This document shows positions 1 to 64,000 of a DNA stretch of 64,000 nt, piece by piece. Below the pieces are notes generated by a model that searched no databases, was not told where the DNA came from, and saw only the letters and a list, made by a program, of their open reading frames with translations. This DNA comes from Ruditapes philippinarum. Lineage: Eukaryota. The stretch lies in NCBI RefSeq assembly GCF_026571515.1, contig NW_026861420.1, positions 1 through 64,000 of the forward strand. The letters run 5' to 3'. Numbering within the stretch: position 1 is the first letter of the stretch; the number at the start of each line of letters is the position of its first letter. Made by a program: the position numbers and the translations under genes.

Positions 1-3000
1 CATGAAAATAATATCCTTACAAAACACTATATGAAAATAATCAAATGTATGTATGAAAATAAAATCTGTTTTAGAAAATAATTATCAAATAAGATCTTTA
101 ACGGAAATAAATTTGTATAAAAATATATATGTTCAAAATGACACCCATAAAAATAAGAAAATTCTATTGAAAATAAGATATCTGTAGGAAAATGATTTAT
201 ACCCAAAAAAAGATGAAGGAATTAAGGGAAAAATGAAATTTAGTAAAATAAAAGGTTAACTTTATTGCTTTAAGTGCTTTTAATTAGATAATGACGGGGT
301 TTGAAGAAAAAAAAATGAATAAGTTTGACACGTGCACAGATTATCGGCAGCAATAATGCGCTAATACTTTATTGGGTTATTGGATTTTCGATTACCGTAA
401 TTGACAACCACTTATTAAAACCATTTTTTAAAGGTGTTTATTGGCATTTATCAAGTCACCAAACCCCTATATCTTATTTTATATACTTATTCTTATTTTT
501 ATGGATTTCGTTATGAACAGATATTTTTAACCGAAATTTTATTTTGTTATAGATCTTTTTTTTATAAAGCAAAATTATTCATTTTAGAGGTTTTTTTTAA
601 AATATTTGATACAGTTTTTTATTAACTACAAATTTATTTTAAAAATTCTTTTTTTTTATAAAACATTTTTTTTGTACAATCTTATTTTCTAAAATTTATT
701 TTCAAAAGGAGCATTTTTTCTACAGTGCCATTTTTCGAATTTTTTTGTAAAAATTAAAGTCCCAAAAAACAGACATTTTTTCCCTACATTCTTAATTTTC
801 GCTTTAGATCTTTTATATTTTGAAAATTTTAATACAAAAATACGGAAACGTATAGCGACCACCCTTTGATACATATAAAAATGACCTTTTTTATTTTTTA
901 TAAATTTTTTTATATGTAAATATGCTTTGAGGAAAAAAAAATACTATTTAAAAAAGATTTAAATGTTTTTTCAGAAAAAATTAAAAGTATTTATTTGGCA
1001 TTTAAGATGAAAAACGTATTTAGATTCGAAAAAAAAGAAATAAATATTGATTTACGACATAACGATTTAATCTTTTTAAAAAATACAAATGTCTTGACTT
1101 TTTCGGTTTTAAGGAGATATAAATATTTTAAACCCCCAAAAAAATCCCGGGTCAAAAATAAAATGTTATTTTTGGGATGAAGGCACGTTTTTTTAATTTT
1201 TTTTCCATAAAAACCCTTTTTTTTGCCCCTTTTTGGAAATTTCAAATTCAGTGTCATCTTATAAAAATGGGCGAACAGAACTTTTAAAAAAATTTTCTTT
1301 TACTAAATGCTTTAAAATTAATTCAATTCCCCGTATAATACAAGGGGGCCTTTTGATCTTTGGTATTTAAGTAATACTTTGTGTTTAAAATTTTATTCTT
1401 TTAAAATTTATGCCGGAAGCATTTTTTAACTTTAACACGAGAAAAAAGATAGTTTTATAAAACCGTGTTTTTAATTGACCTTTGGTTAAAATTTAAAAAT
1501 TTCGCACCGGCAACATAAAAAAATTTAAAAATTCATTTAATTTCATTATAAAAAAAATTTAATTTATACCCTTTTAGTAAAAATCTTTAAATTTTTTAAG
1601 AGAAAATATTTAAATTTGTTTTTTCCAAATTTAATTATATACAACACTTTTTAAATTAATTTAATAATTCATTAATTTAACAAAAAATCATTGGGTTTAC
1701 CCCCCCGTAAAAATTTTAAAAAAATTAAAACTTCTTTTATTGAAAGAGACGGGGGGCCAAGGGTTGTTTAATTTGCCTTTCAAAAGAGAAGGGAGAGAGT
1801 TTTTCAAATTGAGGGTTTAGAAAAAGTAACAGAAACGTTTAATAAACATAGCACAAAGTCTTTAAAATTCCCGGAGTGAACAATTGTTTCTGCCCCTTTT
1901 TAAAATTTTCTCCAAAAAAGACCCCGGGTTATTCCTTACAACGGAGGGAAAATAGTCCGCCCTCGCAGATGAAATTCGTAAAATTTTTTAAATTTTTCGT
2001 TTTTTTTTATAATTAAACATTTTCTTTAAGCGGGAAAAAGACACCTATCTCGCATGTTTCTTTTGAAAAGATGTAAACGTGTTTTCCTTTTTATTTTCAA
2101 AAGGTTTTTGTCTTTTCAACATGTTAAGTATATCAATTTATTTTTATATTTCAAAATTAATAATAATTATTTTACATAAACATAAACCTTAACGCATAAA
2201 AGGGAATTGGCGGGTGTTGTGGGGTGGGGGGGGGAGCAAGTAAACCGGGGAGTGGGGGGGAGGGGGGCATCAGGAATTTTCTTTAAAGTAAAACTTAGGC
2301 AAATATCTAATTGTTATGGGCAGACTTTAAGAATACGGGACGGCGGTGGTTCTACCTGGGGGACGGGCTGTATCTGGTGGAAAAAGGGTTGACTTTGATT
2401 TGCTATCTTTAAAAGGGCCATTATCCCAAAAAAAAAGCAATTTTGGGGTTATTTCTAAAAAGGGCATTCAAATTTTTGGTATTTTGTTCCCACTTTAACT
2501 TTAATATTGAAATAATTAAAAAAATTTAAAATGGACTATCTTTTAATTCTAAAAAACTCTGTTGGCAAGTTTTAAATTAAATTTTTAAAGGGGAAAGTAA
2601 AATACTACTTTGTTTTACATTTTTCTACCTTTAAGAACATAACGGAATTTTTTTATTGTCCCTTTTTTTATTTGCTAAACATTTATATGCTTTAAATTAA
2701 ATTATTTAAAAAACATTATAAAACATGTTTTTGGACTTTTCTAAGAAAAAAAAAAATATTTTATTTTTTGAGGAATAATGTCCCTTTAAAAAATTAGCCC
2801 TTATAAAATTAATTAAACCAAATTCAAATTTTTAAATGTTTAAATTTTAACCGTAGCTAATTTTTCACAACCCAAATCTGATGTAGGTTTTTAAATCAAG
2901 TAACCCGGGAAAAGAAAATATTTGTTCATGTACATGCTTTTATCACATTTTAAAGGACCTTTTTGAAAATTTTTAACAACGTGGAAGTGTTTCCTCTTCA

Positions 3001-4534
3001 TATTATGGTGAACTATTTTACTTTCATAAAACTGAAGAAAAGTCTTTAAAGAAAAGAGTAGATCATGAGTAACACACGCTTTCAAATAAATAAATAAAAA
3101 ATTTAATAAAGAGTGCAGATTAATGGAGAAATTTAAAACTGCGAACAGGGTACACGATACCTATACCGTTAAAGTTGAATCTTTTTTTTCTATAACTTTT
3201 TTTCGTTTTACCCCTTTTTCTTTTCTTATTTTCTTTACCGAAAGTGTTCATTGCGTGTAACTCCTTATTCGGGTTATGTTTAGTACCTTTAAACGGTAAT
3301 GTAGAACTTCTGTACTGAGACATAATGACACTCGGAAATTTTGTAATTTTGATAGTTCAATTAAATCGAGATTTACCGCGAACATTATATGGATTTCTGC
3401 CAGAACTTTGTCTTGAAATGAATGTCAGATGTATATGTTTGTGTAAGGAAAGAGAATGACAGAAGGCAATTCATTTTTTTTTTCCAAATACTCGCTAACT
3501 TCTGCATACGATCACTTTTTATGCTCACGGGTTTAAATATTTTAAACGTAAATTTAAAAAAGGGATAACTATGTTATTAAAATTATTATTTTTTAAAGGC
3601 TTTAAAGGTTTTTAAAGTTATTTTTTTTTGATTTATTTAAAACACCATGTTTAAAAAAAAAGAGCGTTTTTTTTCTAAAGTAAAAATTTTTGGGGCCTTT
3701 TGGTAATTTTTTTCGCAGATTCCTAACTGTCTTCAGCATAATACATACATTTTAAAAATTTAACTGTACATAAGTACCGGGGTTTCCCTTTTATCATATT
3801 TTTTTAAGACTTTTTTTCTTTTGTTATTTTTATTTTCTGTTAAAAAATTACTAAAAAACGCCATCCCGAAGTATTCCGTACTTTGAACTTATTCGGTTAT
3901 TTTTTACTTTTTACGGTAAACTTTTAAATTTCCCGGGTTTTAATAATACCCTGTGTGATTTGGCTGGTTTATTCAATAAAACGAAAAATTTCGGAAGATG
4001 ACTCATGAAAACCATGTACACCCATATTTTTTAACCCGCGTTTACAACCGACAGTTGTTCGTCTTTTGTACTGGATAAATTCTATTTCTTAGCAGGATTA
4101 AATGGTTTCTTTCCATTTTTTACATGTAACAAAAATGAAAGCAATGACATTTGTAGAAAGAAATATTTTAGGATGCAAAAATTGCCCGATAAAAAAATGG
4201 TGATATGTTAATATAAAAATATTTTTTAATGGGTAATATATTTCCTTTTTTTTTTCTCCAAAATGTACAATGTGCTAACCAAATCTCAGTTTTATTAATG
4301 TATTTTAGCAAATCAGACAAATGTCAGACATGAATATTAAATTGTGTTTAGATGAGCTCCTGCCTAGGATTACATCACCCCCCTGCCTTTTATGAATGAA
4401 TCGGTATTTTTTTTTTTTTTTTTTTTTAATGCGTTTATTTTAAGGTCGCCGCCGGAAAAGCCAATATGGGCCCCGCGGTACACTAAAGTCGGGTAATCCT
4501 AGAGCGTCCGCCGAGATTTTTCGTCGATTTTTTT

Positions 4535-4658
4535 TTCCAGCTTTTTGGTGGAGGAAAGACCCCCAGGTGCCCCTCCGGGCATTATTTCAGGCACGAGCGG
4601 GCACCTGGGTAGAACCACCGACCTTCCGTAAGCCAGCTGGATGGCTTCCTCACATGAA
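4535..4658 (-). mobile_element. SINE body fragment (bivalve tRNA-derived SINE-like)
   Basis: GC-rich island ccagctt..ggtggagg..agaccc..caggtgcccctcc..gcattatttc..gggcacctgggtagaaccaccgaccttccgtaagccagctggatggcttcctcacatgaa. A diverged second copy of the same motif lies at ~32520-32580. It resembles a common oyster SINE from memory; not searched. Confidence 0.5.
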
Positions 4659-7260
4659 ATCGGTATAATTTATTCCAGCGCTTTTAAGTGTTGACATTTG
4701 AGTGGGACTAAAAAAAAGGATGGGAGCACCACACTAAATACCGGTATTCCCCGGTACATACCGGGCAAGGCGCTTGAATAATAAAATACTAAAATCTTGC
4801 CTTTTAACCCCAAGGAATGAACTGAAATAGGCCCCTTATTCATCTTTTCAGCAAACCGATTCATATTATGATAATTAATGAATGAAAAAATGTAAAAATC
4901 AAGCGAAAAAAAACGATATTTGTCTATTTTGGCGATTCATGATTTCTGCAAGCGTCTAGAGGTACTGCTCCAATCCTGTATTGAGTTAAAATCTCTTTGA
5001 CATTTTGAGTTACCGCTAAAACCGGTGCTAGAAGGCGTGAGGGATGTTGGACTTTTTAAAGTTATCGTCATGTATTATTCCCATAAAACAGAGGGGTGGC
5101 AATTTTCATGCAATTATTGATTTTAATGCTTCCGAGACTTTTTTTCGGATATGTATTATATCACCAAGCAGTGTCACAGCTTTCCAACAGCTTCATAGTA
5201 ACTGCATGTGCCAAGTGGTGGCAGCCGTACATTAGTTGGGCCTCGTAGCTTTCATGTTGGTTATATTTTTGTCTAGTCCTTAATGTCCATTGATTTTTCC
5301 AGCGCTTTTAAGTGGCCAGAAATAACTTTGTTTCGCGGGTAGTTTTAAAGCGGAAACCCGGCGGAGTCCCCAAAGAAGCTATTAATAATTCCGGGGCTTA
5401 CCTGCATTTGGAAACTTTGCTTCTGATTTCGTGTACATGCCACTAAACATGCAATACATGGTTTTTACTAAGTTTTGACAATATACTTTATTTGTTTCTC
5501 AGTTGATTGTGGAACCATATAATTAATAAAAGGTAAGTTGATTAGATGGGATAATCCTTGCTTTTTGCTGTTTACAATTTTAACTTTTTAAAGGGTAGCG
5601 CAATAACACAGCTCTAATTACCGTTTTAAATTTCTTTGTTAAAAGTCGTATATGAATTTAGTGTTACCTTGTGGTTTTCACTTTTAAAATTATAATTTCT
5701 GACAGTATTTTATAAGATTTTTTTTAACTTTATTGTTAAAAAAGGTTAATAAAATTGTAAAACTGCTAAGGTTTATAGTACGACGGCACAAAAAATTTCT
5801 ACAATTTATAAAAATGAGCTTTAAATTGAATATCTTTAAAGATCCTGAATGTCATTCATTCATGATGGAACAATATTTAAATGAAATCTTATTTATGTAT
5901 AAAATTTTCTCCTAAATGAATTTCCAAATGTCGGATAATATGTTTAATATGTAATACAAATGCTAATACGCATTAAAAAGAAAATCTTAAAAAATATATT
6001 TAATTCATTTCTTATTGAATCATTTTTGTTTCCAGACTTTATCGGAACATAAATTTCTAATTACCCCCCTTTATTTCATTAAATGGTAAATTCGGGAATT
6101 CATGGGTGTTTTAGAACTTACAATGGTTGATAAATCTTTACTTGAGCGGTCAATGATTTATGATTTAAAAATGAGTTTCAGGATCTTTAAACAAAGACGC
6201 GATTGCAGAAAAAGAATTACTCGGTAGGAAAAACCACTCGAATGTCTGTTATTACCTAAACTAAATAAACTTTGAAACAAAAAACCTTGGATGAATTTTG
6301 TGTGTTGAATATCATTTCTGCAAAAATTTTTAATGAATATATTTTGAATATAGCTGTTTTTGTCATTTGTTTGTTACTGTTCGTGGTTTTTTTTTCCATT
6401 GGGCCATTGAAATAACAATACAAGATGTAATCGGTTATCAGCTAGGATCACGTGTGGACATTATGCTGTTATTTCACTTGGTTTCTTGATCAGCTTCCCT
6501 GTCTTCCAAGGTTTTTTTTTTAATTATTCAAACACCCCTGGGAGCATAAATAGAATTTTTAAGATTTTTTCAAAAATATTCCAAATTACATAGGGGTTTA
6601 ACCTCTTACCAACAAAGTTACAATTTTTTTTTACCAAAGAAAAAACATTTTTTGCCACCACTTTTTTCTTGGACAGGCTGTAAAGCAGCTTCGAAAGTAC
6701 TCATGTTTTTCTTTTCACCCCCTAAATTCCCAAAAAACGTGCTGATAACTTCATTTACATGCTGGGGAAAAAGTACTCTTCGAAAATGTTTTTACGACAA
6801 TCACAGTAAAATGACTTTCCCCATCCGAGATTCGAATCCCGGGTACCCAAAGTTTACTTCGACCCGGGAACGGTAGGATACCCCCAAATTTCCCCAAAGC
6901 ATGCGTATGTCTTTTATATTGACTTGGACTGCCTTCACCCTCTATGTCTTCATTCATCTTTTGGGCAGACGTTGGAAATTATGTAAGTATAATAATTATT
7001 GAATCAATCGTTGCTTACATTTTCAATATGCGAATCAAACGAAATTATATGAAACCAGAGAAACCACCGACAAAACAATTATCGTATCTTTCCTACATTA
7101 AATATACAATTGAAAATTCAAAAAAATCTGGAGACAAAGTGTCCCCTCGGAAGCATTAATACAACAAAAATTATCACGAGAACTTCAGACTCGGTTTTGA
7201 AATTGAGTCTGTAACATGAGGGATAATGAAATATGTGCAACATCCCTCACGCCCCCCCCC

Positions 7261-7700
7261 CTTAGCACCGGCCTTGAGCGATAGACTCCTATTCTTAGTC
7301 ACGGGGGTGCTACAACGGGGGCGCGGAGCGAGATTAAGAAATAAAACAAAACAGCGCTTATTAGGCGAGGGCGCGGGGCGAAGTTTAATAAATAAAACTT
7401 TGCCTCTGACTAATAAGAGTGTTTTCCGCGTCCAACGACCCCGCCAAGCGAAAAGTCGATAAAATAAGCCAAGTTAAAATGGTAGGGGCGCGGTAGCGAA
7501 AAACTGGCGGGGCGCTAATAAGTGTGCTTTCGCTGTGGCGCCCCCGCCGTTTTAATTTTCTTAATCTTTGTCTCGCTCATTAAACTTTCGCCCGGCCCCG
7601 CGCTCTTGCTAATTAAGCGTGTTTTCGTCCCGCGCACACGCCGCCGTTTTAAACTTGTCTAACGATGCGTTATCGGGTGGGGTCGCGGGCGAAAACAACG
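7261..7700. repeat. GC-rich foldback/MITE-like element with internal inverted repeats
   Basis: ~7350-7390 (aacagcgcttattaggcgagggcgcggggcgaagtttaat) is imperfectly inverted at ~7580-7623 (attaaactttcgcccggccccgcgctcttgctaattaagcgtgtt). Sharp GC contrast with the flanks. Confidence 0.5.
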
Positions 7701-9464
7701 AATGACACAAATCAACCATCATAGTTTTAACTACGATACGAAAATGTTCACAATCAAATAATCATAAAGTATTATGCAGAAACTGTGAATATTATGAAAG
7801 AAAACCCTACATAAGTATCTAGTCAGGCGAACCTAATGTTTGCTTATCAAACTGTTGGGGTATTTTTTCGGGATAAAAGAATACGCACGATTTCAATCGT
7901 TCTCTGTTTCTGAGGCGGCTTGAAAATTTGTGCAGTCTCGTGCAACTTGGGGCCGAATTTTATTTTAAATGAAATCCCAATAAAAGTACATGTATGTCAT
8001 ATATCTAATATTTGTTTCAGATATAAATGTTGTTATCCAGTTGGAAGTAACTTATTCTTAAACTGATTAGATTTGATAGAATTAATGTACTGTGCCGCTA
8101 ATGGATAATGTGAGAGTGAAACGTTGCAATTTTTGAGTACAATCTTTGTCTGAATAGGTAAACAAGGGTATTAAGAAGTGAATATGATTCAAAATCAGAA
8201 ATAAGAAAATTTGAAAAAGTGCTCGATGGCAAAGTTGGTTAAGTCACTAGGGATGCCAAACAAATTAAATTGTTCATGAGTTCGAGCCACCAAGTTTGTC
8301 AAACCTTTTTTTTTCCTTTTTCCTTTCCCTATTTTTATTTTTTACAATGAGATGCAAATTAATTGGAATATAAAGGCGGTTTTTGTTATAATTTTTCGAA
8401 TAATTTATATATACCGGTAAATAATAATTTTTATTTCTGTGATTGGTGTATTATATATAAGGTAACAAATGTAGTACTTTTGCAGTGCAATAAGTTTTTC
8501 GATGCCAACCTTAACTATAGGTTTGAAACAATTTTATGTACATGTATGCATTCCGTATCAAAGGTTTGCACCAACTTGCTAGATATAGCAACATTTAAAA
8601 AAAAAAAGTGAAATGAGAAGTTAATAGAAAATAACACAGCGCCTAAATAATCTTTTAACAAGAAAAAAAAAGAAATTCTTAATCGATTGATAATTATACA
8701 AAAAATTTTGGGGCCGGGAAACCCGGCTGCTTGGGATTGATATGTAACTAAAGATTTTCCACACAACCCTTTTCCTACTTGGGGTTACGCCCCCAGTTTG
8801 GGAAAAAATTTGGGCCCAATTTTTTTTAAAATTTTTATGGAAGCCTGCTTGAATTAAGATAATTTAAAAACAAAATGATAATGTTTTTAAAACCGTTAAA
8901 GTGGACCCTTGACCACCGTTCACTAAATAATTTTTCCGAAAAAGGGACAGTGATTCAAAATAAAAACAGGTGATTTTGCTACGGATAAAGCCCCATTTTA
9001 CAGATAAGTAAATTTTTTTCGACCCTGCTTTTTTATCCAAAGAACACTATTAATAAACGATATAAAATCAAACATGTGTTATGCTTTCATTAGAAATGCG
9101 TTTTTGAAATTTTTTGATTTTCCTCACTTCAAAACAACAGTTCAACAGTACCGGTTAAATTAGGTTTCAATATGGCTGTTACACTTACAGAGTGGTGAAA
9201 ATCCGGGAAGTTTTTCAACAACCCCCACCCACCCCTCATTTGTTTACAAAATAAGATCATAGGCAGGTGGTGCTATCGACTTTGAACTACGTACAGCGCA
9301 GATGCTTGTGGTGTTTCCGAAGAAAAACGTTGATAAAGTGGTAACAACGTACAGACTGTTGAACCTATGCATATTACTATGGAATATCCGTTAGGGCCAT
9401 CGTAGTTATACTTTATAATCCAGAAGGGCAACAATAAGACAGTGGGCGATATAGAACAAACGAC

Positions 9465-9612
9465 GACAATACAACCGTGCGATTTACGACAATGCGATAG
9501 TGCGATGGCGACAATGCGATGGCGACAGTGCGACAATGCGATAGTGTGATGCCGATAATGCGATGCCCGGACAGTGCGATAAGGCAATGGGACAATTACG
9601 ATAGTGCGATGG
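9465..9612. repeat. Degenerate 8-bp minisatellite (CGATAGTG/CGACAATG)n
   Basis: Directly visible tandem units gcgatagt/gcgacaat/gcgatggc. They explain the spurious ORFs 9273-9587 and 9413-9595. Confidence 0.85.
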
Positions 9613-9987
9613 GCTTAACATGTACTAGAAATTTACAATCTATACATAATTTTATCTATATAATTATCTAAAATAGAGAGGTCAGCAATTTTCAGTAGTT
9701 TTTAACTGTTCAAGCAGTTTTTCGCAAGGACGAACATGAATCAATCTTGAAGAGCACATCTATCTTGCTACATATCCATTAAATCGAATATACAACTACC
9801 AATACCTACCAATTTTAACCTCCTTGTATCTATACACCGTTAATTTTCATAAAATATATATAAGATGGGGCATTTTTTTTGATTACTTGGTAAACCGAAG
9901 CGCGCCAAACTATTTCTAAAAGAACAGGTAAATAAATATGATGAGATAAAGAAACATTGCTATACTAAATTCTGTGTCCACATGTTT

Positions 9988-10043
9988 TATATATATACTT
10001 ATATATAATATATATATATATATATATATTATATATTATATAT

Positions 10044-10076
<33 letters not shown>
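9988..10076. repeat. (TA)n microsatellite, imperfect
   Basis: Run of alternating TA with a few interruptions. Confidence 0.95.
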
Positions 10077-12257
10077 AGTAGTTCTCCAAAACAGCTTAAA
10101 ATACTTGCGATGTAAAAAGAAAGAAATATTTTGGTTACAAGTATCAAACAAATTACAAACGCATTCAAAGTTTAAAAAAGTAGCGTTGGCTTATAGAAAT
10201 TGTCAATACATGTACGCGGAATGAATATGATTTTTAATCAATTAAAATGCTGTTTTTAGCGACATGTCAGGATATACAGGAAAATACATATTAGAATATA
10301 CAGGTACGATTGCGATAGCAACGATGCAAAATACCAGAAAAAAAATAAAAAAAAAAAAAGGGAAGAAAAAAAAAAAAAAAAACAGAGCTTGCAGCCCCTT
10401 TTGATTATTCTTGGGGACAATACTAACGCCTTTTCATGGAATGGCACTTCTGTGTCACATTGAAGGTTCCATGATACCCGCGGTTTGGGTACATTTGGTT
10501 TATTTTTAAAATTCAAATTTTTTAACCCCTTTTTTTTTAAAATGGGGTGAAAATTTGCTTAAGACGGTGCCGGGGGCGTAGAAAAGGTGTTTGCACTTAA
10601 AATTACCGTCCCTAAAAAAGGGCAATAAATTAACATTTTCAAGTTTTGGCGTTGTTTTACCTTTGAGGGAAAGACGATTTCCGTGCTTTTTATAAAGGCC
10701 GAAAATTAAAATCTTTAAACCTTTTTTTTTTCTTTTTTACAATTGAAGAAATTAATTGATTGATCGAAAAAAATTTTTTGGGAAAAATAATTTCCCCCGG
10801 AAGAATTTTAAAACAAAATTACCCTGAAAATTGAGACTCGGTTTGATTTTAGTCTATACATGAGGGATAATGAAAAAGTGGGAAACATCCCTCACGCCCC
10901 TAGATATTATAGCACAGAAAACAATAAATAAGATAATTAAAGTTCGGAAAATTTTACATTATATACTTTTTTTAACAAGTAAATTATTACTGTGAAACAG
11001 GTGCCTTTTTGATTAACTAATATCTCACAACTTTTTTTCAGCAATAAATTGGGGCAATAGTCGATGAGTCACGCGGTTATACAAAACATATGAACACCGG
11101 GTCAATAAAGGTCCAATGGTTTAATTTTACGATCTTGATTGAAATTTGAAAGTAAGCAAAAAAACAACATTTCCTTCTGTTTTTTCGAATGTTCGTATTC
11201 GTATTCCGTTTTTTCGATGTTCGATTTCGAATAAATTCCAAATATATTTCCCCCCTATATTAATTCCTTGAATCAAATCGTTTGCTTACATTTTCAAATA
11301 TGTATAACGAATCAAAACGAAATTTACATAAACGAGGAAACCACCGCAAACATACTTTCTTTCCTTGTTGGTTTTGTTTATCATATTTTACAGAAAAATA
11401 TTATACAAATTATCGACGGGAAATATGGGGACAGGGAACATATTCGAATGATGGACCCGATCAATTTTTTTTAATAACTCAGACATGGTGTTTTGAAGGT
11501 ACTGGAAACTTCTGATATTTCTCTGTCATTGTAATTCTTTCTCGTTTGTGTGTAGGAAACGAGCAGTATTTTTGTTGTTTTTTTACCCAAAACTAAGCAT
11601 TTTGGTAGCTTTGTATGTATTTGTGACTCTCCGAATGGAGGTGAAAAAGTTGAAAATCAAGCTTTGACAGTTGGCCGCCAAACAAGATAAATTTTGTGAA
11701 AAATCTAAACGCATGACAGACACTTTATTGGTCATTTTTTGAAAATGCATAGCTTGCACTGCGTGTAAGTGATATTTTTTTAGGAAATCGGGCCCGGAAT
11801 TACTAGAGGTATGCTGCACCTTCATGAAGATTGCCCATATTGGTAATATTTTAGATGTGATTTTGGCTGGGTGGGGGTAAATATAAATATAAATAATAAA
11901 GATAAATATAATGTAAATATAAATTGCTGTCAGTCATTTGTTTAAGGAGCAATGCATGCAAACTATTATTTTCTTCAATGTATGTCATAAATAATTGAAT
12001 AATGCTGTGCAACTGGTTATCTGCGCAGGATTGATTCGTATGATTTGATGATGGGCCACTTAATTCTTACCCTCCTGCCAATCCTGGTAATTATAGTACC
12101 ATCAGAATAAAATTGAAAATTAAAACATTCCACAGACCATTTTTAATGACACTAAAACATTTTACAAAAATTGACTATATTTTCCTTTGGAAAGCAATTT
12201 AATAATTAAAAAAAAAAATTCAAAGAAAAAATGTTGTTTTTTTTATTTGATAATATT

Positions 12258-12635
12258 TTGCCATGGCAAACTTTTATGTAATTGCCATGGACTTGCCATG
12301 GCAAATTTTTGCCATTGAATTGCCATGGAAAAATTTTTTGCCATGGAATTGCCATGGCAAATTTTGCCATGGAAGAAATTTGCCATGGCATTTCTATGGC
12401 AAAAATTTGCCATGGCAAAATGAAAAAAATTAGAGATTGCAATAAAAACATAACAATAGCACCAATAACATGTCATAGGATAAGTTTTAGAATGTTTTGT
12501 GATGTTTTAAAAAAAATAATTACCATGGCAAAAGTAGGAAAAATCTTGCCATGGCAATTCTAAATTGCCATGGCAAATTATTTGCCATGGCAAAATGCCG
12601 AAATGCCATGGCAAAACACACTTTGCCATGGCAAA
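12258..12635. repeat. Array of ~17 copies of the palindromic 12-mer TTGCCATGGCAA with variable spacers
   Basis: Two blocks (~11 copies at 12258-12420 and ~6 at 12520-12635) separated by a ~100-bp spacer. It produces the repetitive spurious ORFs on both strands at 12206-12563. Confidence 0.9.
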
Positions 12636-14273
12636 TGCAAACTTTCAATGCATTTTTACAAAAAAGTATTAAAGATAGAAAAACAAAACATATTATCTTT
12701 TAAACCATTTAGTAAATATGACAATTTAAGATAGTTTTCATTTTTTTAAAGCGCGTAAAAATAGGGGTTGAATTTGCCAAAAACTGGTGCGGCAAAAAGA
12801 AACCGGCAGCTATTATTTGATAATTTTCACTGTGAAATTATCAAATGTAATTTTCACAGAGAATCAGTTATCCACTCAAAAGCATACAATGAATAATACA
12901 AATATACTAAAAAATGTTTAACTACTGACACATTTATATTGCAATAATGTTTCTAAAATTCAACCAATCCAATGAAAATACACTGCAGCTGTATATACAT
13001 GTATAATAGCATGTCATTTAAAATGTAATGCTTTTTAAGTTCAGCAGAACTGAATTAAACACATTTCTCATATGTATTTAAGTGTAAACATTTGTACCCA
13101 TTTTAAGAAATTATTCGCGAAATAACCCGAGTAAAAGATCTAATTATCTATTGAAATTAAGTAATAAAAGTACCAAAATAGGTTTAATGATAAAAAGGCA
13201 GGTAACATGGGTAATGGTTTCCCACATGGAAAGCCCTGACTGACAGTTTTCTGATAACTGAATAAAAACAATGATATAGTTCAGTACAAATCAGTTTATC
13301 AATATTGTGCGATGGGAGAAGAATCTTAACTGGGTAAGACCCCTTTTAACATATCTGATATAATAATGATGAGATGAAATAATTTTTCTTATTTTGTTTT
13401 CATAAAAACATATTCATATTGACATTTATGTTATAAGTTAGGAAGCTGTTGTAGATGATGTTATCACAGCTTATAACAAAATCATTCGAGTGCTAACTAA
13501 CACGCTACACTCATAAAAATGGTATGATAATAATCTCATGACAATGATAATAATTTGTAAATATACAATGTACAATGATATAGATGGAGGTTCAGTTAAT
13601 AACTCTAGGTTCAATGGATCGAAGCACAAATAGCGCTTAAGATACTTGAATCTTGTATGTTGGCATGAGAGATTTGCACATTTGATTATCACTCATGCAC
13701 ATTTCACTGTTTGTATGTCTAACGCCAATTTTAACACATGTTTTGGTCGTAATTTCGCGGTCGATCTACCTCTTGATAACTAACCAGCAATTACCAATTT
13801 CTTCGCAAGTGGCCGACTACTTATCCGACAATTATCAGCGGTAACCGAGATCTGTTGAAACTGAAAATATTTGCTCTGACGGAAGTTCGGACCAGATGCC
13901 ATTCGATTTCAAACAAAAGAGTATTGATTTCGAAACAGTTACGAATAACGTATAGATGAACATTGAGTGATTCATTGCAAAACATGCTCGGTTGAAAGAT
14001 TGTCTTTGTTCCTGTTTTTTATATCCATAAAATATAGATAACACTGAGCAAAGAAGTGTACGTATGATCTATCACTTTTGAAAAATAAACTTGTCTTTCT
14101 AGCGGTTTCACTTGATTATCACGATTAATTATTGATTGGTAGATAAACCCAATGTTCCTCGTTCGTTCGTTATAATGAAATAGCAAATAATTTTATGATT
14201 CTCTCATATAACCGTTAATCTATTTCTCTCATTATTGAATAACAGTTATTTGTTTTCATTTCAGATACATAAA

Positions 14274-14869
14274 ATGGCTGATGTGTGTTGCTCTGTGTTA
14301 CTATGGGTAGCAGGTGTTACTCTCTTCACCACAAGTGTTGTATTTGACTTGAAAAACTTCCACGAACTCCGTGAAAATGATGAACAAATAGAATCAACCG
14401 GAAAAAAATCTTGTGATTTTGCACTAAATGAGCATCACAAAATTTTCTTGGCATTTGTGATATGTGAAATGTGTTTTGGAATGTTAGAGTATATATTTGG
14501 TGCACTATCGTTGCAAGAACCAAATGATGATAATCCACTTTATCCTTGGTCTGCAACTCGATAACGACATTCTTCCAAGCCCTGGATTTGCTTCTCCTAG
14601 TACTGTTTTCATATTGTTGTCTAGATGATGTCCAAATTCACCATGTTAAAGAATTTATCAGCGATGAAAAAGATGACTTTGTTGCAGGCATATTAGGAAC
14701 AGCTGGAATCATGTTCAACCTTGCGATAAAAAAGAATATATTGACTGTGTTAAAGGCTATATGCTCTAATGATGCCAGTAAATGGCACAAAAGGTTATAA
14801 TGAGCATCTTTGATTTTTATCTTTGTTTGTATTGGACTAGCAATTGCATTGCTCCGAAAATTATTCTAA
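14274..14869 (+). pseudogene. Pseudogene paralog of the orphan multi-TM protein at 25616-26224
   Basis: Acceptor tttcag, then ATG at 14274. Colinear with the paralog throughout (VVFD, ESTGKK.CDFALN, QALDLLLLVLFSY, GTAGI.FNLAIKKNILTV). It carries a ~10-nt deletion frameshift near 14533 and tandem stops TAA TGA at 14798-14803 where the paralog has TCA TGT. The homologous stop is at 14867-14869. Confidence 0.88.
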
Positions 14870-15606
14870 TTATTTACATTTAAAATAAAATACCGGTAGT
14901 CTTTTAATTATTTATGTTTCATTAATATTTGGTAAAATCTTTAGTTGATAAAGGCTGTTTTGTTCATATTGTCTAAAGTGAGTGTCTTAAACTTTTCCTA
15001 AGAACTGTGATAAAGTTGTAAAAAAGTGGGTTGATAGTTATACAAGGACTTTAAAAAGCATGTTATCATTTAATATTTAAATTACGTAGTGTTATTGTTT
15101 GTGTTTGATGTTGTTTCTGTAAGGAAATTATTTGCAGATATATTTGTCACTCAGGAGTTTCAAATAAGAAATTGATCATTAAATCGACTTTTGCGCAGAA
15201 CGAATTAGATGAAGTGCTGTCTTGTAAAGGGATAGATTGACCTGATTAATTATGTTGTAAATTCAGTAAATGAGTTTTAAAGTTTTCTACGAAATTTCAT
15301 TTCATCATGCTATATTTTAATGAACCATGTCAGTATCAGTGTTTTTGGCAATGAATTATCTTAAGTTTACAGCAGATGCGGCTTAATATGATAGTTTTGA
15401 CGTTTACAAATGCAACATAACAAATGTTCATTTATTGAGTATTTATTCTTGAGGGATAATGAAATTTATTGCTCGCCAATTTTTTTAAGCCAATCACCGA
15501 CGAGGATATTTCAAATTTTCAGGTTTCAAATCTTAATAGAACAGATTTTATATAAACTGGACGTTTTATATTATAAATTGCAAGTGGGCGGAGCACTAAG
15601 CAAGTG

Positions 15607-15712
15607 AGAGTGCATATTGGATGTTCTTCGTAAATAAGAAAGCTACAGTCGCTTCGCAAGCTCCGCTCCTTTTAAGCTTTCTTATTTACGAAGAACACCC
15701 AATATGCACTCT
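15607..15712. repeat. Near-perfect hairpin (38-bp arms, 30-nt loop), probable end of a non-autonomous DNA element
   Basis: 15607-15644 is the reverse complement of 15675-15712 with one mismatch. Confidence 0.85.
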
Positions 15713-17536
15713 AACCTATACTTAGAATATCTGTTACGCACCTTAACGTCTCAAGCAGTAGCCGACCATATTCAAAATGATAGTAAGGACCAATCGCATT
15801 GAAGCATTAAAGGACTCATATGCCTAAGACATGATTTAATTTTATTTATCAAAAGCTTTTTATGATTGGTATTTGAATCAATTTTTGTCCCACGATACAA
15901 CTTATATTCTGGAAGAAAAAAAAACAAACAGAAAAATATTCTGCACATCTATACCAGTAGCAAAATTCTTGCACAGGGAATTGTCACATTGATTTAAACT
16001 AAAAAGAACTACAGTTATCTATTTACAGCTTAATTTTTGACAAATAACTTATAATATTGAACGCAAAATTTGAAATTGAAATAAGAAAAACAAAGACACA
16101 AATTTTATACTAACATGATTTGTGATTGTTTTACTATACACAAAGAAGAATAAAACCAGTGTTAAACTGCCAATAAACACCATTCAGTACTAAACTGCCG
16201 ATGGATTCTGTACAAACAACATAAAGTTGAAGAATATTGTTACAAAATATTAGTAAAACATATTCATTCTTTGAAAAACCACAAACAAAAAGATCACTAT
16301 AGTCTACCCGGCGCGTGTCGATGACGCCATCAAAGACCCTTGTCGTGTTGTTGATTTGAAAACAAAATAGATTTTCAAATGGCTTAAAAACTTTTAAAAT
16401 CGTCATTCGCTTATTAAACTTTATCGAGTCTTTGGTACACGGTTTTCACACTTTTATCTCTGTTTTATTAAAACATTATAGAACTAACACATGTCGCAAA
16501 ATCCGCGTGTGCCACATCTGCGTTAACACGGACAAAGAACCGCACGGCCCGCTTACAATATTTGGTAAAATATATAATAAATAAATAATTTGAAATAAAT
16601 ATTTAGATTAATAACTGTATGATTGATTATATATTAACCACCTCTCTTTAAGCAACAGCAAAAGTCTACGTTTTTAAAAGTCAGCTCTCGTTTATCAATA
16701 ACAAAACATGAGGAAACTCAAGACAATTTGTATAAAATATAATCTGTCTACCAATATACATGGATATGAAAATTAGAGATTTAATAAATCAAGACATAAC
16801 TTGTTTTTAGTGTCATTTTAAACTATAGGACGGAATTTTACACACAAAAAATCCAGATCGATTATTATCTCTAAGATATTGAAATAATCACAATCTGATG
16901 ATAAATTACACGAGATTTGACTATCTATTTGCCCACGGGTTTGGATTATATTTCGATAAAAAAATCATGAGCAAACAAAACTTGTTATCAGTTATCTCCT
17001 AGTTTTTCATAAATTAGGTAATTGACAACAATTTCGGCAAAAGGAAGTATTTTTAGCAGTTTAAACATTTTACGTTACATTCTTTAATCTCTAGGAAAGC
17101 TATCTTAAATGATAAATGGGATATATTTAGCAAATAAAACATTAGGATTGAAAGTGGAAAACATATCAAACAGGATTAAATAAAAATATAAACATATCAA
17201 CTTTGAAATATCTTAGAGTTCAAATGTTCATTTTCATTTTAAGTTATTGACTGGGAGTGAAACATAAATATAACATTTTACTGTTTAAAACGGTCGACTA
17301 CATTTTTAAAGTAATTGATTTTACAAATATTGAAAACAATTAAGATTAAAAATTGATCAAGTTAGCCAATTTTATCTCAAAGGAAAACTGGATTTGTAGA
17401 AGTTTCTTTTCATTTCAAGCAAAATAATGAGCTTTGAAGTAAACCCTTCCATGATCAAATAATCATTAATTTAGATAAAATATTTACTGATACCAATAAG
17501 ACCCACTTTGCACATCGTAAAGTACGACGTTGAGTT

Positions 17537-20500
17537 TCATACCCCTGTAAGATTACATTTGCTGTAAACAAATTCAGATTGCAAAACGTCTAGATTGTTC
17601 ATTGGCAAGTCATGACTAGTAACAAAAACATTAAACCTATCAGTAACAAGCTTGATTAACCCGTTCATGCCAACGTCTTCTCCACTGCCAACGGCCATAA
17701 TATTTACTCCGTCGGCTTCTAACTTAGATTTCTCACTTTCAAAGGTGCTTTCGCTGTTCACATGAGCTTTACCATTAGTGAAAATTAGGAGAAATTTCTT
17801 TGCAACCCTCATTGAAAATGTTTTGTTGAAAATTTTATCCCTGACATATGCAAACACGGTTTCAAGATGTAATTGTGCTTGATGTTCATCAGGCGACTTT
17901 GAGACCATGTTAACCTTACTTTTAATGACATTTTTGTTGAACGTTTCTCCCATATTCATTATACTTTTGATGTCATCAGAAAATGTGGCCACACTAACAT
18001 GGTTACCAATAACGTTTAATTGGTTCATGGTGTCAATTATATGCATAATAGCGTCAACCATTAAAGTGAACTGTTCTGCTGTTATATAATAGGATGAATC
18101 TAAAAGGATAGCTACATCTGACGCCATACTTGTCTCACATTCTGAAAAGATTTATAAACTAAAATAAAAACATCAATCTTGTGAATGTCAAAATTGTATT
18201 TAAACTGCATGTTGTTTTACAAAAGCAAAACTATTATGTCAAAAAAATAAGATTATTTTGTTAGTCATTCAAGATAAGTTTTTTAGTTTAAAACATTTGT
18301 AAGTTTAAAACAAATTTAAAAATGCTTACCATCACACAACTGAACCAGCTGCCTGAGAATGGTGTACAAAGAGTTGAAATTTTTAACAGAGTAAACAAAC
18401 GATGGATCGGAAGCAATGTCCAAAAGTTCTTGATGTAAAACTTCGTTTCCAATTCCTGAAATAAGATATTTAAAATTTGCATAATGCATACAAAAGCGAA
18501 GATAATTGTTTATATGAATTCTCGATAAGACTCATTTCAGACGATTATTTTTGTTGTGTGTGGTTTTTGGTTATTTTTATTTTTCAAAGCAGAAGTTAAG
18601 AAACATTTTTTATTTTTGCTTTATTTTTTCTTACCAATGGCTGCAATTGCATCGACATATTTTTTCAATTCACTAGCCTCGGCTCTAGTGTCGGCCCTGT
18701 TTATAGACATGCCGTCTGTAAGGACATAAACAAATCTCGCAGCTTTTGTACCATTTTTGCGTATTCCGATGCCATGACCAACCGTGAATACTTCTGTTCT
18801 AACCTAGTGAAATATTTATATCAATAGGAGAAAAATTACAAAGATATCTACATACAAAATTGTTAAGAAAAAATTAGGTGCGTATATTTTTATTGATTTG
18901 ATTTGGGTGCATGATAATTAAGTTAAATTTCAATATTAGTATAATTATAAATGGTATCGATTTATTGAAATAATATAACAATTTCACTAAAATATCTATT
19001 TACCGCTTTCAGACCTTTGTCGGTACGCGTTGTCCCACGTTTATACTTGACTTTCATTATAGCGTCATGAAGTGAAACGTTGTCTTTATACTGGTTAAGA
19101 TAAAACTCTACATGTGCATCAGATGAAAATGTTACTACACTAATTTGGAAGTCGTGTGGTCCAACAGGAACTTTACTGCTGAAATTTGCAACAAATTCTA
19201 ACTGTTTCTTGAATTCTCCCTCTGTCATGCTTACTGATGAATCTAAAACAAAGACGACGTCTGCTGGAGTAGGGTGACAGATATCTGTAAAATATTGACA
19301 TACATTGTTAAAATCAAGTAAAGTCAATATCTACCGCAATCTGATATCTGTTAAGAATGAACATAGACTATTAAATACAAAGACGACTTCTACAGGAGTA
19401 GAATGACAGATATTTGTAAAATATTGAAATAGATTATTGCAATACAAAAGACAACTTCTGCCGGAGTATGGTGACAGATATCTGTTAAATATTGAAATAG
19501 ACTATTACAATACAAAAGACGACTTCTGACGGAATATGGTGACAAATATCTGTAAAATATAGAAATAGACTATAACAATAAAAAAGACAACTTCTGTCGG
19601 AGTAGGATAACAGATGTCTGTAAAATATAAGCATACATTTATACAATATTTTGTAAAGAGGAATTGACTCAGTAGGCATACATATTTTCAATTAAACTAT
19701 ATTTTTAACTGTTTATATATGTATTTGTCTACCGTTTAACGTCATTAGTGTACTTGAAGTTTATCTATCCGAAATACTTAGTATTTTATCCTTTTTTAAC
19801 TGAATCAATTCCGACTTCTTTTTGATTTATTAAAATTCAATGTCATGAAAATTACAGTTGACATTTAAAAATGGTTTATATTCAAATGAAAGTTGACAAA
19901 GTTATTGTAAGTTTTTTTAAGTGTTTTCTTACTTGTGTCACACAAAACCCCATACATTCTTGGAGGACAAACACAATGGGATCCATTGACCCTATCTTCA
20001 CAAGTAGCACCGTTCTGGCACGGGGAACGGGGTTGCACGGTGCATTCATTTATTTCTAAAAGTACAGCAGATATTTGTTCATTAGAAATTATTGCCTTTA
20101 ATGATTAATTTATTTACCTAGTTTTAAAGATTCGTCATAATTATATAAAAATATAATGTTGATTTAAAAACGGAATACGGAAAATGAATAGGATACTAGT
20201 ATTTTGTAAGTATAGTTGTTACAAATGAATTAAAATGAAACAGTATTTATGTAAAATAAAGTGTGTCTTATTAAACAATGAAATACACATTAGGACAGAT
20301 ATAAGAAAAGTTTGCTTTTTCAATTTCATTTTCATTATGCCTGAAATGTACGAGGGTTGTTAGGAAATATTGGCGAAAAATTGTCATAGAGCCATCATTT
20401 GAAATATTTTATATTAATATTCTCTCAACGTTAGTTTGCATGAAATAGTTATATGCACATGTCACTTGATTTGTTAAAATCTTCGAATAACCAATAAAAC

Positions 20501-22714
20501 ATTGTTTTCGTTTTAAGATCTACGTATATCACAATTTTAATAAAATGATATTAATGATATTTATTTTAAAAAATATGGCTTTCCGAAATAAGAAGCGTCA
20601 CGAATGTCACATTATATGCGATATGGCTTAAAAAAAGATGTCAAGCATACACTTTTTTCTGAAATAAATATTATCATAAATGTAACATGTTTCTTAAAAA
20701 ATAGTTCAGCATTCCGCCTGATCAGTTCTTTCCATGCATTATTATACTACTACGCAAGAAACGATATTTTCCCCTGATGTTAATTTTATTAATTGACGTC
20801 ATATTTCATGTCATATGACGTGGTATGAGCATTACTTTTTATGCCTTGCGCAAATCGTGTAATATTGCCTTCGACTGTCCTATATGTATAATGGGGGAAA
20901 AATATGTGAAGTGTGTTAGAATATCAGTTATACAGGTTTCTGACGTGATTATAGAGAGAAAATACAAGTAGCCTAGATGAAATAGTTATGTCAGCCATGC
21001 TATTTAATGTCTTGTATATCATGTAAGCAATTTGTAAAATAGAAGATATTAAATGTGTGTAGGTTTAACACTAACTTTATTGAACGAGTAAATAAAATCA
21101 TATGCAATAGTCTGAAGAGTATAACATTGTTTTATTCAGCGACTTCAATAAATTAAATATTGAATCTATACGAAGATAATATTATATTTGCTGCGTATTC
21201 AGTTTGCATTGATGCGTTTATAGTGTTACGCTTTAAAGCTATTTAAATACACTCCTGTGCCAAATCTATAATATGGCAAACATTTATTGACGACAAGTTC
21301 ATATAAAGACCTAGCAAAATTAGACTGTTTTCAAAAGGCTCATGTAAATAAGATAACATAAGACATTAAACGCAATAAAAGGTATTTCAAACATAAAGTC
21401 ATCATACATGTGTCATAGCGGTATCACTTTTGACTTATTTTTTTATTTTTGAGGCAATGACAATTAAAAAGAGAAATATGCCATTATGAAAACAACGCAG
21501 TAATTTATTATGTGCAAATGCGTAGGTAACCATCTTGTAGAAATATAATGTTACTTATGTGCTTCTTCACTGTATAAACTGCATCGATATACAAAATGTC
21601 AATCCGAATTCGAGAAATGTATTTTAATTAGAATATATAAACATTTTACCGATTTCGCAATATTGCCCTGTAAACCCTGGTCTGCATTTACATCCGCCAT
21701 CATGTAAGCATGTACCGCTATTTTGGCAGGTTACCTCAGATATCTGAAACATCACTCATCTGATGATACGATATTCTTTCCCCAAAACTGTTAAATACTT
21801 AAATACATACATGTAAATTTGAAATGTGAATACCTTAAAAAACGTAATAAAACTTGTTTTACGAATCAACATACTATTGTTTTCTAATGTTATATCATTT
21901 AAACGAAACACCATAACGTTTTTTTACGAAATATTATAACCTTTAATGAAAAGTTATTTCGTTTTTAGGATCTATGATTACCTTTTTTGCGAATTAAAAA
22001 AAAAACGTTTTTAAAATAACATTTCTTTGCTTTTTACGGAAATAAAATCGTAATTTCGGAATATTATTACTTTCTATTAATTAAAACAGTTATACGGATG
22101 TTACTTTAGTGTCACCGTAGAATAAGTATAAAGGTGTAACTTATTACAAAACATGGAGGGATTTCTTTCCAGCATTCCTCAAAAACGCTTTCAGATCCTT
22201 TACAGCAATAGTTATTTGAAGGTCTCCTTCCACTCGACAAGAACGTATCAGCACTATGCTTTGGAAATGAGAAGTAACATTTGTCAGATGCCTCGTATCC
22301 TTGAAACAAAACTAACAAGCTGTAGACATATGTCTGTATTTCTATTTTTTATTAATTTTTTAATGTCTAATCAAATTGAACATCTGTATATTTAAATCAC
22401 TACAAAACAAAACAACATTTAACAAAAATTTCGGTATTTTGTTGCAATTTTAAAACCTATTCCAGCTAAATAAAAAAAATCTAAAGAAAATTATCATACA
22501 ATATATGCATTTAGAGAAATATGCAATACCATTTCGGTTCCACAACAATGATCACCATAATCACTGACAAAGCTCTGAAAAAAGCGAAATTATTTTAAAC
22601 ACACAATCGGAAATGTCTTAATTAAGGTATTTCTATAAAATTGAAAGACTAACCTTCTAATTGTGAAAATATAAATAACAATATAGTCCAAAACATGGCT
22701 GTGACTATTTCCAT
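17537..22714 (-). CDS. Secreted EGF-EGF(Ca-binding)-VWA-VWA protein (matrilin/collagen-VI-like VWA family), 8 exons, 536 aa
   Basis: Exons (-): 22654-22714 (signal peptide MEIVTAMFWTILLFIFSQLE), 22148-22299, 21650-21743 (EGF CQNSGTC..CKCRPGFTGQYCE), 19933-20055 (EINEC..CQNGATCEDRVNGSHCVC), 19004-19284 (VWA DVVFVLDSSVS), 18635-18803 (VLTDG), 18330-18455, 17537-18141 (second VWA). All introns GT-AG with consistent phases; total 1611 nt. Confidence 0.88.
19374..19630 (-). repeat. 4 x 68-bp tandem repeat derived from the exon-5 splice acceptor and exon start of the VWA gene
   Basis: agac(g/a)acttc recurs at 19381, 19449, 19517 and 19585. Each unit matches 19248-19297 (intron end plus codons for ICHPTPADVVF). 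Confidence 0.9.
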
Positions 22715-22979
22715 TTTGATTTAGAGCAATCTTCAGGAAGTCGATAGTTTTTATCTTTCAAGAGGTCATACGCAACGCACAATTGATATAACCTAATGAC
22801 TGCATAGTTTACAATGATAGATCGACATTTTTTAAACATTCGATTTATCTTCGACCTATTAATCTTTGTGCTCTACAAGTATTGATCAGTGCGTGTATTT
22901 AAACAGATAACAAATACGTGATTGAAATTAAAGAGTTCACCATACTGGAGGAGCATTATAGAGGTCGGTAGGGCAAGAC

Positions 22980-23230
22980 TTAAAGGTCCATTTTGCTTAG
23001 GAGTTCTGTTATTTTAATTTCTCAAAAGTCTTTTCATTTTTGGTAACCTTTTATAGTTTCTAACAAGTTACTCGTTGGCTACAATGTTATTACCTAAATC
23101 ATCTTTTGCTTCTGTTGCTTTTTGGAAATAAGTACATTTATAGTAATTTAGTATTTTGTATTGAAGTCAAAATACTACTTTGTTAGTGGAAAGAAGTAAC
23201 ACTTAATGACAAATAATTTCACATACATAT
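22980..23230 (+). repeat. Dispersed AT-rich repeat family (possibly Kolobok-type non-autonomous transposon)
   Basis: Shared core (ttttgtat..aagtcaaaatactactttgtt; gtaacctt..tagtttc). Related copies at ~2410-2640 (+), ~44180-44390 (-), ~49045-49260 (+) and ~52480-52690 (-). Several copies begin TTAA-AGG. Confidence 0.5.
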
Positions 23231-25615
23231 AACGTTACTTTCTGCATGTGATACTCTTAAATTATTATTTAAACATTATACAACTAATATTTGCTGTTTT
23301 TCATTTGTTTTTGAAGCATTGTGTTTCTTGAATGAGAAGTTGAGGAAACCCTTATCTGGACGTCGATAAACATGTCACAGATTCTAAACGAAACATTTAA
23401 GAAAACGATGCGCAAAACGTAAAGGTGATAGCAAGACATACAGCAAGGACTGCAGGGACTTTGCCTTCAAAGATGGTTTCAACTAATGGAGAGTTTTAAC
23501 CAATTAAAGATGTCATTAATTTCTTCCTTATCCTTGCCTTATTCCGCCTCCTGTTCTGGGAAGACATGTAAGTTTGTCTGACTATTATAATGTACATCAT
23601 GCAGAAGAAACTTAAACCTGCATGTTTGATGGATCAATTAACAGTTTGAGTTAAAAAGCCTTGTTTTTTGTCTTTCTTTTTCTCTTTAAGATTGACAAGT
23701 TACTTATTCAACTAATATTGAGAAGGAATTTCTAAACCTCATTGCTTTTATTCAAACTAATGTACCTACAATTTTCATTAAGCCTATTAATATTTAACAA
23801 ATGAACGAACGTATCTATGCAGCAATTATAAAATTCTCTTAATCTAATTTCTAGTTAATTCATGCTGTCACTATTGTTACGTCACCTTTTCAGTTCTATC
23901 ACAAAAATGGTTAATTCTATAGATTAAGAAACTTTGCTTTAGATACAATCGTTAAGCTTACTCGATAAGGTGCTGTTTTTTTATTCATTAATATCTGCAT
24001 CATGTTGGAAAATCCGTGTTTCGTAACGGTTTTCCGAAAATGATTTGAAAAAAGGGAAAGATAATAGATTATTTATCTATTAACAAATGTCAAACCGTCA
24101 AGAGTAGTGAGATTGTGATAACACTTAAATTTTGTGTAAGTGGCTTTTTGTATTTTTCCTTTTAAATCTAATGATTAAAATAAAATATTTCAAAGATGTT
24201 CACATATTTTCTGTCATATTATGTACATAGACTTGTCATTATTATTCTAACTGTCATACACTTGGATAATATTATGTCTCTGGTAACCTTATGACTATGT
24301 GTCTCTTAGTCCTTCATATTATTTTTCCGTCAGTTAGCGGTTTCGTTCGAAATCTATGGATTCATTTAAGAAGCATATTTATGATACTTAATTCAAATGT
24401 AAAGTACCATATGCGTTTGCCACATATGACTTGAGGCAAAGTCACTATTGTATATCAAAGGTTAGAGCTATATGTACTGTTCGTTTCTATTCCATGTATC
24501 AGTTAGATGGTATAATTTATCAAACATAATAAATATTCGTCAAGAACGCTTACTTCTTGAAGATTTCGCTTACTAGATCTCAACAAATTGAATGTCATAT
24601 TAGTTTTCTTTCTGCATCTGCGACCCACCATTTGTTATTTGTTGTGATTTATCAGATATATCAATATTTGACCAACTTATTGTATATTATATTTGTGTTA
24701 TTTAATTCAAAATAGCGTAATTCTTAACACTTAACTTGTCATAACTATATAATCATGTCTTTGAAATAATAAAATAAACGTTTTAGTGGTTCAGCTTTTA
24801 TATTGCAATTCTATAACACTTCCTTTGAATGTAATTATATTACCAGACACATTTATCTGCTTATCTTGCAAGGGGTTTTAAGTCCTTTATCGAGATGGAA
24901 TGAACACATATGCAACGCTCCTTCGACTGCCAAGAAGGGATCTTGCACATAGACTTTCTGGAGAGCACAGTATTGCTAATTATTTTACTTTAACATATTT
25001 TGTTTATTTATCTATATACATACATGCATGTTGTTATCATGTACGTAATGTAGTTTATCAGTTAGTTTTAAAAGTTTTTCACAGCTTGTGTTATCATATG
25101 TAGATATACCCGACTTTATAAATATTAAGTATTGCTTGACGTGACTAGTTCTTCTCTTTCTTTTTTGTCTAAAATGTCATTTTCGTGGTGATATACCTTC
25201 TTTAAATACCTAGTGTAAGGACTGGTGCACCTAAAACTGCTGAAATAGTGATTATGAATTGCTTATGAATGTCCAATGGTGGTTCCGTTATCGTTCTATT
25301 ATCGCCCCTTCTTTTTATTCGAATTCCCTCTCTCGCTTTAGTGTCAGTTTCTATAATGCACCACCCGCCGTGTTAAGATTCCTATTTCAGGTTTTCATTT
25401 CTTTCTGATTGCCCTATAAGAAGTGTTTAAATCTTACTCTTTTCCTGTTTTTGCCCTGCTTAGTTTCTTATAGAGGCTGTTCTTTGTATCATTCTAGTGT
25501 GCCACCTGTTTGACTGAACATTATTTCGTCTGTGAACGTTCCTTTCCTTTCTTATTCTCCATCTCGTATTACTTGTGTTATGGCAGGATTTTTACTTTAC
25601 TTTCAGGTACAAAAA

Positions 25616-26224
25616 ATGGCAAACAGATGTTGCTCTGCGTTTCTGTGGCTTTTTGGAGTAGGTCTTTTTGTTACAAGTGTTGTATTTGACTGGATTAACT
25701 TCGTCGAACTACGTAAAAACGATGAAGAAATTGAATCAACGGGGAAAAAGCCCTGCGACTTTGCCCTAAATAAATATCATTGGATTTTCATGGCATCTGT
25801 GATAAGTAAAATGTTCTTCGGCATTCTAGAGTATATATTTAGTGCACTTTCATTGTGTGAACAAAATGATGACAACAGTATGATGGACACCATTTCCTTG
25901 TTTTTCAACGTGATAACAACCATTTGCCAAGCTCTAGATTTACTGCTGTTAGTTCTGTTTTCATATTATTGCCTAGCTGATGACCAGATACACCACGTCA
26001 AAGCATTTATCAGTGATGCAAAAGATGATTTCCTTGCAGGTGTATTAGGAACAGCTGGTATTATTTTCAATCTAGCGATCAAAAAGAACATTTTGACTGT
26101 GTTTAAATCCATATGCTGCTCAAATCATTCCGGTAAATGTCACAAAAGGTTATCATGTACATCTTTGTTCTTTGTACTTGTTTGTATAGGGCTAGCAATT
26201 GCTTTACTTCTTAAAATCCTTTAA
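25616..26224 (+). CDS. Uncharacterised ~5-TM membrane protein, 202 aa, single coding exon
   Basis: ATG at 25616, just after acceptor tttcag (25601-25606). The ORF-track extension from 25532 is intronic. Five hydrophobic segments; the conserved paralog at 14274 supports coding status. Confidence 0.8.
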   Translation: MANRCCSAFLWLFGVGLFVTSVVFDWINFVELRKNDEEIESTGKKPCDFALNKYHWIFMASVISKMFFGILEYIFSALSLCEQNDDNSMMDTISLFFNVITTICQALDLLLLVLFSYYCLADDQIHHVKAFISDAKDDFLAGVLGTAGIIFNLAIKKNILTVFKSICCSNHSGKCHKRLSCTSLFFVLVCIGLAIALLLKIL

Positions 26225-26550
26225 ATTTTCACTTTCATGTAGTTTTGACGACCTGTACATCTTTGTTTTTTGTATGTGTTTGTATAGGCCTACCGATTGC
26301 TTTGCTTCTTAAAATCCTTTAAATTTTCACTTTCATGTACTTTTGACGACCTGTACATCTTTGTTTTTTTGTATGTGTTTGTTCAAGGCTAGAAACTGCT
26401 CTGCGTCCTAAAATACTTTGAATTCTTACTTTTATGTAGTAATTAACGTCATGTACATATTTGTTTATCGTGTTTATTTATAAAGTGCAAACAATTGCTT
26501 TTGATTCTTAAAAAAATGCTTTGAATTTTTACTGTTCATGTAGCTTTAAC
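26156..26550 (+). repeat. 4 x ~98-bp tandem repeat made from the last TM-coding segment, stop codon and proximal 3'UTR
   Basis: tgtacat starts units at 26156, 26254, 26352 and 26452. Unit 1 contains the C-terminal codons and TAA of the 25616-26224 CDS. Confidence 0.9.
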
Positions 26551-27269
26551 ATTTACGTTTTCATTAGAATTGTAATTTGATCCTTAAAAGTGTACTTGAT
26601 GAACATTATCAGAAAAAAAATAAAATCTGTCATTGTTTGTGTAAAATATAGTATAAATTTCTAAAATGCCAGGAAGTTTTTAAATGTGCTAAATATTTTA
26701 TCTAATGTTATTCTTTTATTATCTTAATACCCCAATCGAGTTTACAAGGTAATAAAAACATTTTTACCAAACAACGTAACATTCAGGCAAGTCTACGTCT
26801 TCAAGACGTACATGCTGTTATGTCATTACTGTTGTTTTGTTGTTAAAGATATTTTACAAAAGATTAAAACATTAAGATGTATCAAATATGAAATTGATGA
26901 AGGGTTGAAAAAACTTTTGACATTGACATGAGTGATAAATCTCATAAATTATTTTAATGATTTTACAGGATTTCTTTTGAATAAGTTTTATTGATTTATT
27001 CATATAGCATCGGATAATGTTTTCTGTGGTATCTTTTAATAACCTTATAGAAAGATTTATCATACGATGTTCACTTCTAATAACATGTCGAAATATTTAT
27101 TTCTTTAAGTATTAGTGCATGACAAATGGGACTGCATAGTTGTCGTCCTACTTTGTTGATCTTTCCTTACATTTTGTTATAAATAGAAAAAAAACGTGCA
27201 AGCGTTTAAACACATTTAAATCAGTTAATGTAATCATTTTCATAAGACAGAAAAATTGACCTGGACTGT

Positions 27270-27470
27270 TATACTTGGTCTTCCGTCCGTCCGATCGTCC
27301 GTCTGGTAACAGTTTTCGTATCTGTTCTGACAATTTAAACTAGTGGTCAGAAATGTTAAATATAATGAGACGATGTGTAGAGTGCAAGTTTGACTTTCAT
27401 CAGGTCAAGGTCACACTTAGTAATTTTAAATGAATTTCAAAATTTCGTGCCCGCTTTGCATCTTTTGAAG
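27270..27470 (+). mobile_element. Degenerate Helentron-type non-autonomous element fragment
   Basis: (CCGT)n-like microsatellite ccgtccgtccgatcgtccgtc followed by a satellite-like segment with ggtcaaggtcaca. Same layout as the element at 32990-34072. Confidence 0.45.
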
Positions 27471-29260
27471 CGATAGAAAAAGATTAAAACTTGTTTGGGT
27501 TTTTTTTAATCAAAATTGGCACAGAGGAATACGCATTTAAGTTTCAATGTGTGAAACCACAATGCCTTTTTTGAGTTTTGATATTTAGCATGTATCATTG
27601 CATTAATGCCCTTTACAAAACTGATATGAATCGTGTCCCTTATTTCAATATTGACACCGGCCCAGGGTTCACTTGATTGATTTAGACCTAACGAACACTT
27701 TGAGACATATTGTGTGAAAGTACGATTATTTGGCATAGATATCCTTTTGTTTGCCACAAAAATAACTGGTATTAATCATGTCCTCAGGCCTCATTTGTCT
27801 CTTAGGTAATATACTTTTGAATAGGAAAGTGAACATGGTCATTGAACTGGTAAAAATCAAAATAATATAACTTGATATTTTTGCCATAATTGTGTTCAAT
27901 TTTGTATTTTAATATGACACAAAAAGTCAATAATCCACTCGATGAAGGGAATTTGATAATGTGTAATCAACAGTTTTCGACATTATCAATTATTGGTCTA
28001 CAACAATTACCTAAGTCAATCTTTTTAAAAATATATATAACTAATTTAAATCTGCTTGCCAGTGATGAAAAGCGTAAGTCACTAACTTAAAGGACAATTA
28101 TTCTTCAAAATATGTTATACATACGAATGTTAAATAATGGAAAAATTATGTTTACATAGATAATGCGCAGTTATGAACCATATTTCATAGTTAAACATTC
28201 ACTTTGATGAATGTTTTAAATAAAACAGAGAGTCATATAGAATGAATCAGTCATAAAAGACTGCAAATTTTAACTATAATAAGTGTTAAATCAAACAGCT
28301 TCCTAATATGTATAAACATAACAAAATTAACAAGGCATCTTTTAGATATTTGTTTCTTTGTTGGTGTGTAATACAAAATGCAATCAACAAAATAAAAACA
28401 ACAGCGACAACAATTGCACTCAAAGTGAAAGTGAAACCAAACAAACAAGGCAGACAAACTGTGCTGGAGACATGCATTACTAGTTTTGACTACATTGACA
28501 TCGTCAGAAATAAAAAAAAAAACAAAAAAAAAAAACGTTTACAACGTTAGACACAAAAGATAGTTTAAGATGTTACTTGAACATTTTTAATTTATCAAAA
28601 GACAGGCACATTTATTTTCTGTAACAATATTAAAACCATAGTCTATAAACGTTTACGTCATTATTAAATAATATATACTCTATCCGTCATCAATTAAAAT
28701 ATAAAAAAATGTTGTATCGTGGTACAAGCTTTAATAAAATAGTACATGTATAAAGTGTCATTAAAACTTGACTGATTTTTTCAAAAAAGAAGTCTTTCCA
28801 ATACATGAAAAAAATATAGTGAAAGATCACTGAGGGTAATATACAGAAACAGGAGCAATACAAGTGATATTCAACATTCATCTGAAATTAACACATTTAA
28901 ATAACTAAAACATGAAAAATTCTGTCAATTATTATGGTATTCATACTTACATAAGAAATACTTTTATATAATAAAAGATGTACGAGATCTATAGGAGATC
29001 TTTAAAACAATATAAAATAGGGAAACTGAAACTTCTTGTTGAAAATTTAAAAAAGCAAACTGTGACCTTAATTTACCACCAGATTTACTGGTTCATTCTA
29101 AAAGTTAAATCTAAATGATAATCTTTTAAGGAAAGTGACACGTTTCACAGGTTATCCTTTGTAGGTCTTGCATATTACACGTTATATGAATTCCATTCTA
29201 TTTATAACTGTTATCATCTCGGCCTCCAATCTACCTACATATATCACTCTTTTCACACTC

Positions 29261-31872
29261 TTATAACATTCTGTCACACTCTTCGTCGCCAAGAGAAGGT
29301 TTAAATGTCGGTTTGAGTGCCCCATTAGCAGCATACAGTCCATTAGCCTGTTCCTTGTCATTGGATATATTCATCTCATAAACAGTGTTGAAATTCTTAT
29401 TATTTTCCCGTCTGTCTCGACGTCTATGGCTTAACAGAGGCAGAAACATAAGAAAAGATGCCACCGTCATACATATGCCCGAGAGATAAAAAGAAAAAGT
29501 GTACTTTCCCGTGATGGTGAGTAGGACCCCTACAAGTCAAATAAAAATATTTTGTTAGAAATTGTAACAAAATAGCTCAAAAAGGAAGCCCCTAAACGAC
29601 TTGACTCGATTCGAAGAAGTGGTTGACGGTGGTGATAATTGCAAGCTTCCATCCGAGCCTCCTGGCACGGACTTAAGCAAAATTCAACACTTTAAAAATG
29701 GAATGGTAAAAGTTTGAATTTATAAACTTCCGCTGCATATGTATCCATACGGCGGTAATCATTAAGCATTCAATGGATCACGTTCATGCCATTTCATACA
29801 CGACTTGTAAATAAATACTATTGATGTGTGCTTACTTTATTTGTATAAATTTTTCATGACGGAAAATCAAAAACAATGCTGTCTGTTTTTAGAGCTCTTT
29901 ATCTGCTCTTTATGAAATTTGAAGTTACAATATAATTATGTATTTACTACTTCGTTTGATATATTTAAAGAAACAATTTTATGGCGCATCTGAATTATGA
30001 CTTACAATACAATGGTTTTATCCATGTATTGGTGATGTTTGTAACCGTAAACGCGGTATATTGCAACTCGTACACAAAGGAACAAGGGTTTAATATATAC
30101 CTGCCAATGGACCTCCGATAAGATTTCCAGCCGCTTTAAATGGAAGTGATAATCCAACGCCATCAGCGAACCTGTCGTATCCCACTATTTTAAAGATGAC
30201 AGCCTGGAGTAGTGCTCCAGTAACAGAGTAGAAAAATCCAACAAGTCCCGATAGTGTTAGCATCCCTGTCTCAGTCAGTAATACTGGAATAAGAAATATA
30301 CACACTCCTGTTGCCGTAAGGGAGAACGTATATAATGTAGTTTCGTCCAATCTTGGATGTTGGCCTAATAAACTGTATACAATTTTCCCCACAAACGTAG
30401 TTACACCAAACACCATCAACACAGTTCCAAACGTCTGTTCAGTAAACCCAACTTCTTTTGAGTAAGATGGCAAATGCAAAATGAAAATACCTAAACTTAA
30501 ATTAGTAAATATATTACTTGAACAAAATGATACAAAAGATAATTTTCTAAACAAAGATAAATTTACATTTTCTTTCTTTTTAACTGTATTAGATTGTATT
30601 TCTTTAACTTCATTAATCATTGATACTTTTCCTGACTTCAGTGGAAACATGGCAGTAGAACATGTGCAAAGATTAAAAGACAACGCCCCTAAAATGAAGA
30701 GCATTCCTCTCCAACTGTAGTTTTCCTGCAAATTGTTCATTAGTTGTGTATAAACAATAAGTCCTATATTATGTCCCGTCGATGCTATCCCTGTTGCTAT
30801 GGTCTTGTATTTGTCAAAGTATATATTCATCACAGCCATGCAAGCTATATAGTTTAAACCCAGACCGAAACCTGGAAAATATAAAATGTCATACAAAATA
30901 TTTACACAACTATATGAGACCTCTCCATTTTTATAATCGCATGCCAATCATTCGTGAGTGTGAATTGTCGCACCAAAGTTATCTTTTACCTTTTCATTTA
31001 TCGGCCTTCGTAAAATAAATAGAAAATTAAAATTGATATGCCAAAAAGTTTTGAAGTTTAGAACGACAAACGGGAAAAAGTCGTGTTGTTGCGATATTTG
31101 AATATTCGCGCGGTAACAAATAATAGTAGCAGAAATATGTTATACAATTTGTAGTATAATTGTTCAGCTGATCTGAATATCCGGGTCTTAAAATAAGAAA
31201 TAAGATGTGATACACATATAATACCTGTGAGTAACCCATGAGTGAAGAACAGATATTCAATACTTTCAGCAAAGAATCCGAGAATTAATCCTGCTGCTGC
31301 CATGATACCACCAATAAAAGCACACTTCCGACATCCAAATCTATTTGTGATAACACTCCCAAAAGGACCTAAAAAGGAATAAGTTTGTGTATAATTAAAA
31401 ACGAATAGCCAATTGTTTGAATAAAGATGTACAAATAGACTTACATTGCATTTTATTTGTTCCTGTCGTTTATTTTCGTCAATATTGACGGTCATAAGAG
31501 AATTTCCTAGCTAAACTGATTGAGAAGGACCTCAGTTACCGTTGTTTTTTTTTTGTATTATTTCCGGCAAAACGGGTATTTGATTCGATACAATCATATA
31601 GAATATGGTGAACTGGCCGACGAGATTTGACCAAAAATGTATTGAAATTGGCTAAAAGAACAAGTAAACATAATCTTACATGCAAAATACCACATTGTCA
31701 TCGGTAGAGAGCACAGCCATGAGATTACCACGGGGTCGGAATTAAGCGCTTCTTTAAAAATAACATAGAATATTCCGCTTGAAAATATAACACCACCTAG
31801 AATTGTCTGACAGCATATTACACTCAATAATATGCACCAAGCCCATCCTCCATCCTTTCGTATGGCTATCAT
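29261..31872 (-). CDS. Monocarboxylate transporter (SLC16/MCT family, MFS), 4 exons, ~458 aa
   Basis: Exons (-): 31680-31872 (DGGWAW family motif), 31225-31368 (NRFGCR), 30101-30871 (YFDKYKTIATGIASTG, YSWRG, GGPLAG), 29261-29529. GT-AG, all phase 1; 1377 nt. The start codon is less certain. Confidence 0.88.
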
Positions 31873-32989
31873 TGTTCACAATACAAAGTTCCTTTTAAAC
31901 TATAAAGTACAACTTTCTGGTATCCAAAATTCCTTCTCTTTATTTACATCTAGTTATATTGAAATAATTTTTTATCCTTTGTTAAATCTTATTTTTTTTC
32001 CTGCTTCATTTCAAAGGGTATGTAACAAGTGTCGGGGAATTTCTCCATTATTATGTAATTATACATTTTATAAATAAGTGTCCTTGTCGGAATATTACAA
32101 TCATGGTATATTTGAATGTCTCTAAACAAATAAAATGTACTTAGTGCATCAGATAGCGATTAAAGCGACTTAAGAATGTACTAGTACCTCATCCATGTGG
32201 TAAATTTACAGCTGATATCAATTACATACAAATATAGTTTGCCGTGGCTATTGTAGTTTAATAAGATGAAGAAGACAATGAACTCATGGTTTTGTTTTTC
32301 TTTTTCCTTTGTATGATGTTATGATAATATTGTTATACATGTAATTCAACACTATTGAGCCCACATGACCAGCCCACGTGGCCAAGATGTAGATATTGAT
32401 GATATATGCTAATCTGTTGCTTTCTCAACACTGATGCCTTAAAATAAATAACAAAGATTTTTTTTATTCCATTTTCATGGCTGGGTTTAAGTCACACCGA
32501 CACAGTAAAATGTAATTTGGCGACTTTCTAGCTTGGCTGTCAGAGAAGGACAGCAGGTGCTCCCTCCCTGCATTATATGATATCACAATCAAGCATCTTA
32601 GAAGAACAGTCTAAAGGAATCCAAAGTACCTGGCAGGATATGAACCGCCAGCGGGGAAGGCAAGGGCAAGAAAATCGTTAATCATCTTAATTACTTACTA
32701 TGTAAAATGAGTTCAACTGCCTTTTGTTTTTTAAAATGTCAAAGATATATGTGCGTTTTCTTTATGTCCAGTTCAATTAAATACAATTAAAGGACATACC
32801 CCATTTTAGTGATACCTATTTAGGTACAATCGATTACCATATAAAACAGAAAATGGAAATTAACAACTGAAAGTATACCGGATTTTGATGCAGTACTTAA
32901 TACTGCAATCGTTTACATTCGGACATTGATGGTTTAGTGATATGAATGATATTGAAGCCGGTGCACGAGTGCAGGAGAGATCTTTCATC

Positions 32990-34072
32990 TTTATTGTGCC
33001 CCCATGTTAGTGGCGGGCATTTAGATTTACCCTTGTCCGTCCGTCCGTCCGTTCACTTTTGTGTCGCACGTAACTCAAAAAGTATTTGACCTAGAGTCAT
33101 GAAACTTTACAGGAATGTTGATCGGCATGTGTAGTTGTGCACCTGGGTATTTTCGTCTAGATATTTTTAGTATTTTCAGAGTTATTGCCCTTGACTTAGT
33201 AAAATTTTGCAATTTTCAACTTGTGTCGCATGTAACTCAAAAAGTATTTGACCTAAAGTCATGAAACTTTACATGAATGTTGATCAGCATGTGTTGTTGT
33301 GCACCTGGGTATTTTCGTCTGGATATTTTTAGTATTTTCAGAGTTATTGCCCTTGACTTAGTAAAATTTTGCAATTTTCAACTTGTGTCGCATGTAACTC
33401 AAAAATATTTGACCTAGAGTCATGAAACTTTACAGGAATGTTGATCAGCATGTGTAGTTGTGCACCTGGGTATTTTCGTGTGGATATTTTTAGTATTTTC
33501 AGAATTATTGCCCTTGACTTAGTAAAATTTTGCAATTTTCAACTTGTGTCGCACGTAACTCAAAAGGTATTTGACCTAGTGTCATGAAACTTTACAGGAA
33601 TGTTGATCAGCATGTGTAGTTGTGCACCTGGGTATTTTCGTCTGGATATTTTTAGTATTTTCAGAGTTATTGCCCTTGACTTAGTAAAATTTTGCAATTT
33701 TCAACATGTGTCGCACGTAACTTAAAAAGTATTTGACCTAGAGTCATGTAACTTTACAGGAATATTGATCAGCATGTGCAGTTGTGCACCAGGTATTTTC
33801 GTCTGGATTTATTTAGAATTTTTAGAGTTATTGCCCTTCACTTAGAAAATTTTTGCAATTTTCAACTTGTGTCGCAAGTTACTCAAAAAGGATTTGACAT
33901 AGTCATTAAACCTTATGGGCAGGTTGCTCAGCATATTTAGATTTGCACCTGGGGTTTCGCTTGTGGATTTATCCAGTATTTGTAGAGTTATTTCCCTTGA
34001 CTTAGTAAAAAGATTGACAGAACAGTGGCGCGGTGGGGGCACCCGTGTCCTATGGACACATTTCTAGTTTTT
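32990..34072 (+). mobile_element. Helentron-associated non-autonomous element (HINE) carrying a satellite array
   Basis: T-rich ends; sub-terminal inverted repeat gtgccccca (32996-33004) / tgggggcac (34034-34042); (GTCC)n microsatellite at ~33035-33052; 3' hairpin gtgtcc-tat-ggacac (34045-34059) followed by ctagttttt. This is the known architecture of bivalve HINEs. Confidence 0.85.
33061..34010 (+). repeat. ~5.9 x 161-162-bp satellite-like tandem repeat
   Basis: gtgtcgca starts units at 33061, 33223, 33385, 33546, 33708 and 33869. The last unit is the most diverged. Confidence 0.95.
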
Positions 34073-34888
34073 ATCTCATCACACTTAGTGTACTATTTTA
34101 ACCTTTAAATTTGTATAATTATATATCAGCTCTTTAAAGAGAATTTAATAACGACCGCTTCAAGGTGACAAATAGCGTAGTCACCATTCAACATTTTAAT
34201 TAGTTTAATGTGGTATGTAGATTATTATATCTTTACTGTATATCGGCGTTTACCTTTGTATTATCGCATGGTTTGGAACTTTTCCTTTGTTCTTACTAAC
34301 CCATTATACTCAGTACGCTTCAATGAGCATTTGAAAACTGTATTGATATATAACAGTACAGTTTTTTCATTGATTCATATAGGAAAAAATCTGGACTGTT
34401 ATGTAATAGTTACCGTACGAGGAATAGGTCTGCATAGTATTTACAGACCCGGGTGGCGATTTGAAGAACGAGAGAGCGTAGCTATCTTACCTACATGCTC
34501 TTTTGTTTTTCTATCCATACATCAGTTTTTAACTCAGTATTTATTAATATTACTCACAAGAAACAAATTATTTATGTACTTTATCATGTTTGAGAAAGCA
34601 TCCCAAAGTCAAGCAAAGATACCATCCGCTACGCTCTTGTAATTCATTCGTTCACAAATCAGGGGATATTTGAATATTATCGTGATTTTCGTGGGGTTTC
34701 ATTATGTATAACAAGGTCAGGTAATGTACTTGTTGAGTTTAGTCACAGAAAATGAAAACAGAACTTGTCGAGTAGGGAAAGGTAAGATCATTGTTTTGAT
34801 ATATGGATACATAACATATTAATAATATAAACAAATATTGAGGTAGATAAAAGTGTTTACTAATCATAAAAACGGAACAATAATATAA

Positions 34889-37110
34889 TTTCAACGCAAT
34901 ACTGGTATATTACAAAGTGACACGTTAAACATATATTATAATCACAATGGTCAATTAATGCTTTTACCTATACTAATTTCTACATATCCCCTGTATAATA
35001 AATACTCGTACATAAGATATATATGGAAATCAGTATGCGTTGTAGAAATGTTTTCAATCAATACAACAATTATCCGTTGTATAAACATGATATTATGTTA
35101 TTCAATGGAAAAAAGGTTCATTTTTGTTAAAGTAAGTTTATAATGACATATCAGTACTAAACACTAATTTGAGAAAAGAACAATTAAAATCAGTGAACAT
35201 TTTATTTATTTATTTATTTATTTTTGCAATTCCGTTATATACCAATATATGCTATTTTGAGCAAATTTAAACAGAATAATATTTTGCAGTTTATAAATTA
35301 CGCAGTATTGTTAACTAAGACATAAATAATTCGTGTATAAAAGTGACATGTTTTTATAATTGTTACACACCTTGTTTTTTGATATATCATTAATTGTGCA
35401 GAGCATTTTCATACCACAAGTTCACATGCAAAGTATTAATTTGGATTTAATACCAATAAAGTAAAGGTCATATTCTTCTATTAAGTTTCTAACAAAAATC
35501 TGATAAATACTGTTTAAACAGCATGACATGTATTTTAACTAATATTTTATATTTATATAAAAACTACAGATGCAATAAAAATGATCATACCTTTTTATAG
35601 ATGTCCTTTTTTATACAGCTAACGCCGTTTTTATCTTAAATCAAATTATGCTGACACAATACCAAATGATTCTACAACCTTAAAACGATATGTCCGGTAT
35701 TTGAATACTACAATATGCACTTTCCACATGCTAGTAATATTAACGTATAGAGTTATTATAAACCTTTTTATACACAATATGTCAGTTCTGACCTATTAAC
35801 TACAAGGTTGAAATAAATCTAGATAGACGTGTTTGTATAGACAAGACTGTCCTACCCCTTTTAACCTTTCAGTTAGTAACTTAAAACTGAAACATGATAC
35901 ATTGTTCATTGCTCGTACATAAAGTGTATCCGAAATCTTATATACTTATTCAATTAATATACACTTTATCCCTTGGATACCTTTTGCCTTGAATGAATAA
36001 ATCTTTTCTAACTTATTTAAGATAAAAAAAAACAATAAATCAATTATTTGAAAGTATTTCATTAACATATTTTATTTCTTAGAATATATAATATACATGT
36101 TACAGTTTACAATCTATACAAAGCATTACAAATAACCTCTCAAGACATGTTTAGAATGGAAAACAAAGTCTTTTTAATCATGACTTAACGTAAAGTGGTG
36201 TAAGTAAAATATAATGTATTTGATATAACGTTTCATCGTTAAAATATGATTAGATCTAAATTATAAGTTGGCTTGTTCTTTCTTTTTCATTACAACAAAT
36301 AGTGCCGAAAACACTATATTGTATGTTGTTTATCTTAATAATATGATTGGATTCATGTTTTTTTTTTATCTAGAATCAGCTTTCAAATGGTATGGTCAAG
36401 CAGTGAGCGTTAAAGCTTGAATGCCCTCAATTGAATATTGTTCTCCGTCAACCTGTTTGAAGTGGAACTTCTGCAACAAGTTTGCAAATATCAGAAACAA
36501 CTCCATCCTTGCCAAAGGTTCTCCGATACACAATCTGGGTCCTGCAAGAATAGATATTTCCTGAGAGATGGAAGCGTCTGACAAAAAACTACATCTCCGA
36601 TTTAGCTCACAGGATTATATAAAAGTTAATTTAATTTTATGTTTGATCAACTTGTTATTTCAGCGACAATGTTCATGGTTATTTGAAATTATTAAGGCCT
36701 TACTAGGAGAGAATGACAACTAAAGAACCATTTTGTATGAGTATCCTTTGATACTTAGTTGTGATATGTATCTCAAATGACTAACACAGCACATTTCTGA
36801 TTATACTGTCATTTCTTATACTATAAGTTAAAGCAAATGGAATGTATGCCAATCCTAGCACTTATTAATGACATACATATTTTCATTTCCAGCATCTTCA
36901 TTCTGTTATGATTTAGTCGGTAATCAAAAGACTAATGTTATACTAGTAGCTTTCAGAATAAGATTTGCTCGAGGTCGCTAATAGTTGTATATGTCAACAC
37001 AAACTCCTAAAACAATCGGTATAGAAATTGTGCCGAAAATAGGAGCGTAAATTCATTTTCTTTACAATAAATAAAAAAATAAAGACAACTAGGAATGTGA
37101 CTGTAGGACA
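34889..37110 (-). repeat. ~2.2-kb segmental duplicate of 44637-46913 (CYP last-intron end, last exon, 3'UTR and downstream DNA)
   Basis: Colinear high-identity match, e.g. gacacgttaaacat..atcacaatggtcaa at the left end and aatgtgac..taggaca at the right end. Confidence 0.92.
36366..36541 (-). pseudogene. Orphan duplicate of the CYP terminal exon (heme-Cys exon) with a nonsense mutation
   Basis: [26 protein letters not shown]... TTA(Leu)->TGA at 36396-36398; ancestral stop at 36366-36368. No upstream CYP exons between here and the SULT gene. Confidence 0.88.
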
Positions 37111-37394
37111 CGTATTATGTCCCAATTTGACAATAGTTCAGATCTTTTTATTTCTTACATCTATGCGTGTATGTCCCACTATTTTGCCATCTGGCCAATG
37201 TGACGAACTGATAGGTGCAAATTGATAAACACCTACGCGCGTACGTAAAGGAGATATAACAACACTCATATCTGTAAATGATTCGCACTAGGCCACACAA
37301 CTGCTGACATGACGCTCTTCAATACATCATGTGACATTAAATATATACTCGTTTATATTATGATTATATCATTTAAATTTGTCAACTTGCATTA

Positions 37395-38217
37395 ATATTT
37401 TAAAAAAGTGGGATACGACAGGTTCGCTGATGGCGTTTGGTTTATCTATTCCATTTAAAGCAATCGGAAATTTAATCGGGGGACCATTAGCAGGTACATT
37501 TAACTGTTGCTCCATCGTCGCCTTTTGCACGAGTTATATTTGTCTTTGTGAGATAGTGCACTTCAAAAAGGATAAAACATTTTCTGTCATTGATTATACT
37601 GCACTAATTTATCATGTCCCTTTATATTTTAATACAACACAAATCTTGCTGACGTTGTAGATTTTTTAAACTTTTAAAGTAAGAATTGAAAGAAGTAAAC
37701 TTTTTATATTATGCATGCACGACTATATGTGACTGGAGATGGAATGGGACAGAACTATTAAGAATGTATGTAAACTTGCGGTAACTGCCTTGCAACGAAA
37801 TATAACTGGCCGAGATTGGTAGTAATGAGCAAAACAATTTTGATGCAAGAGCATCCACGCGGCGATGAAGATAAGCCATTATCGCATGTTTTTAAAGTCA
37901 TAACAAATTACTTTTGTCTTTCAGGAGTTTTACTTACCATCACGGGGAAATACACTTTTACATTTTATCTCTCGGGGATATGCATGACAATTGCATCATT
38001 TCTAATGTTTCTGTCTCTGCTAAATCATAGACGTCAAAACAAATGGAAGAAGAACAGGAATTTTAATACTATTTATGAGATGAATGTATCTTATAGCAAG
38101 AAACATGTAAATGAAGATAAAGTTGCAGATAGAATGGATGTAACGATATGTAAAGACAACATTGATGCTAAAGAATGTATAAGAACATTGTTAGATAGTG
38201 GGAAGAATGATCTCTAG
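37395..38217 (+). pseudogene. 5'-truncated inverted MCT/SLC16 paralog (end of exon 3, intron, exon 4)
   Basis: 37395-37493 encodes KVGYDRFADGV/GLSIPFKAIGNLIGGPLAG with a 1-nt insertion. Donor gtacat at 37494, acceptor ttcag at 37924. Exon 37925-38217 (GVLLTITGKYTFTFYLSGICMT...) is homologous to 29261-29529. Confidence 0.87.
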
Positions 38218-40049
38218 GTAATCATTTACAGGGTGAAGTGATTGCGGTAAAACAAGGAGGAATTCAAGTTAGCTGTGATATATAAGTTTCACATTTTATG
38301 AGTAACCATAAATTAGTTCATATTGTAATGTTTATACATAAATGTATTTAATTTCAGAAACTAAAAGTTCCTTTCGCTTTCTTAAACTACGCAGACCGAT
38401 GCTGAAGGGTTTATTTTTATTGAACATACCCACCAAATGAGTCTTGTTTCTTCTCCTGGTAAACATGCATGGTTTCCCCGAAATCAAATTGTTCACTCGA
38501 CAATATTTTGAATAATTTAAAAACTTTTAAAGAAATTATTTATGAAATTCATTTTAATTATATTATAATTATTATTCACAAAAAACAACCATAATATAGT
38601 AGGTTATAGCTGACTCCATAAAATAGCTTTACGTGCATTATTTATTTTCTTGAGAATATTGAATATTTCAAACAGTTTCTAAAAATTAAGTTACTTTATA
38701 ATTATTTTTCACAAATACCAAGCAAATTATCAAACAGGTTGCATACACTCGAGATCTCCACCTTTTTCAATTTTTATACTGAAACCATAAAAGTGCCATG
38801 TGCAGCTTTAGAAAGTTGTCCCGTACTTAACACCAGTGATGCTCCAGCAGTCCGCCTTTTCCAAAAAAAGGCGTGCCAAGCATGTACAAACCGTTAATAA
38901 TTAATAAAGCAAATGATCAAAGATCCACTTGAATTGTGTTATTACTGTCATAGCTCGCACGCAACTTAAGACTGGAGAAAATATGAGCATAGTGGTACAA
39001 ACAGAGTGGAAATGTCGCTCAAGCGTTTCCATTGGCCGCCGCACTTATTCAAAGGTCCATTTTATAGATTGCAGTGGGGTTTGGGAACAGGTTTATCAGT
39101 GTTCAAAAACTGTATCAGAACATCCTTGTAGACAGAATAGTTACGAATCTATTAAGATGGCAACCATCATGTACCTGATATGACCAAAGGCAGAGGCTCT
39201 TAACTTTTCAAAAAATTATTGATCGATCCATCTAGTTGTTCCCAATTGGTGCATTGAAAATACCTCTACAAAACCCAATAACCCGCTCCCTGATTGTGTC
39301 ATCTTCAGGCTTGACTGCATATAAAAGCACTACAAAGCGGGTAGTAAAAATGTCTTTTAGCTGATATGATAAATCTTGATTGAGTTGGTTTCGGGAAATA
39401 ACTCTTCGTCCGCCTGCAGCGAAACCATATTAAAAGTATTGAAACACGTTAAAGTGAAAGCATCCTATAGACGGTTTTCTTTTCGATTCTAATGCAAGGC
39501 CACAGTAGTAAGAAATTCCTGGACATCTAAGTTTTATTTTTAATTTAAATTTAAGTTAAATTTATTTTTGCGAATTACAGAAGAGGTCGTGGTGGGGCTT
39601 AGAAGAGAACTAAATATGGACAAGCTGTAATGTTTCAATTCGTAGGGAGTTTTCCAGTGAGTGCTTCATCGAAAATGAAGTGAAACTGGATTTTAAAGAA
39701 AGCATAACATGACCGACTTCTTTTTACATTCATGTTTTATTAGAGGTTTTCAGAATAAGATTGAAAATTGTTTGTTATAGTGTCTACATCAATTAAAGTT
39801 TCTGGGTTCAAATAAAATACAACTTCCCCTTTCTAAGTTAATAGCTCTCTCTCACACACATTTCATTTTAATGTGTGTACGTGTGAGCGTGTGTACGCAT
39901 GAAAATTAACATCATATAAACAAATACATTTAATATTGTTATGTAAAAAAGTATAAACAAATATTTGTATAGCATTTATAAAAAATGATGTTCTAAAAAA
40001 GACTGAATTATAAAGTAAGTATAACAATGCATTTAATGTCTCAATGAAT

Positions 40050-43000
40050 TCAAGATCTTGGGCCTGAGTACTTAAATTCAAAGAGTTTAGAGTTTGCCAT
40101 CTCTTTGGTCCAAGTTTCATCAAACATTTCATTATCGGCACATGTAAACCAGTTCTTCCAATCACCAATTTCTCCTACAACATAATCAAAACAAAAATGG
40201 TTTAATAAAGAAAGTTTAATAAAACATAAATGTGCAGTTCTCTTCATGTTTTAGCTTTTTTATACTAGTACATGTTTTTTATATGCAGAACCAATCCTGA
40301 TGAATTTTCCTCGTAATGAAATAATAAAACCGTAAAATACGTGTTGTGAAAAATGTTCTGGTTACAGCAGGGCAAAAGAACAAAAGAAATTTCAAGCGAA
40401 TCGACGGTTATATTCTGCAGGTGTGCTGATTTAACATAGCGTGTGATACTCTACCGTCTTTTATTATTGGGTTTATTTTTCAATTTAAACACAGTCATAT
40501 TATGAGGCATTACTTAACTAATTATAAGTATAAACATTTTTGCATTAACAATACCAAACAATTGGAATGCAAGAATCTTTGTTTCGTTGCATTACTGAAT
40601 ACCAGTCAAAATTATTGATGAAACGTTGAAGGAACTGAAGTTCCTGCTGATACAAATGTACTAGACTTTCCTTTGTTCAATTTCAAATATGCCTTCAAAC
40701 TAGATCAAACTAGATCAGCCCGTGTAAAATAACATACATGAATTACTTAAATGATCTTGAACTAAAATACCTTTTCTAAAAAATCTGAAATTCTCACGAA
40801 ACATCTTATCAACAATATGTTTAGGTCCTTGAAACTTGTCACTTGCCATTTTGTCAAATCCACACGCATTCAGTATATCTTTTTGCAACTGCTTATCAAG
40901 TTCAATATCTAGAAAATTCAGTAATCTTTCAAGTTCGGCTTCACCATCCTAAAATGTAGAAGTTTCATTTAGGAGAAAGTTTAACAGTTGTGCTTTAGTT
41001 ATTTCAAGAAATGTTTTGTTGCCTTGAACATATTGTTATAATGAAACACGAGAGATAAAATAAGAGAAAACAATACCGATCTAAACCATTCAAGATACAT
41101 CTAATATTCTTTTGAATTTTCAAAAAGTACCCATATTAGATAAATGTAAAATTAACAGACTGAAATGCTTTGAAAACTTTTCGTCTCACATTTTCAAGCA
41201 AATATCGAGAATTATTACATATATACGAGTAGTAAACTTATTTCATATACAAATATTGTAACGATTGATAACGCAATTTACTTAAATTTAAGCTAAGTCG
41301 CAAGATATCGGGTTTGAAAAAAATTGCAAATGCGAAACATAAGCGTCTGTGTATTGAAAACAAATATAGTAAACATTACTAGTTTAAGATCCTCATAATA
41401 CATAAGGTGGATTGGAAAATCTTTTCCTTTAGTTATAACTTTTTCCCACTCCAGTAAATAATCTGTGTACTTTCCATACTCCACTGGAATATAAAAAAGA
41501 AGTAGATTTTCAATGAACACCGTAATATGACATTTTCGAGACACAGGACTTCATCTTATTAATAAAAAATATTGTATAGTGGTTATAAGCTATTCCTTTT
41601 ATTTTCCATATCTTAATATCAGATATACTTTTATTCAATTTATTCGGCAATTTACATTATGTTTCTTATTTTATCAAGCTTTAACTTTCTAATCAAACTT
41701 TAACTTTCTTAGGTGTTTATTTCTTTAAAGCAAAAAATAGTTATTCTTTTCCATCTTTATGCATTCCTCTAAAATAACTTATTTATATTTTTAACTAAAA
41801 CGATAATTATATTGCAGTTCTCAAATTTACAATCAGGCTATGCTTATGCCGGCCATGAGCAGGCTTAACTAAACTGAGTCTGAAACGATTTCAATTCTGT
41901 TTTTTCTCTATTTAGTTTCATGTAACTGTTGAAGAAAACATATGTGTACATTTTCCTTCCAAAAATATGGGAAGCCAGTCAGAAAATTTCCCATCATAGT
42001 CATAAGTTCGGAAGCCTTTCATATGGTTGTAGAACGAGACCGCTGTATCTTTAGGGTTTCGAACACATAAAATGGTCTTGGGTTTGGACAATGCTTTGTC
42101 TTTCGGAAGCAGTCTGGAAAGCAAGGAAAGTATACTAAATATAACAAGACTAAAACAAAAATCAATGAATTCTAGTGCTTGTTTTTTTATCTCAATAGAA
42201 TGCAATTTTCATAAGCAGTAGATAAGATGATAAACGACGTATGTGTCTTGGGTGAAAAGGTGTAAATATTGCATATGTAAATACCTTATATAACTTCCAG
42301 TTACAGGTCAAATCTTTCAGCTTTATTATAATTTAACGTTGAACTTAATTGACTTATTATAAATGCAAAATCATAATGTGTTTCTATGTGATAGCCTTGT
42401 TAGATAATATACTTGTATGAATACATCTGCGGATGTTTTTATATTTAAATTTTCACCATCTTTATGTTTAAATATTGAATTTTGCTTAAGACGGTGCAAG
42501 GGGTGGGCGTGGATGGTAGCTGGATAAATCAGAGTCTGCAGTATTTTCAATTTCGCTATTTTTGGCCGTTCTTTAGAAATTCATTTTTTTTATTTTAAAC
42601 AATCTAAACAAAACATTGTTTACTAAATAGCTTGTATACAGAATTTATTTTAGTTTGATTGTGTAGGAAGCTTTAAGCTTATAGACGCACTTTCGAATCC
42701 GTTCCTGGAACCAGCCAGTACTGAGCAATGAGTGTAAAGTTTCTTGCTCAAGGAAACAACGACTTGCCCCTGACGGGGATTGAACCCATACGGCTAGCGA
42801 TCATTAGATTACTAGACGCGTTAACCACTCGGCCATGTCGCCACTAATAGCTTGGTAAAACGCTCCTAAAAATGTGTCATGGTCTTTGTTACAAACATAC
42901 TGAAAAGCAACAACTTTCTAATAATTGCGTGTATTATAAATGTTACAATTTTATTTAAATCTCGGACAAACCTTGGCGGATAGTGGCTGTTAAGCACTCG

Positions 43001-43953
43001 AGGGGACGGAAGTTGATTGATCGCCGATTGTGGAACTATTTCAAGCATGCATCTTCCTTTTGTCATCTGGGTCAATTCTGCTTTCCTATTGTTGATCATA
43101 CTTAATATCTCGAATAACCAATGTGTGCCTGTTATTTCATAAGTGATAAAAAGGATATTGTTGTAATAAAGCAAACAAAATATATTGTATATTAAAAGAT
43201 AATAAAAGCATCATTTCAAATTAACAAAATTTTGGAAAATAATGTTTGAATGATAGGCTATACTTGGCGACATCTGGCGAGGGCGAAACGTCATGATAAA
43301 GTTTCATAGTGGATAAACAAAATCCCTGCATCATGTGTTGCAAGCCTAAACAAATCAACGTGTGCTCTGTCTTGCGGTTACAAGCTCTATACTACTTCGG
43401 GTCACTGTACCTTTCTATGTAGCTTTTATATTTGAACTTGAACCACTCTTACGATATCAATTAAATAGACATTGTGTATTCACTGTGTGTTCCATAGATA
43501 CAAGTATAAGTACACTATCATAACTTATGATATTTTGCTTTGTTTATTTATATATTATCGTTGTAATTTTTTTGTAATTTTCATTACTTAAATCCATTTA
43601 AAATATTTTATACATATAAAAGTAATGCATTTACTTCATTAATTTAGGAATCTCCTTAAAAAACTGTCAACACTTTTGGCATTAACAATAAACATATTCT
43701 TAATTTTAATAAAGAACTAACTGTTTCATAACTATAGTATCACACTGGTATATGATAAATAACTGATACCTGTCTTTTGGTAAGTGCACAGCAAAATATC
43801 ATCTGGTCTGAATTTAAACTCTGGCAGCATATCAAAAACTTGTTTCACTTCTTCTGGCGCGCCTTTCGGATCTGGGGTTATAAAACCGTCTCCAACATCG
43901 ACACCTACTTTCATTTTTACCCCACCCTTATCCTCTATAATAACACTGGTCAT
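40050..43953 (-). CDS. Cytosolic sulfotransferase (SULT1-like), 6 exons, 303 aa
   Basis: Exons (-): 43770-43953, 42972-43128, 41950-42113, 41380-41483, 40771-40948, 40050-40174; 912 nt, phases consistent. Motifs: 5'-PSB TYQKTGTHW, PRVLNSH, 3'-PB RNPKDTAVSFY, YEDLK, RKGEIGDWKNWFT. Confidence 0.93.
42635..42845 (-). mobile_element. tRNA-derived SINE in SULT intron 2
   Basis: Minus strand: A-box TGGCCGAGTGG, B-box GGTTCAATCCC, CORE-like ccttgagcaagaaacttta and an A-rich tail. Flanked by the direct repeat aatagcttg (42626-42634 and 42846-42854), a candidate TSD. Confidence 0.8.
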
Positions 43954-46132
43954 AGTGATTGTCTGTGAGTTTGAAACGAATAATTATATTCAGACAATAT
44001 AATAATATAATAATTGTAATCATGATATACATGTATGTACATTATGTTAAGATATAATTCTTTAAAAGCACATTATGCCTCAGAAACAAATAAAATTTAA
44101 CTTCTTTAGAAAGGGCAAAAATGATTTTTTAATGTTTAAATGATGGTTTTAGAGAATGGTAAGTGCTTGTTGCCTGAAGAAAGTAGAAATAAATGTGACA
44201 TTGTTTGTCATAAAAGTAGCAAAATGAAAACAAAGTAGTACTTTAACTTCCATACAAAATACTAATTCACTTTAACTATTCTTACTGCCCAAAAGCTTTA
44301 GGTGGAAAATATGGTTCAGGTAATTGGACAATGAGTAACTATTTGGATACTTTAAAAGTACACCAAAATTTGAAAGCTTTTGAGGAGTAAAAATAAAAGC
44401 ATTATAGGCATAATGGTCCTTAAAACTATATCAAGATACCGCAAAACATCCACAATAATAAAATTATATGAGGCTAGTTTTTCAGTACGCATTATGCTAT
44501 GAATAAAATTGAATAAAATGTAATATATGTTATTATGGTTTCTAAAATAAATTAAACAATAATGTACATACATGTATATTAATCGATAAAATGATCATTA
44601 AGACCCCTTTTCTGACGACTGTTCCAATATATATTGTTTCAAAGCAATACTTTTATATTACAAATCGACACGTTAAACATAGATTATAATCACAATGGTC
44701 AAAATGCTTTTACTTATACTAATTTCTATACACATCCCCTGTATATAATAAATACTCGTACATTAGATATATGGAAATGAGTATGCGTTGTAGATAATAA
44801 TTATATGTTTTCAATCAATACAACAATTATCCGTAGTATAAACATGCTATTATGTTATTCAATAGTAAAAATGTTCATGTTTGTTAAATTGGGATAAACA
44901 TGATATATCAGATCTAAAAAACTAATTTGAGTAAACAACAAATAAAACCAGTGAACATTTGTGCTTTGCAATTCCGTTATATAGCAATATAAGCTATTTT
45001 GAGCATGTATTATAACAGAATAATACTTTGCAGTTTACAAAGCATGTAGTATTGTTATCATAGACATAAATAATTTGTGTAAAAAAGTAATATGTTTTAT
45101 AATTGATATACGCCTTGTTTTTGATATATCATTAATTATGCAGAGCATTTTCATACCATCAGTTCAACATGCAAGGTATAATTTGGATTTAATACCAATA
45201 AAGTAAAGGTCATATTCTTCTATTAAGTTTCTAACAAAAATCTGATAAATACTGTGTTTAAACAGCATAACATGTAATATTTTATATTTATATAAAAACT
45301 ACAGATGCAATAAAAATGACCATACCTTTATATAGGTGTCCTTTTTTATTCACCTATTGTATACACATTCAACTTTAAACGCCGTTTTTATCTTAAATCA
45401 AATTATGCTGACACAACACCCGATGATTCTACAACCTTAAAACGATATGTCCGGTATTTGAATACTACAATATGCACTTTCCACATGCTAGTAATATTAA
45501 CGTATAGAGTTATTATAAACCTTTTTATACACAATCTGTCAGTTCTGACCTATTAACTACAAGGTTGAAATAAATCTAGGTAGACGTGTTTGTATAGACA
45601 GGACTGTCCTTCCTTTTAACCTTTCAGTTAGTCACATGACACATTGTTCATTGCTCGAACATAAAGTGTATGTATATTTATACCGAAATCTTATATACTT
45701 ATTCTTTTTACTATACACTTTATACCTTGAATACTTTTTGCCTTGAATGAATAAATCTTTTCTAACTCATTTAAGATAAAAACAAACAATGAAACAATTA
45801 TTTGAAAATATTTCATTAACATATTTTATTTCTTAGTATATATAATATACATGTTACAGTTTACAATCTATACAAAGAATTACAAATATCCTTTCAAGAC
45901 ATGTTTAGAATGGAAAACAAAGTCTTATTAGTCATGACTTAACGTAAAGTGGTGTAAGTAAAATATAATGTATAATCAGCAATTTATAGAACGTTTCATC
46001 GTTAAAATATGATTAGATCTAAATTATAAGTAGGCTTATTCGTTCTTTTTCATTGCAACAAATAGTGACGAAAGCACAATATTGTAAGTTGTTTATCTTA
46101 ATAATATGATTGGATTCATTGTTTGTATTGTT

Positions 46133-49100
46133 TCATCTGGAAACAGCTTTCAAATGGTATGGTAAAGCAGTGAGCGTTAAAGCTTGAATGCCCTCCATTG
46201 AGTACTCTTCTCCATCAACTTGTTTGAACTGGAACTTCTGTAGCAAATTTGAAAATATCAGAAACAACTCCATCCTTGCCAAAGGTTCTCCGATACACAA
46301 TCTGGGTCCTGCAAGAATAGATATTTCCTGAGATGTGAAAGCGTCTGACAAAAAACTACATCTCCGATTTAACTCACACGATTATATAAAGGTTTATTTA
46401 ATTCTATGTTTGATCAACTTGTTCTTTTAGCGACAATGTTCATGGTTACTTGAAATTATTAAGGCCTTACTAGAAGAGAATGGCAAATAAAAAAACTGTA
46501 AGTGGATTCGTATAATTTGGCATTTATTCTCGAGTATTAACTATGCCAAACCAAAACACATTTTAGATTTTACTCTATTTTCTATGCTGTATGATAAAGC
46601 AAATTCAAATTTGGCTAAATATACGCATGAAATGCACTCATAAATAACATACATGTTTGCATTTCAAGCACCTTCGTTCTTGAGTGATTTAATTGGAATT
46701 TGAAAGACTAATTTTATAGTAAACGGATCAGGAATAGCTCAAAAGTTACATTCAAAAGTTCATATTTGTGTTTACATTATTTTCTCTTTTTTTTTTTAAA
46801 AACATATTCATAAAACAATGGTAAACACATTCCGTCGGATATACAATCGTTAATTCATTTTTTAAATAAATTAAAACAAATTTAAACACAACTTGAAATG
46901 TGACCATAGGACAGGGATGCCTCCGAATCCCACTGTTTTGTCAGTCCACTGACAGACAGTGTAAGATTAAGCCAGGATAAATATAGTTATTGTATATAGA
47001 ACAATGTGTTTTATTACCCCTCACTTTTTTCGTAATGTTAATTTCCCATAGGCCTTTGGGAGTTATTCTTACTGTTAAGTGTACCACGTGACTAAGAATT
47101 TTTTACTGTTACATAAGTAACATTATTTGTTAACAGTATAAAATCTGGTCACGTGGTCTATTTTCTAAACAAGTAAAATGGTTTCCTGCGGGGATCATTT
47201 TTTAATGATATAAAGATATTTCTTTTATTTATTTCCAACATTGTTTGGGGGATAAATAAACGTTTTACCAGGAATAAAGTTGACAATAATCGATAAATAT
47301 AGAAGAAGGTCTTTGGAAACCGACGACCGTTGAAGTCCTAAGACCGGAGAAGGTCGACCGAAAACAATTATTTCTTTTATAGAAAATGATTTAATACCAT
47401 TTTCTGAATAATTCCGAGCAAAAAAAAATAAAGTAAACACACAAGTTTACGCAGAAAATATCTCTATTTAGTATGGCAGATGCCACTACAAATATTTTTT
47501 TTGTAGATTTTCAGTAAAACAATTTATTGTTTGTAAAATTTGAGATAGATATTAAAGAAACATTGATAGTTTTCAAACACATCATTCAAGTTTTTCCACC
47601 TTAAACGGTAAACTAATTATAGAAAATAAGAAATATCCGTAATAGTTTTTTGTTGTTAATTAGGTGTAACTCGGACTTATTCCCTAGAGGTAAATCCGTA
47701 GCGTACCGGCAAACGGTATTTAGCTATGTTTTCGAAAAGGTCAATTAACCAATCGTGTACGGTTTACAGGTCACATGCTCCTCCATGTACCGAAAACAGG
47801 TCACGTGCTCCTCCATGCCCCAAAAGTTAAACGCGTACCAATACCCTGTGGTCTACGAAATAAAATGGCCGCCATTTTTCTCTCGATTCATTCTTATTTT
47901 CGACGATAGGGCCTAAGCCATCACCAAAGTAACTATGACTCTCATAAAATTTAGTTTTTTTGCACCCTAGAGTTCTTTTCGTGTATAAAGTATCTTTTTG
48001 TTGAATAGTCAAAAAGTAAACATCCGTTTTCAACGGAAGTAAGTGTAATGTGAATAATTTTGTGTCAAACTGGAACATGCAGACGATTAAAGCATACAAC
48101 AAAGGATTGTTTAACAATTTTAATTTTAACGGACAGACATCTGTAGGATATCATCGTTATTTTGTAAATGCACTTTGTCTTTGCGAAGAATATTCTGGAC
48201 ACAGAAGGATCAGATTTCACAGATCATAACCTTATAAATGGGTTAGTGTTTTGTTTTCTAAATAAAACACAGCTTATTGTATGTTTATGACTGGTAGATA
48301 TCATGACTTGCTTAAAGAATAAAAGAAAAACTGCTCTTTAAGTAGGCCTACAGTACACTTAAAACTTGCAAGGTAAGGACAGTTGAGTTATTGCTACTCT
48401 TGGTTTATTTTTGTTACAGTTAGATTTAGTTTACAAATTCAGATCATCACAGTATTTGTTCGGGGTAATAAAATAAATAACACGTGGGTTTGTGTGTAAC
48501 AGTAAAAATATCATCCCTCGTAAAAATACTGTTACCCTCGGCTACGCCTCGGATAACAGTATTTTCTTCGGGATGATATTTTTACTGTATCCCACAAACC
48601 CACGTGTTATTTATATAATATTCAATTAAACAATTAAACATTAAATATTCGAATAACTCACCGTCTCCGAAAGGAACCAGTCCGTCTTTCCTCAATACAT
48701 TCCCGTCACTGTCTAGAAACCTTTCTGGCATGAACTTCTCCGGGTCAGGCCAGTATTTAGTATCAATATGTGCTGAATACAAATTAGCAATTATAATGGC
48801 GTCTTTAGGTATGTCGTAGCCAAGTAATGTAGCATCTTGTTTAGCAACATGAGGCAGTGAAAATGTTACTGTAAAACAGACAAAGTAATTACTTTACCAA
48901 TGTAAATAGAAAGATTGTGTATTTACGAGCTCGTATAGTAAAACGAAATACTTTACTAATGAAAATTGAGAGATTGTTTATGTAAATAGGATAAATAAAT
49001 ACTTTACTTATAAACATTAAGAGAAAAGATAGGTAAATATATAGTTAAAGGCCCAATAAGCCGAAACATTGCTGTTATTTCTAGTTTCAAAAGCCTTTTT

Positions 49101-52100
49101 TTTTGAGTGTCCTATTATAATTTCCAAACATGTTCTCATTTACCATATATAAAAGCACTGTTTTACTTCCTTTGTATTTTGGCAAGTAGTACACTTATAA
49201 TAATAAAGTGTTTTGTATGGAAGTCAAATTAAAATTTTGTTGATATCATTTTGATACCCTTATCAAAAGTCAGTTTCCATTCAGCGCTATTTTCGTCAGG
49301 TGATAAGCTTCATAATTGTTCTACGTGGTAAATTATTACAAATTATAACACGCATGTTTGCTTTTTCAACAGAAAGAAAATCAAGATAATTGGGATAAAT
49401 AGTAAGTTACTTATGAAAAAGACCGTGCATGTACATGCAAAAGAGATATTTAACTTGTACAAATATATGCATGTAGTTAACTTTGTCTAGGAGGTGAATA
49501 TGGTGTATTTACGTGTATTGGAAATTCGTTGCAGCTCAAGCAATGTGGCTTGTGTGTAAGGCATCTGGTTTCTATCAGACAGTGACACTGGCCGCCCGGA
49601 TCCAACCACCTAAAATAACATTGTAAATTAGGCATTATGTGATATTTTATGTGAACCAATTATCTTGTTTTTTAACAACACATATTTGTGTTTTCTCAGT
49701 TACTTTTTAAAAAAAATACATTCACTTAGATGATATTTAAAATCCTTGTTTATATATCAAAGTGAGGCATTTGTTCTTTGTTCAACTAACTTCTTACTCT
49801 AACCATAATCCTAAAAATTATCCTAAACTTACCATAATGCGCTCCTAGCCCTAAACTAACCAAAATGTCAATACAATCTTAGGCCCCGTACCTTAGAATT
49901 ATTCTACGAGGAAAGGATACAATTCCGAGGTTCACTTTTTCTACCTCACAATGTAGGTTAACCCTCACTTTGCATGTGAAAAGTAAACAAACTCACCTCA
50001 CAATGTAGGTTAACAAACGCACACACATACATATTTCTAAATGGGGCATTAAATCCTGTAGTAAAAGAATTAATGATATATAAAAAAGAGATCATAACAA
50101 TGTTTACCTTTGATATTTCGTTAAAACATCTGCTCTGTACATCCGGGTACATAATCATATAAAGCAACGCCCAGTCGAGACTGGTTCCCGTGGTCTCTCC
50201 GCCAGCCAGGAACAAGTCAACTATTATCTTATATACATTCGCCTCTGGAATTAAAATTAATTAGTGTATTAACGCTCCCCTTTAAAACGAAATTCGAAAA
50301 AAATGACGAGGCATAGCAGATTCATTATTATAGTGTTCTCTATTTTTAATAATTATTTACTTGTTAATATTTTTATGACTATCTTAATTTAATTATACAA
50401 TCCATGAGTTACTTGAGAATGTCTATTGTTTGTTTAAGGGATGAACAATACTAGTACATGTAGTATTTACAACAGCTGAAGACTAAGCATGCTCCATATG
50501 CAGGTATCATTTCATACTTCTAGGGAAAGGGCTTAATCTTAAGCTTATTCTCGCAGTTTTCGTTGGAAATAGTTTCAGTTATTATTAGAAAAATACTTTA
50601 TTATTAGAATATTATTTGTTTTTTTTTTAATATAGTTCTTAATTTTCTATCGACAATTTACCAGTAAAAAGCTCAGGTTCCGACTCGTCCTTAGATGCTT
50701 TTATGTACAGATCAATAAAATCTCGTATATTCTCTGGATCAAACGTGACTTTGTGATCTTCTATCGTCTCAGACAGATAAGACTTCACACGTTCTATCGC
50801 CGCTGTTCTGTTTCTTATCAACTGTAAAATAGTAACGATTTGTTCTCGTAAAAATTGCCATTGGCTACAACAATAAAATACATGTAGTTTATTTTTTCAA
50901 AGACGTAGGAAGCATGTTTTGACCTTTCCAATTTTTAGCAGTGAAAGATTTAGCCCACGCCATTTCTATTTTCTGCTAGGTCAATTGATTACAAACAGTA
51001 TCTAAACCAGGACAACCGGTGCAGTGATTATGTATAATCTAGATTAAGAAATTAGATAGCTAGTCAGCAAATTTGCATAAAACTGTAAACACTGGAAAGG
51101 TCAAAATAGATCATTCAAAAGAACATCGCGACATTTTTTCTCCTTTTCGGGCAATTCAAATGACTGATTTTTTCTTATTGTGTGATGTACTGTTATTACT
51201 TAACATATTATTGGCGTTCATTATCATTGAAGTAAAATAATTTCTATCAGTCGGATGTAACAAAATAATAAACGGATACAATACCTCTTTTCCAGAAGGC
51301 CATGTGCGAGTTATAGGAAAGAAGTTTTCCTTTGCAAATGGTGCATTTAGTTTGAAAATTCCGTCCAAGACCTCTGTCAACTCAGAGAATTTTGAGTCAC
51401 TATACTCAAACCTTGAAAATAAGAATAATGCATAATAGTGTGCACTGAGGTCTAGAATTCCAAAATATAAAATTTGAATTTCTTACATAGATCTACTGGT
51501 GCATTTAAAAAAGATAAATATGTAAAGGATAATTAGGGAATTTACTTTAAAAATAAATTAAAAAATGCATTTTTGTGCCTATTCTTAGCCCGACTGGAGT
51601 GAAAAGCGTTGCAATGCTTTTTAGAATCGTGTTATTGTTTTACAATTAAAATAATTATTCTGGAATAATTTTGAGCGAATACTCTTAAATTCTGCACATA
51701 AATTCTTAAATTCTTGGTCTATAACTTCATCAAATGGAATATTAAGATGTAAACATTATCTCCAGTCCTGTCATGTCAAAAAATCCAGAGGAGGCCCTTG
51801 AATTATGGGTAAAAAGTGTTGTTTTATTATTTTACTTTCTTTGTTTCATTATTATTATTATTTCAAATATTATTTTCCCAAACTTACTTAAATTAGTTAA
51901 TTAATTAAACCCAAACTTTATCTTGAAATTGATCAATTTCCGCCATCTTGTTTTACGGAATCAAATGGGGGACAATATAGCTCTGTGAATGAGGTATGCA
52001 GAAAAATGTGTACGCACCTTGCTCCGAACATTACACTACAAATGATATTTGTTGCAGCCGACAGAAGGTAGGGTTTCATTCGGATAGGGGAATTGTTTGC

Positions 52101-53531
52101 ATTCTTCAAAATCGACGCCAATACCAAGATCTCTTCTCGTATACGCTCTTCTAACGTCAATTTTCCGACACCAAAATCACGCAACGCTTGTAACGTAAAA
52201 CGACGTAACGTCTTCCATCGATGGCCACTGTTGTAAGTTAATCCTGAATATTCAATGTGATATATTGTAGTAAAATAAAGCAAAATAAAAAGAAAAGTAT
52301 TTAGATAAGGATCGAGATGCTTGCGTTAATAATTTTTAATATCATAATATTATAGTTTAATGGTACATTATGACTCAAGTACGAGTAATTTTTTCCCTCC
52401 TTAAGAAAGGACAAACAAAAGTTTTATAATGTTTAAATAATGGTTAGGGAGAATACTAGACGTTTATCACATGATGAAAGTAGCTCTGAATGTGAAATGA
52501 TTTGTCATATAAGTAGCAAATTGTAAACAAAGTAGTATTTTGACTTGCATTTAAAATGCTAAATTACTATTACTAACTGCCAAAACAAAAAACGCCATAA
52601 TTCAGGTATAAGGCCAATAAGTAACCTTTTTGAAACTATAAAACGGGACACTAGAAATAAAAAGTTGACAAAATGTCTCTTAAAGATTGATATTGTTCCA
52701 ATACAATAGTAAAATTCAATCTTAAGAGACAATAATTTCTATGTAAGTGGTCTTTATTTGAGGATTGTCTTAAAACACCGGGCTAACTGTATGTTTACCC
52801 GTTCCTTTAGAAACTCCAATCAGAGGTGCAAACAGTTGAGGTCTGTCCGTGAATATATCTGCCTTCTTTGTGAATGCTTCATGAATCGCGTCAAATCCGT
52901 TTAACATTACTATAAGCGTTGACCCACAATACAATCTGTTAAAAAAATAGAATGTTCTTAATAAATTAAACTATTTTGTTGTTGTTTTTCATTTAGTTAT
53001 GTTTTCATTATTATTGTTTAATTATTATTTTTATTTCTTTTTCTATTTTGGGTATTGAAAAAGACGCATTATTACTTCGAAATAAATATGCTTAAACGTA
53101 GTGAATGTTAAAATTAGCAATTTGGAAATGTCAATCTATTTTGTTATATAAACAATGCATGTTTACCAAAGTGCGTAAATGCGCGAGCATACGCTCCTAC
53201 ATGTTTATATATCATGTTCTCAAAATAAACCCGTGGAAATACTTGAAATTAGAAACGCTGCAGCATTAGCGTATATACATGTACAAAGCAGACCGTCATT
53301 TTAAGCTGGGCACTTAATTATTGAAATAAAATACCTGTATACGTTTCCATATTTTTCAGCAAGTTGCGTGAATTTCTTGTATCCTTGAGGGTCTTTCTGA
53401 AAAAGTCGTATATTTCCAATAACTGGCCACGCAAAAGGTCCCGGTGGCAATGATTTTGACCTCACGTGATTGAACACGAGCCAGCTTATTAATAAAACTA
53501 GTAATAAAAGAGTTAAAGTTCCTTCCAACAT
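46133..53531 (-). CDS. Cytochrome P450, clan 2 (CYP2-like), 9 exons, 487 aa
   Basis: Exons (-): 53335-53531 (TM anchor, PPGP), 52799-52935, 52018-52243 (WKTLRRF), 51285-51411, 50662-50821, 50108-50244 (I-helix AGGETT), 49513-49609 (ELQR), 48662-48868 (PERF), 46133-46308. The heme motif FGDGPRLCIG spans the last junction; 1464 nt in frame. Confidence 0.95.
46990..48620. mobile_element. ~1.6-kb non-autonomous DNA element (possibly Crypton-type) in CYP intron 8
   Basis: 12-bp inverted repeat ttttattacccc (47009-47020) / ggggtaataaaa (48462-48473); long terminal hairpin 48473-48614 with loop ctcggctacgcctcg; internal 30-bp tandem duplication at ~47767-47820. No transposase ORF. Confidence 0.55.
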
Positions 53532-54266
53532 GGTAATCCTTTGCTTAGAATATTTAGTTTAAAAGTAACAAAAGGCGTCTGTATAAACAACTGACTCAAG
53601 CGTGTAACGAATCATTAACTGTTAAAATGCAATTCCGACTGCAGTGAACTTTGATTTAATTCCATTGTCAGTTCACGTGTTACTCATGAGAGAACTAGCT
53701 GTATTATATTGACATACTTATACAATGTATACTTATCATGATAAACATCGAGGCAGAACGAACATCACTATGGTTATAGTACGCAGAAAAAAAGCTTCAC
53801 ATGAACTTGTATATGATAATGAATTCATTGACATTGGCGACTGGTCCATAACAGCAATATTTACGTACAATTTCATGAATGTAATAAACAATGAGTATTC
53901 ATAGCCCGCGCTTGAGAGACGAATTCTGTCACGTGATAATGCTCGGATGGTTCTACTTTGGTTTTTCGCAATTGCAACTTATCGTCTCTTTCCGTCAAAC
54001 TTCGGGTATTTTATATATACAGTGTAATAGCCGAGATGTTCCGATTGTGGTTTTCGCGCTGTTCAGGAAAGAAGAGTTTTTTAATTAGACAAATAAAGCT
54101 GGAGACGATATCATTTTCAGAGAGGTTTGAAATCTATTCCGAATTAATTTATGCCATGTCAAACACGCTTTAATCTGTTACATAGCCAGTGGTTATAATT
54201 AACCATTAAAGTCCAGGTCAGAATATAGTGCGTGCCTTATCACGGCTGTACAGTGTAATAGATATA

Positions 54267-55325
54267 CAGTGGAACCTGTCTAATCCAAACTTGCTCGGAC
54301 AAAAATAAAAGTTCGGATTAGAAAGGTTTCCGGATTAGAAAGATCTGCAGATTTGATCATGTGAAGGCGGAATAGTTTAAGATTTTTGCAATCATATAAA
54401 CTAACATTATTGTTCATATTTATACAGATGAAAAATAAATACAAACAACAACAAAATACCATATATTCACTCAATTTTATAGCTGAGAGTATTCACAACC
54501 ATGTACATTGTTCTTTTACTCTTTTCTACACTAGATCATCATTTAACAATAACAGAGTAGGGCATGTACAATACATAATCAGTGTCACGCTTTTTTAAAA
54601 AAGGAGTCAATCATTGTCTTTTTTTGTGTACACTTAAGACTAACTATTTTCCTTTCAGTCATACACTTTAAATCGTTAGCTATCTCTAAAAAGCTAGTGT
54701 CATTTTCCTGTGCAAAGTTTTTTAGTTAATTAGCTAGCAACAGAACATGCGAATATGACATTTCAGAACAAGGAAGTGATGTCTCCGTCGAAATGATTTC
54801 TTCCACAGGGTCACATTCAATCGTTTCTTAAGTTCTATAATTGTCCAGCAGAGTTTTCTACCAATCATCGGAAGAATCCTCAATCTCTGCATCCTTATCG
54901 ATGTTGTGTATGTCTTATATCTGAAGATCGAACTGAGCAACAAGTGTAGCTAAGGGAACATCATCATCCTCAATAAACACATGTTCTGAAAATCCTACTA
55001 CACCAAAGCACCTTTCTATCGTTGTAACTTTATCATCTTCCCATGCTTTAACAACCCTCCCTATACAGTCAAGAAGAGTCACTTGTTTACATCAACTGTA
55101 TACGTTTTACACTTTGTCAATGGCACTTAGCAATGACCTTAACACGTATTTCCTGTAGATGGCATTGAATGCACGAATTATCCCTTAATCTAGAGGTTGA
55201 AGCTGGGATGCAGTGTTAGCTGGAATGAATTTTAGTGTTACATTAATAAGGCGTATATCATGACCATGCGAAGTAGCATTATCTAGCAGCAATATCACTT
55301 TTCGTCCTTGTTTACGCATGCCCTT
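54267..55325 (-). mobile_element. pogo/Tigger-type DDE transposon remnant (3' part with one TIR)
   Basis: KVILLLDNATSH...FIPANTASQLQPLD*GII is typical of the Tigger/CENP-B DDE_1 domain and is interrupted by stops. TA-flanked TIR cagtggaacctgtctaatcc starts at 54267. Confidence 0.85.
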
Positions 55326-55329
55326 AATA

Positions 55330-57890
55330 AAATAAAAAGTAAAGATGTACAAAAATAAGCAGTACGAGTAGCAGTCAGACACTACATAAATCTTTCGTTT
55401 TGACGTTTGGGATTAAAGAGTTAAAGTAAGTTGGGCATAGTTTTTTCGTATTTTGTAAATAAAGACCGGTTTATGATAATAACGTCGAGTTGATAATGCT
55501 TTCCACCCTAGGTCGTCATAACGTTTTTTCAAGTAGCACCTATGACTATTCTGACAGCCACGTTTTGAATCATATCTAATTCATGCTTTTCGCTAGTTGA
55601 ACAATTATCAAAATGTATACTTCCATAAAAATTGGCGGATAAATGTCAAATATAATGTTTCTTTTGTATTTCTGTAGTGTGTAAATTTTAGACTACGGAG
55701 AAAATTGATCATTGTCCAAGCTTTGTTTTTAATATATTTCATATGATTTGACCATGAACATTTGTTTGATAGAACAACTCCTAAATGTTTGTAAGAAGAA
55801 GATTCAGATTTACTTGGTTTTGCAGAAGCAAGGGAGGATGCTGAGTTTTGATATCTTTCCGTTATAAACGAAACCAACCATTCTTTAGACCATCGGTAAC
55901 TCTTTTTGTAAATTACAGTAAGTACATTTGCAGTATCTTCGGGTGTATCAACGACGAATATAAACTTGTGTCATTTGCAAAAAGTTTGATGTTGACGTCG
56001 ATTTCAATTAGAATGTCATTAAAAAATATAAGGAAAAGCAGAGGATCGAGATTAGATCCCTGAGGAACACCAACCCTGACGTAAAGAATAAAAGATAATG
56101 ATCATTGGACAGTGACTGTTGCCTGTTACCTGTTGTATAAATAGCTTTGAAACCAAAAAAGTAAATGTCCACGAATTCCAACAGATGACAATTTAATAAT
56201 GAGTCCTTTGTGCCATACCCGATCCAAAGTTTTGCTTTTATCACAAAATACGATTCTTATTTACTTTCCATAGTCTATTGCTTCACAGAAAGAATTATAA
56301 AAGATTGACGGTTGATTTATAGTTGAGTCGCCTTGGCGGAAACCAGACTGATATTCTTTAAAATATTGTTGCTAATTAAATGATTATAAACGTGTTTGTA
56401 AACAGCGTTTTCTAAAACCATGCTTAGGGAACAGAGAAGTGAAATTGGTCTATAATTACCAATGACATTGGTCTCCTTTTTATGGACTGGACATACATTT
56501 GCAACCTTCCATTGAGTTGGGAAAGTACCGATAGACAGAGAATGATTAAAAATATCTGGCAAAGGAACAGGTAATTGAGACGATATATCTTTTAAGACGC
56601 GATTGTTAATTAAATCAGGGCCAACTGCTTTCCCAAGGGGTTGTGTTCGTAATAATGGTTCGATATCATATGGTTCAAAGTGAAGTGATGATAGAGTTGA
56701 GGAGAAAGACTAATTTGATGGAATATGTTCCCCATCAGGTACGTCGAGAAATGTTTGTTGAGCGAAGAAATGATTAAAGGCATCAGCCTTTTTCTCGTTG
56801 TCATATAGAATATCTGAGTCATCGAGCAGAAGAGGAACAGTTCTTTTATAACAATTAGGGGAGATAAACATTTTAACTGTGGCCCACCATGATCTATTGG
56901 ATGTCTTATTAGTAAGAGTCTAAGTTAATTTAGCGGTATATTCTGATTTAGCTTTTCTAATTAGGGAAACTATTTTATTTCTAAGTTGGCAGAATTTTGA
57001 CCAATCCAAAGTTCGATTAAGAAGCCTAGCTTGCTTGAAAAGACGCTTGCGTTTTGCGAATAAGTCAATTAATTTCACTTTATTTCTATTTTGGTTCTGT
57101 GGGTCTGAATGTGGTTAGCTTATTAGGGATATATTGGTTAGAATATTTATATATGTTAGATGTACATGCAGAGACTTAGTGGTAAACATTATTGTTGCGA
57201 ATGGTCTGCCAATCAAATTGTTCTAAAGAGTATCTCAATGCATTTTAATCTCATCGGTCGTACAGCCATATTTGACGGGAGGGAGTCAAACATTTTGGTT
57301 AAATAAATTTAAAAAAGTGCAAAAGAGGGACAATGATAACGTATTTACTGATCAGAAACTGGTTGGCCAACACCACTTTGTACCTAACTACGTAAGTTTT
57401 TTAGAAGAATAAGATCAATTATTATGTAAGGAGAAGTTTCAGTGAAGTGAGTTGGATCTTTGATACATTGAGCAAGCCCACATTGGTTTCAAAGGTATAA
57501 GAGTTTTCGCTTGGATGCCGGTATGGCAGGATTCAGGTTAAAGTCACCAACAATTGTAATGTTTTGATTCCCATGATAAAGTCAAAAGATTGTTCAATTT
57601 TAAGGTCATATTGGGCATCAGAGTTTGGAGGGCGATAGAAAAGTCCAATACGCATCTTGAGGTTCCGCTTTAGGATAAGTTCAATCCAAATATTTTCAAT
57701 ATCTAAGAATTCTAAGTTATGCCTTTGAACATTCTATAAGCTAAATTTTCTTTGACGTATAATATAACACCACCATATGTGTCATGTCTTCTGTCTCTGC
57801 GCTCGGGAATATGAAAGTTGTTTAATAGTGGTTCACTTGTGCTTACCGATGAATGGAACCATGTTTCTCTGAAAGCTATATATCAAAAGA
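55330..57890 (-). mobile_element. Decayed CR1-like LINE ORF2 (APE endonuclease plus reverse transcriptase)
   Basis: Minus-strand fragments with many frameshifts and stops: ETW, IGLFYRPPNS and IVGDFN (endonuclease); WKVANVCPVHKK..NYRPISLL, GVPQGS..PLLFLIFFNDI, FANDT and YKHLGV (RT); LGW..L..RR C-terminal motif. Confidence 0.92.
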
Positions 57891-58559
57891 ATCGAACTCT
57901 GTCTTGATAATATAAAGTTGTGGTAAAGGACATTGTAATGAAGAATGTATACGCAATATAAAATATCAAATGATGTATCAAATGATGCATGTTAAAAAAC
58001 GGGCCTGGATGCGGATAACGTCGCAACGCTGTAAAGGGAAAATTGTTGACCAAGATATTATCAAACACAGAGAAAACAAAAGCTACATTTTTGGAAAAAG
58101 GAAACTAAATTTCTATAGAATGCTCTAGGCTTTGAAGAATATGTTTTTGTCAGTCTTTTAATCACAACTGAATGAGAACGACTGATGTTAGCCTGGATAT
58201 ATTGACTGAAAGACAAGCATTTTTATTTATATAGTCATTTTTATTTGACCTTGTCCTCCTTGAGCTTTCCCCGCGACGAGAATGCCTCGGTGGAGAAATG
58301 TTTTCGCAATAATTTCGCCACTTTGAACTCCATGACAATTATTCATCATTATGCGGGAGCAAATAGGGATTGAAAGCGGTTCTTCCTCGTGACTTTAGAT
58401 ATTGATTTTACATACAACAGAAAAAAAGTCAATTTTTCAATGATTTATAGATCATGCTTTTGTTTGAATGTAATATAACATTAAAACATATTTACAAAGC
58501 AGTCTGAAGGAAAGTTGTAATCCTTCTCGCAGTTGACATGAATGTGATTTTCTTACTTC

Positions 58560-58860
58560 GACCTCTGGGTTGCGCTATAAAAATCCTTCACACATCGTGT
58601 CCCAGTGCTATTCAAGCAAGTTATGAAGTTGACACCACAAATAGACTTATCAACAATTGGAATTTAAGTGTGATCTTTGTGGGAGCGACCTGGTTGATTC
58701 AATCTTCTTACCATTATTGTGATCATTTATGGCATGTTATTTCTCTTTAAGTTTAAGAACTTGCACGGAAATGTTACGGACGGATGAAAAGACAACAGAT
58801 GGACGCACGGAGGCCAATCTTATAATATTCTCCTCGCGACTTGACAAGGGATTAAAAAGA
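58560..58860 (-). mobile_element. Degenerate HINE-like fragment, reverse orientation
   Basis: acggacgga..acagatggacgcacgga microsatellite remnant next to satellite-like sequence and a T/A-rich end. Confidence 0.4.
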
Positions 58861-61800
58861 TGGGACAACATTACGTGCAACAGGAAAGAGGTAGTGAATT
58901 TCTTTCGTTTGTTTCGGGTTGCACGGTGACACTGACACAATACTGGCCACAACGCTCCGAAAATATAATAATTAGTTGGTACAAGCGCATTAGTTAAATC
59001 TTATAAGTCTTAGAATGCAAGTTTTCTTCCTTTCGGTAATCGATCAGGGATTTGGATGGAAATGAGGCAAAAGGTTCTCTGAATGAATTCGCTCGTTAAC
59101 TCACGAACATGTGCAAGATTATGACATTCAAGAAGTGTATAATTTATTGCAAGCTATAAAAAAATGGAGCATCATCTCCTGTACTCGGGAGTGTTCAAAT
59201 CGATATCTAAAAGAGGTATTTGATCATTAGAGTTTATAACAGATAGAGATGGTGAATTTTCTAAAAAGGGATTAATATCAAATAGTTTGATCAGTTTGCC
59301 ATAATATAGCGTTGTCCTTTCAATTCAGATGAAATATATTTACACATGGACGGTTAAAATCACTATTTGGTAACGATAAATCTACTGGTTTATTATTTAA
59401 AGGTTTTTTAGCCATATCAACTACTTTCATTTCCTCGTATTTTTACGTGGCTTGGGATCCAACATGATATGATTGTCTTAGTTTTTAAAATATCTTGAAA
59501 AGGCATAAGGAGTTTTTAATCATAATTAAAGAAAAAAGAACAAATATATTGACATTGTGTTGTGAAAATTATGACAACGCTAAATCAATGGGTTTAGAAA
59601 AAATAAATCAAATTAAGATGCATATTTCGGGATTCTCCATGTTGAAGATTAAATACTGTTTAAACCTGTGTAATGGAGCGTAAGAGATGTTGTACTTTCA
59701 TTTTTATGAACAAAAGCAACGGCGCATGAGTATAATCAAGCCATGAAAATGTACGAAATTACATTATATTCTCCCCAAATAAGTTCAGAATAAATCAAAC
59801 CTGGACGTGTTTGTATAACTTTTTAATTTATCGAGTCTACAGAAATCTTCTATTTATTAATGAATGGAACCCTTGCTCCTTAATTACTGTTGCTGATGTG
59901 TGCCGTGTAGATGTGCATTGATCTAGGAAATATGACTAATTTGGTTACAAAACAAACAGGTAAAGAAGATGCAAGCAGGAAACAGATATTCCGTAGCTGA
60001 TATATATCGCCCTACGGGTAATACGTACGCTGAAAATTACTGCAACATAAATTTCTTGCATACTTCGCCAAATACAGAATATCAATAAAATCTTATTAAA
60101 AGAGTGACATATTTCAAAGTTTTACATTTTTTGTGACGGATATATTTTACACTTATCAAAAAGAAATTATCGTGTTAATTGTTTTTCATTTGATAAGGTT
60201 TTGAATATATTATGTATCGTATTTGCTAAATTGAGCAATTTTACCGCTAAATACATATAACTGAAATTAAACTTTTTTTCTCTGAGAAATATATCAATAA
60301 GGCACTACGAGAAAGACAAATATATATAACGATTAAAGTTGACTTGAGTGGTATTTTAACTCACCGCACTTGACATTAATTTAACCCATTTAAGTTATCT
60401 TAAAAAATAAAGAGGGTCTACCCTAATTCATGCTTATATCAAAAAAATAATTTGCACGGTAACTAGTTTTAACTGCTTATGTCAAATCTTGTAAATAATT
60501 TAAAATACCTTTGTTTTGCAATTGTATGTGGGTATTTCATCATCTCAGCTAGTCAACTTAACACGTTTAAAAATCTGCACAATTTTGCACACCTGCCAAA
60601 TAAATTAAAGATAAACGTACCCAAATCACACTCATCAGGTGATCAAAACTACCGTTATCTATGCCACGTTCTAGCATTTGATTGGTGTTACATTTTCATA
60701 TTTTTAATTTCATTGGATTGTATTCATAGAATGAAAATGTCCCAACATTAAAATTAGAATTTATTGTTACCGCTATTGTTATCTGAGCAGTAGGTTTTAT
60801 CAAAACTATTAAGATAGAGGCACACAAAGAGAAACTTTGTTTATTGTAAGTCATTTTATTGGTTTGAAAATATTCACGATTTCATCTGCACAGCAATATT
60901 TGTAGTAAGTGAATTTCTTTATATATTTTTTTTTACCTTTTTTCCATTTCAATTTATCTAATGCTTTATTAAGCTTACTTTATATTTACTTTATATTTAC
61001 TTTTTTACTTATTATCTATATATGTATTCATGTTTTGTAAGGCGGTCTAAAAATTAATTTGATAAAAACATTCAGCCAGCCTGAACATATGTCTACGTAA
61101 AGTGGGTACGTTTCGTGACATCTTCACTTAAACAGTAAGACTGTAGTTTACATACTTTTAACTGCCTGTACTCTCATCAAGTTGTTCCGTCTTGAATTAA
61201 CATGGAGCCGTCGACTAACAAGAAGAGTTTTCAATATTATTTAAGAGTTAAGAGTTTTTTTTTTTAATTCAAACAACACATTAGCCGAAGCCCCCTTTCG
61301 GGTCCAGTGCAACGCCTTGTATACGTTTTTTTTACTGAATTTCAGTTCTCTGGTTGAAGAAAAATTAACAAAATGTATAGGAATAAAGAGAAGGCTAATT
61401 GATAGTTTAATTGCAGTATAACTCACATTGTTAACTTTCACTCTAAGTGTCATAAGAATCTAAGTCACTGCCGGTGCAATTGCTGCTTTCGACATCCCTC
61501 ACTGAGTCAGGCTCCCCTTCTATAGATGTTTAGTGTATTGAGAGAAGTTTTTACTTATCTCTTATCAACATCTCTTATATTCTCCTGATCAACCAACGGA
61601 ACTTGTATTCAGTCTTAAAACATGAATTTTATGTTCCAATGCTAACAGCCATAAGCTAAAGCACGATGTTCGCCATCAGTCAACATAAAGAGTTCAGGCC
61701 TAATAATTCTTTATAGTTTCAATTTTATAAGAAAATAAACAAAACTAAAAGACAAATACAATTATTAGATACATATATTTAATATTTACAGCAACACGTT

Positions 61801-61893
61801 CTAAATAAAATTCAGCTACTGGAACTTAGTTTTTCATGTATCGTCCTCAATGATTTTAATATTACAACTTTCAGCTTGAAATGGTAATCAGTC

Positions 61894-63537
61894 ATGCCAA
61901 CGGATACCCAAAGACACCTGTCAAAATGGGTGAGCGACTACATGAACACGCACGGCTTCGACCACCAAAGAATACAAGAAAGAATTCATCTCGCTAACAA
62001 ATGTTCCAGAGCTAGAGATATCTCAACTAAATGTATAACTAAAGATGAGGCCATTGAGAAAGTATATGTAGGCAGCATACGTGAAGGTATTGGAATGAAC
62101 TTTTGTAACGATACTGACATTCTACAGATCAATCATTCTGTGATTTGTGTTGACGGAAATACAACAACACAAAATGACAAATTGCAATTCCAACTGGAGC
62201 AAAAAAGAGCACCTGCAGGTTACACATTACTGAAATTAATGCGCAACGATTCTGCTTCTGCCACTTATGAAAGTTTGAAGTATGCTATGGTTGAAAAGAC
62301 AACAGGTCAGTATCTTTCAAGTAATCTCTACATGACCAAACACGATGATGTCTTCCAATATGGAGACGGTTACATCAGCAAGCAAACACGTTACAGAAGC
62401 CGAAATGGTCCATCTATTCCAAAATATGTCGAAAAAAATTGGATTCAGAAGTTTATCCTATCACAAAGGAATTTAATAGACCAGGATATGGATTTTGTAA
62501 GAGCTTTCCCTTGCCAGGAAAATAACATTTTGGGTGCATGGAAGAACAGGAATAGAAAATCTGGTTGGCCAAATCAAGAGACTATAGACAAAATTATGTC
62601 GCTACCAATGTATGTTGTTCCGGTGGGTAAAGAGGGAAGCATAAATGAAGATCTGCAGTGGAGAATATCTTTCACCATGGCAGAAACACATTTAATCCAG
62701 GCGTTTAATAACACTCAATCTAAGGTAATTGTCCTACTGAAGCTGATAGCAAAACACATTTTGCAACCGCTGTGCAGTGGCATCACTTCCTATATAGTCA
62801 AGACAGTTATGTTATGGCAAGCTGAAAGCATTCCTCAGGAAGAATATAGCGAGGAAAATCTTCTCTCAAGACTGGAGGATGCACTCGTTTTCCTAAAATC
62901 AGCTGTAGGAAATAAAAGCCTCCCGAGTTATATGATACCACAGAAAAACCTTCTAAAGAAACTGAAATTTCTCCAAAGCAATGGATTAAAATTGGTGGAT
63001 GATTATTTGAATGGCAGCCTACACAGTGTAGACAGCATTGTGGATATAAGTGAAACATTCCGTGTATCTAATTTGATAGACAGTTGGCATACCCGTGTTT
63101 CAAGGTGTTTTACAACAGAAGAACTGGCAAACCTTTACACAAAAATGTTTACATATAGGTCATTTTGGCAGATTTTATCTTGTAATTCATTTACAAATGA
63201 TATTCCGAATTTCATTTTAGAAACTGAACAAGCTACCAACATGAAACTTACAAGTACTTCAAAAGAAGTTACGATGCAAAATTCTGTTAAGTACATCAAA
63301 GTTGATTATTTCATAATGTCACTCTTGGTATATTGTATCATTAACATTGCACTCCATTCAATTATATATAGAGTGTTTACCAAGTTGAGTTTCGATACCA
63401 TAATCTGTGTATTAGACCAAAGAACAAACGATCCTTACATGTTACATGTTTGGTTAGATTTTCTACAATATTATGCCTTCGTTCTAAATACGTTGGGTTA
63501 TTTTTTGTTGTTGTTGTCATACAGATTAAAATTTTAA
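61894..63537 (+). CDS. Mab-21 domain / cGAS-like receptor (cGLR) nucleotidyltransferase with C-terminal hydrophobic helices, 547 aa
   Basis: Uninterrupted ORF preceded by an in-frame stop. Motifs: G60-S61-x-x-E-G..D73-x-D75, D198-x-D200, SGWP, VVPVG, WRISFTMAE, SYIVKTVMLW, LPSYMIPQKNLL. Hydrophobic stretches at ~aa 472-493 and ~519-543. Confidence 0.9.
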   Translation: MPTDTQRHLSKWVSDYMNTHGFDHQRIQERIHLANKCSRARDISTKCITKDEAIEKVYVGSIREGIGMNFCNDTDILQINHSVICVDGNTTTQNDKLQFQLEQKRAPAGYTLLKLMRNDSASATYESLKYAMVEKTTGQYLSSNLYMTKHDDVFQYGDGYISKQTRYRSRNGPSIPKYVEKNWIQKFILSQRNLIDQDMDFVRAFPCQENNILGAWKNRNRKSGWPNQETIDKIMSLPMYVVPVGKEGSINEDLQWRISFTMAETHLIQAFNNTQSKVIVLLKLIAKHILQPLCSGITSYIVKTVMLWQAESIPQEEYSEENLLSRLEDALVFLKSAVGNKSLPSYMIPQKNLLKKLKFLQSNGLKLVDDYLNGSLHSVDSIVDISETFRVSNLIDSWHTRVSRCFTTEELANLYTKMFTYRSFWQILSCNSFTNDIPNFILETEQATNMKLTSTSKEVTMQNSVKYIKVDYFIMSLLVYCIINIALHSIIYRVFTKLSFDTIICVLDQRTNDPYMLHVWLDFLQYYAFVLNTLGYFLLLLSYRLKF

Positions 63538-64000
63538 ATAAGTGAATTTTCAGCATTGTGAGATTTTAGATCAGTAATAAGACGATTTTCATTTTTTTCA
63601 TACACACAAAACAAACTCTTTGTACCATAAAAGTTAACAAAACTAAATTTTAGCAATTATTTGTATTAGATTGTTTGAAATGCAAACCTTGCCTTGACAG
63701 ATATAGTGCTAATCGATTTCACTTGTGGAAAGTTTAGTATGCCTTCGTGATGAGAGCTTGTTATGGGAGTAAATGCAATCACTTGTTGTAATTACCATTG
63801 AAATTGTTTTGTTATCGTGACTGTACACTTGAATTCCACTTTTTTTGTCCTAGGGACTACCGGACAGCAGTACTGTAGCACACGGTATTTTGTCTGCATA
63901 AAGATATCAATTAAAATGGACGAAACTTTTCCAGGGTTTCAGCACCCATGAAGATACATTTTGTTATTTTTCCCAAAATATTCTTTATATAAAATTTTGA

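Follow-up and report, generated by a model that had tools for sequence, protein, structure and literature searches.

Co-oriented P450, sulfotransferase and SLC16 transporter genes of Ruditapes philippinarum as probable incidental neighbours on one ancestral bivalve chromosome

The window analyzed here, a stretch of 64,000 nucleotides at the start of contig NW_026861420.1 of Ruditapes philippinarum, carries a clan-2 cytochrome P450 (CYP), a cytosolic sulfotransferase (SULT), and an SLC16 transporter, and these three genes are probably (at roughly 0.68) neighbours by accident. They belong to three large families with members on a single ancestral bivalve chromosome; local rearrangement and duplication would have placed them side by side, and each likely functions independently. 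This reading draws on the distance between genes in Mactra, the ages of two relic copies, the large size of the families, the silence of one review on SLC16, and the lack of a scaffold enzyme in the frames scanned; set against it are the rarity of the trio under a random model, a shared chromosome in Mercenaria, and joint up-regulation of the families in a scallop. The preliminary description had put forward an oxidise-conjugate-export module and named chance adjacency of three large families as the alternative; the alternative is now the more likely of the two.

Layout of the locus

The features of the locus, from the CYP to the SLC16, are as follows.

46133..53531, minus strand: clan-2 cytochrome P450, 487 aa, 9 exons (53531-53335, 52935-52799, 52243-52018, 51411-51285, 50821-50662, 50244-50108, 49609-49513, 48868-48662, 46308-46133); identical to XP_060554557.1
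43954..46132, minus strand: CYP-SULT spacer; holds a dispersed repeat (44052-44424) and two putative signals, AATAAA and an acceptor-like AG
40050..43953, minus strand: cytosolic sulfotransferase, 303 aa, 6 coding exons (43953-43770, 43128-42972, 42113-41950, 41483-41380, 40948-40771, 40174-40050); identical to XP_060554558.1
37399..38217, plus strand: SLC16 relic, an inverted, 5'-truncated copy of exon 4 preceded by a frameshifted exon 3 tail
34878..36945, minus strand: CYP relic, a copy that runs from the end of intron 8 through the last exon into about 1.5 kb of 3' flank (self-BLAST)
33059..34010, no strand: 162-bp tandem satellite, 5.9 copies (TRF), between the CYP relic and the SLC16 start
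29261..31872, minus strand: SLC16 (MCT13-like) MFS transporter, 458 aa, 4 coding exons (31872-31680, 31368-31225, 30871-30101, 29529-29261); identical to XP_060554564.1

All three genes were intact and spliced in hand-built models, with GT-AG introns throughout and no internal stops, and each model matched an R. philippinarum RefSeq protein letter for letter, all on one 128,888-bp scaffold. The order, strand, and roughly 24-kb extent given in the preliminary description thus held, as did its spacing of about 2.2 kb between the CYP stop and the SULT start, which measured 2,180 bp; a further 8,178 bp separates the SULT stop from the SLC16 start. Its statement that relics were the sole intervening gene-like sequence also stood: of 138 stop-to-stop frames of at least 45 aa scanned with Pfam across four intergenic stretches, 66 lay between the trio genes, and among these only the CYP relic and one sub-threshold DUF match were returned. 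The 162-bp satellite is high-copy in the genome, with read depth in the thousands-fold. The trio was undescribed in the papers found by a literature search, the coverage of which lay mostly outside subscription papers.

Oxidation by a P450 followed by sulfation is the usual phase I-II order. An unlikely reading takes the CYP and SULT as a functional pair, in which an endogenous lipid or steroid-like molecule would be hydroxylated and then sulfated, the 2.2-kb spacing would be kept by shared regulation, and the SLC16 would be a passenger. Such a pair is favored by the 2,180-bp spacing and shared orientation, whereas a separate AATAAA some 300 bases past the CYP stop speaks against it; an acceptor-like AG, recognized from the letters only, lies 9 bases 5' of the SULT ATG. 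Less likely again, and doubtful, is that the whole trio is a selected oxidise-sulfate-export cluster, recently assembled in venerid clams for release of a sulfated metabolite or clearance of dietary toxins. In its favor, the genes run in the sequence and orientation of the pathway, with no unrelated gene between them. Like a nonhomologous metabolic gene cluster, the locus has at least three unrelated adjacent genes, but it lacks the signature scaffold-forming enzyme of such a cluster: no PKS, NRPS, or terpene synthase was found in the 27 + 138 frames scanned, which took in part of bases 1-27000, in a window that holds half of the 128.9-kb scaffold.

Identity and conservation of the three genes

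Pfam and PDB matches agreed with the family assignments of the preliminary description. P450s are defined by the heme-thiolate FxxGxRxCxG, ExxR, and PERF motifs and the I-helix Thr. The CYP matched Pfam p450 along positions 1-461 of 462 (408.8 bits), and its model, with motif segments of 18 protein letters (not shown) plus AGGETT, contains a full P450 domain. In a PDB search it lay nearer CYP2 than CYP1, CYP17, or CYP21 (CYP2B4, 1e-99; CYP1A1, 5e-76; CYP17, 9e-71; CYP21, 2e-49), with CYP2B/2C as top matches, which places it in clan 2; the RefSeq label “CYP2J4-like” is an automatic annotation. Like vertebrate CYP2 enzymes (CYP2B4, 2B6, 2C9, 2D6, 2R1), the clam CYP has, by sequence, a clan-2 fold (best PDB E of 1e-99), a PPGP hinge, the AGGETT I-helix, ExxR, PERF, FxxGxRxCxG, and 9 exons, and its predicted role is that of a heme monooxygenase anchored in the ER. 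Unlike them, it falls in a bivalve orthogroup that is apparently single-copy and slow-evolving: one copy was found in each of 10 named bivalves, the tree follows the bivalve groups, identity is 66-90% inside the orthogroup (90% to the closest Mercenaria protein), and the next matches drop to 41%. It thus appears to be an unusually conserved, apparently single-copy bivalve P450, a pattern that one study associates with biosynthesis-type CYPs (PMC4076195). Given that apparent single-copy state and 66-90% identity across bivalves, its substrate is likely a fixed lipophilic compound of endogenous origin and not a range of xenobiotics.

An 809-aa Mactra CYP, by its length a candidate CYP-SULT fusion, was rejected, being inflated by a short repeat and having no sulfotransferase domain. 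Searches for DNA around CYP orthologues in half of the metagenome collection returned 5 short loci (1.4-4.7 kb), all with nonorthologous matches of 32-51%, and the prokaryote and viral collections yielded none.

The SULT matched Pfam Sulfotransfer_1 (182.8 bits) and has the features of a cytosolic enzyme, namely a 5'-PSB loop, a 3'-PB motif, a catalytic His, and a C-terminal RKGxxGDWK, motifs of established role, without a membrane anchor. An allelic 301-aa protein (P0028), taken from a 1,065-nt Logan contig, aligned with SULT1B1 across the PAPS-binding motifs, the catalytic His, and RKGxxGDWKNxF (E of 2e-39). PAPS motifs and the catalytic His are shared with cytosolic SULT1 (human SULT1B1, 1C2, 1E1) and with the expanded SULTs of Chlamys farreri; unlike SULT1-type proteins, the clam SULT has TYQKTGT for TYPKSGT and N for K two residues before the catalytic His. 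It sits in a venerid/myid clade, with low identity to every solved structure, and its two Mercenaria relatives are 57-59% identical. The tree retained 139 of 152 rows, those of 190-380 aa; the exon search returned 1 protein from 5 candidates, and of the 150 matches to P0028 in the full search, which groups relatives at 50% identity, 16 were looked up by accession. Predicted acceptors of the PAPS sulfonate are phenolic or alcohol groups, and the protein belongs to a multi-copy clade of fast turnover. This rate counts against a CYP-SULT pair, the SULT evolving much faster than the CYP (57-59% versus 90% identity to Mercenaria).

The SLC16 is an MFS protein with a DGG(W/F)GW-type motif before TM1 and MCTs as best matches: 12 of 13 PDB matches were animal MCT1/2/8/10 (E from 1e-41 to 3e-29), and the thirteenth was a bacterial lactate transporter (3e-8). 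Allelic proteins of 468 aa were recovered from 1.7-kb Logan contigs. Among known members, MCT1/2 are proton-coupled, and MCT8/MCT10 are facilitators of aromatic amino acids and thyroid hormone. The clam protein resembles both groups in its MFS fold, in DGGW.W, and in having K275, also basic, where R313 occupies the TM8 carboxylate site. The proton-coupled MCT1-4 group is distinguished by Lys38 and an Asp309/Arg313 pair (PMC13265630). The aligned clam residues are F30/T271/K275, so that, unlike MCT1-4, it has neither Lys38 nor Asp309 and falls outside that group; its TM8 segment GVTTFVGK resembles GVTSGVGR of MCT10. The protein, one of many tandem-prone MCT13-like paralogues, is predicted to move a small anion or amino-acid-like solute by proton-uncoupled facilitated transport. 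Seven Mercenaria relatives, the best at 65-68% identity, lie on one chromosome. Only the SULT and SLC16 are multi-copy, and these different evolutionary modes of the three genes count for incidental neighbours. Against an export role in a selected cluster, one review of how sulfate and glucuronide conjugates are transported mentions SLC16, MCT, and monocarboxylate 0 times.

Relic copies and assembly

Both relics reported between the SULT and SLC16 proved real. The CYP relic, whose parent segment is 44625-46721, retains 85% identity over 2.1 kb with gaps included (self-BLAST); its last exon (36542-36366) carries a premature stop and differs at 15 of 177 bases, and its flank shows 105 mismatches in a 1,547-column alignment (about 7%); dS for this relic is about 0.27. 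Exon 4 of the SLC16 relic gave a dN of 0.06 and a dS of 0.82 over 36 codons, and this relic is nearer to the window SLC16 than to the Mercenaria co-orthologues. The SLC16 relic is thus an old paralogue (dS of about 0.8), whereas the fragment left by the CYP is younger. Since their ages differ, the two were not copied together, which counts against a selected cluster and overturns the earlier suggestion that an MCT relic beside a CYP relic marks an old linkage.

That the adjacency or the relics are assembly artefacts, such as haplotype mis-merging on a small scaffold, is very improbable. The scaffold is only 128,888 bp long, the first 12 kb of the window look by eye homopolymer-rich and of low quality, and another SLC16 paralogue has near-identical copies on two scaffolds; but a stop and a frameshift mark the relics, which have diverged by 7-20%, beyond the 2-3% between alleles of these proteins, and in two DNA-like runs the depth over unique sequence was similar (0-5-fold) across the 20-kb stretch and its relics. 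The joints listed (15 of 461) were all at repeats.

Two runs labelled RNA (X21 and X22) covered introns evenly and had loose ends at GATC, and they are likely Hi-C DNA; in X23 and X24, exon depth was at most about 1-fold. In two RNA-like runs with very few reads, the last-exon bins of the CYP and SULT had low depth and the large SLC16 exon had none. This weakly favors a CYP-SULT pair and weakly disfavors a selected trio (zero SLC16 depth in 2 of 2 runs with some CYP). At the level of families, CYP, SULT, and SLC16 were up-regulated together in scallop digestive gland upon toxin exposure (PMC6410316).

Gene order in relatives and expectation by chance

In Mactra antiquata, the CYP orthologue ACF0H5_016961 (KAL4223490.1) and the SLC16 relative ACF0H5_017446 (KAL4223987.1) were found on the same 40.9-Mb chromosome but 485 locus tags (497 accessions) apart, a distance that presumes tags in positional order and P0005 as the right orthologue (support of 87/86, alternatives not rejected). 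ACF0H5_017446 was the only Mactra SLC16 relative found among proteins of at least 449 aa. The two Mactra SULTs looked up (41-45% identity) were on another chromosome than the CYP, contrary to a CYP-SULT pair, though a closer one could sit hidden in a 50%-identity cluster. A single 82.4-Mb chromosome of Mercenaria carries the closest CYP, SULTs, and SLC16s of that species, which favors a selected trio and, through both closest SULTs, a CYP-SULT pair; in Mya, the SULT and SLC16 relatives share one chromosome. A shared chromosome in relatives is expected from chromosome-level conservation, yet it is also what a cluster predicts. The proposed check of orthologue linkage came out divided: CYP and SLC16 share a chromosome in Mactra and Mercenaria but are distant in Mactra. 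The proposed oxidise-conjugate-export module gained no positive support, and that distance, the differing evolutionary modes, the missing Lys/Asp proton-coupling pair of MCT1-4, and the review without SLC16 weigh against it.

RefSeq numbering is not known to be positional. XP numbers (Mercenaria CYP, 053376355; SULTs, 053376105 and 053376110; SLC16, 053374911) were discarded as a proxy for distance, the neighbouring Ruditapes SULT and SLC16 being 6 numbers apart.

A random model with family sizes taken from other bivalves (CYP, 141-156 in Pinna; SULT, 26-83; SLC16, 54-75) gave 0.0007-0.0071 exact trios per genome in any order and 0.0002-0.0018 when co-oriented, a rarity that favors selection. 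The same model expects 0.18-0.91 CYP-SULT neighbour pairs per genome, which counts against a functional pair, and, with assumed class sizes, 0.23-0.44 trios of any phase I gene, phase II gene, and transporter. The exact trio is uncommon; such a pattern picked after the fact is not. In an oyster, 28 of 70 SLC16 genes lie on one chromosome.

Comparison with known animal clusters

Clusters of unrelated genes are known from animals, including bur-ox of molluscs (PMC11869996) and oro of sponges (PMC12833800), and these precedents favor a selected trio. The sponge paper also describes pathway “bundles” that can span large regions, a point against incidental neighbours, and its supplement covers a cluster scan of seven mollusc genomes, in which such a grouping may be listed or excluded (PMC12833800). 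Like both, the clam locus has unrelated enzyme genes close together in an animal genome, and bur-ox likewise includes a P450, albeit a bacteria-like one predicted to be globular. Bur-ox and oro are built on a core scaffold enzyme or on validated enzymes, with linkage conserved across producers; in contrast, no core enzyme was found in the frames scanned at the clam locus.

Implications

If the genes are incidental neighbours, as we consider probable, they are ordinary members of large families and the trio calls for caution, as the abundance of CYP, SULT, and SLC genes in bivalves yields pathway-looking trios without selection. Were they linked by function, the locus would join a short list of animal clusters built from unrelated metabolic genes, and it would point to the substrate of an orphan P450. 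In an improbable version, an ancient single-copy P450 with a fixed endogenous substrate gained a SULT and an SLC16 directly downstream in venerids; one cell would then hydroxylate, sulfate, and export a hormone-like or defensive molecule, the cluster would have been caught mid-assembly, and an SLC16 exporting a sulfate conjugate would fill a role absent from the one review checked. The slow-evolving clan-2 CYP is a good target regardless of the cluster question: as it is present in clams, freshwater mussels, mussels, and oysters, it likely serves a core function in the lipid or hormone metabolism of bivalves.

Gene models and layout of the locus

The clan-2 cytochrome P450 (CYP), cytosolic sulfotransferase (SULT) and MCT13-like transporter (SLC16) were modelled by hand from the sequence (window GC, 24-38%) and then checked by script. 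All introns were GT-AG, with zero internal stops in any frame, and the predicted proteins were identical to R. philippinarum RefSeq XP_060554557.1, XP_060554558.1 and XP_060554564.1, respectively, which share a single 128,888-bp scaffold. The three genes and their family names, as in the preliminary description, are real and correct. Logan contigs of 1.1-1.8 kb encoding full-length allelic SULT and SLC16 proteins imply spliced transcripts. The features of the locus are as follows:

53531-46133, minus strand: CYP, 9 exons, 487 aa
43953-40050, minus strand: SULT, 6 coding exons, 303 aa
37399-38217, plus strand: SLC16 relic
34878-36945: CYP relic, a copy of the last exon and flank
31872-29261, minus strand: SLC16, 4 coding exons, 458 aa

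CYP and SULT are separated by 2,180 bp, SULT and SLC16 by 8,178 bp, and the sole clear Pfam hit among 66 intergenic frames of at least 45 aa came from the CYP relic. The SULT ATG is preceded, at a distance of 9 bases, by an acceptor-like AG (43954-43970), so an upstream non-coding exon, or splicing via CYP read-through, is possible. The SLC16 allele of the window ends 10 residues before two Logan alleles (468 aa), the codons past its stop remaining in frame (29231-29263). A dispersed repeat family (68-74% identity) occurs at 22980-23293, at 44052-44424 in the CYP-SULT spacer and at 52347-52664 in CYP intron 2; fragments of DDE_1 transposase and of LINE-type reverse transcriptase, both decayed, lie upstream of CYP (54734-57733).

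Elsewhere in the window, a single-exon, Cys-rich hydrophobic ORF lacking a Pfam match is present in two copies of 76% nucleotide identity (25514-26224 and 14199-14865), one open over 236 aa, the other frameshifted. A multi-exon minus-strand gene (17537-22348) encodes an EGF and several vWA domains and contains a 68-bp tandem array (19343-19628), and a single-exon Mab-21 family ORF of the cGAS-like receptor type spans 61888-63537 (549 aa, stop to stop). Positions 1-12500 are homopolymer-rich, without credible ORFs, and by eye resemble lower-quality consensus.

Relic copies and linkage in other bivalves

In the CYP relic, 15 of 177 exon bases are changed, one creating a stop, and ~7% of aligned flank bases differ. 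The SLC16 relic has a dN of 0.06 and a dS of 0.82 (36 codons), and the window SLC16 is closer to it than either Mercenaria co-orthologue is; the relic is on these grounds an old Ruditapes-lineage paralogue, long under selection and broken later. Because the relics differ in age and their truncated 5' ends point away from each other, they represent separate local events. They show long-standing SLC16 duplication at the locus; the old CYP-SLC16 linkage previously read from them is not dated by them.

Linkage elsewhere was judged from record lengths and accession order, RefSeq numbers being no measure of genomic distance. In Mercenaria, 7 MCT13-like proteins and the two most similar SULTs (57% and 59%) are encoded on the same 82,356,740-bp chromosome as the CYP orthologue; in Mya, the MCT13-like protein and the clade's nearest SULT share a chromosome of 82,781,202 bp. 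The three lineages therefore belong to one ancestral linkage group, as expected of any neighbours. In Mactra, where tags are likely positional (tags and accessions move in step), CYP ACF0H5_016961 and SLC16 relative ACF0H5_017446 lie on the same chromosome but 485 tags apart. The latter, the sole SLC16 relative found among proteins of at least 449 aa, grouped with the window SLC16 (support 87/86), with two alternative placements unrejected (p-AU 0.21 and 0.16). The two Mactra SULTs looked up (41-45% identity) are on a different chromosome from CYP; that search was clustered at 50% and may hide a closer SULT. For the microsynteny proposed as a check on the cluster, Mactra CYP-SLC16 is one negative, with these caveats, and there is no positive test.

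Conservation, predicted function and expression

The P450 domain of CYP is complete (408.8 bits) and carries every usual motif, and its top solved-structure relatives are CYP2B and CYP2C. Identity is 90% in Mercenaria, 79% in Mactra, 72% in Dreissena, 70% in Sinanodonta and Mytilus and 66-68% in oysters and pearl oyster, falling to 41% outside the bivalve orthogroup. Orthologues were single copy per species in 10 named bivalves (limited search; 17 matches, 97 candidates), and imparidentians, Sinanodonta and pteriomorphs were separated from one another in the tree. From venerids to oysters, this clan-2 orthogroup is unusually conserved and apparently single-copy; automatic names within it vary (2J4, 2U1, 2K, 2J6, 2F5-like). 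The 809-aa Mactra orthologue (ACF0H5_016961) was rejected as a fusion, being a CYP enlarged by tandem-repeat insertion. Since biosynthesis-type P450s are reported to evolve slowly and to duplicate little (PMC4076195), we infer that CYP more likely has an endogenous substrate than a role in general detoxification.

In SULT, the SULT1B1 motifs for PAPS binding and catalysis are conserved. SLC16 matched MCT2, MCT1, MCT10 and MCT8, and is predicted to be a proton-uncoupled facilitator because F30 and T271 replace MCT1 Lys38 and Asp309, which belong to the proton-coupled mechanism (PMC13265630), a basic residue at the Arg313 site is kept (K275) and TM8 resembles that of MCT10. A review on glucuronide and sulfate conjugate transporters (PMC8793843) contains no mention of SLC16, MCT or monocarboxylate.

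Four raw-read runs were mapped to 29001-49000. Two labelled RNA-Seq (X21 and X22) behave as Hi-C DNA, with even intron coverage and loose ends at GATC like Hi-C libraries; both contain a likely repeat-derived, 20-base-bridged joint from 45802 to 38520 (21 and 31 reads). In the remaining two, depth was 0.76 and 1.19 in the CYP last-exon bin, 0.15 and 0.57 in that of SULT, and 0 in both within the large SLC16 exon; with too few reads to test co-expression, these depths argue weakly against it. In toxin-exposed scallops, digestive-gland expression of CYP, SULT and SLC16 genes is reported to rise together at family level (PMC6410316), which is compatible with common tissue expression without linkage.

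Chance expectation and known animal clusters

Chance figures were computed from published bivalve family sizes: 141-156 for CYP (PMC13093298), 26-83 for SULT, with 28,602 genes (PMC5700196), and 54-75 for SLC16 (PMC11939762, PMC9679248). A CYP-SULT pair is expected 0.18-0.91 times per genome, and a functional pairing of these two closely spaced genes is unlikely. The exact trio is expected only 0.0007-0.0071 times, which keeps the cluster reading, and with it the full oxidise-conjugate-export module, alive, but the separation of CYP and SLC16 in Mactra counts against that module, which we consider quite improbable. Local odds of adjacency are raised by the uneven chromosomal spread of SLC16 (28 of 70 oyster genes on a single chromosome). 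Chance adjacency, which the preliminary description had allowed for, is thus rare for the exact trio, yet any phase I, phase II and transporter trio is expected 0.23-0.44 times per genome (class sizes assumed), a figure that does not require a cluster and fits a pattern picked post hoc in a very large scan.

We found no description of a CYP-SULT-SLC16 trio in the literature searched. Metabolic gene clusters do exist in animals, as reported for molluscan bur-ox (PMC11869996) and sponge oro (PMC12833800). Those have core or validated enzymes and linkage conserved among producers, whereas the Ruditapes locus shares with them adjacency alone. CYP, SULT and SLC16 are probably incidental neighbours (probability about 0.7).
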